NCBI GenBank assembly: GCA_017452445.1
Contig: JAFTMH010000002.1
Location: 129,697-193,696 of the forward strand
Reading direction: 5' to 3'
Origin: Clostridia bacterium
GTDB taxonomy: Bacteria; Bacillota; Clostridia; Christensenellales; UBA1242
Length of the DNA stretch: 64,000 nucleotides
Shown: piece by piece, positions 1 to 64,000 of the stretch
How the letters are laid out: the number at the start of each line of letters is the position of its first letter
Position numbering within the stretch: the stretch's first letter is position 1
Notes under the pieces: model-generated
The model's database searches: none
Told to the model about the DNA's origin: nothing
The model's input: only the letters and a program-made list of their open reading frames with translations
Program-made: the position numbers and the translations under genes

Positions 1-3000
1 CTGGCGTAGGGGCTGCAACAATTGACGCTTCGGCAGCCACATCAATTGGAGAACTTGGTGTGCCGTTGCTGTCAATTTTTACATACTTCCACTTGTTGTC
101 AGTGCTGCCAATATCTGATTGCTCTTTATAAATTTCAAAAGTATCTGTGCCACCTGTGCCAAGAGTAAAGTCTCTGTAAATTTCAGAAACACCATCAATT
201 GTTGTATGGTTTGGTTCGCCATCATCTACAACAACACCCAACACTGTAACTCTTACATTTGTAATGTTTGCTGGGTTTGTTACATCGATTGTATTTGAGA
301 AGTTTCCTGTAGAATCATTTCTAATAAATGTAAATGGGTTGTAAACAACAGTTCTTTGATCATCTGCAGTTTGTCCTGCAATTGAAACTGTTTTTGTACG
401 CAACCATACTGCGATTGATTCACCTTCTGTGATGCTTGTGTCTGCTGAATAGATTTGTGGATTTGATGGTGCTGTGATTGTGAAGTAGAATCTAATTTTG
501 TATCCATATTCATCTTCACCTTCGATCACATAATATCTAGATCCCAATTGCAAAGCAACTGTGTTGACTGCAACCGAACCTCTATCTGCAGAATATGCAT
601 TTTCTTTTCCACCAGTGATGTCTGTCCAACCAGTTGCATCTGTGATGTTTAATGTATAGTCATTGTATGTCTTGTTTCCTTGATATGTCGAATTTCCATC
701 ACTTAAATATCTGTATGTAAATCTGTTTGAGTTGTTGAGTGCAGTGTCTGTGTTTCCATACAAGTATGCTTGAACTGTAGAATTTTCTTGCAACAATGCT
801 GTTTGTGTATTGTTATACAAATAGAATTTAATTGGATCAGTTCCATCAATTGCGTATGGGTTTTCGTAGTTGCTTGCAATTGTTTTGCCATCAACTGTTT
901 CGATACCTGCCGCATTGTAGATAGATGATGCTTCGTGCTTGCTCTTGAATCTAACTGTTGAGTTTGGTTCTACCTTGAAGAGCAAGTTGTGTGAAACTTC
1001 GATTTTGTTTGATGCGCCACCAAGATCTACCGAATAAGTAATACGCATCATAACATGATTGCCATCGTTGTTTGCACCACGGGCATAGATGAGATAGTCA
1101 ATTTTCTTGCCTGCTGGTTGTTCGCCAGAGTAAGAAATATAGTTGCCTTCAACATCGCCATCTGCAACTTCATCAAGAGTGCCAAAGTTGTAATCACCAT
1201 TCTTGATTGAAAGTCCGGTGTAATATTTGATGCCCAATTCGTTTGTTGTGGTTGTGAGTTTGCTGTCAAATGCTACTGCAGTTTGATACAAATCATCGCC
1301 TGCATATCTTGTGCTGTCTGATGTGTATCCATACATTCTCAAATCGATGTTTCCTGTTGATTCTTGAAGTGCTTGAGGTGTATAGTGCAAACCAGTACGC
1401 TTGTTGATAATGTCAGCTAAACCACTGTTGTAAGTTGTAAGCAAACTCTTTTCTTCGCCTGCTTTAATGTTGATTGTGCGATATCCTGTCATGCTGTCAG
1501 CATTTCCTTGAACTGTAAATTCAACATCCATAAACACTGTGTATGGATTGTTTGTTTCGATGTTTACAGTGCCAATGCTTACGACAACTGAATAGATAAC
1601 ACTCTTGCCATAATCGTCTTTTGTAAGCAATGTTGTTGCTGCGTCAACTCTGTTTGCGGCAGTGTTTGCTATTGTCAAAGTTGGAGCAGTTTCATAAATG
1701 TTTGTATCTGTCAACTTGTCTTCATTGCTTTCTGCTTTTGCTTGTGAGCTGAATGTGCCGACATAAGCATATCCCTTAAGTGCAGAAGTATAATCTACTG
1801 AAACTGCTGTGCCAGGGTTTTTAACCACAATTTCAACAACTTGAACAGCACCACTTGTTGTATTTTCAAATCTCAAGAAGTAAGTTGTGTCTGCCACTTG
1901 AGCAGCTTTAAACTTGTAGTTGAGATATCTTTCTTGGTTTTTAACAAATTTGATTGTTATACCTTCCAAAACTGTGCCTGTGTAATACTTGGCAACAATT
2001 CTGTTTTTGATTGTAGGTGCAAAGTCATAGATGTTTGAATCTGTAATAGCACCAACATTTTCGCTTGCATTTTCTTTTGATTCATAAGTGCCTTGGTAAG
2101 CATATCCTGTCAAAACCTTTCCAAAATCTACATTTTCTTTTGATCCTGGAGTCTTTGCTTTTGTAGCAACGATATATTCGATACCTTGTGTAGCATTTAC
2201 AAACTTCAAATAATATGTTTTTGTAGGTTCAACTGTTGCTTTAAATGTGTATGTCACAATTCTGTCTTCAGCAAACAAATGTTGATCTTCATATCCCGCC
2301 AAATCTTCGGCATAAATCTTTTCTTGACCATTTTCCCAATTTGGCTGGTTGAATTCTGTCAAGATAACTTCGCCGTTTACAAGAACTACCTTGTAAAGAA
2401 CAGGAACTGCGTTGATTTCAACGCTGAACACAACTTCACCGTTGCTTGATTGATCAATCAAACCAAACACAATGTCTGTAAGTGTACCTGTTGTGCTGAG
2501 GATCTTGTCAGTTGATTCTGCACTGATCACTTTGCCGTTGTAAATAACAACTGCATTTGTCAATGAGTAAACAGAAATCTTCCATTGCCATTCTGCTTCT
2601 GTGATTGTTGCTGGCTCGATCTTTGTGCCAACAACTCTGTTTGCAAGACCAAGCAATGCTTTGTTTGCAAAGAAGTTTGGATATGTTTCTGATGCTTTTT
2701 GAACACCATTTGCTTCATAAGTTGAAGTTTCAAATGTTGAAACATATTCTGTTGCAATCATAGTTTCGCCATCTGGACCAAGAGAAGTCAATTCTGTTGT
2801 TCCGTCTGGAGCTGCACCGTGTGCTACAACTGTAACATTTGGTTTGATTGCATAAGAACATTTAACTGTGAATGTTGAAATAACTTTGCCTTCAAACAAA
2901 TAGTTTACTGTCAAAGTTGTGTTTTTGAATGTCAAAGTTGAAACATTTTCGCAAACAATGACATTTGCTGCTGTTGCAAATTGATAATCTGCAACTTCTG

Positions 3001-6000
3001 TTTCGCTTGTGCCTTTAAAGCAGTTCAAAATGTCGCCAATTGAAACTGTTTCTGTATCGGCAGCAAAGATTGCATTTGTAATATCATAACCTGCCACTTT
3101 CTTTCTATCGAAATCTGCTTTGACAAGTTTTGAAATTGCAAAAGTATAATCCATGCCATCACTGTCTGTGATTGTGATGTCAAAATTGAATGTAACATCT
3201 TTTTCCAAACGAGCAAATGTAATAGATTTTGTTGCCAAATCAAATTTAACCAAATCACTATACAAAATGTCGTCACTGTCATCTTCTGGTGTGCCAGCGT
3301 CTGAATACACTTCGTCACCATTTGTCAATGTAAACAAAACATCTTCTACTGTTGTGCCATCTTTGTTTGAGCTGATTGATGTAAAGAATGTGTTTGTGCC
3401 TGTTGCGTTGGCAACAGCATTTCCATCAATACTTTCTGATGTGTAATATGTTTTTCCACCAACAAATTCTGTAACAGTGTTGTCTTCCCAATCAAAGTAA
3501 CTTGTGATTGTGACAAACACTCTAAATGCAAGTTTTTGATCTGTGAAGATGCCTACGACAAATTCGTAATCCTTGTCAACAGCCCATGCTGGAAGAATGT
3601 AAATTTCTGAAACTTCTTCATCTATATAAAGGTCATCAACACAAGTCATAAAGATGTCAAAATCTGCAGCGCCATAGAACACTGAGAATGAATCTACAGG
3701 ACTTGAAGTGTTGTTGCTTGTTTCAACAAGGCTCACTTTGAGTGTTGAATAATCATCAGCACCTGCGTTGAGTGTAACTCTATAAATATAGTTTTCGTGT
3801 GTAAGAGGAGTTCCGTCAAGTGTAACAGTTGGGACATAGTTTGCGCTTTGGTTGAACAAGAATACATAATCTTGAGTTCCACCAATAACTTCGATATCTC
3901 CAACAAAAATTGATCTTCTTACAACAACCTTAAGTTTGTTTGCTGCGTTTGCAAGTGTGATTGTCATCACGCCGGCATCGCTCACTGAATAAGTGAAGTA
4001 ATTTGCGTATTGTCCTGTTGGGATTGCTCCAGAAACATTTTCTGCAGACACAACATTGTATCTATAAACAATTGCTTCTGCTGGAGTTTCTGCCCATTCA
4101 ACAAGACCAAAACGAGTTGGTTGTGGGTCGGCAGGATCAACAGAGTGTTTGCTGTTGCCTGGATTTAATGTTTCTTCAAAGTCAATTTCGTATGTTGCGT
4201 TTTCTTTATAATATACAGAAGCGCTATCCAAATATTCAGCACCATCTGCATATGGATAATAGATTTGTCCCATTACAAAGTTTGGCACAACATGGATTCT
4301 ATAATACCAAGAAATTGCTTTAGAGTTGTCACCTGCCATCACAACATCAAGTTTCAACACGATGTATGCATCTGTGTAAGAGTCGCCCATGTTGTTGATA
4401 ACAAGTCTGTCACCTTCGACTGTTGCAAGATTTTCTACATAACCTTCTGCTTCTTCAACAATTGAAAGTGTGTAGTTTGCTGTTTTAGATTCGCCAGTAA
4501 GGCCGGCTGTAGTTCCTTCAAAATAGAAACCATATGGATTTGGATCTGTGATTTCAAGATCTGTGTCATAAACAACTTGATATGATTTGCCTGCAACAAG
4601 TTGTTGTGCAACTCCTGCATCTTCAAGTGCTTGATAATCTCCCAAAAGCACATCAAGTGCTGCATCTTTGTCATCTTCGTAAACAACAAAGTTTTCGCCG
4701 ATTTGACTTACGACAGCTTTAAGTGTGATAAACACTTCCAAAGTTTTAGGTCCTGAAGAAATGTCTCTCTTAACAACAAATTCGTTTCCTTCAAAACTTA
4801 CATAGTTTGGAATTGTTCCATAAACCATAAGTCCTGCAGCTGATTGCTTGATTTGTCCTGTAATGTTGTTTGTGATGTTGAATCCACCTTGTGCTTCATA
4901 TTCGAAACCAGCAACCAAAACAAGCATTGTTTGTCCTTCGTATTCAACGATTGGGACATCAACTTTGTTTACACCAACTTTCTTTTTAAGGATTGTTGAT
5001 GCCATTGTTGCAGGGTCGCCTGCACCAAAACCGATTTGGAAGTTGATTGTCGCAAAAACATCTGGACATTTTGCTGTTGATGATGTGCCATCTGTATAGC
5101 AAGACACAATTGGTGCTGCAACAGCAGATGTGCCGATCATAATCTTAAACTTTTGTTCAAACACTTCACCCAAAGTCATTTGAAGTTGTGCTTGTTCCAA
5201 ACCAAACGAACTTTCGGTCACTGTGATATATTTTGAAGTTGAAATGTTTGTGTAAGAAATTCCTGCAACTGCAGTCAATGAATCAAACTTTTTGTCTGCT
5301 GCCAAATATTCTGTCAATTTGTAAACTGAATAATGTGAAGCAGGGTTTGCTGTCGCCAACAATCCAAGGTCTACAAATGGAATGTCACCTTCTTCGTTGA
5401 CATTTTGTTTGATCACAAAGTTTGGATTTACATACAAAGTCACTTCAACTCTGCATGCATATTGTGAGTTTGTTCCGTAATACAAAACAAGGGTGATTGT
5501 CTTGTATTCTGAAATTTCGCCAATTTCAAGAACCATCTTTTCAACATTTCCACCATCGTCCAAAATTGGTTTGATAGAGCAAATGTTTCCGTTGTCATAG
5601 AACACGCCTTCTGGGTTTGACTTGAGGTCATCTTCCGAACGATCCTTCAAAGACCCTACCCAAGTGTATGTTGTGCCTGTGCCGTGTTGTGCAGAAACGA
5701 TTGGGAAGAATGAATCCAAATCGTAAGCAGTGCCAGCAAGCACACCGATTTGACTGTCTTTTGAAACCAAATAATCTTTGTTTGCTTCGTAGAAGTTGTT
5801 GAAATTGTGTGCGATTGTAAGGTCACTCAAGAACACAACATTGAGAGTGATGTCAAACAATGCTTCTGCAGTATCTCTAACTCTAAATGTAACTGTTGTG
5901 CTTTCGTTGAATGGATTGACGATGCTGATTTGTGAAATCAACTTGTTTTTGTAATATACAATAGAATCTTCGTCTTCTGCATCACTTTCAACATCAAATG

Positions 6001-9000
6001 CCAACATTTTCATGATGTCAAATTGTGCGTCTGTTGATGCTTCCATAGATGACAAATAACCATTGTCGAGATAGAATCTCAAATCTGAAGCAAGAACTTC
6101 TGTGCCGTCTTCATCTGTTGTGTAAACATTGATAAGTTCTGCCAAATTGATAAGGGATTCTGGTTTTACATATTTGCTTACATAAACCACACTCTTTGTT
6201 GTCAATGCGTTTGAATCTTCATCAACATCTGTGTAAACAATTTGATCTGCAGATTCTTGAATCAATGTTGTAGAATCATATTCCACTCTTGACACGCCTT
6301 GGCTTGTGATTTGGAATGTAAATGCTCCAACTCTCAAATCGTTTCCTTCAAATTTGATGTTGTCGCCATTTGTTGTGATTGCATAAACATAAAGTTTTGT
6401 TGTGACTGATTCGCCTTCTGTTGAAGAGAAGTTTGCAATCTTTGTTTGTGTGCTATCAAAACTCAAAATCTTGCTGTTGCCTGGAAGTGGTTCTTCAACA
6501 AGTTTGTATGTGTAAAGACCATCTGCATAGTCAATATCTTTGTTTCTTTGGTCTTGCATCTTAAATGTCAAATAGTTGTTGAGTGTTGCCATAACATCTT
6601 CTGTTGTATTTCCAGCAAGTTGTTCTGTGCCCCATTTGATTGATGTGCCATCTGTTGCAGAGATGTTAACTTCGATTGTGCTTGCAATGTTGATATTTGG
6701 GTTTGTTGCATAATCGCCAACAAGTGAAGTTGGTTGTTGATAATAAATTCTGAAATATTCTTTGCCTGTTTCTGCGTGAACAATTTCTTTTTCATATGTT
6801 TCTTTGCCATCGTTGTATTTGAGCAAAAGTCTTACATATGTGCCTTGGTCCAAACCAGCTGTTGCTGCTTTGAAAAGGCCTTCGTTTACATTTAAAGCTC
6901 CTTCAAATGTAACTGTAGTTTCCTCAACTGCAGTTTCTGCCAAACCAGCAAGTTTGACATATTGATTTGTTTCTTTGCCGTCAATGCCAACGCAAACAAC
7001 ATCAAGTGTGCCAGCTTCAAATGCTGCAACAACTTTTTCGCTGTCTGAAGCAACATCTTCGCTGTTTTCCAAAACCATCTTAAATGTGATCATTGTTGCT
7101 TGTTCGCCACTTTCATTTCTCTTGACAGCAGGCACGAAGAAGTTTCCATCAACATCTGTTTCAACATTTTCTGACATAACAAATGTTGGTGTCATGTTTG
7201 CAACTGAAAGTGTGCTTTCAACTGTCACAACTCTTGTCTTTCCAAAAGCTACAATTTGATATTTGCCACCTTCGTCATAAACAATCTTGTTGTCAGCATT
7301 TGTTCTCACAAGCGCTGCAACAACTTTAACTGCACCAGCATAACTCTTCTTTGCTGTCAAAACCGAGCTGCTAAGTTCGTAAAGTGTAAAACCTTCAGCA
7401 GGAGTTGTTGTGTTTGGGATAACAAGTGCTTGACCTTTGTAATCTGCTGCGTAAAGCACAGCATCACTACAGTTGAATGTTTCAAGCATGTTGATTGTTT
7501 CTGCAAAACCCATTTCGTTTCTGTCGATAAACAAGAAGTATTTTACAGTTCTGTAAATATTGTCTTTGTCAACATCTTGAATTTCGTCTGCCAAGTCAAC
7601 ATTGCTTGAAATTGGTTTTCCTGTTTCGTCATAGTTGATAACCAATGGGATTGCATCAAGTTTGCTCCAACTTGGAACAGTTTCAATGTCGTGGTTTTGA
7701 GCTTCCAACACAACTTTGTTTTCGCTTGCAAAATCAAAGAAGTTTGTCCATACACCATCTTTTTGTTGGAAGAAGTTGTATTTCAATTCAAGCGATTGTG
7801 CTTGTGTTGTTGAAAATTCCCAGAAATATTCGTTGTAGTTTTCTGGAGTTGAATCTGGAAGCAAGTAATATTCTATGCCTGCTTCTGCTGCAAAGTAGTT
7901 TACAGTTGGGTCATATTCTTCCATTGTGATTGTGTAAACACCTTCTGTTTCAACAACTTTGATGATGTCTCCACCTTTCAAAATCACATTGTCTGCAGTT
8001 TTTGGAAGTTTGATACCAAAGTTTCCTACAAGTGTGTTGAGTGTAACCTTTTCTCCTTTGATCACAAGACCAAAGTTTTCGTTGCTATCCAAAGAAGTGC
8101 CTGTTGTGATATAGAACTTTTTGTCAACATAAGCATACCAAGTTTCAGTTCCGTCTGCTTTGACATCAACAACAACTTGTCTTACTTCTTCTTCCTTAAC
8201 CTTGATGTTGATTGTGTCGGTTTTAAATTTGTAAGTTTCGTTGTTTGTTTCACATTCGGTGAAATATTGAATTGCTTTTGCGTTAAGTTCGTAAGGATCA
8301 GTAATGCTTTTTACATCTTCTCTGTCAAAAAATTCTTTTTGATAGAATGAGTTTGAAAAAACATAAACTGTTATGTAGTCAAGGTTTACACCTTCTGTTT
8401 TTGTTTTTGCCAAAAACTTTCCTGTTGTCCAATTGTAGTCAATGCAAGATGCAGAAAATTTGTAGAATTGCTTTTTAGATGTAGAAGCATCACCAAACAA
8501 ATATTCGCTGTCGCCAGGAGTAAATGTTGCATCAACTGCAAATGTTGATCCCAATGCAATTTCTCTTACATCACCTTCTGTTTCTTGTTCGCTTTGATCA
8601 TCAACAGAAATGTCAACATCAATGTCATAAACAGGGACATCAACTGAAATATAAATTTTTTGAGAAGGGAGATTTATGTTTTCTGACTTTGCAGTGAGTT
8701 CTGATCTAAGTCCTTGTCCACCAACAACCCAGTTGTCGTTGATGTCAGAATTAAATTGCTTCACAAGCATAATGTCAATTGGCTTTCCAATTTCTGCTTT
8801 TTCTTTCACAGAGATGATGCCGTCACTGACATAACCATTTCTAGTAACCCCACCTTTGAGTTGAAGTGTGATTTCTTTGTTGGTTGCGTCTTCTGTGCCT
8901 GTCGTAATCATCAATTTGAAATCAGAAGAAGTTTGGAAGACATAATTTCCTTGCTCCATACCCGAGCAGTATGCTTCGCCGTCTACGACCGTTTCAACAA

Positions 9001-9148
9001 ATGAAAAATTCTCTGGGTCAATGTTTTTCTCATTAAATTCACCCATCAAGAACAATGTCAGCGCTGTGCCACCTGCAATGGCAATCATGCCTGCAAAAAC
9101 AAGCAACACTGTTTTCCAAAGACTAAGAACTTTTCCCTTCTTCTTCAT
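1..9148 (-). CDS. Giant secreted/surface protein, N-terminal part only (>3049 aa); the ORF continues past the left window edge
   Basis: ATG at 9148 lies 7 nt downstream of GGAG (9159-9156 on the minus strand). My hand translation of this frame reaches position 2 without a stop. The N-terminus MKKKGKVLSLWKTVLLVFAGMIAIAGGTALTLFLMG is a signal anchor. The rest is Thr/Val/Asn/Asp/Tyr-rich and contains repeated modules. No track ORF falls in this frame, which fits an ORF with no stop inside the window. Confidence 0.85.
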   Translation of the reverse strand, partial: MKKKGKVLSLWKTVLLVFAGMIAIAGGTALTLFLMGEFNEKNIDPENFSFVETVVDGEAYCSGMEQGNYVFQTSSDFKLMITTGTEDATNKEITLQLKGGVTRNGYVSDGIISVKEKAEIGKPIDIMLVKQFNSDINDNWVVGGQGLRSELTAKSENINLPSQKIYISVDVPVYDIDVDISVDDQSEQETEGDVREIALGSTFAVDATFTPGDSEYLFGDASTSKKQFYKFSASCIDYNWTTGKFLAKTKTEGVNLDYITVYVFSNSFYQKEFFDREDVKSITDPYELNAKAIQYFTECETNNETYKFKTDTINIKVKEEEVRQVVVDVKADGTETWYAYVDKKFYITTGTSLDSNENFGLVIKGEKVTLNTLVGNFGIKLPKTADNVILKGGDIIKVVETEGVYTITMEEYDPTVNYFAAEAGIEYYLLPDSTPENYNEYFWEFSTTQAQSLELKYNFFQQKDGVWTNFFDFASENKVVLEAQNHDIETVPSWSKLDAIPLVINYDETGKPISSNVDLADEIQDVDKDNIYRTVKYFLFIDRNEMGFAETINMLETFNCSDAVLYAADYKGQALVIPNTTTPAEGFTLYELSSSVLTAKKSYAGAVKVVAALVRTNADNKIVYDEGGKYQIVAFGKTRVVTVESTLSVANMTPTFVMSENVETDVDGNFFVPAVKRNESGEQATMITFKMVLENSEDVASDSEKVVAAFEAGTLDVVCVGIDGKETNQYVKLAGLAETAVEETTVTFEGALNVNEGLFKAATAGLDQGTYVRLLLKYNDGKETYEKEIVHAETGKEYFRIYYQQPTSLVGDYATNPNINIASTIEVNISATDGTSIKWGTEQLAGNTTEDVMATLNNYLTFKMQDQRNKDIDYADGLYTYKLVEEPLPGNSKILSFDSTQTKIANFSSTEGESVTTKLYVYAITTNGDNIKFEGNDLRVGAFTFQITSQGVSRVEYDSTTLIQESADQIVYTDVDEDSNALTTKSVVYVSKYVKPESLINLAELINVYTTDEDGTEVLASDLRFYLDNGYLSSMEASTDAQFDIMKMLAFDVESDAEDEDSIVYYKNKLISQISIVNPFNESTTVTFRVRDTAEALFDITLNVVFLSDLTIAHNFNNFYEANKDYLVSKDSQIGVLAGTAYDLDSFFPIVSAQHGTGTTYTWVGSLKDRSEDDLKSNPEGVFYDNGNICSIKPILDDGGNVEKMVLEIGEISEYKTITLVLYYGTNSQYACRVEVTLYVNPNFVIKQNVNEEGDIPFVDLGLLATANPASHYSVYKLTEYLAADKKFDSLTAVAGISYTNISTSKYITVTESSFGLEQAQLQMTLGEVFEQKFKIMIGTSAVAAPIVSCYTDGTSSTAKCPDVFATINFQIGFGAGDPATMASTILKKKVGVNKVDVPIVEYEGQTMLVLVAGFEYEAQGGFNITNNITGQIKQSAAGLMVYGTIPNYVSFEGNEFVVKRDISSGPKTLEVFITLKAVVSQIGENFVVYEDDKDAALDVLLGDYQALEDAGVAQQLVAGKSYQVVYDTDLEITDPNPYGFYFEGTTAGLTGESKTANYTLSIVEEAEGYVENLATVEGDRLVINNMGDSYTDAYIVLKLDVVMAGDNSKAISWYYRIHVVPNFVMGQIYYPYADGAEYLDSASVYYKENATYEIDFEETLNPGNSKHSVDPADPQPTRFGLVEWAETPAEAIVYRYNVVSAENVSGAIPTGQYANYFTYSVSDAGVMTITLANAANKLKVVVRRSIFVGDIEVIGGTQDYVFLFNQSANYVPTVTLDGTPLTHENYIYRVTLNAGADDYSTLKVSLVETSNNTSSPVDSFSVFYGAADFDIFMTCVDDLYIDEEVSEIYILPAWAVDKDYEFVVGIFTDQKLAFRVFVTITSYFDWEDNTVTEFVGGKTYYTSESIDGNAVANATGTNTFFTSISSNKDGTTVEDVLFTLTNGDEVYSDAGTPEDDSDDILYSDLVKFDLATKSITFARLEKDVTFNFDITITDSDGMDYTFAISKLVKADFDRKKVAGYDITNAIFAADTETVSIGDILNCFKGTSETEVADYQFATAANVIVCENVSTLTFKNTTLTVNYLFEGKVISTFTVKCSYAIKPNVTVVAHGAAPDGTTELTSLGPDGETMIATEYVSTFETSTYEANGVQKASETYPNFFANKALLGLANRVVGTKIEPATITEAEWQWKISVYSLTNAVVIYNGKVISAESTDKILSTTGTLTDIVFGLIDQSSNGEVVFSVEINAVPVLYKVVLVNGEVILTEFNQPNWENGQEKIYAEDLAGYEDQHLFAEDRIVTYTFKATVEPTKTYYLKFVNATQGIEYIVATKAKTPGSKENVDFGKVLTGYAYQGTYESKENASENVGAITDSNIYDFAPTIKNRIVAKYYTGTVLEGITIKFVKNQERYLNYKFKAAQVADTTYFLRFENTTSGAVQVVEIVVKNPGTAVSVDYTSALKGYAYVGTFSSQAKAESNEDKLTDTNIYETAPTLTIANTAANRVDAATTLLTKDDYGKSVIYSVVVSIGTVNIETNNPYTVFMDVEFTVQGNADSMTGYRTINIKAGEEKSLLTTYNSGLADIINKRTGLHYTPQALQESTGNIDLRMYGYTSDSTRYAGDDLYQTAVAFDSKLTTTTNELGIKYYTGLSIKNGDYNFGTLDEVADGDVEGNYISYSGEQPAGKKIDYLIYARGANNDGNHVMMRITYSVDLGGASNKIEVSHNLLFKVEPNSTVRFKSKHEASSIYNAAGIETVDGKTIASNYENPYAIDGTDPIKFYLYNNTQTALLQENSTVQAYLYGNTDTALNNSNRFTYRYLSDGNSTYQGNKTYNDYTLNITDATGWTDITGGKENAYSADRGSVAVNTVALQLGSRYYVIEGEDEYGYKIRFYFTITAPSNPQIYSADTSITEGESIAVWLRTKTVSIAGQTADDQRTVVYNPFTFIRNDSTGNFSNTIDVTNPANITNVRVTVLGVVVDDGEPNHTTIDGVSEIYRDFTLGTGGTDTFEIYKEQSDIGSTDNKWKYVKIDSNGTPSSPIDVAAEASIVAAPTP

Positions 9149-9345
9149 AAAAAATCTCCAAAAAATAATTTCTCAAAAAAAACAAAAAAATAAATTTAAT
9201 AATATTGAAATTGAATTAAAAATATTGTTTGCTATTTTCGATAAATTAATTATACATTTTTTTTATTTATTTTGCAAACAAATCAATTCGTTTTTTTTAT
9301 TAAATAATAAAATATATATAGGCATCATTTTGTCTTTGGTTTAGG

Positions 9346-9374
9346 TTGACAGAAACGCTTTTATAGTTTATAAT
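9346..9374 (+). promoter_or_regulatory. Sigma-A type promoter, TTGACA-17 nt-TATAAT, ending 6 nt before the ATG at 9381 (leaderless configuration)
   Basis: TTGACA at 9346-9351, a 17 nt spacer and TATAAT at 9369-9374. TAAGAC then precedes the ATG, and there is no Shine-Dalgarno sequence. Confidence 0.6.
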
Positions 9375-9380
9375 TAAGAC

Positions 9381-10109
9381 ATGAACACAAACACCGAAAT
9401 TTTAAACTTTTTGTACCTGACTAGCCCTAGAATAGGGAAGTCTTACCAATCTTCTGGCATCAATCCATTGCCAGAAAGTTTATCCTTGACAAAGGATTCG
9501 ATCAAGGAAAGATTGTATCTTGGACAGATGCATTTATCCAAATTTCCTGATTTTATTTTTAGCTCAAAAAATCAATTAAAATATTTGTTTCAAAATTCAA
9601 TAAAAAATATTAAAAAAATATTAAAAATTGAATTAAAAAGCAATTTTTCGCCGATTTTTTGCAAAAAATTAAATATTTATTTAACACTTCGAGAGAAGGT
9701 TACAAACCTTATTTTGAAGGAATTTAAAAAGTTTAATTTTGATGAATGTGATGCTTATACAGAGATTTTTGAACTCGATCCTGTTATGTTTGAAGTCATC
9801 GGAAACCTTTTTGATGAGAAATATTCTCTCGAATCAATAAAAGATCTTGAAAGTCGCTACAATGACTTGTATCAAGCAAAATTGAAACACATTGAAGAGA
9901 AAACAAACAACAAAATCAGCAAAAACGCCGAAATTTTGAGCAAAAAAGTGCTTGAAAACACAAAAGTTGCAAAAACGCAAAAACAAAAAATTTCAAAGAA
10001 AGATGCAAAAAAGGTTGAAAAAGATCTCGAAAAAGCAGAACAAACTATAGATCCTGTATTATGCGAAATCAAATCAAAAAGCAAACAGGCAAACAATAAG
10101 GAGAAATAA
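9381..10109 (+). CDS. Hypothetical protein with a Lys-rich C-terminus
   Basis: A 242 aa ORF open through very AT-rich DNA, which is unlikely by chance. Its stop overlaps the ATG of the next gene (TAATG). I recognise no family. Confidence 0.55.
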   Translation: MNTNTEILNFLYLTSPRIGKSYQSSGINPLPESLSLTKDSIKERLYLGQMHLSKFPDFIFSSKNQLKYLFQNSIKNIKKILKIELKSNFSPIFCKKLNIYLTLREKVTNLILKEFKKFNFDECDAYTEIFELDPVMFEVIGNLFDEKYSLESIKDLESRYNDLYQAKLKHIEEKTNNKISKNAEILSKKVLENTKVAKTQKQKISKKDAKKVEKDLEKAEQTIDPVLCEIKSKSKQANNKEK

Positions 10110-11689
10110 TGATTCAGTCAATTAATGTTTCACTTGCATTTGGTGGAAGAAAATTATACAAAGATGTAAATCTTAAGTTTACAAAAGGCAACTGCTATGG
10201 CATCATCGGTGCAAATGGAGCAGGAAAATCAACATTTTTAAAGATTTTGACAGGAGAAATCGAGCCAAACACTGGCGAAATCATCATCACACCTGGCGAA
10301 AGAATGTCAGTGTTGGAACAAAACCAAAACAAATATGACACCGAAACCGTGCTCAACACAGTTTTGCTTGGTCATAAAAGATTGATGGAAATCCAACAAG
10401 AAAAAGATGCCCTCTATGCAAAACCTGACTTTTCTGATGAAGATGGCATTCGCGCTGGCGAACTTGAAACCGAATTTGCCGAACTTGGTGGTTGGGAAGC
10501 CGATGGCGAAGCAAAAACTCTCTTGCAAAACATGGGAGTTGAAGAAGATTTGTTTGAAGAAACAATGGCAAACCTCGACTCAAAGATAAAAGTCAAAGTT
10601 TTGCTTGCACAAGCATTGTTTGGAAATCCAGATATTTTGGTGCTTGACGAACCAACAAACAACCTTGACTTCAAAACAATCAGATGGCTTGAAAACTTTT
10701 TGCTTGATTTTGAAAACATCGTTATTATCGTATCGCACAACAGACACTTCCTCAACAAAGTCTGCACACATATCTGCGATGTTGACTTTGGCGAAATCAA
10801 TATGTATCTTGGAAACTATGATTTCTGGTATGAAACAAGTCAACTTCTTGCAAGACAAGCAAAAGACCAAAACAAAAAAGCAGAACAAAGAGCAAAAGAA
10901 CTTAAAGAATTTATCGCAAGATTTTCTGCCAACGCTTCAAAATCAAAACAAGCAACCAGCAGAAAGAAAGAGTTGGAAAAACTTACACTTGACGACTTTA
11001 AACCTTCTTCAAGAAAATATCCTTATGTAGATTTTAAATACGAACAAGAAATCGGCAAAGAACTCTTGAAAGTTGAAGGACTTACAAAGAAAGGAATGTT
11101 TAAAAACCTTTCATTTACAGTAGAACACGACCAAAAAATCGCATTTTTGTCATCAAACAGCCTTGTTTTGACAACATTGTTCAACATTTTGGCAGGAAAA
11201 GAAGAAGCAGACAGTGGAACAATCCGTTGGGGCAAAACAATCAAATATTCTTATTTGCCACAAGATAACAGAGAATATTTTGATGGTTGTCACCTCAGCA
11301 TTGTTGACTGGCTTAGACAATATTCAAAAGACAAAACCGAAAGTTATGTCAGAGGTTGGCTTGGAAGAATGCTTTTCTCTGGCGAAGAAAGCTTGAAAGA
11401 AGTGCATGTGCTTTCTGGTGGTGAAAAAGTAAGATGTATGTTGGCAAAAATTATGCTCGAATCAGGCAACTTCTTGATGCTTGACGAACCAACAAACCAC
11501 CTTGACCTTGAAAGTATCACTTCTCTCAACAAAGGTATGACAAATTTCAAAGGTGGAATGCTTTTTGCAACAGGCGACCAAGAAATCATCGAAACTGTTG
11601 CAAACAGAATTATTGATATTGTTGATGAAAACACAATTATTGACAAGCAAATGTCGTATGAAGAATATGTTGAAAAATTTAAAAATTAA
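10109..11689 (+). CDS. ABC-F family ATPase with two nucleotide-binding domains and no membrane domain; one composite ATP site is degenerate
   Basis: NBD1 has Walker A GANGAGKST and Walker B ILVLDEPTNNLD. NBD2 has signature LSGGEKVR and Walker B FLMLDEPTNHLD. A charged linker QAKDQNKKAEQRAKELKEFI joins them. The NBD1 signature is LDSKIK and the NBD2 Walker A is SSNSLVLTT, both degenerate. AAGGAG RBS. Confidence 0.9.
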   Translation: MIQSINVSLAFGGRKLYKDVNLKFTKGNCYGIIGANGAGKSTFLKILTGEIEPNTGEIIITPGERMSVLEQNQNKYDTETVLNTVLLGHKRLMEIQQEKDALYAKPDFSDEDGIRAGELETEFAELGGWEADGEAKTLLQNMGVEEDLFEETMANLDSKIKVKVLLAQALFGNPDILVLDEPTNNLDFKTIRWLENFLLDFENIVIIVSHNRHFLNKVCTHICDVDFGEINMYLGNYDFWYETSQLLARQAKDQNKKAEQRAKELKEFIARFSANASKSKQATSRKKELEKLTLDDFKPSSRKYPYVDFKYEQEIGKELLKVEGLTKKGMFKNLSFTVEHDQKIAFLSSNSLVLTTLFNILAGKEEADSGTIRWGKTIKYSYLPQDNREYFDGCHLSIVDWLRQYSKDKTESYVRGWLGRMLFSGEESLKEVHVLSGGEKVRCMLAKIMLESGNFLMLDEPTNHLDLESITSLNKGMTNFKGGMLFATGDQEIIETVANRIIDIVDENTIIDKQMSYEEYVEKFKN

Positions 11690-11710
11690 TTAATTAAAAA
11701 TAAACAAAAA

Positions 11711-11735
11711 AACCGGTCAAAATGATCGGTTTTTT
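11711..11735 (+). terminator. Intrinsic terminator after the ABC-F gene
   Basis: AACCGGTC / GATCGGTT form an 8 bp stem (one G.U pair) with loop AAAAT, followed by a T run. Confidence 0.7.
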
Positions 11736-11817
11736 ATATTTTTAATATTTTTTATTTATTTTTTTGACATTTTTTCGGCATTTTTTGCTATTTTTAACAA
11801 TTTTTTGAAATTATTTT

Positions 11818-12315
11818 TTAATATTTTTTTATATATTTTCCACCAATATTTTTGTTGTCAATTTCTTTTGTTTGTTTTACCGAACAACAAATTCCATTTT
11901 TGATTCTAAATGAATATGTTGTTGAAGATCCATCTTCTTCTTTAATCTTAACCTTTCCTTCTTTTTCAGAAAGACCAACAATTGCATACAACCTTCTTTC
12001 CAAGTTGTGATCGCCATGATTTTTATACAATGCAACCATAACTGAATCAGGATCCCTTTCCAATCTAACCAAATCAATTGAAGCAACTTTATTTTTTCTG
12101 TCAACCCACTTTGCAACACCGTGATAAATTGAAACATTTTTTGTTTTAACTCTTGCAGCGACCAAAAACATAGAAATTGTGCGAGAAACATCTTCAAGAT
12201 CAGCAATTTTGCTAAGTCCCATTGTTGCAAACACCTTTTTTTCCGTTTCTGTAAGGTCAATTGCTGGTTGATAGTTGTTTTCTTTTAAATGTTGATGAAT
12301 TGTCACTCTGTTCAT
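11818..12315 (-). CDS. Hypothetical protein
   Basis: 165 aa ORF starting at ATG with an AGGGAG RBS. No recognised family. Confidence 0.55.
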   Translation of the reverse strand: MNRVTIHQHLKENNYQPAIDLTETEKKVFATMGLSKIADLEDVSRTISMFLVAARVKTKNVSIYHGVAKWVDRKNKVASIDLVRLERDPDSVMVALYKNHGDHNLERRLYAIVGLSEKEGKVKIKEEDGSSTTYSFRIKNGICCSVKQTKEIDNKNIGGKYIKKY

Positions 12316-12430
12316 ATTATTTCTCCCTATTACTTTTTTAATATAACATACACTTTTTTTGTTTTCAAGATGTTTTTTGCAGTTTTTTTATGATTTTTTG
12401 ATCATTTTTTTCTCTTTTATAAAAATAGGA

Positions 12431-12459
12431 TTGACATTTTTTTTGTTTTAATCTAAAAT
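12431..12459 (+). promoter_or_regulatory. Promoter of the glyQS T-box leader
   Basis: TTGACA at 12431-12436, a 17 nt spacer, TAAAAT at 12454-12459. Confidence 0.75.
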
Positions 12460-12465
12460 AAGCAT

Positions 12466-12611
12466 AGCATTGATGGAATTGGCAACTCCGGAGCAGACGC
12501 TTGTCGGCGTAAAGACGGTTAAACGAGGTAAGATTCATTCTTATAAAATAGGGTGGAACAGCGGTTATAGATATAGTCGCCCCTGTGCTTAAACAAGCAT
12601 AGGGGTTTTTT
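12466..12611 (+). promoter_or_regulatory. T-box riboswitch leader (glycine type) with terminator/antiterminator
   Basis: T-box sequence GGGTGGAACAGCGG at 12551-12564. Its UGGA fits a tRNA-Gly U73 discriminator base. Candidate specifier GGC(A) at 12481-12484. Terminator CCCCTGTGCTT-AAAC-AAGCATAGGGG plus T6 at 12580-12611. It sits directly upstream of glyQS. Confidence 0.85.
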
Positions 12612-12647
12612 GTTGCCTATGCTAAAAACACAAAAAGGAGAATTTTT

Positions 12648-14048
12648 ATGAGCGAACAACAAAATTTGACAATGGAAAAAATCGTAAACCTTTGCAAATC
12701 AAGAGGTTTTGTATTTCCAGGAAGTGAGATCTATGGTGGTCTTGCAAATGCGTGGGACTACGGTCCTTTGGGCGTAGAACTCAAAAACAACATCAAAAAA
12801 GCATGGTGGCAAAAATTTGTAACAGAATGCGAATACAATGTCGGCCTTGACAGCGCAATCTTGATGAATCCAAGAGTTTGGAAGGCATCTGGTCACTTGG
12901 GTGGATTTTCTGACCCATTGATGGATTGCAAATCTTGCAAATCTCGTCACAGAGCAGACAAACTTATTGCTGATTATGTTGCAGAAAACAATTTGGACAT
13001 CGACATCTCTGGTTGGGAAACTGACAACGAAAAAATGGAAAAATTTGTTGCTGACAACCAAATCAAGTGTCCAGAATGTGGAAAGTGTGACTTTACACCA
13101 ATCAGAAAGTTTAATCTTATGTTTAAAACATTTATGGGTGTAACAGAAGACTCTACAAACACAATTTATCTTAGACCAGAAACAGCACAAGGTATTTTTG
13201 CAAACTTTAAAAATGTTTTGAGATCAACAAGAAGCAGAATGCCACTCGGTGTTGGACAAATCGGAAAATCATTTAGAAACGAAATCACTCCAGGAAACTT
13301 TATTTTCAGAACAAGAGAATTTGAACAAATGGAACTCGAATTTTTCTGCAAACCTGGCACAGACCTTGAATGGTTTGCTTATTGGAGAAACTTCTGCAAA
13401 GAATGGCTCTTGTATATGGGCATCGATGAAAGCAAATTGAGACTTAGAGACCACTCTCCTGAAGAACTTTGCTTCTATTCAAAAGCAACAACTGACTTCG
13501 AATTTTTGTTCCCATTTGGTTGGGGCGAACTTTGGGGAATTGCAGACAGAACAGATTATGACTTGACACAACATGCAAACGAATCAAAACAAAACCTTGA
13601 ATATATCGACCCAGTGACAAACGAAACATACATTCCATATGTTATCGAACCATCTTTGGGTGTTGACAGAATGTTTTTGACAGTTTTGTGCAATGCTTAC
13701 AACGAAGAAGAACTTGAAAATGGTGAAACAAGAACAGTTTTGAAACTTGCTCCACATCTTGCACCTTTCAAAGCAGCTGTGCTTCCACTTTCAAAGAAGT
13801 TGTCTGAAAAGGCAAGCGAAGTTTACAGAAATCTCTGCAAATTGTTCCCATGTGACTATGACGAAGCTGGTTCAATCGGAAAGAGATATCGCCGTGAAGA
13901 CGAAATCGGAACTCCATTCTGCATCACAATCGACTTTGACACACTTGAAGACAACGCTGTGACTGTAAGAGACAGAGACACAATGCAACAAGTTAGACTT
14001 CCAATCGATCAACTTGGCGAATATATTGCAAACGCAACAAAATTTTAA
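12648..14048 (+). CDS. glyQS: Glycine--tRNA ligase, homodimeric class II type
   Basis: 466 aa. The N-terminus [34 protein letters not shown] is typical of GlyQS, and RPETAQGIF and GVDR motifs are present. AAGGAG RBS and an upstream T-box. Confidence 0.95.
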
Positions 14049-14060
14049 TTGAAAAAGAAA

Positions 14061-14090
14061 AAGCAAGAGATTAAACTCTTGCTTTTTTTT
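14061..14090 (+). terminator. Intrinsic terminator, probably bidirectional, between the convergent glyQS and the 14089-14493 gene
   Basis: AAGCAAGAG / CTCTTGCTT stem followed by T8. Confidence 0.7.
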
Positions 14091-14493
14091 AATCATTATA
14101 ATATTTTTTAGGCAGTTCGTAAATATAATTCCCTTCAATCAATCCTACAAGAAAATCCTTTTGTTTTTCTGACAATTGATCAAAATTTGTGTTAAAAAGT
14201 TTTTCCCAATCAATATATTCTTCTGTGTCAGCATTGTATAAAGTTGGAGTTTTGGGACTAAATATATCCCAAATTTCTTTTGCAAGCACATTTCTGCCAT
14301 AATCGTCTCTCATTTTGGCTGCTTCTTCATACACTTCACTCTTTACATCTTTTCTGCTGAGAGAAGTTGCTTTCAATTTAAAAGTTCTATATTGTTTGTA
14401 ACTTTCCAACAATTCTGGTGCTTTGTTAAAATTAAATCTGCAGTTTATATCTATGTTTGCTTTTTTCTTCTTAAAAATATCAAAGATCCCCAT
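14089..14493 (-). CDS. Hypothetical protein
   Basis: 134 aa ORF, ATG with AAAAGGAG RBS. Confidence 0.55.
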   Translation of the reverse strand: MGIFDIFKKKKANIDINCRFNFNKAPELLESYKQYRTFKLKATSLSRKDVKSEVYEEAAKMRDDYGRNVLAKEIWDIFSPKTPTLYNADTEEYIDWEKLFNTNFDQLSEKQKDFLVGLIEGNYIYELPKKYYND

Positions 14494-14507
14494 ATTTCAC
14501 TCCTTTT

Positions 14508-14819
14508 CTATTCCCAAACTTCTTTACACCACTTGTATCTGTTGCATGAAGGACATTTTACTCTTTTTCTTGTCGCTATGTGTGGTGCCAAAAATATTTC
14601 GATTGTTTTTGCATAGAAAACATATCCACAATCAGGACATCTGTATTTTACATTTTTAATATAAAACACAGCAAGCCACACAATCGAAATCAACATCAGT
14701 GCTATTGACACAGCAAACGGAATCCAAATGTTTAATTTTTCGTATATGATTGATGCTGCAACCACAAACAAAACGCTGACTGCACATAAAATCATATATA
14801 TGATATATTTTTTCTTCAT
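14508..14819 (-). CDS. Small membrane protein with a C-terminal Cys4 zinc-ribbon
   Basis: Two hydrophobic helices followed by CPDC...(19)...CPSC. AGGGGA RBS. Confidence 0.55.
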   Translation of the reverse strand: MKKKYIIYMILCAVSVLFVVAASIIYEKLNIWIPFAVSIALMLISIVWLAVFYIKNVKYRCPDCGYVFYAKTIEIFLAPHIATRKRVKCPSCNRYKWCKEVWE

Positions 14820-14915
14820 AATTTTCCCCTATAGATTTATTATATCACAAAAGTATTTTATTTTCTATAAAAAACAACATATTAAAAAAAGAACTCTAAA
14901 TGAGCCCTTTTTTTG

Positions 14916-15746
14916 TTATTTACCTTCGTAACCAATCATCAAGCCGCCCTTTTCTGCATAGAAACTGCAAAGTCCTTTACATTCGTCAATTTCGACTTCG
15001 CAATTTGGATATTCAGCAACGATTGTTTCTTTAAGTCTGTTTGCAGATTCAAGTCCTTGACAATGAGCAATTTTGATAATTCCACCATCAAACCCATTTT
15101 CTTTCATATATTTGTAAAGTGTTTCAATTGCTTTCTTTTCACCAAGTGCTTTGTGAACAGGTTGAATTGTGCCTTCGTTTGCTCTGCCGATGATTGAAAG
15201 TGGAAGAATGCCCACCACTTTTGCTGCCAACCAACTTACTCTGCCGTTTTTTGCAAGATTGTTGAGTGACTTCAAACAGAACAATGTGTGTGTTGATTTT
15301 TTGTATTCTTCAATTTTGTTGTATACTTCTTCTGCTGACAAGCCTTCTTCAACATATTGCTTGATTTTTCTTGCAATAAGTTCGAGTTCTGGACCTGCAG
15401 AAAGAGAATCAATCACATAGATTTTTTGATTTGGATTTGCTTCTTCACAATCATTTTTTGCTTGAACTGCAGCAGCATAACTGCCTGACAATTTGCTTGT
15501 GATTGTGATTGCAAAAACAACATCTGCGCCCGCAAAAGCATCTGTCCATTCTGCAATGTTTGGACATGATGTGCCTGTTTTGCCTTTTACTGTTTTGAGA
15601 TCTTCGATCATTTGCACAACATCAAGGTTTGCATCATCAACATATTCTTTTTCTTCTGTGATGATTTTGAGTGGAACAGAAACAAATTCTACCCCTTCAA
15701 TAGCAATCATATTGGCAGATGAGTCTGCAACGATTTTATAATTCAT
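14916..15746 (-). CDS. DegV family fatty-acid-binding protein
   Basis: The DegV-like N-terminus MNYKIVADSSANM and the protein length fit the family. I chose the ATG at 15746 (AGGAGA RBS 5 nt upstream) over the track start at 15764. Confidence 0.8.
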   Translation of the reverse strand: MNYKIVADSSANMIAIEGVEFVSVPLKIITEEKEYVDDANLDVVQMIEDLKTVKGKTGTSCPNIAEWTDAFAGADVVFAITITSKLSGSYAAAVQAKNDCEEANPNQKIYVIDSLSAGPELELIARKIKQYVEEGLSAEEVYNKIEEYKKSTHTLFCLKSLNNLAKNGRVSWLAAKVVGILPLSIIGRANEGTIQPVHKALGEKKAIETLYKYMKENGFDGGIIKIAHCQGLESANRLKETIVAEYPNCEVEIDECKGLCSFYAEKGGLMIGYEGK

Positions 15747-15893
15747 AATTTCTCCTGCAAGCAACCATTGTTGCTTATTCTTCTATATTATAATGTAAAG
15801 CATTTGCAAATGTCAAAGGTTTTTAGAAAACTGATAAAGGGTTTTTGTTGACTGAAAAAGTTAAATTTTGTATAATAATCTTGCGAGGTAAAA

Positions 15894-16418
15894 ATGAACA
15901 CAAATTTTCAACAACAACTTGCTCAACCAATCAAAACTTTCAAGTTGCCAAGATTTAATGAAATCCCAACAATGGGACTTTATTTGGAACAAGTTACAAA
16001 ATATATCTCTGACATTTTTCAACCATTGCAAGTGGTCAACATCACAAGTTCGATGATCAGCAACTATGTCAAACAAGGGATTGTCTCTGCACCAATCAAA
16101 AAACAATATTCAAGGGATTTGATTGCTCACCTTATCTATGTTGCAGTCATAAAAAATGTGATTTCTCTTGAAGATATCAAAGTTATGTTTGATGTCAAAG
16201 AGGGCGTTTACACAAACGAAACTGCTTACAACTATTTCTGTGAAGAATTTGAAAATGTGTTGCAATATGTTTATAGCATCAAAACATCTTTGGACAAGGT
16301 TGGAGTTGAACATTCAAATGAAAAACTTATGCTCAGAAACGCTATTGTGACAGTAGCGCACAAAATTTATTTGGACAACTGTTTCTTGACAATCAAAAAT
16401 TGGAAAAACCAAAAATAG
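15894..16418 (+). CDS. DUF1836-type protein, a family commonly paired with DegV
   Basis: The pattern LPRFNEIPTMGLYLEQV ... ITSSMISNYVKQGIV.APIKKQYSRDLIAHL matches my memory of DUF1836. The gene is divergent from degV. Confidence 0.65.
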   Translation: MNTNFQQQLAQPIKTFKLPRFNEIPTMGLYLEQVTKYISDIFQPLQVVNITSSMISNYVKQGIVSAPIKKQYSRDLIAHLIYVAVIKNVISLEDIKVMFDVKEGVYTNETAYNYFCEEFENVLQYVYSIKTSLDKVGVEHSNEKLMLRNAIVTVAHKIYLDNCFLTIKNWKNQK

Positions 16419-16465
16419 AAAAATAAAAAAGACCTTTTTTCAAGGTCTTTTTTTCTTTCAAACGA

Positions 16466-16687
16466 TTAGATGTTCAAAAGTCTCAAAATGTGCTTTTGTG
16501 TAATCATAAGAACAAGGTCAACTACCCAAAGAATGAATCCAAGACCAATGATACGAATGATACCAGCAACAATTTTGCCTTCTTTAAATCTTGTGAGAGC
16601 TCCACACAACCAAGCTGTGAAAGGAATGATTGCGAGAATGATGCTTACAAGATATCCGAGTCCAAAGTAATCAGATTTCTTAGCCAT
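16466..16687 (-). CDS. Small two-helix membrane protein
   Basis: 73 aa with two hydrophobic spans. AAAGGAG RBS. Confidence 0.5.
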   Translation of the reverse strand: MAKKSDYFGLGYLVSIILAIIPFTAWLCGALTRFKEGKIVAGIIRIIGLGFILWVVDLVLMITQKHILRLLNI

Positions 16688-16797
16688 TTTGTTTTCTCCT
16701 TTTAATAAATTGTTACTTTTATTTTACAATCAATATAAAACAAAGTCAACAATTTGACTTAATAAATATATATGATTCTCATATTTTTTTTATGCCT

Positions 16798-17553
16798 TTA
16801 TCTAAACATTTTATCTTTTTTTGTGAGCATAGTCCAACCAAGCATTGTCTTAAACAAAACAGCCCAATAAGTCAGCCTTGCACTATCCAAAAATTCTTTA
16901 CACTCGTCCACTTCCGATCGTGATAAAACTTCACTCAAAAACTCGATCGCAAAGTCAGATGCTTCTTTTTCTATTTCTATTTCTTTATATTTCAAATACA
17001 AAGCAAAAAAGAAAATCAAAAGTGAAAGCCCCATGCAAGAAAATGCTGAAATTAAAACAGCAAGTTGTTCCAAAACCGAAAATGCATAAAGTACACCAAG
17101 CACTGCCCCAACCAACATAAATGGCATAAACAATCTGCCGAGCCTGCGTCCATTTTTACGCAACTTTAAATGCTTTTTGAGTTTGTCACCTTCTTGATCT
17201 TGTTTTGCGTGACCAAGTTCGTGCGACACTGTGGCAAAAGATGCCAAACTGTTTGAATACATTGTTTCGTTGCTCAACGCAACCATGCCTTGCGAATAAT
17301 GATCTTGATATTTTTCACATCTGGCAATCTTCAACGAATTTTCAAAATAAGTTTTGTTTATCGCTTGCACATATTGCATTGTTGAAATACCACGAGAGTT
17401 TTGTATTTTGTTGTTTTTTTCGTGCATCTGATAAAAGTTTTCTCCGGCAAAAGATGCTATTGCCAAACACAAACAAAGCAACAACACAAGCGCACCAACA
17501 CAACCAATAATTACATAAGTTATCATATTGATAGTATATATTTTTTTATGCAA
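16798..17553 (-). CDS. Membrane zinc metallopeptidase (YugP / Zn_peptidase_2-like)
   Basis: HELGH motif (VSHELGHAKQ) flanked by transmembrane helices. The start is uncertain: TTG at 17553 or ATG at 17526, neither with a clear SD. Confidence 0.6.
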   Translation of the reverse strand: MHKKIYTINMITYVIIGCVGALVLLLCLCLAIASFAGENFYQMHEKNNKIQNSRGISTMQYVQAINKTYFENSLKIARCEKYQDHYSQGMVALSNETMYSNSLASFATVSHELGHAKQDQEGDKLKKHLKLRKNGRRLGRLFMPFMLVGAVLGVLYAFSVLEQLAVLISAFSCMGLSLLIFFFALYLKYKEIEIEKEASDFAIEFLSEVLSRSEVDECKEFLDSARLTYWAVLFKTMLGWTMLTKKDKMFR

Positions 17554-17570
17554 TAAATCAACTTATTAAA

Positions 17571-19466
17571 TTATGTTTGCAACAAAACTGTATCTCCTTC
17601 GTTTAGGATTGTGCCTGCAGGTGGAAGCTGTTTAACCACAAATCCACCTTGCCCATCAATTTCACAACGCAAATTTTGTTTTGCAAGCATTGCAATCGCA
17701 TTTGAAACACTTAAACCTTCAAGATGAGGCATAGTTGTCTTTTTTATTTCAACTGACAGGTTGTCTTTTTTGATATCGAAAAACTCAAAATACTTTTCAA
17801 AAAACAGTTTGCCATAAGGTGCAGCAACAACAGCCCCATAATATGCGCCAGCACTTGGTTCGTCCACCAAAATCACAAACAAAAGGTCAGGATTGTTTGC
17901 AGGATATGTGCCTATAAAACTTGATATATATTTTCCGTTTGCAATCCTTCCACTTTCATCATATTTTTGTGCAGTGCCTGTTTTTCCACCAATGTTGTAA
18001 CCTTCAACAAATGAAAAATCGGCTGTTTTGTTTTCTGCCTTTTCTAGCAGAAAGTTGACCTGTTTGCTGGTCTTGGAAGAAACAATCCTTTGGGGTTTGT
18101 TTGGATTTTGGTATAGTTGTTTGCCTGAAACATCAACAATGCTTTTGATCACTGTTGGAGTGTTGAAAATTCCATCATTTGTGATTGCGCACACAATGCT
18201 TGCAAGTTGAATAGGTGTCACTGCAATCGCATGCCCAAAACCCATGCGTGCCAAATCTACATTTTTGACATTTTGTTTTGACATAACAATCCCTGCACTT
18301 TCGCCTTTGATTGTAATGCCCGTTTTCTTGCCAAGACCAAATCTTTGCATATAGTCATAAAACCTGTCTTTGCCAAGTCGAAGCGCCAAATCCATAAAAC
18401 AACAGTTGCACGAGTTTGCAAAAGCTTCTATCAAATTTTGACTGCCATGACCTATGCTTCGCCAACACTTTATCCTTTGTCCATCAACAATGCGATAACC
18501 TGGGCAATAAAATCTATCATCAAAGTTTGTCAGCCCTTCTTCAAGTGCAGCAGCAACTGTCAAAATTTTGAATGTTGACCCAGGTTCGTAAGTGTCTGTC
18601 ACTGCTTTCATTTTTGAATATTCAAACAATGCTTTCAAATCATCTCTTGGCACATTGTTGAGATCAAAACTTGGTTTTGAAGAAATCGCAAGTACCTCTC
18701 CACTTTTGATATCAAGCACCATTCCTGTGACAGCTTTTGCTTTTTGATCAATGTATGCTTGCATCAAAACTTGCTCAAGCAAAATTTGAATCTTACTATT
18801 TGCTGTCAGTGTTACATCTGCGCCAGCTATCCCTTCAACATAATATCTTATCGAGTTTGAAATCTCTTTGCCTTGCAAATCGCTTTGCACACTGCTGTAG
18901 CCATCAATACCTGTAAGATAGTCATTTAAATAAGCTTCAAGCCCTGCTTGCCCTTGATTGTCGATAGATGAAAAACCTAAAAGTTGAGTAAGCAAATCCC
19001 CATAGACATAATATCTGCCTACATTTTCAGACATATAAATTCCATCTGCTTTAAGTGCATAAATTTGTTGTGCCAAATCACCTTCTATGTTCATTTTAAG
19101 CAACACTTCCGAAACTTTTTTGTTTTGAAGTTTGCTTTTTGTTTTTTCAAAATCCAATTGCAAAAGTTTCGAAAGTTGACTTGCCAACTCTTCGGCATTT
19201 TTCACTTCTCTTGCCCTTGCATAAACATTATAAGTGGTGTAACTGACTGCCAAAGTGTCGCCTGTTGCATCAAAAAAAGAACCTCTTGGAGCAGTCAATG
19301 TCAAATCTCTTGTCCATTGATCAGTTGCTCTTTGTTGAAGTTCTTTTCCATTTATTATTTGCACTACAAAAAGCTTTACACACAAACTGCAGAAGATGAT
19401 AATCAATGTCAAAAATATTGCTTTAATCCTCTTTTGCAGTGAAAATAATGTGTAAGGTTTTTGCAA
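17571..19466 (-). CDS. Class B penicillin-binding protein (FtsI/PBP2B-like) with a C-terminal PASTA domain
   Basis: Transpeptidase motifs STFK, SCN and KTGTA are present, with an N-terminal TM helix. I chose the TTG at 19466 (GGAGG 6 nt upstream, 2 nt after the upstream stop) over the track TTG at 19502. Confidence 0.9.
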   Translation of the reverse strand: MQKPYTLFSLQKRIKAIFLTLIIIFCSLCVKLFVVQIINGKELQQRATDQWTRDLTLTAPRGSFFDATGDTLAVSYTTYNVYARAREVKNAEELASQLSKLLQLDFEKTKSKLQNKKVSEVLLKMNIEGDLAQQIYALKADGIYMSENVGRYYVYGDLLTQLLGFSSIDNQGQAGLEAYLNDYLTGIDGYSSVQSDLQGKEISNSIRYYVEGIAGADVTLTANSKIQILLEQVLMQAYIDQKAKAVTGMVLDIKSGEVLAISSKPSFDLNNVPRDDLKALFEYSKMKAVTDTYEPGSTFKILTVAAALEEGLTNFDDRFYCPGYRIVDGQRIKCWRSIGHGSQNLIEAFANSCNCCFMDLALRLGKDRFYDYMQRFGLGKKTGITIKGESAGIVMSKQNVKNVDLARMGFGHAIAVTPIQLASIVCAITNDGIFNTPTVIKSIVDVSGKQLYQNPNKPQRIVSSKTSKQVNFLLEKAENKTADFSFVEGYNIGGKTGTAQKYDESGRIANGKYISSFIGTYPANNPDLLFVILVDEPSAGAYYGAVVAAPYGKLFFEKYFEFFDIKKDNLSVEIKKTTMPHLEGLSVSNAIAMLAKQNLRCEIDGQGGFVVKQLPPAGTILNEGDTVLLQT

Positions 19467-19468
19467 TT

Positions 19469-20182
19469 TTAACCTCCAAAAATTCCACCTATGAAATTGC
19501 AAATTCTGTCAAACCAATTGCTTTTTTCACCCGTGTCGCCAGCTTCATTCAAATCTTCTGGATATGTCGGAATGATTTCCATGCTCTCTTTTGTTGTGTC
19601 AAGTTTTGCAAGGTTTTTAAGATATTTGGCAAGATTGAGTTGGTATGTTTCATCAAGACTTACAATCGAAGATTGCATATTGTCAATGATCACAGCATTT
19701 GTCACGCAAATTGTTGCACTCAACCCAAAAGCAATCGCAAGTGCCAAAAACCAGTTTTTCTTTTTTGATTCGGGTTTTTGTTTGTCTTGTTTTTTGCGAC
19801 CAAGTTTGACAATTTTTTTGTTTTCTTCAATCAAATCATAGTTTGGTTTTTCAATAATATTTTGATTGGCTGTCTGGTTTTCTTCTTCTGTTTTTGCTTC
19901 TGTTTCAAATTGTTGTTGAATAAGTGTTTCTTTTTCTTTTTTAAACTGCTCTGCTTTTTCTTGTTCTTCTTTTCTTTTGAAGTCTCCAATTGTGATGTCA
20001 TCAAGCGAATTAAGATATTCAGTCTTTGAAGAAACAACTTCTTCTGGCGAAGGTGTTATTTTTTTTATAGTTATCTTTGGCAATTTGCGTTCGGTTTCTA
20101 TTTGTTGAGTTTTTGTTTCTTCTGTTTTTGTTTCTTCTTCAACAACAGTTTCTGTTTCTTTTTCCAAAACAAGCTTTTCCAT
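19469..20182 (-). CDS. Bitopic membrane protein in the FtsL position, with a long Glu/Lys/Thr-rich N-terminal extension
   Basis: One TM helix (WFLALAIAFGLSATICVTNAVII). It lies between rsmH and the PBP gene, as ftsL does in division clusters. This is a position-based call only. Confidence 0.45.
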   Translation of the reverse strand: MEKLVLEKETETVVEEETKTEETKTQQIETERKLPKITIKKITPSPEEVVSSKTEYLNSLDDITIGDFKRKEEQEKAEQFKKEKETLIQQQFETEAKTEEENQTANQNIIEKPNYDLIEENKKIVKLGRKKQDKQKPESKKKNWFLALAIAFGLSATICVTNAVIIDNMQSSIVSLDETYQLNLAKYLKNLAKLDTTKESMEIIPTYPEDLNEAGDTGEKSNWFDRICNFIGGIFGG

Positions 20183-20219
20183 ATATTTATATTAACCTCC
20201 TTCGTTTGATATTCGTTTT

Positions 20220-21155
20220 CTACAACTTTTCTGCAATTCTAAGTTTTGCACAAGTGCTGCGAGAATTTGTTTTTTGTTCTTCTTCTGTTGCGATGATTGG
20301 CTTTCTGTTTGTCAAGGTTATGCTTGCTTTGTGGCCACAAATACAAATCGGCGTGCGTGGTGGACATATGCAACCTGTGCTTGCAAATTTGAAAACATTT
20401 TTCACAATTCTATCTTCAAGACTGTGGAATGTCAAAATGCAACCTCTGCCTTTTGGTGCAAGCATATCAACAAGTTGTTCCACCAATTTGTCAAGGCCGT
20501 CAAGTTCGTCATTTACATAAATTCTAATCGCTTGAAAAACTTTTTTCGAAGCGCCACCTCTTGAAAACACTACCTTTTTAGGTATGCTATTTTCAATTAT
20601 CTCTCTAAGTTGAAATGTCGTTTCAATCGGATTTTGTTCTCTTTCTTTGACAATGTGTTTTGCAATGTTTTTAGCAAACTCTTCTTCTCCATAAGTTTGA
20701 AAAATCCTTACGAGATCTTCATAAGAAAATTCGTTTACAATTTCTTTGGCTGTAGTTGTTGCTTCTTGTCTGTCCATTCTCATGTCAAGTGGACCATCGT
20801 GCACAAAACTAAACCCTCTTTCACCAGTGTCGATTTGATAACTGCTTACACCCAAGTCAATCAAAAACCCATCAATTTTTTCGATGCCAAGTTCTTTCAA
20901 TTTTTCTGGCGCTTGTTTGTAATTTGATTTAATCAATGTAACCTTGTCGGCAAACTCTTTGAGTGTTTGAGTGCTCTTTTCGATTGCATCTTCATCTCTG
21001 TCAAAAGCATAAAGATGACCACCTTTCAACCTTTTGGCAATTTCAAAAGAATGTCCACCACCACCAACAGTGCAGTCGACATAAATGCCGTCTTCTTTTA
21101 TGTTAAGTCCATCTAAAACTTCGTTGAGCATAACTGGGATATGTTTAAAATCCAT
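20220..21155 (-). CDS. rsmH: 16S rRNA (cytosine1402-N4)-methyltransferase
   Basis: MDFKHIPVMLNEV...DCTVGGGGHS...DLGVSSYQ...FHSLEDR motifs. ATG at 21155 with a GGAAG RBS; the track start at 21188 is less likely. Confidence 0.93.
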   Translation of the reverse strand: MDFKHIPVMLNEVLDGLNIKEDGIYVDCTVGGGGHSFEIAKRLKGGHLYAFDRDEDAIEKSTQTLKEFADKVTLIKSNYKQAPEKLKELGIEKIDGFLIDLGVSSYQIDTGERGFSFVHDGPLDMRMDRQEATTTAKEIVNEFSYEDLVRIFQTYGEEEFAKNIAKHIVKEREQNPIETTFQLREIIENSIPKKVVFSRGGASKKVFQAIRIYVNDELDGLDKLVEQLVDMLAPKGRGCILTFHSLEDRIVKNVFKFASTGCICPPRTPICICGHKASITLTNRKPIIATEEEQKTNSRSTCAKLRIAEKL

Positions 21156-21252
21156 AAATACTTCCTTTATAAGGTTATTGTAACACAAACATTTTGCTTA
21201 AACAAACAATTTGAAAAACAAAAAGAGAGTTGTTGTCAACCCTCTTTTATTT

Positions 21253-24147
21253 TTATTCAACATCAAAAAGCGAAATTAAAGCATTTTTAAGTTCTTCTCT
21301 TCCGTCAAATTCAGTGTCGATCGCTTCGTTGATTGCCACTGCATAATTTGTTTTGTCTTGTTCGTCAAGCAATGTTTCACCTCTGTTTTCAAGAAGTGTT
21401 TTTGCAGAATTGATAACATCTGCAAGTTGTTGATCTGTGTTTGAAGTTGACATTTCTTCAATCACACCAGACACAGCATCTACATATGCCTGCACATCAT
21501 CTACAGAATCCAAACTCTTTCCTTCAAGTGCTGTTGAAAGTTTGTCAGCAAAATCAACTGCTTTTTCAATTTCTACCAACTCTTCGGCAAAGTTGATTGA
21601 ATAATAGTCATCATTTGCGCTCACTGCAAGATATGCTTTGATGTCTGCACTGTTTTCGTGTGGAGTGCAACCTGTGTAGTCAACACCGTTGATAACATCA
21701 CCAGTCATATACCAAATAATGTTTGCAAAAATGTTGTTGAATACACCATCTTTTGCACCGTTGTTGTATGCGTTTTCTTTAAGAATATCCAAAATAGATC
21801 CAATTTCGGCATAACCAACTTCCTCAGTATTTAAAACTGTGTCAAGAAGTGTTTCAATAATTTCAATAACTTCTGTTTTTGTTTCTTTAAGATTTGTCAA
21901 ATCTGTTGCAGGTTTCACTCCTGTAAAATCTGAACTTCCAATAATGTTGTCAATTTCATCAAACATTTTTGCTGTCAAATCTTCAAAAATAATTCCTTCA
22001 AAAATAGAGTCAAGACAAGAAGTAAGTTTGTTGTCATTGATCATTTCTTTGAGAAGAAGTTCGAAATCAGGGTTTTCTGAAAGCAAGTATTTTACATAAG
22101 TTTGTTCGCCCAACTCTTGTGTTGTGATTGTGCCATCACTCATTTGTGAAAGGGCATTTCCAAAAATTTTGAATTGTCCGTCCCAAAGTTCTATCTTTTG
22201 TTTGTCGGTCAAACCTGTTTCGTCCAATTTGTCAAAATTTACCAAATCGCCTGCTTGTGAGTTGAGATAATCAATTGTCGAATCAAACACCAAACTTTTC
22301 AATTCCAACGCTTTGATTTGGTAGAATGGAATCATTATTTTTGAAATAATGTCTTCTTCTACTGCAAGCCCTACAACAAGGTTGTCAAGGACTGTTTCCA
22401 TTGTCATATCTTCGCCGTCAAGTTTTGTAAATTCAAATTCTACTGCAAGGTCAATAGGTTCTGCAAGATAAGTGAAAAACGATTCGTAAGTTGAAAGTGT
22501 TGTTTTTTCTTGAGCAGAAACTGTGAGATAAACTTCTTCTTCAAGAAGATTTATATCATACATTTTCAAAATGTTGTCAAACACAAAAACCTTTTCAGAT
22601 CTTTCACCTTCAACAACAGGAAGTGTCAAAATTTCAAGGTTTTTCATTTTGTCAAAAGTTTGTCCAATTTGAATGAGAGTTCCGTCAATGTCGTTTACAG
22701 ATGAAATTGTATCTACAACATTTTCACCTTCAATCAATTTTGAAAGATCAATTTTGTCATTGAGTGACAAGAAGTCATCAAGAGCGTCCATAAAATCATC
22801 AACAAGTTTGTCTGTGTTTTCTACATCAAGGTTAAGACCAAATTCCAATCCTTTGTCATTTTCAAAAACCTTTGAAAATTCTTTGTTTGCATACTTGCCA
22901 AAAATTGAAATTCCATCTTTTACAATGTTGAGACTGAGTGCATCTTTTGCTATATTTTTGATTGTTGTATTTTTGTTTTTGATTGTGTCCAAAATACCTA
23001 TAAATGTTTTGTCTGTCGCATTTTGGAAACTTGAAACAACCCCTTTTGCAAAAAGACCATCGACAACATCTACAATTTTGAGAATGTCGTGTTTAAGATA
23101 GTTGTAAACATCTTTAGTTTCAAAAGAAGTTTTAAGTTTTTCAACAATATTCTTTACATCATCTGAAATGTTTGAAATCTTTAAATCTTGCATTATTTGA
23201 TCAAAATCGTTGACAATATCTTTAACTGTTTCTACAACGACTTTCTTAAAGATTCCCATTTCCATAAAATCTTCCAAAGCCATTTTTACTTTTGAAGTAT
23301 CTATATTTGAATATGTTTTGTTTTGAATGTTGTTGTAAACTACAACAAACTGATCATAGGTGTTTGTTGTTGTGATAAGTTCTTTTCTTAAACTTATTTT
23401 TTGTCCTTCAACTTTGAAGTTTGCCATGCCATCAAACATCATGTTGTTTACGCCACCAAATCCAGAGATTTTTGCAACTGGACCTTTGTTGAACGCTTCA
23501 ATAGCCTCTCTTACACTTTTTGGCAAAGCTTTTTCCATTTCGTCACCAATTGTGTTGAGATTTTTTGCTTGGCTGTCAGACAAGGCTTGCACTTGCGCTG
23601 TTGTTGCATTTGCACAAATTTTGTCGTATGTGTTTGTAAGTGATGTGATTGGTGCAAAAACAAAAACCAAAAGTATCAATCCTTGAACAAGTCCAACAAG
23701 CGCGCCATACGCACGATATGGTTTGTGTTTTTCAAAATCATTTTTTCTCTTTCCAAAACAAATTCTGTTGAAAATCATTGCGATAAGACTAAATATTCCG
23801 GAGCAAACAATTCCCAAAAGCATAAAAATGATTGGTGAAACAATTGCTGCTGGCAAGTTTGAAACAAAACCCTTTGCAGTTGGCAAGTTTGAAAGGTTGA
23901 AACTTGATTGGATCACTTCCATAATATAACTGCTGATGGTATATTTTGTCCCTTCAACTGTTAAACTCGCTCCCAAAATTGCATTTGTGATTGGTTTGGT
24001 GATAAAGTATGCCAAAACGAGCGACAAAACCATAAAGATTGCACTAAAAGCAGATCTTTTAAGTCCTCTAAATAAGCCTACGCAAAAACCAACTCCCAAA
24101 AACAAAACTAAAATTGATATGCTTATCCAAGTGATTGCTGATGCCAT
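21253..24147 (-). CDS. Large membrane protein: a multi-pass N-terminal domain of about 180 aa (CvpA-like by pattern) plus an acidic soluble region of about 780 aa
   Basis: 964 aa ORF with AAAGGAG RBS. Four or five hydrophobic helices at the N-terminus are followed by Asp/Glu/Asn/Ile-rich sequence with no recognised catalytic motif. Confidence 0.6.
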   Translation of the reverse strand: MASAITWISISILVLFLGVGFCVGLFRGLKRSAFSAIFMVLSLVLAYFITKPITNAILGASLTVEGTKYTISSYIMEVIQSSFNLSNLPTAKGFVSNLPAAIVSPIIFMLLGIVCSGIFSLIAMIFNRICFGKRKNDFEKHKPYRAYGALVGLVQGLILLVFVFAPITSLTNTYDKICANATTAQVQALSDSQAKNLNTIGDEMEKALPKSVREAIEAFNKGPVAKISGFGGVNNMMFDGMANFKVEGQKISLRKELITTTNTYDQFVVVYNNIQNKTYSNIDTSKVKMALEDFMEMGIFKKVVVETVKDIVNDFDQIMQDLKISNISDDVKNIVEKLKTSFETKDVYNYLKHDILKIVDVVDGLFAKGVVSSFQNATDKTFIGILDTIKNKNTTIKNIAKDALSLNIVKDGISIFGKYANKEFSKVFENDKGLEFGLNLDVENTDKLVDDFMDALDDFLSLNDKIDLSKLIEGENVVDTISSVNDIDGTLIQIGQTFDKMKNLEILTLPVVEGERSEKVFVFDNILKMYDINLLEEEVYLTVSAQEKTTLSTYESFFTYLAEPIDLAVEFEFTKLDGEDMTMETVLDNLVVGLAVEEDIISKIMIPFYQIKALELKSLVFDSTIDYLNSQAGDLVNFDKLDETGLTDKQKIELWDGQFKIFGNALSQMSDGTITTQELGEQTYVKYLLSENPDFELLLKEMINDNKLTSCLDSIFEGIIFEDLTAKMFDEIDNIIGSSDFTGVKPATDLTNLKETKTEVIEIIETLLDTVLNTEEVGYAEIGSILDILKENAYNNGAKDGVFNNIFANIIWYMTGDVINGVDYTGCTPHENSADIKAYLAVSANDDYYSINFAEELVEIEKAVDFADKLSTALEGKSLDSVDDVQAYVDAVSGVIEEMSTSNTDQQLADVINSAKTLLENRGETLLDEQDKTNYAVAINEAIDTEFDGREELKNALISLFDVE

Positions 24148-24231
24148 AATCTTCTCCTTTTTTGTTATTTTTTTTCTTTTATATTTTAGTTAATTTACTT
24201 ATATATATAATATATATCTATAATAATGCCG

Positions 24232-25314
24232 TTATTTTGCAATATTTCCGTCTTTTATATAGTATAAAACACCTTCTATTTTTCTTTCATCTGTGCAGGT
24301 TATAAATGTTTGTGTCCTATCAACAAATTTAAGCAATCTTTTTTGTCTGTCCAAATCGAGTTCGGAAAACACATCATCTAAAAGAAGAATTGGATATTCT
24401 CCATTGAGATTATACAAATTTTCAAGTTCTGCCAACTTAAGAGACAATGCAACAGTCCTCTGTTGTCCTTGCGAACCAAAATTTTTAACTTCAACATCAT
24501 TAAGAAAAATATCTATATCATCTCTATGAATTCCGATTGAAGTATAACCCAATTTAAAATCCTTTTCAATGTTTTTTTGCAGATTTTTTGTCATATTTTC
24601 TTCAAAATGATCATCAAGTTTTGTGTTGCAACCACATTTATATTGAAGAGAAATATTTTCTTTTCCACCACTTATATAAGAATGTGCTTTTTGCGAATAT
24701 GGCAAAATTTGCTCTAAAAACAATTTTCTTTCAAATGCAATGTATTTTGCAGCAGCAACCAAAGCCCTATCCCAAATGTCAACAGTTTCTTTGACAATTT
24801 CAATAGTTTTTGAATTTTTGAGCAATTTGTTTCTGTTTGCCAAAATTTTTTCGTATCTTCCAAGTTGATAAAAATATCTCTTGTTACTTTGCGAAATTGC
24901 AATATCCATAAATTTTCGGCGTTCTTCTGGACTTTCTCTAACAAGTTTAAGTTCTTGTGGCGAGAAAAACACAATGTTTACTTCACCAATCAACTCTCCC
25001 ATCTTTCTGATTGGAAGTCCATTGATTTGAATTGTTTTTTTCTGTTTTGTGAAAAGTTTTATGTCAATATCAACATCTCTATATTTTTTTTCGGCCTTAA
25101 GTTTTATAGATCCGTTTTCTTCTCCCCACTTGACAAGTTCTTTATCTTTGCAAGATTTAAAACTTTTTCCAATACAACAATAATAAATACTTTCAAGTAA
25201 ATTTGTCTTTCCTTGAGCATTTTTTCCTATAAAAACATTGATTTTGTCATCAAATGAAACAGAAAGTGATTTGTAGTTTCTAAAATTGTTGACAGTAAGG
25301 CCTTGAATTTTCAT
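24232..25314 (-). CDS. recF: DNA replication and repair protein RecF
   Basis: N-terminus KIQGLTVNNFRNYKSLSVSFDDKINVFIGKNAQGKTNLLESIYY contains the Walker A. The SMC-like signature FGSQGQQRTVALSLKLAE and Walker B LLLDDVFSELD are also present. Confidence 0.92.
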   Translation of the reverse strand: MKIQGLTVNNFRNYKSLSVSFDDKINVFIGKNAQGKTNLLESIYYCCIGKSFKSCKDKELVKWGEENGSIKLKAEKKYRDVDIDIKLFTKQKKTIQINGLPIRKMGELIGEVNIVFFSPQELKLVRESPEERRKFMDIAISQSNKRYFYQLGRYEKILANRNKLLKNSKTIEIVKETVDIWDRALVAAAKYIAFERKLFLEQILPYSQKAHSYISGGKENISLQYKCGCNTKLDDHFEENMTKNLQKNIEKDFKLGYTSIGIHRDDIDIFLNDVEVKNFGSQGQQRTVALSLKLAELENLYNLNGEYPILLLDDVFSELDLDRQKRLLKFVDRTQTFITCTDERKIEGVLYYIKDGNIAK

Positions 25315-25382
25315 CAACTATAGTTTACCACAAAACTAAAATTTTTCCAAGTCCGTTGACGATTTAATATTTTTAAACTTAC

Positions 25383-25411
25383 TTGACAATTTCTTTTATA
25401 CTACTTATAAT
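25383..25411 (+). promoter_or_regulatory. dnaA promoter
   Basis: TTGACA at 25383-25388, a 17 nt spacer, TATAAT at 25406-25411. Confidence 0.7.
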
Positions 25412-25439
25412 AAGCATATATAAAAATATAACAGGATTT

Positions 25440-25472
25440 CCTTTCTTTGTTTTCAAGAAAGGGTTTTTGTTG
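25440..25472 (+). terminator. Terminator-like hairpin inside the dnaA 5' leader (possible attenuator)
   Basis: CCTTTCTT / AAGAAAGG stem with loop TGTTTTC, followed by GTTTTTGTTG. It lies between the promoter and the dnaA RBS (AAAGGGG). Confidence 0.5.
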
Positions 25473-25485
25473 AAAGGGGTTTTCT

Positions 25486-26838
25486 ATGCAAAATGTAAAA
25501 ATGCTTTGGCAACAAGTGTTGGAAAAATTGGAACTTAGAGTTTCTTCTGTTTCTTACACACTTTGGATCAAACCAATCAAACCAATTGAAATTGATGAAA
25601 AAGATAATTTTGTGATTGCTGTGCAATCTCTTTCTGCAAAAAATCAACTTTTGCGCAATTTTATCGATAAAATTGTCGAATGTTGCAACGAAATTTCAAA
25701 CAAAACACTCAATTTGGTTGTTTTGGATCCAAATGAAGAAATTGAATATCTCAAAAATTTGAAAACTGCTCAAGAAAAAGTTTCACACAACAAAAATGAC
25801 AAAAATCCATTTACTCCAGAATTTACTTTTGACAACTTTGTCGTAGGAAAAAGCAACCAATTTGTTTATACTGCTGCACAAGCTGTTGCTCAAAACCCAG
25901 GTGGAGACAGTTTCAATCCATTGTTTATTTATGGAAACTCTGGTCTTGGAAAAACTCACTTGATGCACGCCGTTGGAAATTATGTAAGACAATATTTGCC
26001 AGAACTTAAAATAAGATATTCAACTTGCGAACAATTTGCAAACACATATATCACAGCACTTATGTCATCATCAAAAAACAAATCTATTATGGATTTTAGA
26101 GATATTTATAGAAATCTTGATGTTTTGATGGTTGATGATATTCAATTTTTGTCTAGAGGAAAAGAAATTCAAGAAGAATTTTTCAACACTATCAACGAAT
26201 TGATTTTGGCTAAAAAACAAATTGTTATTTGTTCTGACCGTCACCCAAATGAAATTGCAACTTTGGAAGAAAGAATCAAAACAAGACTTGTCAGTGGACT
26301 TATCCACGATGTTGGCAAACCTGATCTTGAAACAAGAATTGCAATTTTGCATAAAAAAAGTCAACTTGAAAACTATTATGTAGAAGACGAAGCAATAAAT
26401 ATGATTGCTGAAAGAATTGATACAAATGTAAGAGAATTGACCGGAAAATTGAAAGAAGTTTATTTTCTTGCAAAAATCAACGGAAAAAAGATTGCAACAA
26501 AAGAAGAAGTAAACGAAATTTTCAAAAATCAACAAGAAGAACTTAAAAACGAACTCACAGAAGACAAAATTATTGCAATTGTGTGCGAATATTTCAATAT
26601 TTCGCGCGATGACATTGTTGGGAAAAAGAAAAATAAAGAGATTGTAGAACCAAGAATGATTGCAATTTATCTTATAAGTGAGATATTAAACCTTCCACTT
26701 AAGACAATTGGATCGGTTTTTGGTGGCAGAGATCACACAACAATTATGCATTCTAGAGATAAAATAACCCAAGATCTTAAATCAAACAAAAAGACACAAA
26801 CAATTATCAACGAAATCAAAGGACTTCTTTCAGTCTAA
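25486..26838 (+). CDS. dnaA: Chromosomal replication initiator protein DnaA
   Basis: 450 aa. FTFDNFVVGKSNQF, the AAA+ Walker A GNSGLGKTHL, DDIQFL, and the C-terminal DNA-binding helix GRDHTTIMHS. Confidence 0.97.
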   Translation: MQNVKMLWQQVLEKLELRVSSVSYTLWIKPIKPIEIDEKDNFVIAVQSLSAKNQLLRNFIDKIVECCNEISNKTLNLVVLDPNEEIEYLKNLKTAQEKVSHNKNDKNPFTPEFTFDNFVVGKSNQFVYTAAQAVAQNPGGDSFNPLFIYGNSGLGKTHLMHAVGNYVRQYLPELKIRYSTCEQFANTYITALMSSSKNKSIMDFRDIYRNLDVLMVDDIQFLSRGKEIQEEFFNTINELILAKKQIVICSDRHPNEIATLEERIKTRLVSGLIHDVGKPDLETRIAILHKKSQLENYYVEDEAINMIAERIDTNVRELTGKLKEVYFLAKINGKKIATKEEVNEIFKNQQEELKNELTEDKIIAIVCEYFNISRDDIVGKKKNKEIVEPRMIAIYLISEILNLPLKTIGSVFGGRDHTTIMHSRDKITQDLKSNKKTQTIINEIKGLLSV

Positions 26839-26846
26839 AAAACAAG

Positions 26847-27083
26847 TTATGCACATCCAATTTTGTCAAAGTGCATAACTTTTTTTAATTGCACACACAG
26901 TTGTCCACATTTATCCACATAGTGCAAACACTACATATAGACAGTATTCGACAAATCTCGACACCACATGTTGTTGTTTTTGAAATTTGCAAAAAAGTTA
27001 TGCACATTTCAACACTCCCTAATAAGGGTTATTGTTACATAAATAAATTAAATAAATAACAAAAAAGGATTGCGTGTGGACAG
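26847..27083. promoter_or_regulatory. oriC candidate: DnaA-box cluster in the dnaA-dnaN spacer
   Basis: Perfect TTATCCACA at 26911-26919. TTGTCCACA at 26901-26909. TTATGCACA at 26847-26855 and 26998-27006. Inverted TTATGCAC at 26871-26879. TGTGGACAG at 27075-27083. An A/T-only run ATAAATAAATTAAATAAATAA lies near 27040-27060. Confidence 0.75.
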
Positions 27084-27126
27084 GCAAGTGTGGTATAATA
27101 AGGCTAGATGAAAAGGAGTAAAAATT

Positions 27127-28227
27127 ATGTTAGTTAGTTGTCACGGAATAGAACTTTCAGATGCTTTCTTGAGTGTAAGCAAAGCAATATCAAACAAAAT
27201 CACAAATCCAATTTTGGAAGGAATCAAAATCGTAGCTGAAGATGATACACTTACTTTGAGTGCTACAGACACAGAACTTTCAATCGAAAAGAAAATCAAA
27301 GCAAACATCAAAACTGAAGGTGAAGCTGTTGTGCCAGGAAAGTTTATCACAGAGTTTATTAAAAAGCTCACAAATGAAATGATCGAACTTGAACTCAACG
27401 ACAGAAACCAAATGATTGTAAAATACAACGACAGTCAAAGTATCATTCAATGCTATAATGTTTTGGAATACCCATCATTCAAAACTCTTGAAACAATGGA
27501 ATATTTTGGAATTGCAAAAAAAGATTTGAAAACAATTATCAACAAAACAATCTTCTCAGTTGCAGTTGATGATTCTAGACCAATCCTTAAAGGTGTGCTT
27601 TTTGATATTGAAAAAAATGTTATCAATGCAGTTGCCCTTGATGGATACAGACTTGCAAAAGTAAAAAAGAACATTGTTTCTGATCTTGACATCAACATTG
27701 TTATACCTGCAAAGAGTTTGTCAGAAATTTCAAGACTCTTGGACGACAGTGATGAAATGATCAATGTTTATGTTGACAAAAATGCTTTGATGGTAGATTT
27801 TGGAGATACAAAACTTACAACAAGACTTCTTGAAGGTGAATTTGTAAAATACAAACAAATCATTGCAGCAAACTATGAAACTGTTTGTGTTGTAAACAAA
27901 GAACAATTTGAAGATGCACTTGAAAGAGCATCATTGCTTTCAAAAGTTGGACAAGGAAATTGTGTAAAATTTGAAGTGAAAGAAAAGAATTTGTGCATTA
28001 CATCAAATTCAGAACTTGGAAATGTGAAAGAAAATGTGCCTGTAAACATGAAAGGCAAAGAACTTTTGATTGCATTTAATGCAAGATACTTTATCGAAAA
28101 CTTGAAAGCAAACAATGACGAATTTGTAAAAATCTGTTTCAATGCACCTGCAAACCCATGCGTAATCGTGCCTATTGAAGGAGATGAATTCTTGTATTTG
28201 ATTTTGCCTGTAAGAATGATAGGATAA
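27127..28227 (+). CDS. dnaN: DNA polymerase III beta sliding clamp
   Basis: 366 aa with an AAAGGAG RBS. Position immediately after dnaA, plus typical clamp length and motifs (LLEGEFVKYKQII, PVRM at the C-terminus). Confidence 0.93.
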   Translation: MLVSCHGIELSDAFLSVSKAISNKITNPILEGIKIVAEDDTLTLSATDTELSIEKKIKANIKTEGEAVVPGKFITEFIKKLTNEMIELELNDRNQMIVKYNDSQSIIQCYNVLEYPSFKTLETMEYFGIAKKDLKTIINKTIFSVAVDDSRPILKGVLFDIEKNVINAVALDGYRLAKVKKNIVSDLDINIVIPAKSLSEISRLLDDSDEMINVYVDKNALMVDFGDTKLTTRLLEGEFVKYKQIIAANYETVCVVNKEQFEDALERASLLSKVGQGNCVKFEVKEKNLCITSNSELGNVKENVPVNMKGKELLIAFNARYFIENLKANNDEFVKICFNAPANPCVIVPIEGDEFLYLILPVRMIG

Positions 28228-28232
28228 CATTA

Positions 28233-28258
28233 AAAGACATCTTATGATGTCTTTTTTT
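28233..28258 (+). terminator. Intrinsic terminator after dnaN
   Basis: AAAGACATC-TTAT-GATGTCTTT followed by a T run. Confidence 0.75.
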
Positions 28259-28454
28259 GTTGCAAAAATTGACATAAAATGTGGAAAAATTACGTTTTTT
28301 GTGTTATTTTAAATAAAAATTTTTTATATAAAAATTATATATTTTTTATTATATATATAAACAGGCTTTTTGTTTTATATTATCGCAGGAAAAAATGGTT
28401 TAGTTTTTGCGACAGAATGTGCCAGAATAATTATAAAAAAGAGTCCGTTTGCAG

Positions 28455-28483
28455 TTGACAAAAATGTTTTTGTCCTGTATAAT
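28455..28483 (+). promoter_or_regulatory. rpmH operon promoter
   Basis: TTGACA at 28455-28460, a 17 nt spacer, TATAAT at 28478-28483. Confidence 0.75.
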
Positions 28484-28537
28484 AAGTCGGTAAAAGAATT
28501 TACACACAAAAATTGCTAAAAGTTTAAGGAGAAAAAA

Positions 28538-28672
28538 ATGAAAAGAACATACCAACCAAAGAAGGGAAAAAGAAAAAAAGTTCATGGATTCCGTGAAAGA
28601 ATGAGAACAAACGGCGGAAGAAATGTTTTGAAGAGAAGAAGAGCAAGAGGCAGAAAACAAATCGCTGCTTAA
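28538..28672 (+). CDS. rpmH: 50S ribosomal protein L34 (44 aa, below the ORF-track cutoff)
   Basis: Translates to [53 protein letters not shown]. Immediately upstream of rnpA. Confidence 0.95.
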
Positions 28673-28683
28673 AAGATTGAGAG

Positions 28684-29016
28684 ATGGAGCATAGATTAAG
28701 AAAAAACAATCAATTCAACTATATCTACAAGAAGGGAGAAAAAACTCATACAGACAATTTGACTCTTTTTGCTGTTAAGAGCAAATACGAAAGTTATAAA
28801 ATCGGATTTTCAATCAGCAAAAAGTTGGGCAAAGCACATGAGAGAAATCTTTTGAAAAGAAGGATGAGAGAAATTTCTAGAAAATTTGTGTCGATTCCTT
28901 CTTTTTGTAATTTTGTAGTTTTGGCAAAAGAAAATGCACCAAAACTTGATTTTGTTGAATTGAAAGAAGAAATGATTAAGTTGTTTGAAAAATATGAAAA
29001 CAAAAAACATTCTTAA
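28684..29016 (+). CDS. rnpA: Ribonuclease P protein component
   Basis: 110 aa basic protein (LRKNNQFNYIYKKG..., KAHERNLLKRRMRE) in the conserved rpmH-rnpA position. Confidence 0.9.
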   Translation: MEHRLRKNNQFNYIYKKGEKTHTDNLTLFAVKSKYESYKIGFSISKKLGKAHERNLLKRRMREISRKFVSIPSFCNFVVLAKENAPKLDFVELKEEMIKLFEKYENKKHS

Positions 29017-29257
29017 AAAAATTTGTTTATTTCCTGTGTATATCTACAAATACGCAATTTCTCCATTGTTGCCACATAGTTGCATTTTTACGCCAACTTG
29101 TTCCAACTATATGATCAAATCAGTCCATGAATTTGGGGTTTTCAAAGGTGGGTGGATTGGTCTTAAGAGAATTTGCAGATGTGTTCCATGGCAAAAGAAG
29201 AGAGGGTATGACCCTGTGCCTATAAATATTAAAGGAGATAATATATGGATTTTGTGA
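28994..29257 (+). CDS. yidD: Membrane protein insertion efficiency factor YidD
   Basis: ISPLLPHSCIFTPTCSNYMIKSVHEFGVFKGGWIGLKRICRCVPW...GYDPVP. I prefer the ATG at 28994; the track uses TTG at 28985. Confidence 0.88.
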   Translation: MKTKNILKKICLFPVYIYKYAISPLLPHSCIFTPTCSNYMIKSVHEFGVFKGGWIGLKRICRCVPWQKKRGYDPVPINIKGDNIWIL

Positions 29258-30654
29258 GCACGCTCTTGACAACTCTCACACCCCCAAAAGGAATGTGGGA
29301 ATCAATTTTGAGTGCTTTCAAGAACGGGACTGGATCTTATGTGTGGGCAGTTATTTTGATTGCCTTGATTGTAAGAGTTGTTTTTTCACTTGTTGACATT
29401 GTAAACAAGAAAATAACAATGAAAAACACTGCAATCCAAGAAAAGATGAAACCAGAACTTGAAGCTATTCAAAAGAAATATGGTCATGACAAAACTCTTA
29501 TGCAACAAAAACAAAACGAAGTTTACAGAAAATATCAATTCAACATGATGGGAAGCTGTTTTCCAATGTTGATTATGACAATTTTGCAACTTGTTGTGTT
29601 TATGACTTTGTGGACAGGTCTTCAAAGTGTTGCAAACTACAATATTGCAGAAAAATACGACAATATGAAGTCAGTTTACACAAGTGTAATAACTCTCAAC
29701 GAAGATGATGACTTCAAAAATTTTGTTGTTGACTATTATCAAGATGGAGACTCTATTTCTGCTGCACTTTCAACAAATGAAGAAGGTGTTAAAATTTTGA
29801 AAGTCGAAATTTCAAATCCAGATGACAATGCACCCGATGTAAGAGAATTTGCTCTTGCAAAGACAGAATTGTCAAACAAAGAAATTTATGAATTGCTTTT
29901 GAAATATGTCATTGTGCCTGAGACAGAAACAACCGATCCAACTGATCCAGATGCACCAGCAGAAGGAGAAACAATTGTTGGTTTGGAAGAAGAATCTGGC
30001 GAAGGTGATGGCGAACAACAAACACCACCTGCAACAGAACCAACAATCACTTATGTTGATACAGGAATCAACAATGTTGTAAAAATTTTGGCAGAAAGTA
30101 TTTCTTCACAATATTATCTTGACAATCAAGAAGGATTTTTGTGGATTGACAATGTTTACAAACCAGACGCTCCACAAACTTCACTTTTCACAGAAAGAGA
30201 AATCAAGAGATATATGTCAGGTTTCTACACTAAAGAAGAAAAAGCATTGGAAAAAGAACATGATTATGAAGGAAAAATATTCAATTATGTTGTAAATGAA
30301 GGTGTTGGAAAACAAAATTTGGGCAAAAACGGATATTACATTTTGACAATTATTGCTGCAGCAGCATCATTCTTGTCAATGTGGTTGTCAAACAAGTTGA
30401 TGAACAAAAATAAACCTGTTGACCCAACACAAAAGAAGTTTAAAATGACTTACTTCATTATGCCAGTTATTTTTGCAATCTTCACAATGAGTTACACAAG
30501 TTTGTTTGCGATTTACATCATCAGTGGACAACTTGTTATGATTGGATTGACTCCACTTACTACATGGCTTACTCAAAAATGGACTCAAGCATCTGAAAAG
30601 AAGAAAAAAGAAAAAGATGTGATCGTTGTTGATTACAGAAGAAAAGATAAATAA
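29245..30654 (+). CDS. yidC: YidC/Oxa1 family membrane insertase with an insertion of about 240 aa
   Basis: Core motifs YVWAVILIALIVRVV...MKPELEAIQKKYG...QQKQNEVYRKY. The C-terminal TM helices and basic tail are present. A long acidic, Pro/Thr-rich segment (about aa 140-380) lies between the TM regions. Confidence 0.88.
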   Translation: MDFVSTLLTTLTPPKGMWESILSAFKNGTGSYVWAVILIALIVRVVFSLVDIVNKKITMKNTAIQEKMKPELEAIQKKYGHDKTLMQQKQNEVYRKYQFNMMGSCFPMLIMTILQLVVFMTLWTGLQSVANYNIAEKYDNMKSVYTSVITLNEDDDFKNFVVDYYQDGDSISAALSTNEEGVKILKVEISNPDDNAPDVREFALAKTELSNKEIYELLLKYVIVPETETTDPTDPDAPAEGETIVGLEEESGEGDGEQQTPPATEPTITYVDTGINNVVKILAESISSQYYLDNQEGFLWIDNVYKPDAPQTSLFTEREIKRYMSGFYTKEEKALEKEHDYEGKIFNYVVNEGVGKQNLGKNGYYILTIIAAAASFLSMWLSNKLMNKNKPVDPTQKKFKMTYFIMPVIFAIFTMSYTSLFAIYIISGQLVMIGLTPLTTWLTQKWTQASEKKKKEKDVIVVDYRRKDK

Positions 30655-30688
30655 AAAGAAGAGTAGAAAAATCTACTCTTTTTTTTTG

Positions 30689-31717
30689 TTATGTTTGAGC
30701 AAGTTTACTCCATGTGTTGATGCCGACAATACCATCAACAGTCAAAGAATTTTGTTGTTGAAACTCTCTTACAGCATTTTGTGTTTTTTGCCCAAAAATT
30801 CCGTCTATTTTTCCAATCTGAATAAAATTACTCTCAAGCAGGTTTTGGAGAAAATAAACATAATTTCCGCGAGAATTTAATCTTAAAATAGGATAAGGTG
30901 GCAATGTAAGCAAGGATTGCCAAGTGTTTCGCCCAACAATGCCATCGACAGTCAAAGAATTTTGCTGTTGAAATTGTTTGACTGCGTCAGTTGTGCGACT
31001 TCCAAAAATTCCGTCAACAGTCAAATTGTAGCCAAGTTGATTTAATATAAATTGCAAAAGAAAAACAAAATTGTTTGAAGATCCTTGTCTTATTGTTGGA
31101 TAGTTTTGTAAATCATCTCGTGGTATAAATGGGACATTTAAATAATCACAAACTCCGGCGCAACATTCTTCTCCCACTTCAGTTTGAAAAAGTGGATTTA
31201 TCATCAAACCTGCCTCTCTGCGATTGGTCATAAACCCTGCTTCGACAAGAGAAGAAGGACAATTTACACTTGACAACACACCTACATCCAAAGTTTTTAC
31301 ACCTCTGCCTGTTTGTGCAGTGCCCTGCAAAAGTTTTTCATATAAGTTTTCTGCCAAAAAACGACTCTCTGTCGCCCGTCTGTTGTTTGGGGAATAAAAC
31401 ACTTCAACCCCTGACGCATTGTTGAAATTTTCGGTAAAAGCATTGTAAGCAAATGTGACAAGAAGTGTAAGGTTTTGTCTGTTGATTCTTCTTACCCTTT
31501 CGTTGATTGAAATGTCAGATAATTCGGGTTTGACATCATAAACAGAAAAACTGTTTCTAAGGCAAGCTTCGATAAATTTGTTTTTTGCTGCCCTGTTGAA
31601 AATGTTTTCATATATTTGTCGGTTGAGTTCGGTTATGTAAGGGGTTCGTTTGCCCGGCGTTGGTGGATTTTGTCCATGTTCGTCATTTGCCCCTATCAAA
31701 AAAACATCGTTTGCCAT
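30689..31717 (-). CDS. N-acetylmuramoyl-L-alanine amidase (Amidase_3-like) with two C-terminal PG_binding_1 repeats
   Basis: Amidase_3-like blocks (GANDEHG, GVEVFYSP, SSLVEAGFMTNRREA). The motif LTVDGI(F/V)G..T..A(V/K).FQQQNSLTVDGIVG..TW occurs twice. ATG at 31717 with AAAGGAG RBS. Confidence 0.75.
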   Translation of the reverse strand: MANDVFLIGANDEHGQNPPTPGKRTPYITELNRQIYENIFNRAAKNKFIEACLRNSFSVYDVKPELSDISINERVRRINRQNLTLLVTFAYNAFTENFNNASGVEVFYSPNNRRATESRFLAENLYEKLLQGTAQTGRGVKTLDVGVLSSVNCPSSLVEAGFMTNRREAGLMINPLFQTEVGEECCAGVCDYLNVPFIPRDDLQNYPTIRQGSSNNFVFLLQFILNQLGYNLTVDGIFGSRTTDAVKQFQQQNSLTVDGIVGRNTWQSLLTLPPYPILRLNSRGNYVYFLQNLLESNFIQIGKIDGIFGQKTQNAVREFQQQNSLTVDGIVGINTWSKLAQT

Positions 31718-32095
31718 TTTTTCTCCTTTAACACAATAACTTTTTATGTTTTGAAAAACAAAAGTGTTAAAATTAAAAAAATCTACAAACAAACAATTTA
31801 AATTTTAATTCGACAAAAACGAACAACAAACATCTTTTTATTTTTAGGTTAACAAAGTTTTTGTGTGCTATAATATCAAAGTCGTTTCCTTCAAAAACAG
31901 TCCCTTGTGACACTTTGAAAGAACAGAAAATTTAATATGGTTTTGTGTTGGGCATCAAGGGCAATGTCAAGAGAGACATTGATTTAGTTTGGGAAAGATA
32001 TTTTTATCTTAATACTTTTTTGTTTTGCTGAAGTTTAAGCAGCAAGTTCCTTTTTTGTCCCAAAACTAAGACTGTATTTTAAAAGGAGAACAAAA

Positions 32096-32479
32096 ATGAG
32101 TGATTCGGATTTGTCTAATATGAGAAGTGTTGTAAAACTTGCACTTATAAAAATTGGGATAAGATGTGATTTGGTCGGATTTAATTATTTATGTTATGCA
32201 ATCGAACTTGTCGTCATCAACCCAAGACTTATACACAAGTTGTGCAAGGGACTTTATTTGGAAGTAGGAAAGAAGTTTAAAACAGACAACGAAATCTGCA
32301 TTGAGCGCAGCATAAGACATGCGATTGAAAACACTTACATAAATAAAGGTTTTATCGAACTTAATCGTATGTTTAATGCTCAACTTTATACAATAAATGA
32401 CAAACCCACGGCTGGAGAACTTATCAGACTTGTTGCAGAGTATTACAATTTGGGTTTGTATAGATTGAACAAGTATTAA
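32096..32479 (+). CDS. Stand-alone Spo0A C-terminal-like DNA-binding protein with no receiver domain
   Basis: Aligns by eye to the B. subtilis Spo0A effector domain: ERSIRHAIENTY versus ERAIRHAIEVAW, and DKPTAGELIRLVAEYY versus AKPTNSEFIAMVADKL. Confidence 0.75.
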   Translation: MSDSDLSNMRSVVKLALIKIGIRCDLVGFNYLCYAIELVVINPRLIHKLCKGLYLEVGKKFKTDNEICIERSIRHAIENTYINKGFIELNRMFNAQLYTINDKPTAGELIRLVAEYYNLGLYRLNKY

Positions 32480-32548
32480 AGTAGAAAAAGTGTTTATTGA
32501 AATTTGCTTTTTGGTGTGGTATAATGTCCTTGCAAAAAGGAGTTTGAA

Positions 32549-32986
32549 ATGAAACCATCAGAAATTTTGTTGAATCCAAAAATATCAAACAGAAACAAGT
32601 TTGGCACATATCTTAAAAGCAGAAGGACAGCGCTTGGTTTGACAGCAAGAGAGATTGCAGAAAAATTGAACCTTTCGTCAGTATATATTTGTGACATTGA
32701 AAAGGGAAACAGACATGCCCCATTGGGTCATTTGGATCAAGTGGCAGAAATTTTGCAAGTTGAAGAAAGTGAAAGAGATTTTTTCTTTGATATTGCAGGT
32801 TGTTCGCACTCAAATTGGCCAGATATAAACGAATATTTAGAGAAAAATCCAAACGCCAGAAAAGCAATCAGATTGGCAAGAGATAAAAATATGTCAGGTG
32901 AAGAATTTTTGAAAATAGTTGAAGATTATGCTCAAACTTTGCAACAAAAACCTTCAACAACACAACCAAAAGAAAAAACAAAATAA
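32549..32986 (+). CDS. XRE-family helix-turn-helix transcriptional regulator
   Basis: HTH_3 pattern LKSRRTALGLTAREIAEKLNLSSVYICDIEKGNR. A TGGTATAAT promoter and AAAGGAG RBS lie upstream. Confidence 0.8.
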   Translation: MKPSEILLNPKISNRNKFGTYLKSRRTALGLTAREIAEKLNLSSVYICDIEKGNRHAPLGHLDQVAEILQVEESERDFFFDIAGCSHSNWPDINEYLEKNPNARKAIRLARDKNMSGEEFLKIVEDYAQTLQQKPSTTQPKEKTK

Positions 32987-33022
32987 AAAAAGAGGAAAAA
33001 ACCTCTTTTCTTTTTTTTTTTA

Positions 33023-33859
33023 TTATAATGGATTTTCACATACATTCATGATTGTGTCAAATGATTTTTTGTCGTGCAAGGTAGGGTCGGAAATGCGTTC
33101 GTGTGATTTGATGTATTTTGTCCATTTGATGTAGCCATAAGTGGTGTTTGTAAGATATCCAAATTTAAGTACAAGCAAAATCCATTGTCCAGCCATAATG
33201 TTGAGAACGATTTCGATAAATGTGACCAAATACCAAGCAATCCATTGCTCCCTGTATCTCAAAAGAATAAACACACCATTTGCAATGCCGATTGCGCTTG
33301 CACATGCATCAAGATAAGCGCCTGCATCTTTGATTGCTTCGTTGTAAGAAAGAATTCCTTCTGCATCAATCATTGAGATAAGATAACCAACAACAACAGT
33401 CCAAACTGCAATTGATGCAATCAAAATCAAATCTTGCCACCAATTGAGTTTTTTAACTTTTGTCAAAGATTCTTCCTTTCTGTCTTTGTGTTTTTGCCAG
33501 AAGAAGAAACTTGCAATGTCGATAGGGATCCAGAAGAACAAAGTTACTGCACAAGTTGCCCAGCGATAAGCACAAACAATGCAAAGGGCAATTTCTGTAA
33601 ATTCAACCAAAAGCGAAACCATAAAGTTCCATTTGCTTTGTTTTGAAATCAACAGTTCGCATGCGACATTTGAAATAATGTCAATTATGTAAAGCATCAT
33701 GACAAGTTTTGGATTGATTGCAAGTTCTTCCGAATCTTCAGGGAAGAGAATTGTAAACAAAATTGTCAAAATAAGAATGCTTGAAAACCAAATTTTTTCG
33801 TATAATGTGAAATAATTCCACAATCTAACCAACCAATTTTTCTTTTTTGTATTTTCCAT
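33023..33859 (-). CDS. pnuC: PnuC-like nicotinamide riboside transporter
   Basis: Seven or eight TM helices with Trp-rich PnuC-type patterns (WNF, FFWQK, LLRYREQWIAWYLV, YGYIKW). ATG at 33859 with AGGAGA RBS. Confidence 0.6.
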   Translation of the reverse strand: MENTKKKNWLVRLWNYFTLYEKIWFSSILILTILFTILFPEDSEELAINPKLVMMLYIIDIISNVACELLISKQSKWNFMVSLLVEFTEIALCIVCAYRWATCAVTLFFWIPIDIASFFFWQKHKDRKEESLTKVKKLNWWQDLILIASIAVWTVVVGYLISMIDAEGILSYNEAIKDAGAYLDACASAIGIANGVFILLRYREQWIAWYLVTFIEIVLNIMAGQWILLVLKFGYLTNTTYGYIKWTKYIKSHERISDPTLHDKKSFDTIMNVCENPL

Positions 33860-33984
33860 GATAAAAATTCTCCTAAAAACAGCATTATTATATATTTTGC
33901 AAACGCCTTTTGTCAAATCGACAACTTACTTTACAAATCAAAAAAAATAATGTAAAATCTAAGGGTAACAAAAGGAAGAAAGAT

Positions 33985-35238
33985 ATGTATTTTGATATTG
34001 AAAAATCGTTGCTTGAAAAAGCAGCAGAAGCAGAAAACGAATGTGTAGAAATGTTTAAAAAGTATGATGAATTGTGTTTGCGCAACTCAGCAAAAATCTT
34101 GAAAGCTTTTCAAGATAAACAGCTTTCAAGCACAGATTTTATTGAAGTGAATGGTTATGGTGCATATGACGCAGGAAGAGATAAACTCGAAGCAATTTAT
34201 GCGCAAATTTTTGGTGCAGAAGATGCTTTGGTTAGACCTCAAATTATGTCAGGAACACATGCTTTGTCATTGACATTTTTTGGGCTTTTGAAACATGGAG
34301 ACACTATGATTTCAATCACAGGAAAACCATACGACTCTTTGCAAACAATCATTGGTATTGAGGGTGACAGCAGAAATTCGCTCATCAAACACGGGATTAA
34401 ATACGAACAAATTGATTTGATTGACTACGCAGATTTTGACATTGAAAAAATTGTTGCAAGACTCAAACAAAGCAAAGTTAGATTGATTGAAATTCAAAGA
34501 TCAAGGGGTTATGCTCACAGACAAAGTTTGTCAATTGAAAAAATCGAAAGAGTTTGCAAAGCAATCAGAGAAGTTGACAAAGATGTCATCATCATGGTTG
34601 ACAACTGCTATGGAGATTTGGTTGAAGATAGAGAGCCAACTCATGTTGGTGCAGATGTTGTTGTCGGCTCTTTGATGAAAAATCTTGGTGGTGGAATCTG
34701 CAAGAGTGGTGGTTATATGGTTGGCACAAAAGAGTGCATCAGCGACATTGCAGAAAGATTTTCAGCACCAGGGACAGGCAAAGAATTGGGCGCAAATTTC
34801 AATGAAAATCTCAATTATTTCAAAGGTCTTTATTTTGCACCACATGCAGTGTGCTCAAGTTTGAAAACTATGACTTTTGCAAGCAGACTTTTGCAAAAAC
34901 TTGGTTTTGATGTTGATCCATTGTTTGACGAACATCGTACAGACATCATTCAAACAATCAATCTTGGAAACGAAGAAAATATGATCAATTTCCATATTGG
35001 GATTCAAAAAGGTTCGCCTGTCGACAGTTATGTAACACCAGTGCCAGGACCAATGGCTGGATATCCACATGACGAAATTATGGCATCAGGCACTTTCACT
35101 CAAGGATCTACAATCGAACTTTCTTGTGATGGTCCAATGGTAGAACCTTACACAGCATATATGCAAGGTGGTTTGACTTATGAATATGGCAAACTTGGAA
35201 TTTTGATTGGATTGAATGAAATTTTGAAAAATAAATAA
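33985..35238 (+). CDS. YnbB / aluminium-resistance family PLP-dependent lyase-like protein
   Basis: Met_gamma_lyase (PF06838)-like sequence: GYGAYDAGRDKLEAIYAQIFGAEDALVRPQIMSGTHAL...IEIQRSRGY. ATG at 33985 with AAAGGAAG RBS. Confidence 0.75.
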   Translation: MYFDIEKSLLEKAAEAENECVEMFKKYDELCLRNSAKILKAFQDKQLSSTDFIEVNGYGAYDAGRDKLEAIYAQIFGAEDALVRPQIMSGTHALSLTFFGLLKHGDTMISITGKPYDSLQTIIGIEGDSRNSLIKHGIKYEQIDLIDYADFDIEKIVARLKQSKVRLIEIQRSRGYAHRQSLSIEKIERVCKAIREVDKDVIIMVDNCYGDLVEDREPTHVGADVVVGSLMKNLGGGICKSGGYMVGTKECISDIAERFSAPGTGKELGANFNENLNYFKGLYFAPHAVCSSLKTMTFASRLLQKLGFDVDPLFDEHRTDIIQTINLGNEENMINFHIGIQKGSPVDSYVTPVPGPMAGYPHDEIMASGTFTQGSTIELSCDGPMVEPYTAYMQGGLTYEYGKLGILIGLNEILKNK

Positions 35239-35403
35239 AAATAGATAATTAATTTAAAAATTATTTTAATTATTAAAAATTTAAAAAAAATAATAAAAAA
35301 TATATCAAAAATAATAAAAAATTAAAAAAATGCCGATTTTTTGGCATTTTTTTATTATTTTTTTTATTAAATTTAATTTTTATTTGTTTAAATTTATTTT
35401 AAT

Positions 35404-36714
35404 TTATATTTTTGATAAAGCATAATTTGAATAATTTTTGTCATTTGTAACTTCTTTTACAATTTCAATTTGAGGTGGAAATGAAATTTCTTGATCTTCA
35501 GTTTGAAGTTCGATTTCCATAATTGCTTGATCTTTCCAGAAAGGGTAAATGTCAATTTCAAAGTATTGATTTTTATATACCAAGCAATATCTTGTTTTTC
35601 TTATTTGTTTGCAAGAAGTATCGGCGCTCATAAGAAGGTTGAGATATTCGTCTTGCGAGATGCGTTCTTCATATTCAATTCTTTTTACAGGTGAAAGTTG
35701 TTTTTTTGTTGTTTTTGTGTATAGATAACTTCCATTTTGTCCTCTTTGGCGAACTCTCATTTCGACACCATCTTCTGATTTGAGATAAGTTTGAATAATT
35801 TCTACCTTTGTGCAATTTGCATCATTTTCCAAAGATTTGATTGAAGGATATTTGATAAGATATTTTCTTTCAATTTCATAAGGTTCTGGTTCGCCCAAAA
35901 AGAGAGAAATTTCACTTAAAAGTCGTTGCATTTTTGTTTTGAAGTCAGTTGAATTGTCGATTATGCGCAAATGAGGGTGGCCTGTCCAAGAAGAAATGAT
36001 AGAGTTGTCTTTTTCGATAGCCTCTTCGACTGTTTCGGTGCGTGCTTTGTTGTTTGAAAGTGTGTAAAAATCTTCTGCACCTTTTGCAGCAGTAACCAAA
36101 TGAAAAACTGCATCATAATCATCTCTCAAACTGTCTTCTTTGAGATTTAGTTGTTTTAATGTTTTGTAAAATTCGCTTTCAGACTCAAAATAACTTTTTC
36201 CGTCCATTGTGCCCCTGTCACAAACAATCAAAACTTTTTCAGCATCGGCAATCCAATGCGCTGCTTCTTCAAAAAGTTTTTCTTTGTGCTTTTGATGTTT
36301 GAGCACACAAAGTTGAAATTTTGTGGTGTGTTGCATAGTCCATGGAGCAATGCCTGCCAAAATAAGTTCGGTCGCAGTTTCTGGGACAAACAACACAGCC
36401 CAACCTTTTTTTGTAAATTCGTTTTGAATCCATGTCATTGCTGTTGACTTGCCTGCACATGGTCCGCCTGTGATAACAATCTTTTGAATTTGCTTTTTCT
36501 TGTTTTCTGTTTGTTTTGAAACAAGTTGTTGCAAATCTACACCAAAAAGATCTGCAAGTTTGACAAGTTGTGCCAATGCTGGTTTTGCATCGCCGTTTTC
36601 CCACTTTGAAATTGCTTTGTTTGTTATACCAAGTTGCTTTGCAAGTGCTTCTTGCGAAAGACCGACTTCTTTTCTTAAAGAATAAAGATAATTGCCATAT
36701 TCAAAATCTTTCAT
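35404..36714 (-). CDS. Three-domain fusion: XRE HTH, a P-loop NTPase (NadR ribosylnicotinamide-kinase/AAA_28-like) and a C-terminal CYTH domain
   Basis: HTH: LRKEVGLSQEALAKQLGITNKAISKWENG. Walker A: ITGGPCAGKST. CYTH start: YEIERKYLI (ExExK). The C-terminal beta-rich region includes FEIDIY...MEIE. Confidence 0.7.
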   Translation of the reverse strand: MKDFEYGNYLYSLRKEVGLSQEALAKQLGITNKAISKWENGDAKPALAQLVKLADLFGVDLQQLVSKQTENKKKQIQKIVITGGPCAGKSTAMTWIQNEFTKKGWAVLFVPETATELILAGIAPWTMQHTTKFQLCVLKHQKHKEKLFEEAAHWIADAEKVLIVCDRGTMDGKSYFESESEFYKTLKQLNLKEDSLRDDYDAVFHLVTAAKGAEDFYTLSNNKARTETVEEAIEKDNSIISSWTGHPHLRIIDNSTDFKTKMQRLLSEISLFLGEPEPYEIERKYLIKYPSIKSLENDANCTKVEIIQTYLKSEDGVEMRVRQRGQNGSYLYTKTTKKQLSPVKRIEYEERISQDEYLNLLMSADTSCKQIRKTRYCLVYKNQYFEIDIYPFWKDQAIMEIELQTEDQEISFPPQIEIVKEVTNDKNYSNYALSKI

Positions 36715-36829
36715 TTTCTGCTCCTTTTCGATTTTATTATAGCAAACATAAAATTAAATTTCAAACATTCGATATCGAATGATGGTAGAACTCTACAAAA
36801 AAAAGAAAAGATGCTTTTGCATCTTTTTC

Positions 36830-37465
36830 TTATTCTTCGTCTTCAGCTTCTTCAAATTCGCCGAGTTTGTATTCTCTTTTGATTTTGATGTCATATTGTC
36901 TTACATGCACTTTGGCGTTCATAAGTCGATATGCCTTCAACTGTTCTCGTTTTAAATCGGAATGGTCTTCGATAATGATTTCGATCCCGTCCCACAAGAA
37001 GAGCCAGCCCACAACATCGAGCAATGACCACAATGGACTGAGATCAAGCAAGCAGAAAACTGCTTCGAGTGTCAAGATGATAACTCCAAGAAAAACAAAC
37101 AACAAACCTTGAATAAGATTTTTTCTAAGTTGTCTGTCAGCAGCAACGGCTTGTTCGGCATAATGTCTTTTGATTGTTTGACGAATTCTTGTTTTTTCAA
37201 CATTTGTCGTTGGGTTTTCGGTGTAAAAGTCAATACACACATCATCTTCAAATGGGATTGAACCTTCGCAAATGTCGATATATTCGCTTACTTCTGTGTT
37301 GAGAAGTTCGTAAGTTTTGTAGGCAAATGGCGAATAAATATCGTCTGCATTTTGAATGCCTACATTGATGATTGCTCGGCCTTCTTTGTCGTAATATTGC
37401 TCTTCGGCATCTCGCCAAGCAACGCTTTTTTTAAGTTTTTTGATTTGTCTGCGTCTTCTAAGCAT
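36830..37465 (-). CDS. Hypothetical membrane protein (two C-terminal TM helices, acidic tail)
   Basis: ATG at 37465 with AGGAGG RBS, 14 nt after the upstream gene's stop. The track's longer start at 37639 overlaps that gene. Confidence 0.55.
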   Translation of the reverse strand: MLRRRRQIKKLKKSVAWRDAEEQYYDKEGRAIINVGIQNADDIYSPFAYKTYELLNTEVSEYIDICEGSIPFEDDVCIDFYTENPTTNVEKTRIRQTIKRHYAEQAVAADRQLRKNLIQGLLFVFLGVIILTLEAVFCLLDLSPLWSLLDVVGWLFLWDGIEIIIEDHSDLKREQLKAYRLMNAKVHVRQYDIKIKREYKLGEFEEAEDEE

Positions 37466-37478
37466 TTTTGCCTCCTGT

Positions 37479-38891
37479 TTAAATTGATATGCATCCAATC
37501 TTGTTTGCTTTGAGGGTGTTGTTCCACAAGTTGTTTGCAAACTGAATGTGATAAGCAAAATCTTGATCGTTGTAGCCATTGTGAAGTGCAACATACATTG
37601 TGTATTTGCCACTTTTGGTTGGTTTTGTGACTGCAACATTTATTTCTTTTTCGCCGGCATATTTGCCAACGGTTGTTTGATGAGCGACTTTTCCAGTTTC
37701 GTCAACAAACAAAATTGTGATATCTTTTGCACGGTTGAGACTTCCAAAACCAACATTTTTTATGTCGAGTTTGATGTTGATTTTTGAAGTGTCGTTTTGT
37801 ATGGTTGATTGCGTGAGCACAAATCTGTAACCCATATGATTTTTGATGTAGTCATATGCAGTTTGTCCATAATACACTTTGTCATTTCCACAAGTTTGAT
37901 TGTAAGTGGTGCTTTTCCACTTTTCCACAACTTGAGTATCATAATTTTTGTTGAGGTATGACAAGTGAAGAGATTTCATTTCTGTCAAACAGTTTTCAAT
38001 GTTGTTTAAACTGCTTTCAACTTTCAAAACTTCGCCACCATATGGCAAGTGATTTGAAATCTGTTGAGAAATCCAAGCGATTTCTTTTTCTCTGTTTGTG
38101 TAAGTGCCCATATCATTTTCGGTGGACAAGAATGCGTCATTGAAAAGTCCAAGTCTGTAATATGAGGCAAGTGGGTTTATTGTTGCGTTTTCCAAATCGT
38201 TTATGCTTATGTTGAAATAGTCATAAAGCATTTTTGGGGTTCTCACCAAAATGTAAGTGTTGGTTGTGTTGTTGAGAAATGTTTGAATGATTGTGTTTAT
38301 GTTTTCGCTTGTTGCCAAAGCGCTTGTGTGCATTTCTCCCCAAGGTCCGATAAGTCCTGCTTCGATTGCAGTGATTGTTGTTTCAAATTTGTTTGCGATT
38401 TCGCAAATTTGCACAATGTGTGTGGAAATCATCTGCATAGATGGTTCTTTGTCCACATCACTTCCAAAATCTGGTGCATAACAAAATCTCAAAATTGCAT
38501 TTTTGTTTTTTGTTTTGAGTGTTTGCAAAACATCTTCGATGCCATCAACTGCATCTTGTGTCAATGCCAAATCTTCAACAGTGTTGTTTGCTTGAGAAAA
38601 GTCGCTGATGTCAAGGCGAAGATGATAAAGTTGAAATTCATCAGTGATATATTTGTCATTCCACACAACGCCAGTTGTTGAAACTTTGATAGGCAAATGT
38701 TGATAAAACCCTTGATCTGGATTGTTTATTGTTGTGACAACTTCTGCATAGTTTAGATCTTGCACGCCGTTTGTTGGGTCTTTGTGATGTCTGTTGTTTG
38801 AAAGCACAGCCCCAACAACAATCGCAACCACAAAAGCTGCAAAACCTAGAAACTTGTATAAGAAGTTTGAAACAGATTCTTTTGAAGCCAT
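37479..38891 (-). CDS. Membrane-anchored putative glycoside-hydrolase-like protein (DUF4874/DUF4832-type by pattern)
   Basis: An N-terminal TM anchor followed by the IEAGLIGPWGEMH motif I associate with DUF4832 proteins. ATG at 38891 with AAGGAG RBS. Confidence 0.45.
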   Translation of the reverse strand: MASKESVSNFLYKFLGFAAFVVAIVVGAVLSNNRHHKDPTNGVQDLNYAEVVTTINNPDQGFYQHLPIKVSTTGVVWNDKYITDEFQLYHLRLDISDFSQANNTVEDLALTQDAVDGIEDVLQTLKTKNKNAILRFCYAPDFGSDVDKEPSMQMISTHIVQICEIANKFETTITAIEAGLIGPWGEMHTSALATSENINTIIQTFLNNTTNTYILVRTPKMLYDYFNISINDLENATINPLASYYRLGLFNDAFLSTENDMGTYTNREKEIAWISQQISNHLPYGGEVLKVESSLNNIENCLTEMKSLHLSYLNKNYDTQVVEKWKSTTYNQTCGNDKVYYGQTAYDYIKNHMGYRFVLTQSTIQNDTSKINIKLDIKNVGFGSLNRAKDITILFVDETGKVAHQTTVGKYAGEKEINVAVTKPTKSGKYTMYVALHNGYNDQDFAYHIQFANNLWNNTLKANKIGCISI

Positions 38892-39019
38892 AAAATCTCC
38901 TTTTGTTATTATAGCACAAATGAATATCTTTTTGCAAAACACTAAATTAAAAACAACAAATTCAACTTTTTTTGATTTTTGTTGTGTTGTGTGATATAAT
39001 CTTGCCAAAGGAAAAAATT

Positions 39020-39790
39020 ATGGACGCAATAGAAAAGTATTACAACAAATTCAACGAAGACAAACGCTTGCTTTCTCGACATGGCCAGGTCGAATTTGCT
39101 GTGACAATGAAATATATTCAACAATGTGTTGCTGGCAGACAAGGTCTCAAAATTTTGGATGTCGGCGCCGGCACAGGCAGATATTCGATTGCTTTGCACG
39201 AACAAGGTCATCAAGTTTGCGCACTCGAATATGTCAAAAAAAATTTGAGCGTGCTTAAACAAAAGGCACCATACCTTGATGCAAGACAAGGCACTGCGCT
39301 CAATTTGAAAAAATATAAAGATGAAAGTTTTGACATTGTTTTGCTGTTTGGTCCCATGTATCATTTGTTTAGTCAGCAAGACAAAGTAAAAGCGCTGATC
39401 GAAGCAAAGAGAGTTGTCAAAAAAGATGGTTGGATTTTGGTGGCTTATTTGATGAATGAATATGCTGTGATCACTTATGCTTTTAAAGAAGGAAATTTGA
39501 AGAAGTGTTTACAAGAAAAAATGCTTGATGAAAATTTTCATTGTCAAACAACCGAAAAAGATTTGTATAGTTATGTAAGACTTGAAGACATTGATTGTTT
39601 AAATCAACAAGCAGGATTAAGCAGAAAAAAAATAATTGGTGTTGATGGCGCAACTGATTATATACGACCGGTTTTAAACAAATTGCCAGAAGAAGAATTT
39701 GAAGTGTTTGTAAAATACCAAATGTCAATTTGCGAAAGGCAAGATTTGATTGGAGCATCTTCGCACACACTGGACATATTGCAAAAATAA
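39020..39790 (+). CDS. Class I SAM-dependent methyltransferase
   Basis: Motif I ILDVGAGTGRYS and a post-I acidic residue (ALE). FDIVLLFGPMYHL. Confidence 0.8.
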   Translation: MDAIEKYYNKFNEDKRLLSRHGQVEFAVTMKYIQQCVAGRQGLKILDVGAGTGRYSIALHEQGHQVCALEYVKKNLSVLKQKAPYLDARQGTALNLKKYKDESFDIVLLFGPMYHLFSQQDKVKALIEAKRVVKKDGWILVAYLMNEYAVITYAFKEGNLKKCLQEKMLDENFHCQTTEKDLYSYVRLEDIDCLNQQAGLSRKKIIGVDGATDYIRPVLNKLPEEEFEVFVKYQMSICERQDLIGASSHTLDILQK

Positions 39791-39811
39791 AAAGATGGAG
39801 AAATCCATCTT

Positions 39812-41386
39812 TTATTGTTTTGTTGGTTGCATGGTTGACTTAACCCTTGCGACAAGTTTTTTGTCAACTCTTATTTCTCTAAATGCAGAAGATGCAGTGC
39901 TTCTAAAACTTTTTGAAGCGATGTATGCAGACCAGTCAATCATTTGATCAACTTTTTTGCTTGCGAGATGATCATTGTGATATTGATTTTTTGTTTGCAA
40001 ATACATTGCATGCAATCCTTTTTTGAATGTTTCAAGTGGAATAGGTGTGCTTCTGTCAGCATACCTTGCAACAAGTTCGGGAGTTTTTCTTGAATAGGTT
40101 GGTTCGCTGTCGCCTTCCACATTTTCACGATCGGCAATAAGTGTGTCAAAGCGAGATTGTTTAAATTTGTGGTTGTAAATAAGATCTTCCATTTGTTGCA
40201 AATCTTTCACAGGGAAAAGACAATGTGCAAACCCTCTGCCCGTTTTTGTTTTTTTTGTTTTTGAATCCCAAGTTGCATCTTCGACATAACTGCCGCCAAT
40301 GTTATATTTTGGATCTTTGATATGAATAAGGTTGTGACAGTGGGCACCTTCGTATGTCTTTACAAGCCCCCTTGAATAAAGTTCGCACCCCACGATGTCG
40401 CATTTGAGATCTGGATCATCGAGTTTGTCGATGATTGCTTTGATGAATGAAGCATAACCCGAGCAAACGATTTTTTTGTTTTTAACAATACCAGGAAGCA
40501 CACGGCACTCTTCCAACGAGCCGTCGTTGTATTCGTAATTGTGTGTAACATAAGCATGAATAAACAGCATTTTTTCAAATGGAGAGTAGTTTGATTTTTT
40601 CAAAAATGAAACAATGTTGTCAATTTGATTGTTTGCTTCAAGCACATCTTTGACAGACCAAGCATCTGCAAAATCTGCTGACATAGTGCATTTTGTTAAT
40701 TCGTTGACCCTGATGTATTGTTCCATTCCCAAAGCAATCAAACGATTGTTTAATCCAACAATTGCTTCCATTTCTTCATTTGTGTAAAGATAGTCAGCTT
40801 GTGAGTCGTTTGAGTTTTCAGTCATGGCATGGTCTACGGTGATGAAAACTTGTTTGTCTTGTTTCAAACTCTTTTTTGCATAATCTTCAATCAAGCCAAG
40901 CATAGGCGAGAGAATATCGTTTTTGTCAATTGCAAGATAAACTTGTTTTTCGTTTTCGGTGCGAATGCGATCAAGTTCGCTTTCGTGTCCAGGGTCTGGG
41001 TGTTCTGGAAATGTGTCAGCAAGTTTGCGTTGAAATTCGCTGGCTGTCATCGCCCAATATTGATTGCGAAGCGATTGACAATATGTTTCAAAACCGACCT
41101 TAAATTCTGGTGATGGATTTACGGCATTTGCAAGCACAAGAAATGATGTGTCAGTTTTGACAAACCATTCGATAAGTTGACTTTTTTCTTCTTGTGTCAT
41201 TTGTGTAACAACTTTGACGATAAAAGGATATTTTTCTTGAAGAATCTTGAGAGATTTTTCATATTCTTCCAATTCTTTTCTATAGGCCTTTTCTTCCATA
41301 TCCAAATCGAGTTGATAGGATTGACGCAAAAGAGCCTCAAGTTCGGCTTCAGAAAAGTTTTTTAAATCTTCTGCACGAATAACCAT
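39812..41386 (-). CDS. Transglutaminase-like (papain-fold Cys-His-Asp) domain protein, paralog A
   Basis: IVCSGYASF (Cys), GAHCHNLIHI (His), YVEDATWD (Asp). A helical N-terminal region of about 200 aa. GGGAGG RBS. Confidence 0.6.
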   Translation of the reverse strand: MVIRAEDLKNFSEAELEALLRQSYQLDLDMEEKAYRKELEEYEKSLKILQEKYPFIVKVVTQMTQEEKSQLIEWFVKTDTSFLVLANAVNPSPEFKVGFETYCQSLRNQYWAMTASEFQRKLADTFPEHPDPGHESELDRIRTENEKQVYLAIDKNDILSPMLGLIEDYAKKSLKQDKQVFITVDHAMTENSNDSQADYLYTNEEMEAIVGLNNRLIALGMEQYIRVNELTKCTMSADFADAWSVKDVLEANNQIDNIVSFLKKSNYSPFEKMLFIHAYVTHNYEYNDGSLEECRVLPGIVKNKKIVCSGYASFIKAIIDKLDDPDLKCDIVGCELYSRGLVKTYEGAHCHNLIHIKDPKYNIGGSYVEDATWDSKTKKTKTGRGFAHCLFPVKDLQQMEDLIYNHKFKQSRFDTLIADRENVEGDSEPTYSRKTPELVARYADRSTPIPLETFKKGLHAMYLQTKNQYHNDHLASKKVDQMIDWSAYIASKSFRSTASSAFREIRVDKKLVARVKSTMQPTKQ

Positions 41387-41475
41387 AAATCCTCCCTATA
41401 GAAGCATTGTAACACATCAAAACCAAAACTTCAATAACTAAAAAACAAAAACACTCCCAAATGAGAGTGTTTTGC

Positions 41476-43134
41476 TTATTGTTTGCCGCCTTTGTCTGCT
41501 TGATTTTGTGCTGCAACTTGTTTCGCATCTTCGATATATTCTTCTTCACTTGCAATGTCTTCAAAATCTTCTGGGAAATATTCTTCTGCCATTTGTCTTG
41601 TCACACGATAGTGTCTAAATGCAGATTCTGCTTTTGAAGTGAAAACTTCTGCCGATCTCAATGCCGAAATCATAATCATTTGTTGCGCCTTAAGTTCGGC
41701 AAGTTGAATTGGCAAAGATTCGAGTTCGTTTGTTTTTGAATACATTTCCACAAGTCCGGCACGGTAGGTGTCAAGTGGGATTGCTGGACTTTGTGCAGAG
41801 TATTTTAAAACAAGTTCGGAAGTTTTAAATCTATCTAAATATGAAGGGCGTTGATAATCTTGTTTAAGTTTTGAGCTGTCCATAATTGTTATGTCAAAAC
41901 GAGATTTGTGAAATTTTTGCACATAAGCCAACTTTTTCATTCTGTCCAAATCTGCAACGGGAAGCAGACAGTGTGTAAAACCACGACTTGCGCTGTCGCC
42001 TTCGAGGATCGAATCAGGTGTTGCATCTTCGACAAAACTTCCCTTAATAGAGTATTTAGGGTCGTTGATGTGGACAAGGTTGTGGCAATGTCCACCATCA
42101 AAAATTCTCACCAAACCTTTCTTGTAATATTCGCAGCCAATCAAATCGCATTTAAGATTTGGGTCATTCAACCTGTCGATAACAGCTTTGATGAATGAAG
42201 CATAGCCAGAGCAGACAATCTTTCCACTTTTGAAGATGCCTGGAAGTACACGACATTCTTCCAACCTGCCATCTTTGTATTGAAATTTGTGAGTGATGTA
42301 GTTGTGGATAAACAACATTGCTTCAAATGGAGAATATTGTTTGTGTTTGATAAATGCAACAACTTCGTCAATCTTTTGATTTGCTGTGACAACATCGTAG
42401 ATTGACCAACCATCGCCAAACTCGTCTTTTGAAACAAAACGATTCATTTCGTTGATGTGCACAGGGGTTTTCATACCTCGCTCAGCAAGATAATTGTTTA
42501 AATCAACAAGCCGTTGTAGATCTGTTGGCGAAAACATATAATCGACAGGAGAGTCATTGTTTTTTTCATACATAGAGTTGTCCACAGTGATAAAAACTTG
42601 TTTGCCTTGTGCGAGAAGTTGCTCGCAAGTCCTTTTCAAATCATCATAGCGTATGCTGTGCAAATCTGCCATGTCAAGTGAGAAATAATAGTTTGTTTTG
42701 AAGTCTACTTCAATTTCTGCAAGTCGTCTTTGATATTCGATTGCTGGGTCAACAGGAAAAGTTGCCCTAATTCTTTTTTGCAATTCTTCATTTGAAAGAA
42801 GATAAAGTTCGTCTTCCAAATCTTTGCAAAATTGTTGATAATCAAAATCAGATTGTCTAACTTTTGAAAACTCGCTTGCAAAACGCATTGGTGCCATTTC
42901 GGTGTTGATGACCCAACCAACCAAAGCTTGAAGTTGTTTGTCAGACAAAAGTTCGACATCAGTTTCAATAAACGGAAACTTTTGTTTTATCATTTCTATC
43001 TTTTGTTGATATCTTCTTGACTCGCCAGCATACCAATTTTTTGCAAGATCCAAATCAAAGTTGTAAGTGTTTAGTCTCAACTCTTCGATATCTTCAATTG
43101 ACAAATGTTCGAGCTCTTCAGAACGAATAACCAT
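41476..43134 (-). CDS. Transglutaminase-like domain protein, paralog B, with an acidic C-terminal tail
   Basis: Same architecture as the 39812-41386 gene, with an estimated 40-50% identity by eye: MVIRSEELE versus MVIRAEDLK, IVCSGYASFIKAVID, GGHCHNLVHI, FVEDATPD. Own terminator at 41430-41470. Confidence 0.6.
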   Translation of the reverse strand: MVIRSEELEHLSIEDIEELRLNTYNFDLDLAKNWYAGESRRYQQKIEMIKQKFPFIETDVELLSDKQLQALVGWVINTEMAPMRFASEFSKVRQSDFDYQQFCKDLEDELYLLSNEELQKRIRATFPVDPAIEYQRRLAEIEVDFKTNYYFSLDMADLHSIRYDDLKRTCEQLLAQGKQVFITVDNSMYEKNNDSPVDYMFSPTDLQRLVDLNNYLAERGMKTPVHINEMNRFVSKDEFGDGWSIYDVVTANQKIDEVVAFIKHKQYSPFEAMLFIHNYITHKFQYKDGRLEECRVLPGIFKSGKIVCSGYASFIKAVIDRLNDPNLKCDLIGCEYYKKGLVRIFDGGHCHNLVHINDPKYSIKGSFVEDATPDSILEGDSASRGFTHCLLPVADLDRMKKLAYVQKFHKSRFDITIMDSSKLKQDYQRPSYLDRFKTSELVLKYSAQSPAIPLDTYRAGLVEMYSKTNELESLPIQLAELKAQQMIMISALRSAEVFTSKAESAFRHYRVTRQMAEEYFPEDFEDIASEEEYIEDAKQVAAQNQADKGGKQ

Positions 43135-43225
43135 AGCATTCCCCTTTATGAAATGATAATAACACAAAACTTGTCAAACTTCAATAGGCAAAAAAGAAAA
43201 CTGCCCTATATTTAGAGCAGTTTTT

Positions 43226-44590
43226 TTACATCAAAAATGCAAGTGCGAGTTGGCAATAAACAAGCAATGACAAAGTGTCAAGGATTGTTGTGATAAATGG
43301 GCTTGCCATAACTGCTGGGTCAAGTTTGCATTTTTTTGCAATAAGTGGAAGTGTGCAACCCACAATTTTTGCCATAACAATTGCCAAAAACATTGCAGCA
43401 GAAATCACGAGTGCAGAAAGCCAATCAACGCCAGGTGTGTTGAAGAGAAGTCCATCGATAAGCATAATCTTGCCAAAACATACAACAGCCAAAGAGAAGC
43501 CAAGAAGCAAACTAAGCCTAAACTCTTTCCACATAACTTTAAACAAATCTTTGAAACTTATTTCGTTTAGCACGATGCTTCTGATGATTGTTGCCGATGC
43601 TTGACCTCCGGCATTTCCACCTGTGCCCATGATCATAGGCATGCAGGCTGTGAGCAAAATGCCATAAATGCCGGTGCTGAGCAAAGTTTCGTTTTTGCTG
43701 ATAATAAGTCCGGTAAATGTTGATGACACGAGCAAAAGCACAAGCCAAGGCACACGATTGATCCACAATTTGAATGTGCTTGTTTTGAGATAAGGTTTTT
43801 CGTTTGGTGTTGTCGCAGCCATCTTTGAAATATCTTCTGTTGTTTCTTCTTCAATAACTTCGATAACATCGTCGATGGTAACAATGCCAACAAGGCGTTT
43901 TTCGCTGTCAACAATTGGCAAAGCCAAAAAGTCATATTGCTTAAACAAGTTTGAAATTTCTTCTTGGTCGGTAGAAGTTTCGGCAAATACAACATTGTCG
44001 TGCATAATTTCGCCAACAGTTGTGTCATCATCAGCAAGCAAAAGTTGTCTGATTGACAAAACGCCTTTCAACACTCTTGCACTGTCTGTAACATAAAGAA
44101 CATTGATTGTTTCGACATCTTCGCCAAGTTTTTTGATGCGTTTGAGGCATGCTTCTTTTGTCATTTGTTCTTTCAAATCAATAAATTCGGGTGTCATGAT
44201 TGAGCCTGCTGTTTCTGGTCCATAACCCAAATATTTGTTGATAAGTTGGCGAGTTTCTTTTGTTGAAGCTTTTAAAGTTCTTTCAACAATGTTTGCTGGC
44301 ATTTCAGCCACAAAGTCAACGGCATCATCAATATACATTTCTTCAACCAAGAAAGACAAATCTTTGTCTGACAAGGCATCAACAAGTTTTTTTTGAATGT
44401 CGCTTTCGATATAACTGAAAACTTCAGCTCCCATATCTTTTGGCAAAAGCTTGAAAACTTTTACCAAATTTTTCGGGGGATCAACTTGCTCCAGCAAATC
44501 GGCGATATCTTGAACATGCATTTCGACAAGTGCTGATTTGACTTCTTTGAATTGATTTGTTTCGATTTGTTCCAACAATTCTTTATACAT
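43226..44590 (-). CDS. mgtE: Magnesium transporter MgtE
   Basis: MgtE_N, a CBS pair and a five-TM domain, with PWLVLLLVSSTFTG and GTGGNAGGQASAT motifs. Confidence 0.92.
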   Translation of the reverse strand: MYKELLEQIETNQFKEVKSALVEMHVQDIADLLEQVDPPKNLVKVFKLLPKDMGAEVFSYIESDIQKKLVDALSDKDLSFLVEEMYIDDAVDFVAEMPANIVERTLKASTKETRQLINKYLGYGPETAGSIMTPEFIDLKEQMTKEACLKRIKKLGEDVETINVLYVTDSARVLKGVLSIRQLLLADDDTTVGEIMHDNVVFAETSTDQEEISNLFKQYDFLALPIVDSEKRLVGIVTIDDVIEVIEEETTEDISKMAATTPNEKPYLKTSTFKLWINRVPWLVLLLVSSTFTGLIISKNETLLSTGIYGILLTACMPMIMGTGGNAGGQASATIIRSIVLNEISFKDLFKVMWKEFRLSLLLGFSLAVVCFGKIMLIDGLLFNTPGVDWLSALVISAAMFLAIVMAKIVGCTLPLIAKKCKLDPAVMASPFITTILDTLSLLVYCQLALAFLM

Positions 44591-44785
44591 CTTTCCGTCC
44601 CTCTTTTGTTTAAAATCGATAAAAAAAACAAGAAAATGTCCGTGTTTTGGCTTTTCTAGTTTTTTCTATAATAACAACCCAATGACCATATGTCAATCAC
44701 TTCAAGAAAAATTTTTCAAAAAATTGCCCTTGAAAGTTGATTGCTTTTATGTTAGAATATGTCGGGTAATTTGAAAGGATAAAAT

Positions 44786-45778
44786 ATGGAACATAAATAT
44801 GTAGATATGTTTTTGCAAAGCATAGAAAAATATGATCGTGCAACAGCAACAACAAATGGTAATCAAGCGACAATAACATTTGCTGAAAGTTGGCAAAATG
44901 TTATGCCTGAGATTGTTGTGCCTGACCTTGACAGACTTGAAGTTGCATTGAGACAATTTTTGCTTGTGACAAAGAGTGTAGATATAAAATCAGTCAAATA
45001 TGATGACAAACACGACGAGAGTTATTTCTTGCATTCGCTTATCAAAAACATAGGAAATGATGATTTTGAAAATGTGGTTGAAATGGTGAGAAGAAACACA
45101 AGATTTTTGTTGGATCAAAGTTTTTGTTGGTTAGACAAAAAACAAGATCTTGGTGTTGTTGATGAAGATATGCACTTGCTTGTTGAAAGAGTGCAAGAAT
45201 ATTATGGTTTTGAAACCCCATTTATGTTGAAGTTTTCTGTCGCAAACAGACACATGACATACGAACTTCCTCTTATAAGATATGGAGTTGAAGAGAAAAA
45301 TGGCAAAAAGATTGCTTATGTTTATGCAGTGCAACGCAAAAAGGTTTACAAAAATGGGTTTGATCAAATTGAAAAATTTGAAAAGCAAATAAGAAAAATC
45401 AATTCGGGTGTAAAAACAAACAGAGATCTCACACCAAGCATGGTGTTTGTGATGACTGCTTTTTGTGGTCTTGCAAAAAGAGAAGGGATTGACGAAATCA
45501 AAATGATTGATTTTATGAACAGAAGATATTTCCACTTCAAAAATGTAAACACCGAAGAAGAACAAATGGCAGTGCAAACAATGACAACCGACAAGTTTTT
45601 AAAACTTGGACTTCGAGCTTGTGATCAGTTTGAAGGCATTGACATTTGGGCATATCCAAATGATGTTGATTGTTATCTCACTTTGAAGATTGGCAAAGAC
45701 TGTTCTTCAAAAAACAAAATGGCAGAATCAGTTTTTAAAGTGTGTGAAGGTCAAAAAGAAAAAAGTTTTGAAAAATAA
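44786..45778 (+). CDS. Hypothetical protein (330 aa)
   Basis: Clean ORF with a TGTTAGAAT promoter, AAAGGA RBS and a terminator at 45780-45806. No recognised family. Confidence 0.55.
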   Translation: MEHKYVDMFLQSIEKYDRATATTNGNQATITFAESWQNVMPEIVVPDLDRLEVALRQFLLVTKSVDIKSVKYDDKHDESYFLHSLIKNIGNDDFENVVEMVRRNTRFLLDQSFCWLDKKQDLGVVDEDMHLLVERVQEYYGFETPFMLKFSVANRHMTYELPLIRYGVEEKNGKKIAYVYAVQRKKVYKNGFDQIEKFEKQIRKINSGVKTNRDLTPSMVFVMTAFCGLAKREGIDEIKMIDFMNRRYFHFKNVNTEEEQMAVQTMTTDKFLKLGLRACDQFEGIDIWAYPNDVDCYLTLKIGKDCSSKNKMAESVFKVCEGQKEKSFEK

Positions 45779-45804
45779 AAAGACCAAGATGTTTGGTCTT
45801 TTTT

Positions 45805-46356
45805 TTATTTTAATGTTGCTGCAAAATATTTTGCAAGAAGTGCACTGCCTGTGCACATTGTGTGTGTTGACAAAAATTCGTCAAGTTGATCAAGTGGAAC
45901 TTTAACAATTTCAATAAGTTCGGTTTCGTCCAAGTTTTGTTTGCCAGAGAGTGAAACTTCAGCAACATACATTTCAATTGTTTCGTCACTCATGCCGGCG
46001 CTTGTGAAACTGCAATCAAGCACCTTTTTGATTGACAACACAGTTGCACCGGTTTCTTCTGAAAGTTCTCGCTTTGCGGCTTGCAGTCGGTCTTCGTTTG
46101 GTTCGACCAGACCGGCAGGGAGTTCGTAAACAAAACAATTTGTGACATATCTAAAATTTTTGATAAAGACAATTTCATTTGTTTCTTTGATATATGGCAA
46201 AATACGCACAGCATCACAAATGTCAGTTTTCTGCAAAGTGTCAGCAGTGCGTCGAGAAGCAAAGTGATAATCTAAATTTTTTTCGCCAACATATTTTGCT
46301 GTGTAAAAATTGAGAAATTTTGTGTCTGTGAGTTTTTCAATTTTTTCAAGTTTCAT
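45805..46356 (-). CDS. NUDIX hydrolase (ADP-ribose pyrophosphatase-like)
   Basis: Nudix box GLVEPNEDRLQAAKRELSEETGA (GX5EX7REUXEEXGU). Confidence 0.85.
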   Translation of the reverse strand: MKLEKIEKLTDTKFLNFYTAKYVGEKNLDYHFASRRTADTLQKTDICDAVRILPYIKETNEIVFIKNFRYVTNCFVYELPAGLVEPNEDRLQAAKRELSEETGATVLSIKKVLDCSFTSAGMSDETIEMYVAEVSLSGKQNLDETELIEIVKVPLDQLDEFLSTHTMCTGSALLAKYFAATLK

Positions 46357-46430
46357 AATGCACCTTCCATAAAAATATTATAACACAAACCAAAATTTTG
46401 CAAAAGAAAAACCTTGCAAAAGAGCAAGGT

Positions 46431-47054
46431 TTATTTTCCGTCTTTTCCTTTTGTTGAAGATGAGACAAGTCTGAGTGGGATTTTGTGGTGACGCTCGCCA
46501 AGCTCTTTAACCCAAGGCACTGACGAATCATGCACAAAAAACTCTTTGTCCAAATATGTGCCAACAACTTGCATTGATCGAGAGTTGTCCAAAAAGAGAG
46601 CGTTGTCAACATATTTGAGTGCTTCAAGGATATGCTTGAATTGATTTTAAAATCTGCCGCGGACAACTTCTTCAGGAATGTCGTGACCACCTTTTGCCAC
46701 CCTTTGTTTGATGCGTTCGAGCGAAAGGTTGACATCTTGCACTCCGATAAAATTGAGTTGAACTAAAAATCCGGCTTCCTTTGCTTCTTTGAGAAACTGC
46801 AAAGTTGTGCTAGTGATGATTGTAGTTTCCCAATTGAAAGAAAGTTTGTTTGCAATGCAATATTTGATTTTGTTGATGGCAATTCTGCCTGATTGTATGA
46901 CTGAGGTTGGGTTCCATTTTTTGCTTTGTTGGGCAAAGATTTCGTCAGGGTTTACTCTTTCGCCAAGGTCAACGCCTACAAACTTTTTTTCATATTTGTA
47001 GAGTGTTGTTTTTCCGGCTCCGTTGATGCCAGCAAAGACTGTGAGAATTGGCAT
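46431..47054 (-). pseudogene. Zeta-toxin / COG4185-type P-loop kinase interrupted by one in-frame TAA (46649-46647)
   Basis: Walker A GINGAGKTT. After ...GGHDIPEEVVRGRF the TAA occurs. The same frame then continues NQFKHILEALKYVDNALFLDNS... to a TAA at 46433-46431, which matches the family's C-terminus. Terminator at 46409-46432. Confidence 0.7.
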
Positions 47055-47057
47055 ATT

Positions 47058-47240
47058 TTACAAATCTCCGTTTTTAATTTTTTTTGCGAAATCGTTTCCG
47101 TTTTTGTAATTTACCAAAAGCATAAACAACTTATGGTCTTTTTTTGGCAACGCTTTCAAACATTCGGCAATTGATGCCATCGAAATTGGTCCAGATTGAT
47201 TGAAATCTCTAACAAAATTTAACAACTCTTCCCTAGTCAT
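47058..47240 (-). CDS. Small protein upstream of the zeta-like gene (possible cognate antitoxin)
   Basis: 60 aa with AAGGGG RBS. Its stop is 3 nt before the zeta-like ATG. The function is inferred from position only. Confidence 0.4.
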   Translation of the reverse strand: MTREELLNFVRDFNQSGPISMASIAECLKALPKKDHKLFMLLVNYKNGNDFAKKIKNGDL

Positions 47241-47369
47241 ATTTTTCCCCTTATAAATGGATTATAACACCAAAGTTTTTGATTTTCAATAGGGAATGTT
47301 TACTTTTTTAAAAAGGTTGAGTTTTTGTTTCGTTTGGCAAAAAGGATTGTTGTGTGATATGATATAAAT

Positions 47370-48020
47370 ATGAAAATAAGATTGGCAGAAAAGGAAAATT
47401 TGTTTCCTAAAAAATACTACGAATGTTTTGCTAAAAATGTCCTTAGCAAAGTTTTGCCATACAAAGTTGTTTTGAGAGAACTTAAATGTGGATCGGATTA
47501 TCCAGACCTTGTTTCAAATGATGAAACTGTTGGCATTGAAGTCACTCGTGGCATCGATGAAGACATAGGAAAAAGACAAAAGTTGGTGCAACTTAAATAC
47601 GACAAAGAATATTTTCGAGAAGAAATCATTGAAGAAGCCGAAAGGCTTGGCATTGAAGACGATTTGGTGCACACAAAAGATTTTGTTTATCTTGGCACAA
47701 ACACAATGCCGGCAGAAGAAATCACAATTTTGGCAGAATCAATTTACAAAAAACTTGAAAGGTTGAACGCACCTCATTTCAACTTATATGAAGAAAACGC
47801 CTTGTTTGTTTTTTGCAGTATGCCACAAAAGGATATAGAAAGAGCATTTCATATGATTGATTGGGATTTTTATGGAATCCGTTTTGACAGAGTGTTTTTG
47901 CTTAGCGACAACATTTTGTATGTGTATGATTTTGACAAGATGATGCGCACAGAACTTTCCTCTGATACCATTAAAAAACTTGCAAAGAAAACAAGAAAAG
48001 AAATAAAAAATTTGAAATAA
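47370..48020 (+). CDS. Hypothetical protein, possibly with a PD-(D/E)xK nuclease-like core
   Basis: 216 aa. The YPDLVSNDETVGIEVTRG pattern is weakly reminiscent of D...ExK nucleases. Extended -10 TGATATGAT at 47355-47363 ends 6 nt before the ATG. Confidence 0.45.
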   Translation: MKIRLAEKENLFPKKYYECFAKNVLSKVLPYKVVLRELKCGSDYPDLVSNDETVGIEVTRGIDEDIGKRQKLVQLKYDKEYFREEIIEEAERLGIEDDLVHTKDFVYLGTNTMPAEEITILAESIYKKLERLNAPHFNLYEENALFVFCSMPQKDIERAFHMIDWDFYGIRFDRVFLLSDNILYVYDFDKMMRTELSSDTIKKLAKKTRKEIKNLK

Positions 48021-48050
48021 AAAAACCACTCGCTGAGTGGTTTTTGTTTT

Positions 48051-49274
48051 TTAGAAAATTACGACATAGTCATCTATCTTGTCAAAAAGATTTTCAATTG
48101 CCATACTTTTGTAGAAGTTGTCAACAAGTGAGTATTTTGTTTCACCAACCAAATCAACAAATTGCATGATTTCGCCATTTTGGTTGCAGAAGTTTGCAAT
48201 ATAATTTGAAGAAACAACAATTTCAGCATCAGAGCCTTTGTTAAACTCAATTGCTCTGCCTGTCCCACTTTCGAGGGAGTTGTTTTTTACAATGATGAGG
48301 CCAGTGAAATAGTTGTCTTGGTCGACTTCGCCATAGATGCCAATAGCATTGTCAGTGATGTTGATAAACTTGTTGTTGTCAATAATTGCATTTTCAAAAG
48401 AGTCAATTACGATACCTTGATAATGTCCAGAAATCGTGTTGTTTTCAAAGACAACATCTTTGATGTCGCCTGTTTGACTGCAAGAAAGATAAATTGCTGC
48501 CTTGTGTTGTTGAGCAGTTGAAGTTTCAAAAGTGCAATTTTTGATTTCAAAAGCTGAAACTTGCGAATCTTGATAAGTGCTGTCCACATAAATCAAACCG
48601 TTTGATCCGGCAAAGTTGAGGTTTTGAAATGTTATGTTTGTAAGTGAAATGTGAGAAGCGTGTTTTCCCCTTTGGTCAGCTTGCATATAATCCATGCCCC
48701 TTACAGCATCATAAATAAGTCCTCCATTGAAGGCCGATTGATCATCGGCAAAAGTTTCACCACTTCTTACAAAAAAAGTGTTGTTGATTGAAGTGCCTTC
48801 AACTCCAACAAAAGTTACATTTTCGATGTTGCGAGTGTAGTGATATCTAAAAGAGTCATCTTTGACAAGTTCGTTGAGTGCAAATGCATAAGTTTTGTCG
48901 TAAGTTGTGTCGCTTGTCCAAGCATAGATTCTGGTTGTTGAATCTGATTTTGAAGGTCTCAACTCCAAAAGGTTGTCAAAGTTGTAAGCACCAAAAACAA
49001 TTGTCTTTCCGTTGATGTTTGTGTCCAAAACGGATTGCACATTTTCTGGTGTGACAACAATTGAATTTTCCAAAACTTTTGCAGGACCATATTTGTCACA
49101 GTGTTGACATTTTTGGCTGTAATAAGCAGTGTCGTCCTTTATTGAATATTGAATTGTTTCTGTGTAGTCATGAATGTGACCTGGTCTGCCCAAGAGTGGA
49201 AAAATTAAAGCTGCAAAACCGACGAGCACCCCAAGAAGAACAATCGCAACGATAAGTTTTTTGCCTGTTGCCAT
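48051..49274 (-). CDS. Membrane-anchored right-handed beta-helix (PbH1 repeat) protein
   Basis: N-terminal TM anchor. Repeated N-x-I/F-x-N turns (VFENNTISGHYQGIVIDSFENAIIDNNKFINITDNAIGIYG...VKNNSLESGTGRAIEF). Confidence 0.6.
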   Translation of the reverse strand: MATGKKLIVAIVLLGVLVGFAALIFPLLGRPGHIHDYTETIQYSIKDDTAYYSQKCQHCDKYGPAKVLENSIVVTPENVQSVLDTNINGKTIVFGAYNFDNLLELRPSKSDSTTRIYAWTSDTTYDKTYAFALNELVKDDSFRYHYTRNIENVTFVGVEGTSINNTFFVRSGETFADDQSAFNGGLIYDAVRGMDYMQADQRGKHASHISLTNITFQNLNFAGSNGLIYVDSTYQDSQVSAFEIKNCTFETSTAQQHKAAIYLSCSQTGDIKDVVFENNTISGHYQGIVIDSFENAIIDNNKFINITDNAIGIYGEVDQDNYFTGLIIVKNNSLESGTGRAIEFNKGSDAEIVVSSNYIANFCNQNGEIMQFVDLVGETKYSLVDNFYKSMAIENLFDKIDDYVVIF

Positions 49275-49385
49275 AAAACATCTCCTTTTCTTATTTTAAT
49301 AATATCAAAATTTTCTATGCAAAGTAAACCATTTTTGCAAACAAGAAAAAAATAAAACACATTGTTTATAAATGTGTTTTTAACT

Positions 49386-49820
49386 TTACAACTTTTTAAC
49401 ATAGCAAACAATGCGATTTGCTTCGACAAAGCCTGCTGACTTATGAAAGGATTGACTTGCCGTGTTTGAAAGTTCGCAATCGCTTGCAAATTCGCTGCAA
49501 CCATTTTCTTTTGCCCAAGATTGGCAGTTTGCAAGAAGTTGTTTTGAAATGCCTTTGCCTCGAAAATTTTGTTCGACAAAAATGCCTTCAAGATAACCCA
49601 CAGGGCTTGTTTGTGTGCCTTCAACATAATCAAATCGAAGTTGACATTGTGCAAACCCAACAGTTTGGTCATTGCTTTTAGCAAGAAAAATGCAAGCATC
49701 ATTTTTACAGAGAAGTTGTTGAAATTCTTCTACAAGTTCGTCAATATCGTGCTCTGGCCACAATTTCAGTGCTAAAGATGCAATTTCTTCAACATCTTTG
49801 CTTGTTGCTTTTACGATCAT
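49386..49820 (-). CDS. GNAT acetyltransferase closely resembling the AAC(6')-I aminoglycoside acetyltransferases
   Basis: LWPEH...VGFAQCQLRFDYVEGTQTSPVGYLEGIFVEQNFRGKGISKQLL...GCSEFASDCELSNTASQSFHKSAGFVE parallels the AAC(6')-Iy sequence as I remember it. Confidence 0.7.
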   Translation of the reverse strand: MIVKATSKDVEEIASLALKLWPEHDIDELVEEFQQLLCKNDACIFLAKSNDQTVGFAQCQLRFDYVEGTQTSPVGYLEGIFVEQNFRGKGISKQLLANCQSWAKENGCSEFASDCELSNTASQSFHKSAGFVEANRIVCYVKKL

Positions 49821-49835
49821 AAAACCTCCAAACTG

Positions 49836-50534
49836 TTATTGATTGATTTTGTTTTTTGCATAAGGATAACCGGCTTTGTCCATAAGGTCGATCTCGTGTA
49901 TAATATCAAATTCAACAAACTTTTCTTCTAGATTGATTTGTGCATCGTCGCAAGTTATCAATAAGTATGGACCAGGGTTTTTAAGCCCACTTGAACCAAG
50001 GCAATAATAATGTTTTTTGTTGTTGGAAAAATGAGTTGTTTTGTGTTCGTGCCCAAAGATGTAATAGTCGGCATCAACATTTTCAAATTGTTGTTTGCGA
50101 ATATCAAAAGATGGATTTTCTGGACTGTCTACAACATTGATGTCATTGTTGAATTCTTCCCAAGCATAGTGAGAAAAGTAAAGCTGTTTTCCACCTGCAT
50201 TTAAGCGAAAGTCAATAGGCCAAGATTTTAGATAGGATTTGTTTTCATCTGAAACATTTTGACAAATCCAATCAAGTTGTTTAAGTTTGCTTGGGGAAAA
50301 CTCTGCCTTATCCACATCAGGGATATGGTCGCAAACATAAAAATCGTTGTTGCCTAAAAGTTTTATGCAATCCCATTGTTTCAAAGTGTTTATACATTCA
50401 TCAGGTCTGCTGCAACCAAAAACAATGTCGCCAAGAAAAATTCTTAAATCAGCAGTTTTGAAATCTTCGGTGTTTTCCAATGCTTGCAAACAACTTAAAC
50501 TGCCGTGAACATCAGTAAAAACAAATATTTTCAT
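49836..50534 (-). CDS. Calcineurin-like metallophosphoesterase
   Basis: Motifs FTDVHG, GDIV, GNND and GHEH. Confidence 0.8.
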   Translation of the reverse strand: MKIFVFTDVHGSLSCLQALENTEDFKTADLRIFLGDIVFGCSRPDECINTLKQWDCIKLLGNNDFYVCDHIPDVDKAEFSPSKLKQLDWICQNVSDENKSYLKSWPIDFRLNAGGKQLYFSHYAWEEFNNDINVVDSPENPSFDIRKQQFENVDADYYIFGHEHKTTHFSNNKKHYYCLGSSGLKNPGPYLLITCDDAQINLEEKFVEFDIIHEIDLMDKAGYPYAKNKINQ

Positions 50535-50633
50535 TTTGTATCCTCTTAAAATTATTATAAAGCACGACCAGCAAGCAAGTCAAATTGTAGGAAAACAAAA
50601 AATCACCTTTACCCAAAGATAAAGGTGATTGTC

Positions 50634-50721
50634 TGGCGCAGAGTTAGGGATTCGAACCCCAGGTAGCTTTCACTACAACGGTTTTCAAGACCGCCGCTTT
50701 CGACCGCTCAGCCAACTCTGC
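50634..50721 (-). tRNA. tRNA-Ser (anticodon UGA), CCA encoded
   Basis: Acceptor GCAGAGU/ACUCUGC. Anticodon loop CU-UGA-AA. Long variable arm. T-loop GGUUCGAAUCC. A terminator hairpin at 50601-50630 follows. Confidence 0.9.
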
Positions 50722-50857
50722 ATAAGGTCGCTACTTCAATAGCAAAGAAAGTATAATATATTTTGACCGAATTTGCAAGTGTTTTTCAAAAATTTTTGAA
50801 AATTTGGAGAAAAAATAAACAGTCGCAACGGCCAAACTGTCGACAAACAGGGAAAAG

Positions 50858-50874
50858 TTGTCCACTTATCCACA
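50858..50874 (+). promoter_or_regulatory. Isolated tandem DnaA boxes outside oriC
   Basis: TTGTCCAC at 50858-50865 is directly followed by a perfect TTATCCACA at 50866-50874. Confidence 0.55.
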
Positions 50875-50899
50875 AAAAAAAGGTTAAAGAAAGTTTTCT

Positions 50900-51460
50900 C
50901 TAACCTTTGTAGTTTTTGCAGAACTCTTGATATTTTGCCCACACCTCATCTGCAAGATCTTGAGGGGTGCGATCTTTGCTGTCAATAACCAAGTCATAAT
51001 GCGAAAGATCATACAAATCAATGTTGTAGATTTGTTTGTATCTGTCCACTTCCAAAATTTGACGATTTGCCAAAGTTTCTTCTGCTGCTTCTCTTGTTGA
51101 ATATTTTTCTTTGCCTGTGCGATCAGAGTTGACAAGTCTTTCGATGCTTACTTCTCTGTCAAGGTCAACAAACACTTTGAATGACTTTGGGACAAAGTGC
51201 CAAGCAAGACGACTGTCAAAGATGTATTTTTGTCCTTCATATTGTTTGCCAAGGTCGACTGTTTGTTGGTCGATAACATAATCAAATGATGGGTCGCTCA
51301 TGCAAAATTTGTTGAACTCTTCTGTTGTCATGCCTCTTTTGTGTGCTTCTGCTTTGAAGATGTCGCCTACTCCAATGCGTGTGAAGCCGTGTTGATCGAC
51401 AAGAAGTTTTGCGATTGTAGATTTTCCACTGCAAGGTTTTCCTGTGATTGTGATGATCAT
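50900..51460 (-). CDS. Cytidylate-kinase-like P-loop nucleotide kinase
   Basis: MIITITGKPCSGKSTIAKLL Walker A, 186 aa, AGGAGG RBS. A strong terminator overlaps the stop at 50881-50905. Confidence 0.65.
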   Translation of the reverse strand: MIITITGKPCSGKSTIAKLLVDQHGFTRIGVGDIFKAEAHKRGMTTEEFNKFCMSDPSFDYVIDQQTVDLGKQYEGQKYIFDSRLAWHFVPKSFKVFVDLDREVSIERLVNSDRTGKEKYSTREAAEETLANRQILEVDRYKQIYNIDLYDLSHYDLVIDSKDRTPQDLADEVWAKYQEFCKNYKG

Positions 51461-51592
51461 TGTTTCCTCCTATGGTTTATTGTATGTTAGCACAATAAAC
51501 CTCATTTTCAAAACAAATGTTTCAAAAAGTTTGAAGTTTTTTTGCAAATGTGATATTCTATATTCGGATAGAAAAAAAGGAGAAAAATTATT

Positions 51593-52417
51593 ATGCATAC
51601 ATGTGAAGCTACAGGAAAAACTATAGAACAAGCAATTCAAAACGCATTGTTGGAACTCAAAGCCGCAAGAGAAGATGTAGACATCAAAATTTTGAGCGAA
51701 GGTGGATTTCTTAAAAAAGCAAAAGTAGTTGTTTCGATTTCAGAAGATGCAATCGAAAAATACGAAAAGAAAGAACAGTTTAAAAAATCATTGGCAGAAG
51801 AAGAAAAAGAAACAGCAGACGAAGACTTTGCAGAAAAGTTTATGGAAAAGAAAATTAAAATTATTGCTGATGAAGAATATGTAAAACCAGAACCAAAAAA
51901 AGTTGAAAAGACTGAAGCTCCTGCAAAGAGCGAAGAAGCAGTTGCAGAAAAGAAAGAAAGAATCGAAAGAAAACTCACTGCAGAAGAATTTGTTGGTGGC
52001 GTGCTTCAAGCGCTCAACCTCAAAGGCGAAATTCAAAAAACAGAAGATGAAAAGTTTGTTCGCTACAATGTTGCTGGCGAAGATCTCAACGACCTTATTG
52101 GTCACCATGGCGATTGCATGATGGCACTCTCTTATTTGATGACTTTGACTTGCAAATCAGAAGACAGAAAGAAAATTGTTTTGGATGTCGAAGGTTACAG
52201 AAAGAAGAGAGAAGAATCTTTGATTGCTTTGGCAAAAAGAATTGCAAGCAAAGTTGCAAAATCTGGACAATATTACAAACTCGAACCTATGGATGCAAGC
52301 GAAAGAAAAATTATCCACACAGCATTGCAATCTGATGACAGAGTTACAACTTTGAGCAAGGGAGAAGAACCTCGCAGATATTTGATGGTTTTTCCAAGAG
52401 AATACAAAGAAAACTAA
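51593..52417 (+). CDS. jag: RNA-binding protein Jag/KhpB (Jag_N, KH and R3H domains)
   Basis: Jag_N GKTIEQAIQNALLEL. R3H region MDASERKIIHTALQSDDRVTTLSKGEEPRRYLMVFP. Terminator at 52450-52482. Confidence 0.88.
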   Translation: MHTCEATGKTIEQAIQNALLELKAAREDVDIKILSEGGFLKKAKVVVSISEDAIEKYEKKEQFKKSLAEEEKETADEDFAEKFMEKKIKIIADEEYVKPEPKKVEKTEAPAKSEEAVAEKKERIERKLTAEEFVGGVLQALNLKGEIQKTEDEKFVRYNVAGEDLNDLIGHHGDCMMALSYLMTLTCKSEDRKKIVLDVEGYRKKREESLIALAKRIASKVAKSGQYYKLEPMDASERKIIHTALQSDDRVTTLSKGEEPRRYLMVFPREYKEN

Positions 52418-52489
52418 TCTCAAAGCAAAATTACAAAAGTTGAAAGATTGGGCTTGCAAAATTTTGCAAGCCCCTTTTTATAAGGAAAT

Positions 52490-53737
52490 ATGGAACATAC
52501 AAAATTTAATCTCAATTTTAGAAAAAGAATAAACACAAGAAGGCAGTTGTTTCTTATCTTTATGTTTATTGCCTTTTATGGCGTAGCATTGGGGATTTGG
52601 GAAAATTATAAGTCTGACTGGCTTGAACAACACGGATTTTCAATCTCAAACCTTTCGTTGATCATAAGTTCGGGATTGTTGGTGGCGGCAGCTTTGTCAA
52701 TGGCGATTGCGTTGGTTTTCAAAACACTGTCCACAAAAAAAATTATTGCAGTGTGCAGCAGCATAAAGTTGTTGTCGATGATTGCCCTTGCTTGCTTTTT
52801 TGAAAAAAACATTTCAAACGCTCTTGTTTTTGTTGTGTTTATGATTGACACGATTTGTGGACAACTTGTTGTTTTTTCGATTTATCCACTTATGGCTGCA
52901 TCGGTGCAAAACAACAAACTTTATGGAAAAAGAAAGTTGCTTGATTGGTTTATGAATGATGTCGGTCTTGTGATCGCAATGTGTATTTTTACAATCATGC
53001 CAAAAGGCAGTTTCAGATACAATTTGTTGCTTATCATTTCGATTGTCTTTGTGGCAGTTTCGGTTGTGCTTGCTTATATGTTTGAAGAGCCTCCGGTTGA
53101 AAAATCAAAAGTAAATCTCAAACGCATTTTCTGTGACAAAATCACGACATTGTTTGTTTGGGGTTATACATTTGTTGGGACGATATCTTACAACATTGTT
53201 TTGGGCATGCAGGCAATTATGCTGCAAACATTGGCAGGGCTTTCGATCGCCCAAGTAAGCATCTTCTTGCTTGTTGCAAGTTTGGCTGGTGATGTGGTCG
53301 GATATATTTCATTGTTGAAGTTTACGGCAAGACACGGCAAAGCGGCCATCATCTTGAAGTTTTGTGTAAGATGTTTTGGATATCTGCTTGTTGTTGCGAC
53401 AGGCAACTGGGTGGTGCTTTTGATTGCGACATTTTTATCCCTTTTGGTGTCCAGATCTTTTTCGCATGTCACCGACGGACCATATCTCAACCGTGTTGGC
53501 AGAAGTGAGCAATTTATCATGACAAACTACAAACTCGCTGCCGAATATGCCGGAAAAGCAATCGGTATTGTGCTTGCAGCAGAATTGTTTAAGTCTGGCA
53601 TGAGAGCTGTGTTTGGATTGTCGGCCGGATTGATGCTTATTCAAATTACAGTTGCGTTCTGGATCAATCATTTGAGACAAAAAGAAAGAGTTTGCAGAAG
53701 AAATGTTTATTTTGCAGACAAGATTGAAAGAAGTTGA
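52490..53737 (+). CDS. Putative MFS-type transporter (about 12 TM helices)
   Basis: 415 aa, hydrophobic throughout. Inserted between jag and mnmE. Terminator at 53748-53778. Confidence 0.5.
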   Translation: MEHTKFNLNFRKRINTRRQLFLIFMFIAFYGVALGIWENYKSDWLEQHGFSISNLSLIISSGLLVAAALSMAIALVFKTLSTKKIIAVCSSIKLLSMIALACFFEKNISNALVFVVFMIDTICGQLVVFSIYPLMAASVQNNKLYGKRKLLDWFMNDVGLVIAMCIFTIMPKGSFRYNLLLIISIVFVAVSVVLAYMFEEPPVEKSKVNLKRIFCDKITTLFVWGYTFVGTISYNIVLGMQAIMLQTLAGLSIAQVSIFLLVASLAGDVVGYISLLKFTARHGKAAIILKFCVRCFGYLLVVATGNWVVLLIATFLSLLVSRSFSHVTDGPYLNRVGRSEQFIMTNYKLAAEYAGKAIGIVLAAELFKSGMRAVFGLSAGLMLIQITVAFWINHLRQKERVCRRNVYFADKIERS

Positions 53738-53765
53738 AATAAGAAAAATCAAACAAAATCTATGT

Positions 53766-53794
53766 TTGATTTTTTTTGTTGTGTTTGCTATAAT
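53766..53794 (+). promoter_or_regulatory. mnmE promoter, with the -10 element ending 7 nt before the ATG (leaderless configuration)
   Basis: TTGATT at 53766-53771, a 17 nt spacer, TGCTATAAT with TATAAT at 53789-53794. ATAAGAC then precedes the ATG, with no SD. Confidence 0.55.
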
Positions 53795-53801
53795 ATAAGA
53801 C

Positions 53802-55139
53802 ATGAAAGATTGTATTGTTTCTATATCAACACCTTTGGGCAAAGGTGCAGTTTCAATTGTAAGAATGAGTGGGGCAAAATCGCTTGATGTTGCACTCACA
53901 CTTTTTTATTCTCAAAAACTTGAAAGAGAAAACATTATCCCAAGATATATGTATTTCGGAAAGATTAAACTTGAAGAAAATGTGTTTGAAGAATGTTTGA
54001 TGGTTTATTTCAAAGCGCCATTTTCTTACACTGGTGAAGATATTGTAGAGTTTCAAATTCACGGTGGTGTTTTGCTTGCGCAAAAAATTGTTGAAGCGTG
54101 CTTGCAAGCAGGCTCTCGCCTTGCCGAACCTGGTGAATATTCGAAGCGTGCATTTTTGAATGACAAAATAACTTTGGATAAGGCAGAAGCAATCATTGGC
54201 GAAATAAATGCTGAAACAGAAGGCGAACTCAAAAGCAGTTTGCAAGTCACAAATGGTCGCCTTGCGAGTGCTGTGTTGGAGCAACAAGAACAGTTGAAAT
54301 ATCTTTTGGCCGAACTTGAAGTCGGCATGGATTATCCGGACGAGACGGAAGAGTTGGGATTGAAATTGAATGTGATTGAAAGATTGCAAAAAATTGAAGA
54401 TGCAAACGATTTGATTTTGCAACAATCTCAAAGTGCAACTTATCTTAAAAACGGGATCAATGTTGCTCTTGTCGGCAAAACAAATGTTGGAAAGAGCAGC
54501 GTTATGAACGCTTTGCTTGGCGAAGATAGAGCAATCGTGACTGACATTCAAGGCACAACAAGAGACAGTATCACTGAAAGTTTTATTTACAATGGCATCA
54601 AAATCAATCTTATTGACACTGCCGGAATTAGAGAAACGGAAGATGTTGTCGAAAGTATTGGCATTGAAAAAAGCAAACAAAACCTCAACACGGCAGACCT
54701 TGTGTTGTTTGTTGTTGATGGAAGTGAAAGTTTAAGCGAAGAAGATGAAGAAATTTGCAAGCTTTTGCAAGGCAAAAAACTTATCACAGTTGTAAACAAA
54801 ACTGACAAACAAAGAGTTTTGACAGCGCAAGAAAATGAAATTGAAGTTTCTGCAATGACAAACAAAAACATTCAACAGCTCAAACAAAAAATTGTTGATA
54901 TGGTCATCGAAGAAGAAATTGATTTCAACAGTTTGGTGTTGACAAACGAAAGACAAATGCAGATTTTGAAGGAAGCAAAAATGTTGATTGAAGAAGTTAA
55001 ACAAAAACAAAACGAATCTCTTGACATTTTGACAATGCTTGTAAAACGCATTTGGCAAACACTTGGAAAAATCACAGGAAACACAGAAAACGAAGATATC
55101 ATTGATTTGATATTTTCAAAATTTTGCTTAGGAAAATAA
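53802..55139 (+). CDS. mnmE: tRNA modification GTPase MnmE
   Basis: G1 GKTNVGKSS, DTAGIRE, NKTD, and the C-terminal FCLGK motif. Confidence 0.95.
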   Translation: MKDCIVSISTPLGKGAVSIVRMSGAKSLDVALTLFYSQKLERENIIPRYMYFGKIKLEENVFEECLMVYFKAPFSYTGEDIVEFQIHGGVLLAQKIVEACLQAGSRLAEPGEYSKRAFLNDKITLDKAEAIIGEINAETEGELKSSLQVTNGRLASAVLEQQEQLKYLLAELEVGMDYPDETEELGLKLNVIERLQKIEDANDLILQQSQSATYLKNGINVALVGKTNVGKSSVMNALLGEDRAIVTDIQGTTRDSITESFIYNGIKINLIDTAGIRETEDVVESIGIEKSKQNLNTADLVLFVVDGSESLSEEDEEICKLLQGKKLITVVNKTDKQRVLTAQENEIEVSAMTNKNIQQLKQKIVDMVIEEEIDFNSLVLTNERQMQILKEAKMLIEEVKQKQNESLDILTMLVKRIWQTLGKITGNTENEDIIDLIFSKFCLGK

Positions 55140-55143
55140 AAGA

Positions 55144-57012
55144 ATGGAAAGAAAAACAGAAATTTTTGATTCGATTGTTATTGGTGCTGGTCATGCTGGC
55201 TGTGAAGCTGCACTCGCCTTGGCAAGGACAGGAAACAAGACTTTGTTGCTTACAATCAGTCTTGATGCAATCGCCTTTTTGGCGTGCAACCCATCAATTG
55301 GTGGCACTGCAAAAGGTCAACTTGTTGGAGAGATTGATGCGCTTGGTGGCGAGATGGGTGTCAATGCTGACAAGACAGCAATTCAAATAAGAATGTTGAA
55401 TCGTGGAAAAGGTCCTGCTGTGCAAAGTTTGAGAGCACAAGCAGACAAAAATGCTTATCATATAGAAATGAAAAAAACTCTTGAAAAAGAGAAAAATTTG
55501 TTGGTGAGACAAGGCGAAGTTGTCAGCGTTGAAATTGATGGCGAAGACAAAATTGTTTCGACTCAACTTGGATTGAAATATCAAGCAAGAAGTGTTGTTT
55601 TTGCAACAGGGGTTTATCTTAAAAGCGAAATCATTATTGGAAGTTGCAGAGAAAAAGTTGGACCAAATGGTTTCAAAAACAGTTCCAAACTTTCTGACAG
55701 TTTGAAAAAACTCGGCATCAAGCTTGAAAGATTTAAAACCGGCACTCCTGTGCGTGTGCATGCAAGAAGCGTGGATTATTCACAAATGGAAATCCAAAAT
55801 GGTGATGATGACATAATGCCATTTTCTTATATGACAAAAGAAAAACCAAAAAACAAGGCTGTATGCTATCTCACTTACACAACACCTCTCACTCATGAGA
55901 TAATCAGAAACAATTTTGACAAAGCGCCTGCGATCTCTGGCGAGATTAAGGGTGTTGGCCCAAGATATTGCCCTTCAATTGAGACCAAAGTGTTGCGTTT
56001 TGCAGACAAAGAAAGGCATCAACTTTTCTTGGAGCCAGAAGCACTTGACACCCAAGAAATGTATTTGCAAGGGTTTAGCACTTCAATGCCAGCTGACATT
56101 CAACAAGAAATGGTTGAGTCTGTTATTGGCATGAAAGATGCAGAAATTATGAGAGATGCTTATGCAATCGAATATGATTGTATTGACCCAACTCAACTTA
56201 AACCTACATTGGAATTGAAAACAATAGATGGGCTTTTCTTTGCAGGTCAAATCAACGGAACTAGTGGTTATGAAGAGGCTGGTGCACAAGGTTTGATTGC
56301 CGGCATCAACGCAAGTCTTTACAACCAAGGCAAAGAACAAATTGTTTTGAAGAGAAGTGATGCATATATCGGCGTGCTTATTGACGACATTGTCACAAAA
56401 GGCACAAACGAACCTTATCGAATGATGACAAGCCGTGCAGAATATCGCCTCTTGCTCCGACAAGACAATGCAGATGTCAGATTGACAGAGATTGGCAGAA
56501 AAGTTGGTCTTGTTTCTGATGAAAGATATCAAACTTATCTCGACAAGATTGCCAAGATGAAAGAAATTGAAGCAAAGCTTGAAGAAAAGGTAAAGGTTGA
56601 TGAAAAGCTTATCAAGCTTTGTCAGGACAATGAAGAAAACATTCCAAGAGAAAGTATGAAACTTCGTGATTTGATGAGAAGAAACAACATAGACATCTAC
56701 AAACTCGATGCAACATACAATTTGTTTGACGAAAGCGAAAAAGATTTGCTCGATTTTGTAAACATCAACATCAAATATGAAGGTTATCTCAAACAACAAC
56801 AAGAAGATGTTGAAAGAATGTTGGCAAATGAAAATGTTTCAATTCCTGAAGATTTTGATTATCAATCAATCAAAGGTTTGAGACAAGAAGCGATTGAAAA
56901 GCTTTCGCAAATTCGCCCATTCAATTTGGGACAGGCATCAAGAATTTCTGGTGTGTCACCTGCTGATGTTTCAGTGCTTTCAATTTTAGTTAAAAAGACA
57001 AACAAAAACTAG
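55144..57012 (+). CDS. mnmG: tRNA uridine 5-carboxymethylaminomethyl modification enzyme MnmG (GidA)
   Basis: FAD-binding VIGAGHAGCEAA, then GGTAKGQLVGEIDALGG. 622 aa. Confidence 0.96.
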   Translation: MERKTEIFDSIVIGAGHAGCEAALALARTGNKTLLLTISLDAIAFLACNPSIGGTAKGQLVGEIDALGGEMGVNADKTAIQIRMLNRGKGPAVQSLRAQADKNAYHIEMKKTLEKEKNLLVRQGEVVSVEIDGEDKIVSTQLGLKYQARSVVFATGVYLKSEIIIGSCREKVGPNGFKNSSKLSDSLKKLGIKLERFKTGTPVRVHARSVDYSQMEIQNGDDDIMPFSYMTKEKPKNKAVCYLTYTTPLTHEIIRNNFDKAPAISGEIKGVGPRYCPSIETKVLRFADKERHQLFLEPEALDTQEMYLQGFSTSMPADIQQEMVESVIGMKDAEIMRDAYAIEYDCIDPTQLKPTLELKTIDGLFFAGQINGTSGYEEAGAQGLIAGINASLYNQGKEQIVLKRSDAYIGVLIDDIVTKGTNEPYRMMTSRAEYRLLLRQDNADVRLTEIGRKVGLVSDERYQTYLDKIAKMKEIEAKLEEKVKVDEKLIKLCQDNEENIPRESMKLRDLMRRNNIDIYKLDATYNLFDESEKDLLDFVNINIKYEGYLKQQQEDVERMLANENVSIPEDFDYQSIKGLRQEAIEKLSQIRPFNLGQASRISGVSPADVSVLSILVKKTNKN

Positions 57013-57027
57013 TTTTGGATAGGAAAA

Positions 57028-57726
57028 ATGAAAGATTTAAAAGAGATTTTTGCAAAATATAATATCAATGTTTCGCAAGATCAAGCAGACATGTTTGATG
57101 AATATTTCTCTATGCTTGTTGAAACAAACAAACATCTCAATCTGACAGCAATAACTGAAGAGAGAGATGTGTTGATAAAACATTTTTTGGATAGTGCTTT
57201 GCCGGAAAAAATCATTCCGCAAAATGCAACTCTTGTTGATGTTGGCACTGGTGCAGGGTTTCCTGCTTTGCCACTTAAAATTGTGAGACCTGATCTTAAG
57301 GTTTGTTTGGTTGACAGTCTCAACAAAAGAGTAAACTTTTTGAAAGATGTTTGCGACAAATTGAAGTTGCAAAATGTTTCTGCTGTGCATAGCCGTGCAG
57401 AAGATTTTGCAAAAAACAACAGAGAAAAATTTGATGTTGCTGTTGCTCGTGCAGTTGCGCAACTCAACACTTTGGTAGAATATTTGTTGCCGCTTGTAAA
57501 AGTAGGAGGAATTGCTGTAATCTACAAATCTTCAAAACTCGATGAAGAGTTGAAAGAAGCAAAGAAAGCGATAGAAATTCTCGGCGCAAAGGTTGAAAAA
57601 ATCGAAAAGATTGTTGTTGATGAAGAAAATCTCGAAAGAAATATTTTGGTGCTTAAAAAGGTTAAAAACACGCCAAGCAAATATCCAAGAGATAAAAACA
57701 AACCAAAATTGGATCCTATTAAATAG
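57028..57726 (+). CDS. rsmG: 16S rRNA (guanine527-N7)-methyltransferase RsmG (GidB)
   Basis: NLTAITEERDVLIKHFLDS and DVGTGAGFPALPLKI. Conserved position after mnmG. Confidence 0.93.
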   Translation: MKDLKEIFAKYNINVSQDQADMFDEYFSMLVETNKHLNLTAITEERDVLIKHFLDSALPEKIIPQNATLVDVGTGAGFPALPLKIVRPDLKVCLVDSLNKRVNFLKDVCDKLKLQNVSAVHSRAEDFAKNNREKFDVAVARAVAQLNTLVEYLLPLVKVGGIAVIYKSSKLDEELKEAKKAIEILGAKVEKIEKIVVDEENLERNILVLKKVKNTPSKYPRDKNKPKLDPIK

Positions 57727-57837
57727 AAAAACAACAAAAAATTATTTTAAAATGAAAAAATAAGCAAAAATAACGATTTTTTGCTTGTTTTTCTTTATTT
57801 TTTAGATGTAGATATTGTATAATTTGAAAAAGGAAAA

Positions 57838-58668
57838 ATGACTATGGGAAAAATTATTGCATTTGCAAACCAAAAAGGTGGAGTTGGAAAAACTACAACC
57901 TGTATAAATGTTGCAACATATATGGCCCTTATGGGAAAAAGGGTTTTGATTTTGGATTTGGATCCACAAGGCAATGCTACAAGCGCTGTTGGTATAACAA
58001 AAACTAAGGATCTTAAAACAATTTATGATCTTATCGGTGGCGAAAGCAACTATGATGATGTTATCAAACCAACTATAGTTAAGGATTTGTTTATCATTCC
58101 TTCAACAGTAGATTTGGCTGGCGCAGAAGTTGAATTGATTCAAATTCCACAAAGAGAAAAGGTAATTAAGAGAATTTTGGACGAAATTTCAGATAGTTAT
58201 GACTTTATTTTGATTGACTGTCCACCATCTCTTGGTTTGATTACTGTAAACGCTCTTACAGCGTCAAACAGCATTATCATTCCAATTCAATGCGAATTTT
58301 TTGCTTTGGAAGGTCTCACTCAACTTATGAACACGGTTAGATTGATTAAATATCATCTCAATCCAGATCTTGATATTGAAGGCGTTGTAATGACAATGAA
58401 AGAAAAGCGTTACAATTTGACAAATCAAGTAAGCAATGAAATCATAAAATTCTTCAACAAGAAGGTTTATTTGACAACAATTCCAAGAAATGTGAGATTG
58501 GCAGAAGCGCCAAGTCATGGTTTGCCTGTGGCATTGTATGATTCAAACTCAAAAGGTGCAGAAGCATATTTGAGCCTTGCAGAAGAAATTATGAGAAGAA
58601 ACGGAACTGCGTTTACAAGAATTTCAAAAGTAAAAAAAATAAAGTTTAAAGGGGATAATGATGAGTAG
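57838..58668 (+). CDS. soj: Chromosome partitioning ATPase ParA/Soj
   Basis: Deviant Walker A NQKGGVGKTT. DLDPQGNAT. Confidence 0.93.
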   Translation: MTMGKIIAFANQKGGVGKTTTCINVATYMALMGKRVLILDLDPQGNATSAVGITKTKDLKTIYDLIGGESNYDDVIKPTIVKDLFIIPSTVDLAGAEVELIQIPQREKVIKRILDEISDSYDFILIDCPPSLGLITVNALTASNSIIIPIQCEFFALEGLTQLMNTVRLIKYHLNPDLDIEGVVMTMKEKRYNLTNQVSNEIIKFFNKKVYLTTIPRNVRLAEAPSHGLPVALYDSNSKGAEAYLSLAEEIMRRNGTAFTRISKVKKIKFKGDNDE

Positions 58669-59602
58669 TAATAAAGGACTTGGAAGAGGTCTTGAAGCCC
58701 TCTTCGGCGTATTTGATGACAATAATGGTTATGATAACATAACAAACAAAAATACAAAAACAAACAATGGGGTTTTGGAAATTGATATAACAAAAGTAAA
58801 ACCAAACCCAAATCAACCTCGTAAAAATTTTGATCCAGATGCATTGAATGAACTTGCTTCTTCAATCAAGGTTCATGGCATTGTTCAACCTATCGTAGTC
58901 AACCAAGAAAGCAACGGCGAGTATATGATTATTGCTGGAGAAAGAAGATGGAGAGCTGCAAATATTTGTGGCTTAAAGACTGTCCCTGCAGTAGTTAAAA
59001 ACTATACAGAAAAACAAGTAAAAGAAATCAGTATTATTGAAAACTTGCAAAGAGAAGATCTCAACCCAATCGAAGCTGCAAGAGCAATTAAACAACTTAT
59101 GGACGAATATGGTCTTACTCAAGAAGTTGTTTCTGAAAGAATTGGAAAGAGTCGTTCCAACATTGCTAATACTCTTAGATTGTTGACTTTGTATCCAGAT
59201 GTAATTGATATGGTAGAAGTTGGAAAGCTGTCAGCTGGACATGCAAGATGTTTGGTAGTTGTTGAAGATCAAACAGAACAAATTAAGTTGGCTCAAATTG
59301 CAGTTTCTAAAAATTTGAGCGTGCGTGATCTTGAAAAGATGGTTAAAAACTATATGCACCCTACAAATAAGGTGGTTGTAAAGCAAGAGCAATCGTTGGA
59401 ATTGAAAGAATTGATCAATCAAATGCAAAAAACATTTGCAACAAAGGTTTCTGCAATAGGAAATGACAATAAAGGTAGAATTTATATCGACTATTACACA
59501 AGAGATGATCTTGACAGAATTGCAGAATTGCTCGAATTGCTCAATAAAAAAGAAATGACATTGCAAGATTTGCAAAACTACAACAAAAGAACTTCAAAGT
59601 AA
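58658..59602 (+). CDS. spo0J: Chromosome partitioning protein ParB/Spo0J
   Basis: GLGRGLEALF, IVQPIVV, the GERRWRA arginine patch, and an HTH. Confidence 0.93.
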   Translation: MMSSNKGLGRGLEALFGVFDDNNGYDNITNKNTKTNNGVLEIDITKVKPNPNQPRKNFDPDALNELASSIKVHGIVQPIVVNQESNGEYMIIAGERRWRAANICGLKTVPAVVKNYTEKQVKEISIIENLQREDLNPIEAARAIKQLMDEYGLTQEVVSERIGKSRSNIANTLRLLTLYPDVIDMVEVGKLSAGHARCLVVVEDQTEQIKLAQIAVSKNLSVRDLEKMVKNYMHPTNKVVVKQEQSLELKELINQMQKTFATKVSAIGNDNKGRIYIDYYTRDDLDRIAELLELLNKKEMTLQDLQNYNKRTSK

Positions 59603-59613
59603 ATTATAGAAAA

Positions 59614-59629
59614 TGTTTCACGTGAAACA
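59614..59629. other. parS site 1, a perfect 16-bp palindrome
   Basis: TGTTTCACGTGAAACA matches the Firmicute parS consensus exactly, 12 nt after the parB stop. Confidence 0.9.
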
Positions 59630-59733
59630 TTTTCTTTTTTATTGCTCTGATGAGAGAGTTTTAGTGGTTTTAGAAGTTTGAATGTCGATATGAGGTGGCT
59701 GAATTGTTTTTAAGGTTGTTTATGGCTAAAAAA

Positions 59734-59749
59734 TGTTTCACGTGAAACA
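59734..59749. other. parS site 2, a perfect 16-bp palindrome
   Basis: TGTTTCACGTGAAACA again. Both copies sit in the identical 24-nt palindrome AAAATGTTTCACGTGAAACATTTT. Confidence 0.9.
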
Positions 59750-59999
59750 TTTTTAATAAATATATCCCCAAAAAAGATTTCTAAATAAGGCAAAAAGCTG
59801 TGTTTTGGGATAAAAGCCCCATGCGCCAAGTGGTTTTTGCCATAAAAATATGCGCCAAAAATAAGAAAGAGGTTTTTAAACCAAGATAATCTAAAGTTAG
59901 ATAATTGGTTTAAAATTTGAAAAATAAATTTTTTCCACAGGTTGACCATTGATAAAAAAATAGATATAATAGTATTGTACTTAATATAGGAGGTATATA

Positions 60000-60542
60000 A
60001 TGAAAGAATTGAAAGGTACAAAAACAGAAAAAAACCTTATGGAAGCATTTGCTGGAGAAAGTCAAGCAAGAAATAAATACACATATTATGCTTCAAAAGC
60101 TAAAAAAGAAGGATATGAACAAATTGCAGCAGTATTTACAGAAACTGCAGACAATGAAAAAGAGCATGCAAAACTCTGGTTTAAAGAATTGCATGGTGGC
60201 GAAGTTCCTACAACTTATGCAAACTTGCTTGATGCAGCAGCTGGCGAAAGTGAAGAATGGACAGTAATGTATAAGAGAATGGCAGATGAAGCTAGAGAAG
60301 AAGGATTTGAAACTCTTGCTAGAAAATTTGAAGGCGTTGCAGCTATTGAAAAGAGACATGAAGAAAGATACCGTAAACTTGCCGCTCTTGTGACAGAAGG
60401 AAAAGTATTTAAGAAATCAGAAAAGAAAATGTGGATCTGCAGAAACTGTGGACATATTCATGTTGGTGACTTTGCTCCAGAACTTTGTCCTGTATGTGCT
60501 CACCCAAAAGCATACTTCCAAGTTTTTAACGAAGAATTTTAA
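60000..60542 (+). CDS. rbr: Rubrerythrin
   Basis: Ferritin-like diiron motifs (EAFAGESQARNKY, EKEHAKLW, E..H) plus the C-terminal rubredoxin CRNCG...CPVC. AGGAGG RBS. Confidence 0.93.
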   Translation: MKELKGTKTEKNLMEAFAGESQARNKYTYYASKAKKEGYEQIAAVFTETADNEKEHAKLWFKELHGGEVPTTYANLLDAAAGESEEWTVMYKRMADEAREEGFETLARKFEGVAAIEKRHEERYRKLAALVTEGKVFKKSEKKMWICRNCGHIHVGDFAPELCPVCAHPKAYFQVFNEEF

Positions 60543-60714
60543 TTGCAATTGAGTGTAGAGAGTGTTGTGCGATAGTTATGTAAATATAACATTAGTATTG
60601 TCTGTAGAGACATTTATAAAAATATTTCAAAATAATTAAATATAATAAAACAAAATGTTGACAAGACAGCCATAATTGTGTTAATATACTAGCACAAGGG
60701 TTTCTTGTCGGTAT

Positions 60715-60805
60715 GCAGAGATACTCAAGAGGTCGAAGAGGCTCCCCTGCTAAGGGAGTAGGGTTGTAAAAGGCCGCGAGGGTTCGAATCCCTCTCTCTG
60801 CGCCA
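60715..60805 (+). tRNA. tRNA-Ser (anticodon GCU), CCA encoded
   Basis: Acceptor GCAGAGA/UCUCUGC. Anticodon loop CU-GCU-AA. Long variable arm. T-arm GAGGGUUCGAAUCCCUC. Terminator near 60822-60855. Confidence 0.9.
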
Positions 60806-60915
60806 AAAAAATATTTTGGAGAAAGGTTGGTTGTTTTCTGACCTTTCTTTTTTTAATGAAACGAATTGTTTTGATAATATGTTGAAAAAAACAACTTTTG
60901 TGATATAATGACAAT

Positions 60916-61464
60916 ATGAAGATATATTTGATGAGGCATGGGACAACCATTTGGAATGAAAAAGGAATTGTTCAAGGAAGATCCAACAACAGATTGAGCA
61001 AAAAAGGTGTGTTGGAAGCAGAGAATGCTGCAAAAGAACATGAAAAAACGCAATTTGATGCCATTTTTTGTTCGCCGTTGATGAGGACGAGACAAACAGC
61101 CAAGATAATGAACAAATATCACAATATTGATATTGTCTATGATGCGAGATTGACAGAGATTGATAAGGGTGTGTTTACCGGTCGGAAAAAGAAGGACTTT
61201 TTGCCAGAAGAAGAATATCAAAGAAGCGTGCTTGATCCTAAATGCAAAATGGAAACATCTGAGCAAGTTATGGATAGATGTAAGAGTTTTTATGAAGATC
61301 TAGTTGTAAATTGTGACAAACAAAATGTTTTGGTTGTTACACATGCTGGCGTGGCAACAAGACTTGAAAGTTTGGTTTTGAAAAAAGAATTTGTTTATAT
61401 TGAAAAGAAAGATAAGAAAAATTACAAAAATGCAGAAATAAGACAGTTTTTTATTGAAAAATAA
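60916..61464 (+). CDS. Histidine phosphatase family protein (phosphoglycerate-mutase-like)
   Basis: RHG motif (LMRHGTTIWNEKG) and a second His (VVTHAGV). Extended -10 TGATATAAT at 60901-60909 ends 6 nt before the ATG. Confidence 0.8.
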   Translation: MKIYLMRHGTTIWNEKGIVQGRSNNRLSKKGVLEAENAAKEHEKTQFDAIFCSPLMRTRQTAKIMNKYHNIDIVYDARLTEIDKGVFTGRKKKDFLPEEEYQRSVLDPKCKMETSEQVMDRCKSFYEDLVVNCDKQNVLVVTHAGVATRLESLVLKKEFVYIEKKDKKNYKNAEIRQFFIEK

Positions 61465-61482
61465 AAGTTTGTGGAGGTTGAT

Positions 61483-62046
61483 ATGAAAACTGAAGTTGAA
61501 GCTAGATTGTTGGAGTGTGATGCGGAAGAAGTGCAAAAAAGATTGAAAATGGCTGGAGCAGAATTTGTGGGCGATTGGTTGCAAATAAGAAACTGTTATG
61601 ATTTTACTCCAGTAAAAGAAAAAAGTTGGATTCGCCTTCGTACAAATGGAGAAGAAACAACTTTGACTATTAAAGAAATTGCAACATCAAAAATTGACGG
61701 AACTAAGGAAAGTGAAATTGTTGTTTCTGATTTTGATGAAACGGACGAAATATTAAACAAATTGGGATATTTTGCTAGAAGTAAACAGGAAAACAGAAGA
61801 ATAAGATATATGCTTGATGGTGTTGAAGTTGACATTGATTTTTGGCCACAAATTCCAACTTATGTTGAGTTTGAGGGTGAAAGTGAAGACGCTATAAAAA
61901 GTGTATGTCAAAAATTAGAGATTGATTTCGAAAAACTTACAACAATGGATGTTTCTTCGGTGTATTTGCATTATGGAATTGATATTGAAAAGAAATCGAT
62001 TTTAGTTTTGGAAGAAGAGAGAAAAAATAAAAATAAACCGCAATAA
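61483..62046 (+). CDS. Stand-alone CYTH domain protein (CyaB/ThTPase-like triphosphate tunnel metalloenzyme)
   Basis: An N-terminal ExExK-type strand (TEVEARL), IRLR and LTIK strands, VDID..W. I prefer the ATG at 61483 (GGAGG RBS) over the GTG at 61471. Confidence 0.7.
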   Translation: MKTEVEARLLECDAEEVQKRLKMAGAEFVGDWLQIRNCYDFTPVKEKSWIRLRTNGEETTLTIKEIATSKIDGTKESEIVVSDFDETDEILNKLGYFARSKQENRRIRYMLDGVEVDIDFWPQIPTYVEFEGESEDAIKSVCQKLEIDFEKLTTMDVSSVYLHYGIDIEKKSILVLEEERKNKNKPQ

Positions 62047-62272
62047 TAAAAATTGCAAAAAAATTAACAAAAAATCGATAAAAATGCATATTTTAAAATA
62101 TTTTAATATTCGAGAAATACGAATGAAATCAATTTTTTGATAATAAATAAAAAAGAGATTTTTTCATCTCTTTTTTTGTTGTTTTTATGGTAATAAAATT
62201 ATATTTAAAATTAATTTTTTTTAAATTTATTTATATTTAACTTTTTGTTTTAACAAAGCGATTTTAGACAAT

Positions 62273-62697
62273 AAAAAAAGAAGTCCGAAAACTTCTTTAG
62301 TAGGGACACGCGGAAAGCCATGTTGTTTTTATATTCCCCATTAATCCACAAATCAACAAAAGATATGTAAGTAAATTTGTTGATCCATCAAAGCGATTTT
62401 TTTGATGAATTCAAAATATAACGAGTATATCTTGAATCTGCAATAACCATGCTCTTACAAGCAAACGTTGACAATTACTTGAACTTGTCAAGTTTTAACT
62501 GAAAATTGTTGGGTAATCAACTTTTCAGGTTTGAGATAAATCTCAGGTCAGATTATTGTTCTACTATTACCGTGAGTCGTCTTTGGCCATGGCAAACTGT
62601 GTATTTGAACATTTCAGAACAAACAGTGACACATGTAATGCAACATGATATGTTTTTCGGTCAGACTTAACACCAACCATTCAAGTGGTTAATGTCC
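62273..62697 (-). ncRNA. Structured RNA gene of about 400-425 nt. Best guess is a divergent RNase P RNA (rnpB); otherwise an unclassified large ncRNA
   Basis: The gap is ORF-free. The gene has its own promoter and terminator. A closing helix pairs GGACAU (62697-62692) with GUGUCC (62309-62304), and at least nine internal hairpins follow. RNase P-like motifs appear in the correct order: a P3-like hairpin with CUUGAA loop, CACAGU, CACGGUAA, GAUUAAUG, ACAACAUGGCUUU. The CR-I position reads GUUAAGUCU rather than GGAAAGUCC. Confidence 0.55.
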
Positions 62698-62701
62698 AAT
62701 C

Positions 62702-62730
62702 ATTTTACTATATATAAAAAATAATGTCAA
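62702..62730 (-). promoter_or_regulatory. Promoter of the structured RNA gene
   Basis: On the minus strand: TTGACA at 62730-62725, a 17 nt spacer, TAAAAT at 62707-62702. The predicted start is near 62696. Confidence 0.7.
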
Positions 62731-63101
62731 ACAAATTTCATAACTTTTTTAAAAATTTTTTAATAAGATTATTTCTTCAAAAAAATGTTTTGAAGATTTG
62801 ATTGAATGCAGAAAAAAAACAAACAATTTAAGAATGCAACAAAGAGAAACAATATATTTTATTTTTGTGAAAACAAATAGTCCAAAAACATGCAAAAAAT
62901 CGGTGTTTTTGGGCTTATTTAATGATAAACGACATATTCTTTGAGAGGTGTGGATGCCTTTGTTTATGGGCAGAAAAAATATTTTAAAATGGCATATTAT
63001 ATTGTTTATAATTTAATAATATATTTTTATTAAATATACTTTCAATTTTTTGACAAAACTGCTATAATCAAAATGTAACTTTGTGACACAAAAGGTGGAC
63101 T

Positions 63102-64000
63102 ATGGCTGGCGAAAGAAAACGAGTTGTATATTTTGATTACCTGAAAGCACTGCTTGTTTTTTTTGTTGTCGTTGGTCACGCATTGGATCCGTTTGTTGAC
63201 AATGTTGGAGCCAAAGCTTTGTTTTTGACAATCTATTCGTTTCACATGCCACTCTTTATTTTCTTGTCCGGTTATTTTGCAAAGTGGAATTGGAAGAAAT
63301 GTGTGGCTTACTTTTTGATTTACATATTTGTTTCGGCAATTTATACTGCTGTAAAACTTATTTCAACAAGCTCGACAAAAATTTCTTTCATGTCTGTGCT
63401 CAACGGGTTTATTTATCCTCAATGGACTTTGTGGTTTTTGTTGGCTATGCCATTTTGGCTGTTTACAACAAAACTTATCAAAAATGTTAAGGTGTGGCAC
63501 ATCTGTTTGGCAGTTGTTTTGACATTGGCAATAGGATTTATCCCTCTTAAAGGAACTTTTTTGACTTACAGCAGAATTTTTTATTTTATGCCAGTCTTTC
63601 TGTTTGGGCGTTGGTGCAGGCAGAACAAAGACAAGTTTTTGAAAGCAGTTGAAAAGCTGCGAAGGGTTGATGTCAAGGTTGTGTCAGCCATTATGCTGAC
63701 ATTGACTTTGGTGCTTATGCTTTTTGTTTTTAAGGATTTGAAGCACTCGTTTTTTTATGGAAATGGTCGATACAAAAATCCGATTGATCTTGTGTGGAGA
63801 ATTGTTTGTTTGCTAATTGGGGGGGGCAAACAGTTTTGCAATCATGATGCTTACGCCATATCGACAAGAGAAAATGGTCGGAAGTTGGCCAGTTTCACTG
63901 TCAAAGTTTGGAGAAAGGACTTTTTCAATATATTTGTTTCACACTCCACTTTTGATGGTGTTTAAAACATACTTGGCAGTTTATTTTGAAGCAAACCTTT
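63102..64000 (+). pseudogene. Acyltransferase-3 (OafA-like) membrane O-acyltransferase, frameshifted at a G8 tract; continues past the right edge in the corrected frame
   Basis: N-terminus YFDYLKALLVFFVVVGHAL...FHMPLFIFLSGYF is typical of acyltransferase_3. After G8 (63819-63826) the annotated frame ends at 63965. The frame one base further along (codons from 63826) reads ANSFAIMMLTPY...GERTFSIYLFHTPLLMVFKTYL, the family's C-terminal motif, and stays open to 64000. Confidence 0.75.

Follow-up and report, generated by a model that had tools for sequence, protein, structure and literature searches.

Where does replication of this chromosome start, and how did the genes around its origin come to stand in their present order? 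The question is raised by a 64,000-nucleotide stretch of DNA from a Clostridia bacterium (hereafter the window), in which dnaA and dnaN are followed by rpmH on the same strand and preceded by a divergent recF. In the canonical layout of Firmicutes, yidC-rnpA-rpmH is divergent from dnaA-dnaN-recF-gyrB (PMC7561715, PMC4285127), and the canonical order was confirmed in E. coli K-12. The genome closest to that of the window is a metagenome-assembled genome (MAG) of Candidatus Caccovivens, whose DnaA is 97% identical. Candidatus Caccovivens is placed by GTDB in the order Christensenellales, family UBA1242, whose members live in the gut and have reduced genomes (taxonomy according to PMC8035907 and PMC12306168). 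The window derives from a gut member of the Clostridia that is Candidatus Caccovivens-like, uncultured and small in genome, and that carries its chromosomal replication origin here; its genome is known from metagenomes only. We give a probability of about 85% to the reading that this Caccovivens-like chromosome has a single oriC in the dnaA-dnaN spacer and that its lineage-typical gene order is the canonical one after one old inversion of the dnaA-oriC-dnaN cassette.

NCBIfam profile matches gave the order recF(-), dnaA(+), dnaN(+), rpmH(+), rnpA(+), yidD(+), yidC(+), in agreement with the initial annotation (Table 1). The true start of recF is probably the ATG at 25314. The genes that cluster here are those of the canonical neighbourhood; dnaA is again followed at once by a co-directional dnaN, and the units rpmH-rnpA-yidD-yidC and jag-mnmE-mnmG-rsmG-parA-parB are present, with parS nearby. 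The difference is that the dnaA-dnaN cassette of the window is flipped relative to both flanks. Canonically, rpmH-rnpA is divergent upstream of dnaA, and recF and gyrB stand downstream of dnaN on its own strand, whereas in the window recF(-) is upstream, on the other side and strand, and rpmH(+) comes after dnaN. A scan of ORFs in the window revealed neither gyrB nor gyrA, and yaaA is absent at the locus. Moreover, 21 kb of other genes part yidC from jag, and the block from jag to parB (51593-59602), the rest of the canonical 'left-arm' block, stands on the right arm. The parABS system with both perfect parS sites lies 33 kb to the right of the origin; 0.52 chance matches with up to 2 mismatches were expected in the parS search. 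The genes on the right, earlier described as mostly plus in the core genes, are not all on that strand: between 30.7 and 51.5 kb the strands are mixed and mostly minus, and from jag (51593) onwards all are plus. On the left, the block from spoVD to the CvpA-domain gene also stands to the left of recF in most relatives with a DnaA identity of at least 66%.

Table 1. Features of the window around the predicted origin (positions counted from the first nucleotide of the window)
Feature	Position	Strand	Remarks
spoVD/PBP	17571-19502	-	left-arm neighbour of recF
unknown 237-aa ORF	19469-20182	-	left-arm neighbour of recF
rsmH/mraW	20220-21188	-	left-arm neighbour of recF
CvpA-domain protein, 964 aa	21253-24147	-	left-arm neighbour of recF
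recF	24232-25317	-	TIGR00611, E 3.6e-110, full length; divergent from dnaA
recF-dnaA spacer	25318-25485	.	no DnaA-box cluster
dnaA	25486-26838	+	TIGR00362, E 1.1e-137
oriC, single-part (predicted)	26839-27126	+	boxes, AT-rich DNA, conserved architecture
dnaN	27127-28227	+	TIGR00663, E 9.3e-85
dnaN-rpmH spacer	28228-28537	+	hairpin, one box, AT tract, rpmH promoter
rpmH	28538-28672	+	NCBIfam TIGR01030; co-directional with dnaN
rnpA	28684-29016	+	NCBIfam TIGR00188; co-directional with dnaN
yidD	28985-29257	+	NCBIfam TIGR00278; co-directional with dnaN
yidC	29245-30654	+	NCBIfam TIGR03592; co-directional with dnaN
jag	51593-52417	+	NCBIfam
unknown ORF between jag and mnmE	52490-53737	+	
mnmE	53802-55139	+	NCBIfam
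mnmG	55144-57012	+	NCBIfam
rsmG	57028-57726	+	NCBIfam
parA	57838-58668	+	NCBIfam
parB	58658-59602	+	NCBIfam
parS palindromes, two, perfect, TGTTTCACGTGAAACA	59614-59629 and 59734-59749	.	

An origin at this locus had been proposed before, and the box cluster and the skew change agree with it; on sequence criteria it is located in the dnaA-dnaN spacer and can be narrowed to 26839-27126. This 288-bp spacer holds the cluster that the initial annotation had noticed, namely a perfect DnaA box TTATCCACA at 26911(+) and the one-mismatch boxes TTATGCACA at 26847(+), TTGTCCACA at 26901(+) and TTATGCACA at 26998(+), that is, four boxes with at most one mismatch to TTATCCACA inside 160 bp, together with a minus-strand box TTATGCACT at 26870(-). 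Exact TTWTNCACA occurs three times in it, compared with 0.31 per kb window-wide, and no other 300-bp stretch of the window is as dense in this motif. GC skew goes from -0.13 at 24-26 kb to +0.18 at 27-29 kb, and over the 64 kb of the window its cumulative minimum falls at about 26.1 kb, at dnaA. Within +/-10 kb of dnaA, most relatives of the window type likewise have negative skew on the left and positive skew on the right, and reach the minimum no more than about 1.5 kb away from dnaA.

The right part of the spacer resembles a known unwinding module. The BUS definition comprises a DnaA-box pair, a spacer, DnaA-trios and AT-rich DNA (PMC8287927); it asks for a box with at most 2 mismatches and, optionally, a second weaker one, which is what the pair TTATGCACA (26998-27006, 1 mismatch) and ATTTCAACA (27006-27014, 3 mismatches) offers. 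On its 3' side follow a spacer base (27015) and a CTCC run (27016-27019), the final C of which opens the first trio of the array CTA ATA AGG GTT ATT GTT (27019-27036), starting 12 nt after the box. The array is interrupted (two good trios, one deviant, three good) and is equalled by 16% of shuffles, being thus not significant alone; because the third trio deviates (AGG), the window falls short of the strict BUS rule of at least three consecutive trios, each 3'-NAN-5' with A in the middle, that begin within 16 bp of the box. Six consecutive trios are found in L005, L024, L025, L029, L033, L062, L064, L075, L078 and L080, and the mean over 57 loci is 4.79 of 6 trios, against 3.92 in shuffles. 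Downstream of the array is AT-rich DNA (27020-27065), of which 27020-27059 has an A+T content of 88% and ranks in instability at the window's 99.3rd percentile, and then a dnaN promoter with a -35 TTGCGT (27070-27075) and an extended -10 TGgTATAAT (27091-27099).

This architecture is kept in 14 aligned relatives (alignment A1), in which the conserved series runs from a minus-strand box through tandem boxes, a last tandem pair of consensus AAGTTATnCACATTTCCACA, a GC-rich spacer, NTN trios and AT-rich DNA to TTGC...TGnTATAAT. When the window and the other loci of its type are taken together (35 in all), exact TTWTNCACA has a density of 5.25 per kb between dnaA and dnaN versus 0.37 and 0.40 in the flanking spacers, which argues for an origin made up of one oriC2/BUS-like module that ends shortly before the dnaN promoter. 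With B. subtilis incC and C. difficile oriC2 (PMC7561715) it shares the place between dnaA and dnaN, a box pair, a short GC-rich spacer, mid-T triplets on the top strand (bottom 3'-NAN-5') and AT-rich DNA, with the dnaN promoter coming last, and it differs in the AGG trio; this likeness in sequence is conserved across relatives. The origins of B. subtilis and C. difficile are bipartite, with oriC1 upstream and oriC2 downstream of dnaA. The window has the oriC2-like half, but its origin is continuous, as boxes do not cluster upstream of dnaA. Among the Actinobacteria, Mycobacterium and Streptomyces also have a continuous origin between dnaA and dnaN; they keep canonical flanks, Streptomyces having many more boxes than the window.

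In the recF-dnaA spacer the only box is a weak one, the TTTACCACA already reported at 25324-25332, which departs from TTATCCACA at 2 positions and from TTWTNCACA at 1; at up to 1 mismatch the spacer holds none. Upstream spacers of recF(-)-adjacent loci also lack boxes at this threshold, except for single ones in L023 and L071, and in window-type loci no oriC1 box cluster lies directly upstream of dnaA, exact TTWTNCACA being there at its background density. A perfect sigma-70-type dnaA promoter is predicted at 25383-25411; it shows no obvious DnaA boxes through which dnaA could be autoregulated. The leader has a terminator-like hairpin at 25439-25463.

The site of DnaA binding and unwinding would thus be 26839-27126. 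We propose that DnaA binds the conserved box set, and that the last tandem pair, together with the short GC-rich spacer that adjoins it, the 'DnaA-trio'-like array with its 3-nt period and the AT-rich DNA immediately before the dnaN promoter, would form an unwinding module of the incC/oriC2 type, from which forks would depart both ways. On the left arm, recF and the first genes of the dcw cluster (cell wall and division), all on the minus strand, would be co-directional with the fork, as would dnaN, rpmH-rnpA-yidD-yidC and jag to parB, on the plus strand, on the right arm. Only dnaA would run head-on to the fork, as it does in the canonical layout.

Could unwinding instead take place in the dnaN-rpmH spacer, or could this spacer be a second part of a bipartite origin that flanks dnaN and not dnaA, the DnaA boxes ahead of dnaN acting jointly with its AT tract? 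It is in this spacer (28320-28359, 100% A+T), and not between dnaA and dnaN, that the window has its least stable 40-mer, and the box at 28280-28288 (TGTGGAAAA; TTTTCCACA on the minus strand), also present as the initial annotation stated, is an exact TTWTNCACA 30 nt from the AT tract. Besides, after an inversion this is where remnants of an ancestral rpmH-side oriC1 would be expected. However, box and tract are not conserved in relatives beyond the window and L001, a box-spacer-trio module would have the tract on the other side of the box, and in relatives this spacer varies in length between 93 and 3380 bp, with a box density (0.40 per kb) at background level. The dnaA-dnaN spacer is the less stable of the two in 43 of 50 loci, and in most of these 50 it holds the least or nearly the least stable 40-mer of the locus. 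Thus, either possibility is quite unlikely. Since the AT tract is directly upstream of a perfect predicted rpmH promoter (28455-28483), it may serve as an UP-element-like region. The same spacer begins with a dnaN terminator hairpin (28232-28255).

With the origin placed in the dnaA-dnaN spacer, the gene order around it was compared in 80 GTDB species representatives with DnaA identities of 47-97%. The genes dnaA, dnaN and rpmH follow each other on one strand in 49 of the 80, and the complete arrangement with divergent recF is found in 34, down to 47% DnaA identity. At identities of at least 54% no relative has the un-inverted order, and all those with a long enough contig have rpmH(+) after dnaN. 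In a neighbour-joining (NJ) tree of DnaA and DnaN rooted on E. coli, the dnaA>dnaN>rpmH+ order is present in each well-supported major clade with informative flanks, the exceptions being one subclade of canonical-like order (L038-46) and one in which dnaA stands isolated. Because most sampled relatives share the order, we regard it as an old family trait and not as a recent inversion.

The initial annotation had proposed that the dnaA-oriC-dnaN segment was inverted in place, with its ends in the spacers 25315-25485 and 28228-28537; taken at its strongest, this would be a recent event in this genome whose breakpoints can still be made out. The formal part of the proposal stands, as the cassette is flipped relative to both flanks and the layout is one inversion away from the canonical order, and the opposite-orientation box in the dnaN-rpmH spacer could be taken in its favour. 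A recent or locally traceable event is nevertheless very improbable: relatives do not keep the box at 28280, the order recurs in independent assemblies of the same species, and it is common to 34-49 of the 80 species-level relatives. Since the annotation itself had named a clade-wide order as what would make the arrangement lineage-typical, the reading as a recent change fails by that measure. The inverted repeats that it suggested looking for did not appear either, as none of the 25 longest of 186 pairs found in 24100-28700 joins 25318-25485 with 28228-28537; the best pairs are 70-80% identical, AT-rich, of low complexity and elsewhere. The breakpoints can be assigned to the recF-dnaA and dnaN-rpmH intervals, but no more closely. 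A chimeric join during assembly or binning, which the metagenomic provenance might suggest, is hardly credible, given that four independent metagenome contigs with this very DnaA (out of 11 on record), from four different samples and assemblers, agree in the order, and that dozens of independent MAGs have it too.

We infer that one inversion of the dnaA-oriC-dnaN cassette turned the canonical rnpA-rpmH | dnaA-dnaN-recF into the order of the window, in the ancestor of family UBA1242 or earlier; the arrangement is now the typical one. Jag-mnmE-mnmG-rsmG-parA-parB is also on the plus strand on the right, and therefore a single inversion would explain everything. It would be neutral for the orientation of transcription relative to replication because the cassette is centred on the putative unwinding site. 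The mechanism of this origin would be ordinary, and its gene order is typical of the lineage. As the deep nodes of the NJ tree have bootstraps of 17-50% and the sample holds no close Christensenellales outgroup from outside UBA1242, depth and direction of the rearrangement can only be inferred.

Separate translocations of recF, rpmH-yidC and jag-parB during genome reduction, with a merely coincidental look of a flipped cassette, might also have produced the order. The missing gyrB/gyrA and yaaA do imply that more than one rearrangement or deletion occurred, 21 kb part yidC from jag, and rearrangements on the dnaA side are many in the family: recF(+) is upstream of dnaA in 13 loci (8 of which also show dnaA>dnaN>rpmH+), ami367 has moved upstream in L017, L024 and L025, dnaA is isolated in 6 loci, and there is the canonical-like subclade. 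Nonetheless, translocations would demand several independent events, each keeping co-orientation with replication, whereas a single inversion covers strand and side of recF, rpmH-yidC and jag-parB together, and we therefore consider them unlikely. When the chromosome is circular, however, inversion and translocations are not easily told apart.

The nested L038-46 subclade has rpmH(-)|dnaA(+); in it, 3.5 kb separate dnaN from dnaA, where the skew does not switch. It is tempting, if doubtful, to see in UBA1242 a small, self-contained dnaA-oriC-dnaN cassette, of one part and lacking both oriC1 and boxes at the dnaA promoter, the flanks of which were repeatedly reshuffled right at its borders: recF, in either orientation, stands upstream, rpmH stands downstream, and L038-46 has apparently regained rpmH(-)|dnaA(+). 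This would mean recurrent origin-centred inversions and possibly, in L038-46, an origin that has moved away from dnaA. An inversion with end points on either side of the origin keeps gene orientation relative to replication, and such symmetric inversions were reportedly described by Eisen et al. and by Tillier and Collins, both in 2000. In comparison with these, the inverted segment of the window would measure only about 3 kb, essentially dnaA-oriC-dnaN, and would be fixed across a family.

The dnaA-dnaN pair of the window is flipped with respect to both of its flanks when measured against the canonical layout, seen in E. coli K-12 as gyrB-recF-dnaN-dnaA | rpmH-rnpA-yidD-yidC. The initial annotation had described this flip, and NCBIfam scans returned all of its gene names, coordinates and strands. 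Since jag-parB and rpmH-yidC are all to the right, on the plus strand, the whole canonical 'rpmH...spo0J' block lies on that side of dnaA, pointing away from it. Variation in oriC gene context between lineages is well known (PMC4285127), and the rnpA-rpmH-dnaA-dnaN context is known for B. subtilis and clostridia (PMC7561715; PMC4285127). The window does not belong to this canonical synteny, as it lacks an upstream rpmH and a downstream recF and gyrB. Neither gyrB nor gyrA was found among its scanned ORFs, and an Rfam scan of the whole window gave just two tRNAs, with no rRNA by which to place the taxon.

Features around dnaA, with positions in the window
Feature	Position	Strand	Basis or remark
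964-aa CvpA-domain protein, rsmH, 237-aa ORF, SpoVD-type PBP	left of recF	-	
recF	24232-25317	-	NCBIfam; likely start is ATG at 25314
dnaA promoter	25383-25411		perfect TTGACA-17-TATAAT
dnaA	25486-26838	+	NCBIfam
dnaN	27127-28227	+	NCBIfam
dnaN terminator hairpin	28232-28255		3' of dnaN
rpmH promoter	28455-28483		perfect TTGACA-17-TATAAT
rpmH	28538-28672	+	NCBIfam
rnpA	28684-29016	+	NCBIfam
yidD	28985-29257	+	NCBIfam
yidC	29245-30654	+	NCBIfam
jag	51593-52417	+	
mnmE, mnmG, rsmG, parA, parB	3' of jag, last ends 59602	+	
two perfect parS palindromes	59614 and 59734		past parB

Among GTDB species representatives, a Candidatus Caccovivens MAG matches best: its DnaA is 97% identical and it keeps the same order over 21 kb. 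Caccovivens corresponds to GTDB genus UBA11517 in family UBA1242, order Christensenellales (PMC8035907). This gut family is uncultured, has reduced genomes, mostly below 1 Mb, and is thought to be partner-dependent (PMC12306168). The exact DnaA of the window is on record in 11 contigs; all four that were read, from four samples, carry recF(-) followed by dnaA, dnaN, rpmH, rnpA and yidC(+), so the order is not an assembly artefact.

Window proteins were mapped on 80 dnaA loci, one for each of 80 species-representative genomes, at DnaA identities of 47-97%; in the DnaA homologue listing, the best 120 matches were all at least 69% identical, with no outgroup among the matches listed. Co-directional dnaA, dnaN and rpmH(+) were found in 49/80 loci, and the full arrangement, with recF(-) directly upstream, in 34/80. 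The order is thus the norm of the clade, the case in which the initial annotation itself would call it lineage-typical and not a recent inversion. Nor do inverted repeats join the two spacers suggested as breakpoints: a search of 24100-28700 gave only weak AT-rich pairs, and none of the 25 longest of its 186 pairs links the two. The gene order is not special to the genome of the window; it is typical of family UBA1242. Where DnaA is at least 54% identical, none of the loci shows the canonical order, and every contig that is long enough shows dnaA, dnaN and rpmH(+) in succession. recF(+) lies upstream in 13 loci, eight of them also with dnaA, dnaN and rpmH(+), and dnaA stands without any of these neighbours in six.

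One subclade (loci L038-46) has a canonical-looking yidC-rnpA-rpmH(-)|dnaA(+) order, as in L041 (9693-16094). In these loci, dnaA and dnaN are 3.5 kb apart, with pth(-) and a 731-aa gene(-) between them, and dcw genes converge on dnaN. The skew does not switch at dnaA and boxes do not cluster near dnaN, so the origin of these genomes may be elsewhere. On a neighbour-joining tree of DnaA and DnaN rooted on E. coli (distances and bootstrap in numpy), dnaN followed by rpmH(+) occurs both within and beyond the 100%-supported clade that holds this subclade, and would most simply be ancestral for the sampled set. As the deep nodes have 17-50% support, the direction of change is something that we infer.

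Several signals place the origin of the window next to dnaA. Cumulative GC skew reaches its minimum at ~26.1 kb, within dnaA, the skew being ~-0.13 up to 26 kb and ~+0.18 from 27 kb. The window has 42 boxes with at most one mismatch to TTATCCACA, where 19 are expected, and four of them fall inside 160 bp of the dnaA-dnaN spacer (26847, 26901, 26911 and 26998; that at 26911 is perfect). The same spacer holds three exact and three one-mismatch TTWTNCACA motifs, the densest 300-bp stretch of the window. The box scan bears out the cluster reported there, with one perfect and several one-mismatch boxes, as well as the sparse flanks: the sole box of the recF-dnaA spacer is the weak TTTACCACA, and a single exact TTWTNCACA match, at 28280 on the minus strand, is present in the dnaN-rpmH spacer.

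This distribution is shared. Over 35 window-type loci (recF(-) directly upstream of dnaA, dnaN and rpmH(+)), the window included, exact TTWTNCACA density is 5.25 per kb in the dnaA-dnaN spacer, and 0.37 and 0.40 per kb, that is background, in the recF-dnaA and dnaN-rpmH spacers. In most window-type relatives skew is negative on the left and positive on the right, with the minimum within ~1.5 kb of dnaA. In an alignment of 14 dnaA-dnaN spacers (DnaA 67-97% identical) the elements keep one conserved order: first a box on the minus strand (AGTGnATAA), then two plus-strand boxes in tandem, the palindrome-like CACnATATnTTGTG, the second tandem pair (AAGTTATnCACATTTCCACA), GC-rich DNA of 3-5 bases, T-centred triplets, AT-rich DNA and finally the dnaN promoter (TTGC..., TGnTATAAT). 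The window has the second tandem pair at 26998-27014, one base (27015) and a CTCC run (27016-27019), whose last C starts the first of the triplets CTA ATA AGG GTT ATT GTT (27019-27036). Except for AGG, these fit the bottom-strand 3'-NAN-5' pattern of the DnaA-trios in the basal unwinding system (BUS) (PMC8287927), and their placement is that of the trios in C. difficile oriC2, the box cluster downstream of dnaA (PMC7561715). The pattern of two trios, one deviant and three more is repeated in several relatives; others have six uninterrupted. On average, 57 loci have 4.79 of 6 trios versus 3.92 in shuffles, the window by itself not being significant. In a majority of 50 relatives, the dnaA-dnaN spacer contains a 40-mer that is, or nearly is, the least stable of its locus, 50-165 nt upstream of dnaN.

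The window contains one other candidate for melting, a 40-mer of 100% A+T (28320-28359) that follows the dnaN terminator and precedes the rpmH promoter. Of all 40-mers in the 64 kb this one has the lowest duplex stability, and it lies 30 nt from the box at 28280. However, the tract occurs only in the window and in one relative (L001), in 43/50 relatives the dnaN-rpmH spacer exceeds the dnaA-dnaN spacer in stability, and its length varies from 93 to 3380 bp with box density at background. Because it is not conserved, we dropped it as the main unwinding element; that it takes any part in melting is very improbable, and we take it for an AT tract particular to this species, 5' of the rpmH promoter.

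Judged from sequence, the origin is thus continuous and oriC2/BUS-like, a module in the dnaA-dnaN spacer, where DnaA would bind and melt the DNA. It has no cluster of the oriC1 type upstream of dnaA, and since oriC1 is absent it is not a bipartite Firmicute origin, although it resembles the oriC2/BUS half of one. The mechanism is that of an ordinary DnaA-dependent origin beside dnaA/dnaN, and no new one is revealed.

The gene order probably arose by inversion of just dnaA-oriC-dnaN. A single such event would explain at once on which side and which strand recF, rpmH-yidC and jag-parB lie. With unwinding in the dnaA-dnaN spacer, the flip would leave all gene-fork orientations unchanged: dnaN and both flanks would stay co-directional and dnaA head-on. 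It would be a 'symmetric inversion around the origin' of the smallest possible size and should therefore be nearly neutral. Further changes must have accumulated, since gyrB/gyrA and yaaA are missing and 21 kb are inserted between yidC and jag. We consider it unlikely that across the family the cassette flanks were reshuffled repeatedly at the same borders, with the origin gone from dnaA in L038-46.

The literature searched held no description of this gene order or of UBA1242 origins, and a 2025 mSphere paper on UBA1242 mentions neither dnaA nor the origin. The analysis narrows the origin to a 288-bp spacer in a gut lineage that is uncultured and has reduced genomes. The practical value is modest: a known origin is useful for orienting and closing MAGs and for growth-rate estimates from coverage, and predictors built on rpmH-dnaA-dnaN-recF synteny are expected to mis-describe UBA1242 origins. 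The family offers a natural case of a Firmicute origin cut down to its oriC2/BUS-like half, and a flip of dnaA-oriC-dnaN without change of fork orientation is consistent with an unwinding site between dnaA and dnaN.

Midway in the origin spacer, the palindrome-like element (alignment columns ~216-230) is conserved among relatives and degenerate in the window (ACACCACATGTTGTTG, 26961-26976); it might be a site for an origin-binding factor. TTCGACA (26948-26954), which on the other strand reads as the Spo0A '0A box' TGTCGAA, and CTCGACA (26958-26964) also lie in this spacer and are found only in the window and L001. A 127-aa ORF (32096-32479) encodes a Spo0A_C domain alone. The recF-dnaA spacer is ~70 nt longer in the window than in most relatives, and between the dnaA promoter and start codon a terminator-like hairpin with a T-run (TCCTTTCTTTGTTTTCAAGAAAGGG TTTTTG, 25439-25463) could be an attenuator.

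Among the neighbouring proteins, the 964-aa one (21253-24147) between recF and rsmH has its CvpA (Colicin_V) domain only N-terminally, and in relatives is syntenic and fast-evolving (31-40% identity). A giant minus-strand ORF (2-9172, at least 3057 aa) continues beyond the window start and has zero Pfam matches. Many hypothetical membrane proteins, possible mediators of partner-cell contact, are described for UBA1242 (PMC12306168). YidC, at 469 aa, is long for a Firmicute, its insertase domain matches fall in two separate stretches, and of the proteins in the cluster it shows the lowest conservation (42-56% identity where DnaN of relatives is ~85-90% identical).

The ~21 kb between yidC and jag (30689-51460) hold genes of mixed orientation, encoding a DUF4874/DUF4832 protein, mgtE, a 436-aa HTH protein and, without family match, many ORFs (269, 524, 563, 330 and 216 aa). 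A mobile element at 30.7-51.5 kb is unsupported, Pfam and NCBIfam giving no integrase, transposase or phage genes. Three of the five perfect TTATCCACA boxes of the window (50308, 50866, 52311) share a 2-kb stretch around the tRNA and jag, with one-mismatch boxes at 52856 and 52882; this group is reminiscent of the cluster of DnaA boxes by jag-thdF in B. subtilis.

Follow-up and report, generated by a model that had tools for sequence, protein, structure and literature searches.

The 21 kb interval between yidC and jag in a Candidatus Caccovivens genome: gene content, conservation and probable history

Gene content of the interval

The DNA analysed here, referred to as the window, is a 64 kb stretch of the genome of a gut bacterium, Candidatus Caccovivens, which was compared with segments of some 20 kb of related genomes. 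Its left core flank is the rpmH, rnpA, yidD, yidC operon (28538..30654, plus strand; Pfam Ribonuclease_P, YidD and 60KD_IMP), located downstream of dnaA-dnaN on the same strand. In this operon, rpmH (28538-28672, plus strand) was recognised by reading its peptide directly, and yidC (29245-30654, plus strand) encodes a 469-aa protein of the 60KD_IMP family. The right core flank is jag, also called khpB (51593-52417, plus strand; Jag_N, KH and R3H domains in Pfam), followed by a gene for a 415-aa uncharacterised protein and by mnmE, mnmG, rsmG, parA and parB (Pfam; gene table of L001). Between the end of yidC at 30654 and the start of jag at 51593, a gap of 21 kb holds 22 features, namely 21 protein genes and a tRNA-Ser(UGA). 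The minus strand carries 16 of the 22 and 76% of the annotated bases. This recount gives the same numbers as the original prediction, made from the sequence alone, and nearly all of its gene labels were verified by Pfam and other profile or structure searches. Its description of a mosaic also holds, the interval being made of unrelated single-gene units almost all of whose boundaries have a predicted terminator; both promoters and terminators are predicted from consensus alone.

On the left side, a hairpin followed by a T-run (30657..30687, GAAGAGTAGAAAAATCTACTCTTTTTTTTT) separates yidC from the amidase gene facing it and presumably acts as the terminator closing the yidC operon. The amidase gene (30689..31792, minus strand), the left anchor of the interval, encodes an N-acetylmuramoyl-L-alanine amidase (Amidase_3) with two PG_binding_1 domains (Pfam). 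Then come, according to Pfam, a stand-alone Spo0A_C protein of 127 aa and an XRE regulator (32096..32986, plus strand), and a divergent pair (33023..35238) formed by PnuC on the minus strand and a YnbB-like enzyme of the Met_gamma_lyase family on the plus strand. The next protein (35404..36714, minus strand) fuses HTH_3 and AAA_28 P-loop domains (Pfam) to a C-terminal domain, residues 280-434, matching PDB entries 2fbl and 3typ (E = 4e-10); 2fbl is a CYTH protein, and this domain is assigned to CYTH. The genes of a 211-aa uncharacterised protein and of a DUF4874+DUF4832 protein (36830..38940, minus strand; Pfam) had their start codons adjusted to their orthologues (211 aa; 470-487 aa in L016-L018). 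They are followed by a SAM-dependent methyltransferase gene (38972..39790, plus strand; Pfam Methyltransf_11/25).

The centre of the interval is occupied by tandem paralogs of 524 and 563 aa (39812..43167, minus strand), which are 41% identical to each other and whose genes form a 71% nucleotide repeat with a spacing of 1748 nt. This family is rare, with 44 homologues among 5.8 billion proteins. A structure model (pLDDT 90.7) and Foldseek matches to 9crn (E = 2e-5) and 3isr point to a predicted transglutaminase/cysteine-protease-like fold, in which the Cys-His-Asp set (C308, H349, D370) is invariant. The paralogs diverge faster than neighbouring genes: between L017 and L018, the 524-aa paralog is 84% identical against 98-100% for the flanking genes, the only other exception in these near-identical strains being the methyltransferase (91%). 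A gene for an MgtE magnesium transporter (43226..44590, minus strand; Pfam) comes next.

The right part begins with the genes of a 330-aa uncharacterised protein (plus strand) and a NUDIX hydrolase (minus strand; both 44786..46356, Pfam). A 60-aa ORF and a zeta-toxin-like P-loop kinase gene occupy 46431..47240 on the minus strand (Pfam Zeta_toxin, 30.6 bits). This pair had been described as decayed, which is correct insofar as an interrupted Zeta_toxin gene is found with the 60-aa ORF (47058-47240) upstream. The interruption is, however, a single in-frame TAA at 46647-46649 within one ORF (46431-47054), and a frameshift was rejected; intact orthologues of 207 aa and 210 aa exist in L003 and L016. 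A 216-aa protein (47370..48020, plus strand) has no family match in any profile library searched. It is followed by a three-gene run (48051..50534, minus strand; Pfam, NCBIfam) encoding a protein with a weak match to GH28, a beta-helix family, an AAC(6') acetyltransferase and a metallophosphoesterase (Metallophos). The GH28-like protein is only 61-72% identical to its sister-species counterparts. The acetyltransferase gene lies at 49386-49820 (minus strand), an overlapping 165-aa ORF having been rejected for this role, and its product passes the NCBIfam group E equivalog (AAC_6p_group_E) with 195.5 bits for a cut-off of 140.

At the right edge, the tRNA-Ser(UGA) gene (50634-50721, minus strand; ARAGORN and Rfam) is oriented head-on, with a predicted terminator hairpin (50601-50630, minus strand) and, as first described, with its 3' end facing the block. 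The cytidylate-kinase-like P-loop kinase gene (50900..51460, minus strand; Pfam Cytidylate_kin2, AAA_18), divergent from jag, constitutes the right anchor. Directly past its terminator, the tandem DnaA-box pair of the original prediction is indeed present (50858..50874, plus strand): TTGTCCAC abuts TTATCCACA, the second box being the perfect one. Three perfect boxes are found within 2 kb (50308, 50866 and 52311) for 0.59 expected per 64 kb window, and when up to one mismatch is allowed, five boxes, mostly intragenic, occur over 2.6 kb near this site. The oriC-proximal DnaA-box clusters of Bacillus subtilis include DBC[thdF-jag] (PMC3245932), and the window likewise has consensus boxes outside oriC, near jag and proximal to the origin. 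Unlike those clusters, the site comprises only two abutting predicted boxes; its perfect box is mutated in the sister species L003, where it reads TTATCAACA, and no equivalent was found in the other genera examined. The pair is not conserved beyond the genus.

Conservation in the genus and the family

The presence of the block was compared among relatives. The 37,025-bp contig L016 contains yidC and every block gene between amidase and phosphoesterase, both included, in identical order, with a DnaA 91% identical to that of the window and a 524-aa paralog 74% identical. L003 (89% nucleotide identity), of which the right half was retrieved, is collinear with window positions 41587-62409; identity ranges over 0.86-0.94 in the block, similar to the 0.88-0.96 of the core flank except for a dip at 48.1 kb. 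The window and all relatives come from metagenome assemblies, and an assembly or binning chimera was considered; besides the window, no single retrieved contig reaches both block ends. It is extremely improbable, as the junctions recur in independent assemblies: L016 spans yidC to the phosphoesterase, L017 and L018 cover the middle, L003 extends from the 563-aa paralog to parB and L002 has the kinase-jag junction.

The idea of an insertion splitting an adjacent yidC-jag pair in this genome is contradicted by these congeners and also by the wider family. A convergent amidase gene, and never jag, directly follows yidC in 9/9 family members with a readable junction (the window, L016, L005, L006, L012, L014, L022/L023, L026 and L027). 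The block recurs in congeners, its composition is native, and yidC and jag are adjacent in none of the family members with a readable junction. On the other side, of 13 relatives whose jag was retrieved, 12 carry just upstream of it a minus-strand gene for a kinase of about 190 aa, either CMK-like or guanylate-kinase-like (in L005, by a TBLASTN match only).

Between these anchors, the distance from yidC to jag is 2.5 kb in L005, 3.9 kb in L006, 4.4 kb in L012 and 8.7 kb in L014. In L008, yidC is missing from a stretch of more than 10 kb before jag; L022, probably the same species as judged by its DnaA cluster, provides 4.8 kb after yidC that do not overlap the L008 stretch. In L004, L009, L010, L011 and L015, yidC is absent from the 10 kb upstream of jag, and either the gap exceeds 10 kb or the two genes are unlinked. 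Beyond the genus, the closest relative is L004, which has only the kinase in common with the window in the 10 kb before jag. For the right half of the block, methyltransferase through phosphoesterase (38.97-50.5 kb), other genera show no counterparts in the vicinity of jag. Spo0A_C is also present in the interval of L010, L016, L022, L026 and L027; the PnuC-YnbB pair is retained in L014, L016 and L022 and is located downstream of parB in L009. The tRNA-Ser gene is not always inside the interval among relatives. MgtE orthologues in the family are 70-79% identical, against 72-77% for DnaA, and in L024 and L025, from two other lineages, their genes have different neighbourhoods, outside the yidC-jag interval. 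On the basis of these comparisons, mgtE, the one gene on which relocation was tested, is a native, vertically inherited family gene moved into the interval. Lineage-specific inserts are also carried by the jag/mnmE and mnmE/mnmG junctions. The family tree is star-like, and gain versus loss cannot be polarised on such a tree.

Composition, mobility signatures and strand bias

The composition of the block is native. Comparison with the flanks gave a tetranucleotide distance of 14.3e-3 for block windows versus 16.1e-3 in the remainder of the window, and small deviations in GC (0.364 versus 0.343), GC3 (slightly higher) and codon fit (p ~0.01-0.02 for the three). Scans with Pfam, PHROGs and PADLOC found no recombinase, integrase or transposase in the block, in agreement with the initial report of no integrase, transposase or phage structural gene. 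No phage, plasmid or defence signature and no att-like repeat were detected in the window, and the tRNA-Ser 3' half, for which a search for a direct repeat had been proposed, has no second copy anywhere in these 64 kb. Plasmids gave no nucleotide match, and only the tRNA gene matches a phage.

These data bear on a possible origin as a decayed genomic island: the whole block, or at least the half bordering tRNA-Ser(UGA), would have entered by site-specific integration at this tRNA gene and would since have been stripped of integrase and att sites. The tRNA points with its 3' end into the block, and zeta-like pairs and AAC(6') genes, both present near the tRNA, often travel on mobile elements. 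In L010, the gene of a 508-aa large serine recombinase runs up to the 3' end of the corresponding tRNA-Ser, with two C5 DNA methylase genes adjoining. The lack of homologues near jag elsewhere and the raised GC3 point the same way. However, TBLASTN with the L010 recombinase gave no match in the window, the profile scans are negative, the tRNA 3' half and its flank are unrepeated and the tetranucleotide signature is native. Moreover, mgtE, which sits midway in the right half, has been inherited vertically within the family, the block is fixed across the retrieved congeners, and the best plasmid match to AAC(6') is only 53% identical. A decayed island is accordingly regarded as unlikely. The idea keeps some plausibility for the right half, the one nearest the tRNA, because the L010 recombinase abuts the same tRNA-Ser, and part of this half could be an ameliorated island, given its missing counterparts, its contact with the tRNA 3' end, its zeta-like pair and its AAC(6').

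The cumulative GC-skew minimum is at about 25-26 kb, and the dnaA-dnaN spacer (26847-27006) contains four DnaA boxes that deviate from the consensus at no more than one position, an oriC-like cluster. Both lie left of the block, so that the plus strand is leading across it and the minus-strand genes are head-on to forks leaving the oriC candidate, as originally proposed. The strand bias (16/22) is marginal against 50:50 (p = 0.052), clear against an assumed co-orientation of 75% (p = 3e-4) and, counted per transcription unit (11/16), gives p = 0.21. By transcription unit, the head-on excess is indistinguishable from what accessory genes of weak expression would show if oriented at random. The pooled GC3 skew on the plus strand is +0.31 in 14 minus-strand block genes and +0.02 in 6 plus-strand ones. 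The same contrast separates head-on from co-oriented core genes on both replichores, and it fits a long residence of the block in its present orientation.

The abundance of minus-strand genes could also mean that they were once the co-oriented left-replichore flank of jag and turned head-on when the origin module dnaA-dnaN-rpmH-rnpA-yidD-yidC underwent inversion or was placed to the left of them. Here dnaA-dnaN is upstream of rpmH-yidC with recF divergent, and the gene order described for many Firmicutes differs from this layout (PMC5124646). In L004, L008, L009, L011 and L015, GC skew is negative over the 10 kb preceding jag, with a cumulative minimum at or near jag. Yet these five relatives have no DnaA-box cluster beside jag, and the GC3 skew of the window shows that its minus-strand genes have reached the equilibrium of genes transcribed head-on in the right replichore. 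Furthermore, recF on the minus strand, dnaA to yidC on the plus strand and the amidase on the minus strand recur in every sampled family member, including L022/L023, which are probably of the L008 species. Any such move would predate the family, and the scenario is considered quite improbable. The negative skew upstream of jag in the five relatives is an observation that residence of the interval in the chromosome leaves unaccounted for.

Probable history and comparison with known systems

The interval is an ordinary lineage-specific variable region, and probably consists of long-resident, vertically inherited chromosome rather than of a mobile element. The original prediction of an old insertion or rearrangement is borne out as regards age and the absence of an active element; a discrete insertion or a tRNA-Ser-targeted island is not upheld. 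The following order of events may be proposed. The usual adjacency of yidC and jag would have been lost early in the family containing Candidatus Caccovivens. There the yidC operon closes at its presumed hairpin terminator and faces the convergent cell-wall amidase gene, and jag has an upstream region of its own, with a small nucleotide-kinase gene divergent from it. The room left between the two anchors would tolerate change, presumably because no operon is broken there, and its content varies by genus. Change may have come from piecemeal gene gain and loss, from native genes moved in from elsewhere (as with mgtE, and possibly PnuC-YnbB) and, in at least one relative, from a recombinase-borne island landing beside tRNA-Ser(UGA). 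In the genus of the window, some 16 independent transcription units, together 21 kb long and each with its own predicted promoter and terminator, would then have been fixed and inherited in the same order through speciation, a few genes evolving fast or undergoing allele-by-allele replacement. The head-on state would be a family-wide condition of anchors and residents, held for so long that the base skew has equilibrated.

With its conserved rpmH-rnpA-yidD-yidC and jag-mnmE-mnmG-rsmG-parAB flanks, its genus-variable content and a recombinase-borne island at the same place in one relative, the interval resembles a chromosomal hotspot, or region of genome plasticity. It differs in that its content does not vary between strains but is fixed within the genus, mgtE at least is a native gene brought from elsewhere in the chromosome and not cargo from outside, and the two anchor genes inside it are themselves family-conserved. 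The likeness to a tRNA-linked genomic island lies in the adjoining tRNA gene, whose 3' end faces the block, and in a mosaic with a toxin-like kinase and an aminoglycoside acetyltransferase; unlike such islands, the block lacks an integrase and flanking direct repeats, has a native composition and is found in every retrieved congener. In B. subtilis, yidC (spoIIIJ) and jag form a two-gene operon. In the family of the window they are 2.5 to >20 kb apart throughout, and in the window dnaA-dnaN precede rpmH on the same strand, unlike in the B. subtilis neighbourhood; the relative order and orientation of the usual rnpA-yidC-jag-mnmE-mnmG series on one side of the origin are nevertheless the same.

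Gene order and composition of the yidC-jag block in Caccovivens

In the window, yidC (29245-30654), the last of a series formed with rpmH (28538-28672), rnpA (28684-29016) and yidD (28985-29257), lies 20.9 kb from jag (51593-52417), which is followed by a 415-aa unknown protein, mnmE, mnmG, rsmG, parA and parB, all these genes being on the plus strand. The positions come from the ORF listing, with Pfam assignments for rnpA, yidD, yidC and jag and the peptide for rpmH. A recount agrees with the 22 features, 16 of them on the minus strand, first reported between yidC and jag: 21 protein genes and a tRNA-Ser(UGA) (50634-50721, minus strand) whose 3' end points into the block. The original prediction interpreted this block as an old insertion or rearrangement that had split two usually neighbouring genes, with the tRNA as a classical island target. 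Such an insertion is unsupported for the entire block. Both outcomes that the original prediction had named as refuting it were found, namely the block at this place in relatives with native composition, and a lineage in which yidC and jag are not neighbours wherever the junction after yidC was readable. The block is a native stretch of the chromosome, fixed in the genus and variable in the family, and its island-like appearance in a single genome disappears once relatives are compared.

A search with Jag against species-representative genomes assigned the window to Candidatus Caccovivens, a genus of uncultured gut Clostridia. Relatives carrying the block were located through protein-identity look-ups; a metagenome contig scan with the 524-aa block paralog as query found no relative. 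In the sister species L016, the complete set of block genes, amidase through phosphoesterase, comes after yidC with order and relative orientations unchanged, and the same contig encodes a DnaA that is 91% identical. In a second sister species, L003, the part retrieved comprises the right half of the block; it is collinear with positions 41587-62409 of the window at 89% nucleotide identity, and its block sequence has diverged about as far as its core flank. Two same-species contigs, L017 and L018, contain the same genes, most of them 98-100% identical, with the exception of the 524-aa paralog (84%) and the methyltransferase (91%), alleles that point to local allelic replacement. Variation among strains of one species is thus limited, between these two contigs, to allelic divergence. 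No patchy presence was seen among close relatives (whole order in L016, right half in L003), content varying only between genera.

The composition of the block is native as well, its tetranucleotide signature being as near to the rest of the window as that of any flank segment. GC (0.364 in the block versus 0.343, a shift of +0.02), GC3 (0.337 versus 0.290, +0.05) and codon fit differ slightly, with p ~0.01-0.02. MgtE has many 454-aa orthologues, 70-79% identical, which is the same range as for DnaA (72-77%), so that MgtE tracks the family; in two other lineages its gene is located elsewhere, near secA/recD2 and near uvrC/glmS. At least mgtE therefore came to its present place through a move inside the genome, not through import.

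That no active element is present was borne out, since the window contains no recombinase, att repeat, phage or plasmid signature. Recombinase, transposase and phage families were absent in Pfam searches of all block proteins and in NCBIfam, PHROGs and PADLOC searches of subsets, and a serine recombinase from the relative L010 found nothing in the window by tblastn. When the tRNA-Ser, its 3' half and its flanks were used as blastn-short queries against the window, the only hit was the other tRNA-Ser (60780-60805), and the direct repeat of the 3' half that an insertion might have left was not found there. No repeats flank the block, and a pair of paralogs constitutes the only real repeat inside it. 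A megablast search with the whole block retrieved no plasmid match, and among phages the tRNA alone matched. The block thus shares with tRNA-linked genomic islands its position adjoining tRNA-Ser(UGA). Unlike them, it has no integrase or recombinase gene at an end, no far-end direct repeat of the 3' part of the tRNA, no deviating composition (its tetranucleotide distance is not above that of the flanks) and no patchy presence among the close relatives retrieved.

The interval across the family

The core genes on the yidC side and on the jag side are syntenic and 50-98% identical in the relatives L003-L015, L022, L026 and L027. In all nine family members with a readable junction after yidC (the window, L016, L005, L006, L012, L014, L022/L023, L026 and L027), the next gene is a convergent amidase (30689-31792, minus strand, in the window) and never jag; the adjacency supposed to have been split was observed in none of them. 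At the other end, thirteen relatives were retrieved with jag, and in 12 of them a minus-strand P-loop kinase of ~190 aa (50900-51460 in the window) stands just before it, the one of L005 being supported by tblastn alone. Among the window and L007-L015, this kinase is of a cytidylate-kinase-like type in certain genera and of a guanylate-kinase-like type in the rest, and hhalign gives only a 50% probability that the two types are related. This looks like a fixed position with non-orthologous gene replacement. In L027, a short minus-strand gene is followed directly by mnmE, where jag was not recognised.

The measured distances from yidC to jag range from 2.5 to 20.9 kb (2.5 kb in L005, 3.9 kb in L006, 4.4 kb in L012 and 8.7 kb in L014). 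More than 10 kb upstream of jag is free of yidC in L008; L022, probably the same species according to a DnaA cluster link, covers 4.8 kb after yidC and does not overlap the L008 sequence. Similarly, L004, L009, L010, L011 and L015 have no yidC in the 10 kb that precede jag. Several genera have the Spo0A_C protein, the PnuC-YnbB pair, a 211-aa protein, a DUF4832 protein and tRNA-Ser(UGA) inside the interval or close to it; the PnuC-YnbB pair, like mgtE in other lineages, has a different location in L009, where it follows parB. Otherwise, the cargo of different genera is unrelated and includes ThyX-like, sulfatase, aldehyde dehydrogenase, APH, LytTR, FolD and AcnX genes, as well as restriction-modification methylase genes. 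Lineage-specific inserts are also found at the jag-mnmE and mnmE-mnmG junctions. In the first of these, the 415-aa protein of the window (52490-53737), which has no family match, is present only in Caccovivens and in L004, other genera having other inserts or none. A neighbour-joining tree of Jag, MnmE and MnmG is star-like and does not polarise gain versus loss.

Comparison of presence and absence in related genomes thus returned a block that is fixed in the genus and whose content varies between genera. It is a new example of a chromosomal variable region, of a known kind. As in chromosomal hotspots or regions of genome plasticity, conserved core genes lie on both sides in relatives and different gene sets occupy the same site in different lineages; unlike in these, gene content does not vary between the same-species contigs L017 and L018. 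The block also departs from the usual yidC(spoIIIJ)-jag neighbourhood, in that jag does not directly follow yidC. An early loss of this adjacency would be the foundation of the block, a collection of accessory units that would be transcribed independently of one another at a spot where change spares operons. Change there would break no operon because yidC appears to end at a hairpin terminator and jag to possess its own upstream region. The lesson is mainly cautionary: neither the textbook yidC-jag adjacency nor strict co-orientation around oriC holds everywhere, and in this uncultured gut Clostridia family the core cluster near the origin is interrupted in several places by lineage-specific genes.

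The site is nevertheless able to receive mobile DNA, as indicated by L010. In this relative, a 508-aa large serine recombinase is encoded next to a pair of C5 DNA methylase genes, and its ORF (5534-7134) extends into the same tRNA-Ser(UGA) at the 3' end. A 52-bp copy of the tRNA end and terminator, 51/52 identical and inverted, is located 13 kb away (20050-20101), on the far side of jag-parB, and may be what is left of an att site or an inversion. A minority reading would have the tRNA-proximal right half of the block be an imported island, consistent with the recombinase abutting the same tRNA and with the lack of counterparts of the right-half genes near jag in other genera; within Caccovivens, this same half is collinear in L003. 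For the block as a whole, native origin is the preferred reading.

Gene content of the block

Nearly all the gene labels of the original prediction were verified by Pfam and further searches. Pfam confirmed the amidase with its PG-binding domains, the stand-alone Spo0A_C protein, the XRE regulator, PnuC, the YnbB-like lyase, the DUF4874/DUF4832 protein, the methyltransferase, MgtE, the NUDIX protein, the zeta-like kinase and the metallophosphoesterase. It missed the CYTH part of the presumed HTH/P-loop/CYTH fusion, an HTH and AAA_28 protein whose C-terminal domain matches PDB 2fbl and 3typ (E = 4e-10); the fusion is upheld because 2fbl is the Nitrosomonas CYTH-family triphosphatase. The Spo0A_C protein (32096-32479) is a 127-aa Spo0A C-terminal DNA-binding domain alone, without receiver domain; it is kept in the yidC-jag interval across several genera and matches two PHROG families of unknown function. 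For the unknown proteins of the block, PADLOC and PHROGs returned just generic HTH, NUDIX or ATPase matches.

Two labels required correction. The AAC(6')-like acetyltransferase is a 144-aa ORF at 49386-49820, the overlapping ORF 49205-49702 being spurious. It scores over its full length above the cut-off of the NCBIfam equivalog NF043067, AAC_6p_group_E (195.5 bits versus 140), and is thus a predicted aminoglycoside 6'-N-acetyltransferase of group E. Among plasmid-borne aac(6') genes, the nearest shares 53% identity with it. In this gut commensal, the equivalog seems to be chromosomal rather than mobile, a point that matters for resistome surveys. The supposed decayed zeta-type toxin pair retains a zeta-like kinase (Zeta_toxin, 30.6 bits versus a Pfam cut-off of 22.3) and, upstream, a 60-aa ORF without family match. 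The kinase gene is one ORF only, 46431-47054, interrupted by a single in-frame TAA at 46647-46649 and intact in both sister species, L003 and L016; ORF 46346-46735 was rejected as a spurious overlap.

The block also contains two little-studied families, the HTH-kinase-CYTH fusion and a pair of rare, putatively transglutaminase-like paralogs of 524 and 563 aa (39812-43167, minus strand). The paralogs are 41% identical and form a 71% nucleotide repeat with a spacing of 1748 nt. Their family comprises 44 homologues in 5.8 billion proteins, and Cys308, His349 and Asp370 are invariant in 36 sequences. Neither Pfam nor NCBIfam gave a match, and sequence searches of the PDB with the 524-aa paralog found nothing, as was the case for a 407-aa protein with a weak GH28 match. 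The structure model is confident (pLDDT 90.7). Its best Foldseek matches are S. pyogenes TglA (9crn, E = 2e-5) and a cysteine protease (3isr, E = 0.02), with low TM-scores of 0.14-0.35; menin and arylamine N-acetyltransferases follow lower in the list at E > 0.1, together a transglutaminase-like set. Identity between sister species is 61-84% for both paralogs and for the 407-aa protein (48051-49274), their neighbours being at 94-100%. Such fast divergence suggests diversifying selection or allele exchange.

Fork direction, DnaA boxes and origin layout

The cumulative GC-skew minimum is found at ~25-26 kb, and the dnaA-dnaN spacer contains four DnaA boxes with at most one mismatch (26847-27006) beside an AT-rich stretch. 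Together, these features indicate that forks traverse the block from left to right and that its minus-strand genes are head-on. The strand bias alone is modest evidence: 16 of 22 features on the minus strand gives p = 0.052 against an even distribution, and 11 of the ~16 transcription units delimited by predicted promoters and terminators gives p = 0.21. The sole clear difference is with an assumed core-like co-orientation of 75% (p = 3e-4).

The orientation itself is old, in agreement with the age first attributed to the block. The pooled third-position GC skew, read on the plus strand, is +0.31 for the 14 minus-strand block genes, +0.02 for the 6 plus-strand block genes, +0.05 for 16 co-oriented core genes of the right replichore and -0.28 for 4 head-on plus-strand genes of the left replichore. 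Head-on genes of both replichores are therefore equally strongly skewed and co-oriented genes are near zero, a rule that the block genes obey, each by its own strand. Had the minus-strand genes been co-oriented until recently, their expected skew would be about -0.05 instead of the observed +0.31. In the relatives, GC3 skew does not fit a simple two-term model.

The tandem DnaA-box pair reported near jag is present at 50858-50874, just past the terminator of the kinase gene, as TTGTCCAC directly followed by TTATCCACA; its perfect box reads TTATCAACA in the sister species, and no boxes were detected at this site in other genera. The window has more perfect boxes than expected (5 versus 0.59), three of the five lying within 2 kb around jag. 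Apart from the pair, the boxes near jag are spread over 2.6 kb and mostly intragenic. A DnaA-box cluster between thdF and jag in B. subtilis (PMC3245932) provides a precedent for boxes near jag; unlike this type of cluster outside oriC, the window has no dense intergenic cluster, just two abutting boxes. The pair is treated here as a real sequence, and no role as a putative DnaA site is claimed. It is highly improbable that the yidC-jag gap would be a selected origin-proximal landing pad, in which head-on polarity (that of the essential tRNA included) and the scattered perfect boxes around jag would influence how forks advance or how much DnaA is available near oriC, like the B. subtilis DBC[thdF-jag], the gap also having arisen as a side effect when the dnaA-dnaN origin module was relocated throughout the family. 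Within the gene of the 563-aa paralog, a stretch of 770 bp (42069-42841) contains five further DnaA-box-like 9-mers with at most one mismatch, one of them perfect (at 42303). At least one of these shares bases with the codons of a conserved motif in the protein, and coding constraint may explain them.

The origin region of the window (24232-30654) has the order recF(-), dnaA(+), dnaN(+), rpmH, rnpA, yidD, yidC(+), in which dnaA-dnaN is inverted compared with the arrangement described in many Firmicutes. On the other side of recF there is no gyrB but a CvpA-like gene of 964 aa and an mraW-PBP cluster; a gyrB label for 17571-19502 was rejected in favor of a PBP (transpeptidase/PASTA) by orthology with L022. 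The same layout was found in every family member sampled (L005, L012, L022, L026 and L027). In L004, L008, L009, L011 and L015, the 10 kb that precede jag show negative GC skew (-0.11 to -0.19), with the cumulative minimum at or near jag. A second configuration with the origin beside jag was rejected, as these five have no DnaA boxes near jag and L022/L023, probably the L008 species, keep dnaA...yidC-amidase-Spo0A_C-PnuC-YnbB.

YidC itself is long by Firmicute standards, with 469 aa in the window and 422-503 aa across the family. It matches 60KD_IMP in two separate stretches, and its C-terminal half diverges fast (72% identity in L016). At the left end of the window, positions 1-9148 (minus strand) are occupied by one ORF of at least 3049 aa that runs off the end and probably begins with a signal or membrane anchor; this region is the only clear tetranucleotide outlier of the window (r = 0.83 versus ~0.97 elsewhere).

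Follow-up and report, generated by a model that had tools for sequence, protein, structure and literature searches.

Does the 1-kb non-coding gap found close to one end of this DNA encode a divergent RNase P RNA, or a large RNA that belongs to no described class? These were the two options left by an earlier note, and it is the second that is supported by the analysis of the window (i.e., the whole stretch of 64,000 nucleotides, hereafter 64 kb): the RNA is conserved, extends from a promoter to a terminator, is structured and non-coding and finds no match in Rfam. With a probability of roughly 0.7, the minus-strand segment 62697-62277 represents a gene that is transcribed independently and yields a stable non-coding RNA of ~420 nt, highly structured and outside the described families.

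A promoter-to-terminator unit in an ORF-free gap

The gap had been described as devoid of ORFs and less AT-rich in its center, and both properties are borne out by the data: the longest ORF present on either strand between 62047 and 63041 has 54 aa, and the G+C content is 0.30-0.38 across 62250-62700 vs 0.11-0.19 in the flanks. The same can be said of the promoter assigned to the minus strand, TTGACA-17-TAAAAT (62730-62702), which is the top-scoring promoter-like site of the region in a promoter scan and whose boxes and 17-nt spacing are kept in the alignment with the corresponding loci of L004 and L055, two other Candidatus Caccovivens species carrying the RNA at the same site; the -10 box of L004 reads TATAAT, and in L055 the sequence of the spacer differs although the boxes and their spacing stay. 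As to the proposed terminator, a hairpin (62298-62277) followed by seven U is indeed found, and its stem and loop are 100% identical in the three species; the automatic terminator scan skips this hairpin because it has two G-C pairs, the threshold of the scan being three. Promoter and terminator together predict a transcript of ~420 nt, from 62697 to 62277 of the minus strand, in which the RNA position p is 62698 minus the window coordinate. The features of the locus are the following.

62763-63101, no strand: A+T-rich, non-conserved spacer outside the RNA, in which the acyltransferase gene has its promoter region; the collinear stretch shared with L004 reaches as far as 62762
62702-62730, minus strand: sigma-70-type promoter with -35 box TTGACA (62730-62725), 17-nt spacer and -10 box TAAAAT (62707-62702); 11 of 12 consensus matches
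62277-62697, minus strand: predicted transcript, a structured non-coding RNA of ~420 nt, from the promoter-terminator bracket, conservation and predicted fold
62271-62298, minus strand: intrinsic terminator, AAAGAAGU, loop UUUCGG, ACUUCUUU, then U7; stem 62298-62277, read from the sequence
62149-62177, no strand: A-run, GAGAU-AUCUC hairpin and U-run, likely a bidirectional terminator of the convergent CYTH gene, read from the sequence

Downstream of the RNA there is no gene on the minus strand, and the second of these terminators, which to judge from its sequence would also stop read-through coming from the RNA gene, precedes the convergent CYTH gene. On the opposite side, the stretch of non-conserved spacer that precedes the RNA promoter contains a plus-strand promoter-like site (62983-63012 in the promoter scan) and, at 62882-62912, a 9-bp inverted repeat (CCAAAAACA / TGTTTTTGG) followed on the minus strand by a U-rich run.

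The genes of the window include dnaN, rpmH, rnpA, yidD, yidC, mnmE, mnmG, rsmG, parA, parB and those for rubrerythrin, tRNA-Ser, a histidine phosphatase and the CYTH protein. In the segment 27127-30654, the plus strand carries dnaN and then rpmH, rnpA, yidD and yidC; the rpmH-rnpA pair is usually located upstream of dnaA, not after dnaN. Two perfect parS sites (TGTTTCACGTGAAACA, 59614-59629 and 59734-59749), a number of matches reached by none of 100 shuffles, lie just downstream of parB (58658-59602). At the other end of the window, the minus strand of 1-9380 is occupied by a single ORF of >3057 aa, presumably a giant surface protein, which runs off the window start and is accompanied there by no other ORF of at least 120 aa.

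Conservation and predicted fold of the RNA

The RNA occurs in the same place and orientation in three metagenome contigs of the same species (L001-L003) as well as in L004 and L055. Candidatus Caccovivens corresponds to the GTDB genus UBA11517 of the family UBA1242, order Christensenellales (PMC8035907). The identities to the window are listed below.

RNA: L004 96.2%, L055 87.0%
Histidine phosphatase gene (flank): L004 83.1%, L055 75.9%
CYTH gene (flank): L004 84.1%, L055 80.8%
Spacer 3' of the RNA: L004 82.5%, L055 62.1%
tRNA-Ser: L004 100%

As judged from these values, purifying selection acts more strongly on the RNA than on the protein genes next to it, the RNA differing between the window and L055 by 13% where coding DNA differs by ~20%. 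Collinearity with L004 ends ~30 nt upstream of the -35 box, and this limit, together with the preservation of the promoter boxes on either side of a changing spacer, indicates that the element under selection is exactly the promoter-to-terminator unit. According to a covariance-model search, the RNA is present in a single copy within the window.

The surroundings of the RNA gene are less constant. In this species only, an Acyl_transf_3 gene (63102-63965, plus strand) that is not found in L004 and L055 separates the RNA promoter from a large repeat-protein gene; in the two other species the latter gene comes immediately next to the RNA and is divergently oriented. Between species, the repeat proteins encoded at the locus are only 24-35% identical.

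The RNA is predicted to fold more stably than shuffled sequence, the MFE z-scores being -3.8 (window) and -2.9 (L055); the opposite strand yields -3.6 vs -3.8, so that MFE alone gives no strand discrimination. The orientation is fixed instead by ~15-17 G.U pairs, which the opposite strand would turn into C.A mismatches, in conjunction with the promoter and the terminator; the assignment to the minus strand on account of G.U pairs, made from a single sequence, is thus upheld.

The consensus fold of the three sequences comprises 140 pairs in 14-15 predicted helices, about two thirds of the RNA being paired; 97.8% of the pair cells in the alignment are standard pairs, and variable columns account for 12.5% of the paired vs 22.6% of the unpaired positions. 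When the homologs of the three species were checked for covariation, compensatory double changes were found at four pairs, namely 155/164 (AU to GC), 211/226 (CG to UA), 261/289 (AU to GC) and 316/344 (CG to UA), compared to 1.3 +/- 1.0 in shuffles, 8 of 500 of which reach four. No double change occurs in any of six slid controls, a type of control that is biased by the fact that the consensus structure was built from the same three sequences that were tested. Most helices are invariant among the three sequences, and their pairs are hence predicted ones.

Eight of the nine local hairpins drawn in the earlier note reappear in both the MFE and the consensus folds; the remaining one (62654-62650/62646-62642) gives way to a longer alternative formed by RNA 47-55/62-69. 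Most helices recur also when L055 is folded alone, a fold in which the 207-213/224-230 hairpin is drawn in a shifted register. The main elements of the predicted structure are, in 5' to 3' order, as follows.

62669-62696, minus strand: H1, 11-bp 5' hairpin (RNA 2-12/19-29) with invariant CUUGAA loop, from the consensus fold and pairing-preserving changes
62652-62668, minus strand: 5' strand of the predicted long-range helix H2, consisting of AAGUCUGA (RNA 30-37) and AAAC (RNA 43-46), from the folds
62567-62651, minus strand: H3-H5, three successive hairpins (RNA 47-131), the best-conserved part of the RNA, from the consensus fold and the alignment
62298-62566, minus strand: large multibranch domain closed by UAGUAG/CUACUA (RNA 132-137/395-400), from the consensus fold

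In H1, three one-sided changes (G2A, C10U and G25A) each leave the affected base paired; this hairpin takes up the bases to which the earlier note had given P3-like, P1 and CR-I-like roles. The MFE and consensus folds agree with that of L055 alone on the predicted partner of the H2 5' strand, which consists of UCGGACUU and GUUU (RNA 406-417) and is, like that strand itself, invariant in the three species. The terminator supplies the 3' strand of H2 from its loop and 3' arm (62281-62298), and since these are complementary to RNA 30-46, the terminator hairpin and H2 are mutually exclusive. Inside the multibranch domain, the predicted helix H7, CAAUAAUC/GGUUAUUG (140-147/250-257), encloses four hairpins, one of which has a GUAA tetraloop, and is followed by three long hairpins, whose conserved loops measure 5-15 nt, and then by a variable 3' hairpin (RNA 351-394). 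H2, H6 and H7, being invariant, have the status of predictions. Two loop-loop complementarities, between ACUUGAA of H1 and UUCAAGU of H10 and between AUUACC of H9 and GGUAAU (127-132), are present and invariant; they are not claimed as pairings, approximately one such case being expected by chance at this base composition according to our own estimate.

Alternatives to a new RNA

If the conserved unit were not an RNA acting in trans, it could be an element acting at the level of DNA, an RNA with a cis-regulatory or attenuator role, the terminator hairpin being in competition with the 5' segment, or a gene for a small protein. In favor of such readings are the mutual exclusion of H2 and the terminator hairpin and the origin-proximal position of the locus; against them are the lack of a minus-strand gene downstream, the further terminator before the convergent CYTH gene and the substitutions, which respect RNA pairing, with G.U pairs confined to one strand. 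As for a protein, a 37-aa ORF (62567-62680, minus strand) is open in all three species, but it lacks a ribosome-binding site, its AUG lies in the loop and stem of H1 and its substitutions are distributed 0/12/5 over codon positions 1/2/3, so that it was rejected as a coding gene. The plus-strand ORF of 54 aa is broken in L055 and was likewise discarded. Taken together, these alternatives appear quite improbable.

The possibility that has to be weighed at greater length is that we are dealing with this lineage's own RNase P RNA, drastically altered in the course of genome reduction. It is invited by several circumstances: the size and the stand-alone gene of ~400 nt with strong promoter and terminator signals, like those of a housekeeping gene, are as in RNase P RNA of type A (RF00010) or type B (RF00011), and so are the multi-domain fold and the presence of a long-range helix with an AAGUC segment. 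The genome itself is a reduced one (PMC12306168). Moreover, rnpA, which had been placed at 28684, is indeed there (28684-29016) and encodes a full-length Ribonuclease_P domain protein scoring 92.5 bits, yet no RNase P RNA was detected in the 64-kb window; nor was rnpB found in ~445 kb of related loci. Against this identity, a canonical rnpA would point to a canonical RNA partner elsewhere in the genome.

The covariance models offer nothing in favor of a divergent rnpB. None of the RNase P models of Rfam matches the window at gathering score, and at E<=10 RF00010, RF00011 and all other RNase P models remain silent for each of three queries from two species, two taken from the window (1151 nt and 441 nt long) and one from L055 (441 nt).

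The two ways in which the RNA can be threaded onto an RNase P scaffold fare no better. The first, which follows the motifs seen in the earlier note, takes GGACAU/GUGUCC as P1 and ACAACAUGGCUUU as CR-V. This 5'/3' pairing exists in the window only: both of its varying pairs, 2/393 and 4/391, are mismatched in L004 and L055 with no compensatory change. If the proposed P1 (1-6/389-394) is considered along with a P4 (30-36/378-383) drawn from the same motifs, there are three variable pairs, all three of which become mismatches and none of which is compensated, pair 31/382 being broken in two of the three sequences. The supposed CR-V reads ACAACAUGGCUUU, ACAAUAUGGCGUU and AAAAUGUGGCAUCU in the three congeners, with the core GGCUUU, GGCGUU and GGCAUC, respectively, so that even GGCUU, which should be universal, varies; it is situated where the RNA varies most, in columns 371-388, within the 3' hairpin. 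Of the other motifs, GAUUAAUG is one base shorter in L055 and CACGGUAA is changed to UUCGGUAA in the alignment. The RNase P-like motifs said to occur in the right order turn out to be literal strings of one sequence that are not conserved as motifs.

The second threading equates P3 with H1 and P4 with AAGUCUGA/UCGGACUU, the AAAGAA ahead of the latter helix replacing ACAGAA. Here the resemblance of H2 to P4 (AAAGAA...CGGACUU vs ACAGAA...CGGCUU) is a point in its favor, but AAGUCUGA is predicted to pair with the terminator region instead of the proposed CR-V, H2 would pair the universally bulged U of P4, and the covariance models lend this threading no support. The absence of CR-I, already pointed out in the earlier note, is confirmed, GGUGUUAAGUCUG being found where GAGGAAAGUCC is expected: there is no GAGGAAAGUCC made up of an unpaired J3/4 and the 5' strand of P4, and the only 11-mer of the window at no more than one mismatch from CR-I is inside a coding ORF. 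GGUGUU, the "CR-I-like" string, serves as the 3' strand of H1, so that the would-be J3/4 is paired, and the substitutions occurring there keep, and thereby favor, that pairing. Finally, P1 and P2 are missing, and the order, nesting and topology of the helices differ from those of RNase P RNA.

At the level of primary structure, local and semi-global alignments to the RNase P RNAs of B. subtilis and E. coli (both entered by hand), compared with shuffled sequence, gave z values of 0.7, 0.1, 0.3 and -0.1, i.e., shuffle level. The best local match to these sequences is a 10-mer, AACAUGGCUU, whose distance from the 5' end equals that in the B. subtilis rnpB so entered and which speaks to that extent for a relationship; the B. 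subtilis RNA also has CUUGAA, then 11 nt, then AAGUC, and this was counted on the same side. All considered, it is very unlikely that the RNA is a bacterial RNase P RNA in recognizable form, and the remodelled version of this idea also strikes us as very improbable. Its most specific formulation, in which the RNA is the catalytic partner of the RnpA of the window, lacking P1, P2 and the consensus of CR-I and J3/4 and having AAGUCUGA/UCGGACUU after AAAGAA as P4, is more improbable still; if true, no bacterial RNase P RNA described so far would be as aberrant.

A very divergent member of another known class, whether tmRNA, 6S, SRP or one of the large orphan RNAs (OLE, ROOL, GOLLD, HEARO and raiA), is hardly credible either: reduced, A+T-rich genomes may well push RNAs under the thresholds, as suggested by a T-box leader of the window (12461-12587, plus strand) whose 45.9 bits, under a gathering score of 93, point to low standard-model scores for the structured RNAs of this genome, but 4227 Rfam families searched at E<=10 yielded only eukaryotic snoRNA and miRNA noise, which differs between the window and L055, and the models of OLE, ROOL, GOLLD, HEARO, raiA, 6S and SRP gave nothing at that threshold in either. 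With its ~420 nt, the RNA has twice the length of 6S RNA. tmRNA (ssrA) is of similar length and is a housekeeping-style gene expected in every bacterium; unlike it, the RNA described here has no tRNA-like 3' end or domain, no CCA-proximal acceptor or T arm and, in the three frames, no tag ORF ending in ...AA-stop, and tmRNA was rejected also because ARAGORN finds only tRNAs and there is no Rfam tmRNA match. OLE (RF01071), ROOL, GOLLD, raiA and HEARO resemble it in being long, ornate, multi-helix non-coding RNAs that came to light as G+C-enriched, ORF-free gaps of A+T-rich Bacillota genomes; they differ in that no match of sequence or structure to them exists here, in that the adjoining prophage tRNAs or typical partner genes are missing and the RNA belongs so far to one genus and, as far as OLE, ROOL and GOLLD are concerned, in their greater length.

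Distribution and possible role

The best reading is thus that of a genuine new structured RNA, stand-alone and lineage-restricted so far; what is found is what a structured RNA gene should display, namely a promoter and a terminator of its own, absence of coding, selection resulting in a conservation above that of its neighbors and substitutions that preserve pairing in a predicted closed, multi-domain structure.

The known carriers are three species of a single genus of gut Clostridia with reduced genomes. Among the 51 genomes collected by CYTH homology, the nearest of which is the Candidatus Caccovivens MAG L004, the RNA is present in this one only; it was not found near the CYTH gene in 47 other related genomes, and two short contigs stop directly after that gene. 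CYTH relatives at <=79% amino-acid identity have other genes downstream, synteny being lost outside the genus. A profile HMM made from the three sequences detected no further copy over all the collected loci, and when a covariance model of the central domain was run over 554 kb of related DNA, nothing came up beyond the three copies already known. Of two patterns scanned against metagenomes, the first gave 0 matches and the second three, all chance 24-mers without flanking similarity; two exact-pattern scans of viral contigs gave 0 matches, and no similarity to the RNA was found by blastn in phage and plasmid collections, so that a phage or plasmid origin was rejected. An RNA diverged by 13% at 81% identity of coding DNA would be missed by exact patterns in other genera, so that these pattern negatives are weak; no homologue was found outside the genus, the farther-reaching searches being the weak ones. 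The other ORF-free gaps of the window contain no comparable candidate, and nothing was found in the literature on RNAs of the Caccovivens/UBA1242 lineage.

With regard to function, the 5' hairpin H1 would protect the 5' end of the new RNA, the long-range helix would join RNA 30-46 to the terminator region, and the three hairpins would be followed by the large multibranch domain, whose conserved loops could serve as contact sites. The RNA would act in trans, as a structural RNA of the housekeeping type, and is most likely a component or scaffold of a ribonucleoprotein, not a base-pairing regulator or a cis element; a component or scaffold fits better with the 5' hairpin, the joining of RNA 30-46 to the 3' terminator region by H2, the consensus promoter, the pairing of ~2/3 of the bases and the long invariant loops carried by covarying stems. 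Restriction to one genus, if real, would sit uneasily with a role in housekeeping.

Large, intricately folded bacterial RNAs are rare, and those known (RNase P, tmRNA, OLE, ROOL, GOLLD, HEARO and raiA) have been informative to study. The members of the family UBA1242 have genomes under 1 Mb, with a coding density of ~90%, and a presumed partner-dependent lifestyle (PMC12306168), a compactness that makes the retention of a 1-kb non-coding locus notable; a reduced-genome family keeps here a non-coding locus that has a consensus promoter and evolves more slowly than the protein genes adjoining it. The locus also raises a testable question concerning the whereabouts of the RNase P RNA in these organisms. 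Should the RNA prove to be abundant and widespread in UBA1242, a new ribonucleoprotein or ribozyme function, linked to life with a reduced genome, would come into consideration for it.

What the first reader, a model, noticed from the sequence alone, without database searches (positions are those of the whole stretch)
63819..63826. A G8 homopolymer frameshifts an acyltransferase-3 gene: candidate phase-variable switch or assembly error
This genome is very AT-rich, so a run of eight G residues stands out. It sits inside an OafA-like O-acyltransferase gene. With 8 G the reading frame ends 46 codons later in unrelated sequence (KQFCNHDAYAISTRENGRKL...). With 7 or 10 G the frame reads ...LIGGANSFAIMMLTPYRQEKMVGSWPVSLSKFGERTFSIYLFHTPLLMVFKTYLAVYFEANL. 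That sequence contains the conserved C-terminal motif of the family and remains open to the window edge. Poly-G/C tracts in surface-modifying acyltransferase and glycosyltransferase genes are classic slipped-strand phase-variation switches.
Basis: partly seen in the sequence, partly recalled or inferred. Interest (0 to 1): 0.6.

Follow-up and report, generated by a model that had tools for sequence, protein, structure and literature searches.

The report
Poly-G on/off switch in acyltransferase gene
A run of eight G's breaks a membrane sugar-acyltransferase gene in this uncultured gut Clostridia genome, and other assemblies of the same gene carry 6, 7, 8 or 9 G's with no other damage, so it looks like a real slippage-driven on/off switch of a well-known kind.

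Summary
G8 at 63819-63826 is the only G/C run of 6 or more in the 64 kb window. It shifts the frame of an AT3-only acyltransferase gene (63102 onwards, cut by the window edge). Removing one G restores the Pfam match and a 349-aa protein.

It is not a one-off assembly error or a decaying pseudogene. Sixteen public contigs of the same gene (at most 3.3% divergent, 13 haplotypes) carry G6, G7 or G8. A second flank allele carries G8 or G9.
- Five haplotypes are in frame and eight are out of frame.
- Correcting the tract alone restores the full ORF in all 16 contigs.
- piN/piS is 0.18 both upstream and downstream of the tract.
- A tree of the haplotypes needs at least 7 tract changes.
- A T8 run in the same gene never varies.

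The best reading is a simple-sequence-repeat contingency locus. It switches O-acylation of an unidentified surface glycan on and off. It works like Neisseria pglI (poly-G) or H. influenzae oafA.

Not shown: heterogeneity within one sample, the switching rate, and the substrate. This is a new member of a known kind and of modest interest.

The parts
63102..64000 (+). The 5' 899 nt of an AT3-only membrane acyltransferase gene. The full gene is 1050 nt (349 aa) with the in-frame tract. The window ends about 150 nt before the native stop.
   Evidence: ORF list. Pfam PF01757 at 95.5 bits after tract repair. Full-length 349-aa alleles P0001, P0130 and P0133 at 97% identity. L003 shows the rest of the gene.
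63819..63826 (+). G8 homopolymer, the switch itself. It spans codons Gly240-Gly241 and the first base of the next codon. G7 is in frame (ON). G6 and G8 are out of frame (OFF).
   Evidence: Lengths 6, 7 and 8 (and 8/9 with a T>G flank variant) are seen in 16 conspecific contigs.
63827..63965 (+). Out-of-frame tail of the 8G allele: 45 unrelated residues, then TAA at 63963-63965. The same DNA read in the G7 frame encodes the conserved C-terminal helices.
   Evidence: Invariant family residues P252, G270, Y277 and H280 lie here in the ON frame. Downstream piN/piS is 0.185.
63092..63098 (+). Shine-Dalgarno-like AAGGTGG, 3 nt before the ATG at 63102.
   Evidence: Read directly from the sequence. 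This is an inference.
63060..63068 (+). Extended -10-like TGcTATAAT upstream of the gene. There is no canonical -35.
   Evidence: Read directly from the sequence. It was not listed by the two-hexamer scan. Weak inference.
63157..63164 (+). T8 run inside the same gene, used as an internal control. It is not part of the switch.
   Evidence: Invariant in length in 16 of 16 contigs.

Best explanation
The G tract is a simple-sequence-repeat contingency (phase-variation) site in a gene for a standalone AT3 membrane acyltransferase.

**Mechanism**
- Slipped-strand mispairing during replication adds or removes one G.
- With T-G7-C (or G8 in the AAT-G8-T flank allele) the gene encodes a 349-aa multi-helix AT3 enzyme.
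- With one G more, translation leaves the frame at codon 242 and ends at 287 aa. This is the window's state.
- With one G fewer, translation ends at 247 aa.
- Both OFF products lose the last 107 or so residues, which include invariant family residues, so the enzyme is off.

**Consequence**
Populations of this uncultured Clostridia bacterium would therefore be mixed, or would differ between hosts, in O-acylation of an extracytoplasmic glycan. The plausible selective forces are phage and host antibody.

**Shown**
- The tract and its frame consequences.
- Length polymorphism among natural haplotypes.
- Intactness of, and purifying selection on, the whole gene.

**Inferred**
- Reversibility and a high switching rate within a clone.
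- Loss of activity in the OFF forms.
- The glycan substrate and the selective agent.
For: **1. Three frames exist in nature.**
- 349-aa products: P0001, P0122, P0130, P0132, P0133, P0134.
- 287/288-aa products: P0121 (the window), P0123, P0124, P0131, P0002, P0137.
- 247-aa products: P0135 and P0138. P0136 is the same 6G allele, translated with TGA as Trp.
- All are 96-97% identical.

**2. The DNA of 16 contigs shows the tract lengths.**
- T-G6-C in 3 contigs.
- T-G7-C in 5 contigs.
- T-G8-C in 5 contigs.
- AAT-G8-T in 1 contig (in frame).
- AAT-G9-T in 2 contigs (out of frame).

**3.** Resetting only the tract gives a 349-aa ORF in all 16 contigs, although they differ by up to 34 SNPs per 1050 nt.

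**4.** piN/piS is 0.179 upstream and 0.185 downstream of the tract across 13 haplotypes. The part that is out of frame in OFF alleles is as constrained as the rest of the gene.

**5.** An NJ tree with Fitch parsimony needs at least 7 tract-state changes among the 13 haplotypes.

**6. The tract is the only frame-breaking indel.**
- It is the only one in about 2 kb of aligned coding sequence.
- The T8, T7 and T6 runs in the same gene never change length.

**7. Codon usage is unusual.**
- GGG makes up 6.5% of Gly codons.
- Only 1 of 56 Gly-Gly pairs in long ORFs is GGGGGG.
- Gly-Gly is not conserved at this column in homologues.

**8. The OFF forms lose conserved structure.**
- They lose invariant residues P252, G270, Y277 and H280.
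- They lose helices 262-330 of a confident AF2 model with pLDDT 91 and pTM 0.90.

**9. There is precedent.**
- Neisseria pglI, an AT3-SGNH gene, is phase-variable through a genic G(9-15) tract (PMC5953494).
- H. influenzae oafA, an AT3 gene, is phase-variable (PMC9558356).
Against: - No reads were available, so heterogeneity within one sample, and hence high-frequency reversible switching, is not shown.
- G6-G9 is at the short end of classical phase-variable tracts. The Neisseria phasome table lists pglI with G9-15.
- The mismatch-repair status of this organism is unknown.
- Recombination among haplotypes could inflate the parsimony count of 7 changes.
- Some contig pairs are probably the same data assembled twice (L003/L004, L007/L008, L094/L095). 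Independent evidence is therefore 13 haplotypes, not 16.
- The substrate is unknown, and no glycan-synthesis genes lie next to the gene.
Confidence: 0.75

Rival explanations
1. This is a mutational hot spot causing recurrent, effectively one-way loss of a dispensable gene. The tract breaks the gene repeatedly in different lineages, but OFF alleles are dead ends and not part of an adaptive reversible switch.
For: - Eight of 13 haplotypes are OFF.
- No reversion has been observed directly.
- The tract is short, G6-G9.
- Homopolymer lengths also drift in the neighbouring non-coding DNA.
Against: - None of the 8 OFF haplotypes has a second lesion.
- The region that is out of frame in OFF alleles has the same piN/piS (0.185) as the upstream part.
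- ON and OFF states are interleaved on the haplotype tree, with at least 7 changes.
- In the second flank allele a T>G change lengthened the tract instead of interrupting it.
Confidence: 0.15
2. This is a sequencing or assembly (consensus) error at a homopolymer. The true length in this genome is 7 and the gene is simply intact.
For: - Homopolymers are classic error sites.
- The window is from a metagenome-assembled genome.
- At least one related contig has very low coverage: L096 at 2.2x.
Against: - The identical 8G product is on 7 contigs in ENA, Logan and NCBI.
- Single assembly series yield 6G, 7G and 8G in different samples.
- A T8 run 660 nt upstream in the same gene is invariant in 16 of 16 contigs.
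- Eight bases is well within the reliable range of short-read data (my own knowledge).
Confidence: 0.05
3. The 8G allele is decoded by transcriptional slippage or programmed ribosomal frameshifting on the G run. Full-length enzyme would then be made at a low level without any DNA change.
For: Homopolymer runs can cause RNA-polymerase slippage (my own knowledge, mainly for A/T runs of 9 or more). The ON frame downstream is intact in all OFF alleles.
Against: - No stimulatory element was looked for or seen.
- The DNA-level length polymorphism already explains the intact downstream frame.
- G8 is not a known efficient slippage or frameshift site.
Confidence: 0.05

Closest known systems
Neisseria pglI (NMB1836), the phase-variable pilin-glycan O-acetyltransferase
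   Same: It is an AT3-family acetyltransferase gene with a genic poly-G tract whose length changes switch the reading frame on and off (PMC5953494 table; PMC9558356).
   Different: - PglI has the AT3-SGNH fused architecture, and its tract is G9-15 in a Gram-negative pathogen.
- Here the protein is AT3-only (349 aa) and the tract is G6-G9.
- The organism is an uncultured, Spo0A-encoding Clostridia bacterium.
- No sequence relationship beyond the Pfam domain was tested.
Haemophilus influenzae oafA, the phase-variable LOS O-acetyltransferase
   Same: It is an AT3 gene for O-acetylation of a surface glycan that is switched on and off by repeat slippage. The first genome sequence caught it frameshifted, as this window does (PMC9558356).
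   Different: The oafA repeat is a tetranucleotide, according to the title of the review's reference 73, not a homopolymer. The target (LOS heptose III) is known for oafA and unknown here.
Standalone AT3 acyltransferases (Shigella Oac, Salmonella WbaK, Legionella Lag-1, Rhizobium NolL, Staphylococcus IcaC)
   Same: - AT3-only architecture of about 330-350 aa.
- Invariant His in the first helix (H26).
- An F-x-F-L-S-G-Y motif resembling the V-x-x-F-F-x-(I/V/L)-S-G-(F/W/Y) motif described for Lag-1.
- JGI names a 349-aa allele 'fucose 4-O-acetylase-like acetyltransferase'.
   Different: The NCBIfam NolL equivalog scores 35.6 bits against a cut-off of 425, so this is not a NolL orthologue. These proteins are not reported in the review as controlled by a repeat inside the gene.
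Campylobacter jejuni-type poly-G contingency loci
   Same: An AT-rich genome in which G/C runs are rare, so that a lone poly-G tract in a surface-modification gene stands out (my own knowledge; the window statistics are).
   Different: C. jejuni has a set of such loci (a 'phasome') and lacks mismatch repair (my own knowledge). Here only about 74 kb of the genome was seen, it held one tract, and mismatch-repair status is unknown.

Membership tests
Acyl_transf_3 (AT3, PF01757) membrane acyltransferases | Significant match to the family profile above the curated cut-off. | tested here: met
   95.5 bits against a cut-off of 31 for the repaired protein, covering residues 9-293 and profile positions 2-299 of 326. 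The 8G product scores 68.2 bits.
Acyl_transf_3 (AT3, PF01757) membrane acyltransferases | Conserved N-terminal His and the F-x-x-S-G motif region. | tested here: met
   H26, F47, H48, M49, P50, F52 and G57 are invariant in a 42-sequence alignment. The motif in Lag-1 is described in PMC9558356.
Acyl_transf_3 (AT3, PF01757) membrane acyltransferases | Polytopic all-helical membrane fold. | tested here: met
   The AF2 model has pLDDT 91.1 and pTM 0.90 and is all-helical. The hydropathy scan agrees. No solved AT3 relative was found by sequence. The best Foldseek hit is weak: human HGSNAT, E 0.25, TM 0.38.
Acyl_transf_3 (AT3, PF01757) membrane acyltransferases | Acyl transfer to an extracytoplasmic glycan. 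| not testable with these tools
   Needs biochemistry or glycan analysis.
AT3-SGNH fused O-acetyltransferases (OafA, OafB, OatA, PglI) | C-terminal SGNH domain fused to the AT3 domain. | tested here: not met
   Full-length alleles end at 349 aa directly after the AT3 domain. Pfam finds only PF01757.
NolL nodulation-factor fucose acetyltransferase (NF042426 equivalog) | Score above the equivalog cut-off. | tested here: not met
   35.6 bits against a cut-off of 425.
Simple-sequence-repeat phase-variable (contingency) locus | A repeat tract inside the ORF whose unit number sets the reading frame. | tested here: met
   G7 and G10 are in frame. G6, G8, G9 and G11 are out of frame.
Simple-sequence-repeat phase-variable (contingency) locus | Tract-length polymorphism among closely related strains, with both ON and OFF alleles. 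| tested here: met
   Thirteen haplotypes: 5 ON and 8 OFF, with lengths 6, 7, 8 and 9. At least 7 changes on the tree.
Simple-sequence-repeat phase-variable (contingency) locus | OFF alleles carry no other lesion and the gene stays under purifying selection. | tested here: met
   All 16 contigs are repaired by the tract alone. piN/piS is 0.18 on both sides of the tract.
Simple-sequence-repeat phase-variable (contingency) locus | High-frequency, reversible switching within a clonal population (mixed tract lengths in the reads of one sample). | not testable with these tools
   No raw reads or cultures were available. Only consensus contigs were seen.
Simple-sequence-repeat phase-variable (contingency) locus | A phenotype switches with the tract. 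| not testable with these tools
   The substrate is unknown and the organism is uncultured.

The most novel reading that the evidence does not exclude
The most novel reading not excluded is that this is one locus of a repeat-based 'phasome' in an uncultured, spore-forming gut Clostridia lineage. ON/OFF states would be sorted between host samples by phage or immune pressure. The frameshift would also act in cis, by polarity, on the downstream 1328-aa secreted protein. That gene follows after a 94-nt gap with no terminator-like hairpin. If so, repeat-mediated phase variation, so far documented mainly in pathogens, could be mined in commensal Firmicutes directly from public metagenome assemblies.
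Probability: 0.25. Interest if true: 0.5.

Novelty: new member of a known kind. Interest (0 to 1): 0.35.

Why it matters
- **For annotation.** The 287-aa 'acyltransferase family protein' deposited for this MAG (MBQ7327676.1) is the OFF form of a 349-aa enzyme. It should not be read as a pseudogene, or as a shorter paralogue.
- **For biology.** Homopolymer contingency loci are known mostly from cultured pathogens. This finding shows that comparing public metagenome assemblies can also demonstrate one in an uncultured commensal Clostridia bacterium. The supporting signals are tract length, intactness of the gene and dN/dS on both sides of the tract.
- **Limits.** It does not reveal a new mechanism. 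The modified glycan and the selective agent remain unknown.

Tried and rejected
- **Exact-flank DNA patterns.** Patterns with a variable gap found nothing in genome contigs or metagenome contigs.
- **Protein-seeded locus searches.** These collections returned only relatives of 37% identity or less, so all conspecific DNA came from the look-up of encoding contigs.
- **Tracts in distant AT3 homologues.**
  - 0 of 80 genome loci have a G/C run of 7 or more in the AT3 gene.
  - Among 80 metagenome loci, two have in-frame G7/G8 at other positions of the gene (L108, L145). One has a G7 just upstream of the match (L106, identical to L107).
  - L124, an allele near-identical to L145, has no G/C run of 7 or more.
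  - This is about the background rate (9 runs in 1.08 Mb), so I reject the idea that the tract is a conserved family feature.
- **Solved structures.** The sequence search found no solved AT3 relative. Foldseek gave only a weak HGSNAT hit.
- **Upstream spacer.** Rfam found nothing in the 1-kb spacer.
- **Promoter.** The two-hexamer promoter scan gave no convincing promoter for the gene.
- **Sample sources.** A paper search on sample and protein accessions found nothing, so the sample sources are not documented here.
- **Pseudogene reading.** Rejected because OFF alleles have no second lesion and show equal constraint downstream.
- **Technical failure.** A Markov simulation timed out and was replaced by the analytic expectation.

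Full report
**1. Observation**

Bases 63819-63826 are eight G's in the context GCTAATT-G8-CAAACAG. The window is 34.9% G+C. Apart from this tract it holds only three G/C runs of 5 and none of 6 or 7.

A first-order Markov model expects 0.03 G/C runs of 8 or more per 64 kb. Dinucleotide shuffles reach the observed count in 5 of 100 trials. The tract is therefore unusual, but composition alone would not settle its meaning.

The tract sits in ORF 63102..63965 (287 aa).
- With 8 G, 45 unrelated residues follow ...LIGGG and a TAA ends the frame at 63963-63965.
- With 7 or 10 G, the frame continues as ...LIGGANSFAIMM...YLFHTPLL... to the window edge.

Removing one G raises the Pfam Acyl_transf_3 score from 68.2 to 95.5 bits. 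It extends the match from residue 208 to residue 293.

**2. What the gene is**

The full-length protein is seen in other assemblies. It is 349 aa and contains only an AT3 domain, with no SGNH domain. 'OafA-like' is therefore imprecise. The architecture is that of Oac, WbaK, Lag-1, NolL or IcaC (review PMC9558356). The NCBIfam NolL equivalog is far below its cut-off, 35.6 against 425 bits.

A 42-sequence alignment shows the invariant residues H26, F47-H48-M49-P50, F52, G57, W111 and G169. Downstream of the tract it also shows P252, G270, Y277 and H280.

An AlphaFold2 model is confident (pLDDT 91.1, pTM 0.90) and all-helical. The tract codons, Gly240-Gly241, lie inside helix 227-250. Helices 262-271, 273-295, 299-317 and 320-330 follow. 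The OFF products thus lack about 107 residues and four invariant positions.

No solved AT3 relative was found by sequence. Foldseek gave only a weak hit to human HGSNAT, a transmembrane acetyltransferase.

**3. Population evidence**

The window's 287-aa product is NCBI MBQ7327676.1, 'MAG: acyltransferase family protein [Clostridia bacterium]', and lies on 7 public contigs. Its 90%-identity cluster and a sister cluster contain products of three kinds:

| Product | Junction | Proteins |
|---|---|---|
| 349 aa | LIGGANSF / LMGGVNSF | 6 |
| 287-288 aa | LIGGGKQFC / LMGGGKQFC | 6 |
| 247 aa | LIGGQTVLQS* | 2, plus P0136 (311 aa), the same allele translated with TGA as Trp |

I fetched DNA for 16 contigs. 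Their tracts are as follows:

| Tract | State | Contigs |
|---|---|---|
| T-G6-C | OFF | L006, L010, L011 |
| T-G7-C | ON | L001, L005, L094, L095, L096 |
| T-G8-C | OFF | L002, L003, L004, L092, L093; L003 and L004 are identical to the window |
| AAT-G8-T | ON | L009 |
| AAT-G9-T | OFF | L007, L008 |

In the second flank allele the 5' T has become G and the 3' C has become T. Length changes have therefore happened on two allele backgrounds.

**4. Pseudogene or switch**

The 16 contigs represent 13 haplotypes that differ by up to 34 of 1050 nt.
- Resetting only the tract restores a 349-aa ORF in every one.
- Nei-Gojobori diversity gives piN/piS of 0.179 for codons 1-238 and 0.185 for codons 243-349. 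The segment that is out of frame in OFF alleles is as constrained as the rest.
- On an NJ tree built without the tract, ON, +1 and -1 states are interleaved. Fitch parsimony needs at least 7 changes. Recombination could inflate this count.
- In an alignment of about 3 kb, the tract is the only frame-breaking indel in coding sequence. The downstream gene has one in-frame 6-nt indel.
- A/T runs in the non-coding spacer do vary in length.
- Inside the gene a T8 run (63157-63164), a T7 run and three T6/A6 runs never change length.
- GGG is the rarest Gly codon at 6.5%. Only 1 of 56 Gly-Gly pairs in long ORFs of the window is GGGGGG.
- Gly-Gly is not conserved at this alignment column.

Together these results argue against a decaying pseudogene and against generic homopolymer assembly noise. 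Single assembly series (ENA k141; 'TONG22-1') give different lengths in different samples.

**5. Relatives**

Homologues at 48% identity or less have no Gly-Gly at the site.
- None of 80 genome loci has a G/C run of 7 or more in the AT3 gene.
- Among 80 metagenome loci, two carry in-frame G7/G8 tracts at other positions (L108, L145). L124, an allele near-identical to L145, has no G/C run of 7 or more.
- This matches the background frequency of such runs.

The tract is therefore a lineage-specific acquisition, not a family feature.

**6. Context**

Upstream lie the following:
- dnaA at 25.5 kb.
- mnmE, mnmG, rsmG, parA and parB at 53.8-59.6 kb.
- Genes for rubrerythrin, a tRNA, a histidine phosphatase and a CYTH protein.
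- A spacer of about 1 kb, AT-rich, without ORFs or Rfam hits.

Beyond the window the following genes come next:
- A 1328-aa protein with a signal peptide and no Pfam domain.
- A weakly PLD-like 480-aa protein.
- A 248-aa protein.
- A TMEM164-family protein.
- A 628-aa protein.
- spo0A.

The AT3 gene is followed by a 94-nt gap without a terminator-like hairpin. No glycan-synthesis genes are adjacent, so the substrate cannot be inferred.

**7. Mechanism and comparison**

The best-supported explanation is slipped-strand mispairing in the G tract that toggles the AT3 enzyme between a full-length form and truncated forms. This would generate heterogeneity in O-acylation of a surface glycan.

It works like Neisseria pglI, which has a genic G9-15 tract and is listed as known phase-variable (PMC5953494). 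It also works like H. influenzae oafA, an AT3 gene that was frameshifted in the first genome sequence and is phase-variable (PMC9558356). It differs from both in being AT3-only, in its short tract, and in occurring in an uncultured Spo0A-encoding Clostridia bacterium.

The features of a contingency locus that can be tested on sequences are met. These are a repeat in the ORF, ON and OFF alleles among close strains, no secondary lesions, and constraint on the whole gene. Switching rate, within-sample heterogeneity and phenotype could not be tested.

**8. Verdict**

The assembly-error alternative is unlikely. This is a new member of a known kind. Interest is modest (0.35). Its main value is correcting the annotation and showing that such loci can be validated from public metagenome assemblies.

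Noticed in passing
window 2..9172, minus strand: One open reading frame of at least 3057 aa runs off the window start. It has no Pfam family at E <= 1e-3. It is possibly a giant surface protein.
   Followed up: partly
window 62047-63101: About 1 kb of AT-rich spacer lies between the CYTH gene and the acyltransferase gene. It has no notable ORF and no Rfam hit. In other haplotypes it carries length-variable A/T runs and a duplicated TATATTTAAA(T) unit.
   Followed up: partly
L003 11145-15131 (just beyond the window end): A 1328-aa protein with a clear signal peptide (…LIAPKASA|ATYY) has no Pfam domain, only a sub-threshold Chlam_PMP repeat. It starts 94 nt after the native stop of the acyltransferase gene, with no terminator-like hairpin between them. 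Co-transcription and polarity from the frameshift are possible.
   Followed up: partly
L007, L008, L009 at gene nt 717-726 (equivalent to window 63818-63827): A second allele of the tract flanks (ATT>ATG and GCA>GTA) lengthens the in-frame tract from G7 to G8. It occurs on haplotypes 22 nt apart, which suggests recombination or recurrent mutation.
   Followed up: partly
L011 2103-3038 (protein P0136): The depositor's gene caller translated this 6G allele with TGA as Trp. That gave a spurious 311-aa product, and 'translates_to_query: no' under table 11.
   Followed up: yes
L108 pos 723; L145 pos 1621 (compare L124): Two distant AT3 homologues from other metagenomes carry in-frame G7/G8 tracts encoding Gly-Gly at other positions of the gene. 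L124, an allele near-identical to L145, has no G/C run of 7 or more. The frequency is about background.
   Followed up: partly
window 33011-33021: A T11 run, the longest homopolymer in the window, lies just outside the end of ORF 33023..33916 on the minus strand.
   Followed up: no
window 39812-41386 and 41476-43167, minus strand: Two adjacent ORFs of 524 and 563 aa have no Pfam family at E <= 1e-5.
   Followed up: no
window 25486-26838 and 53802-59602: dnaA lies at 25.5 kb, and mnmE-mnmG-rsmG-parA-parB at 53.8-59.6 kb. A YidC-like gene lies at 29245-30654. The window therefore spans the chromosomal origin region.
   Followed up: partly
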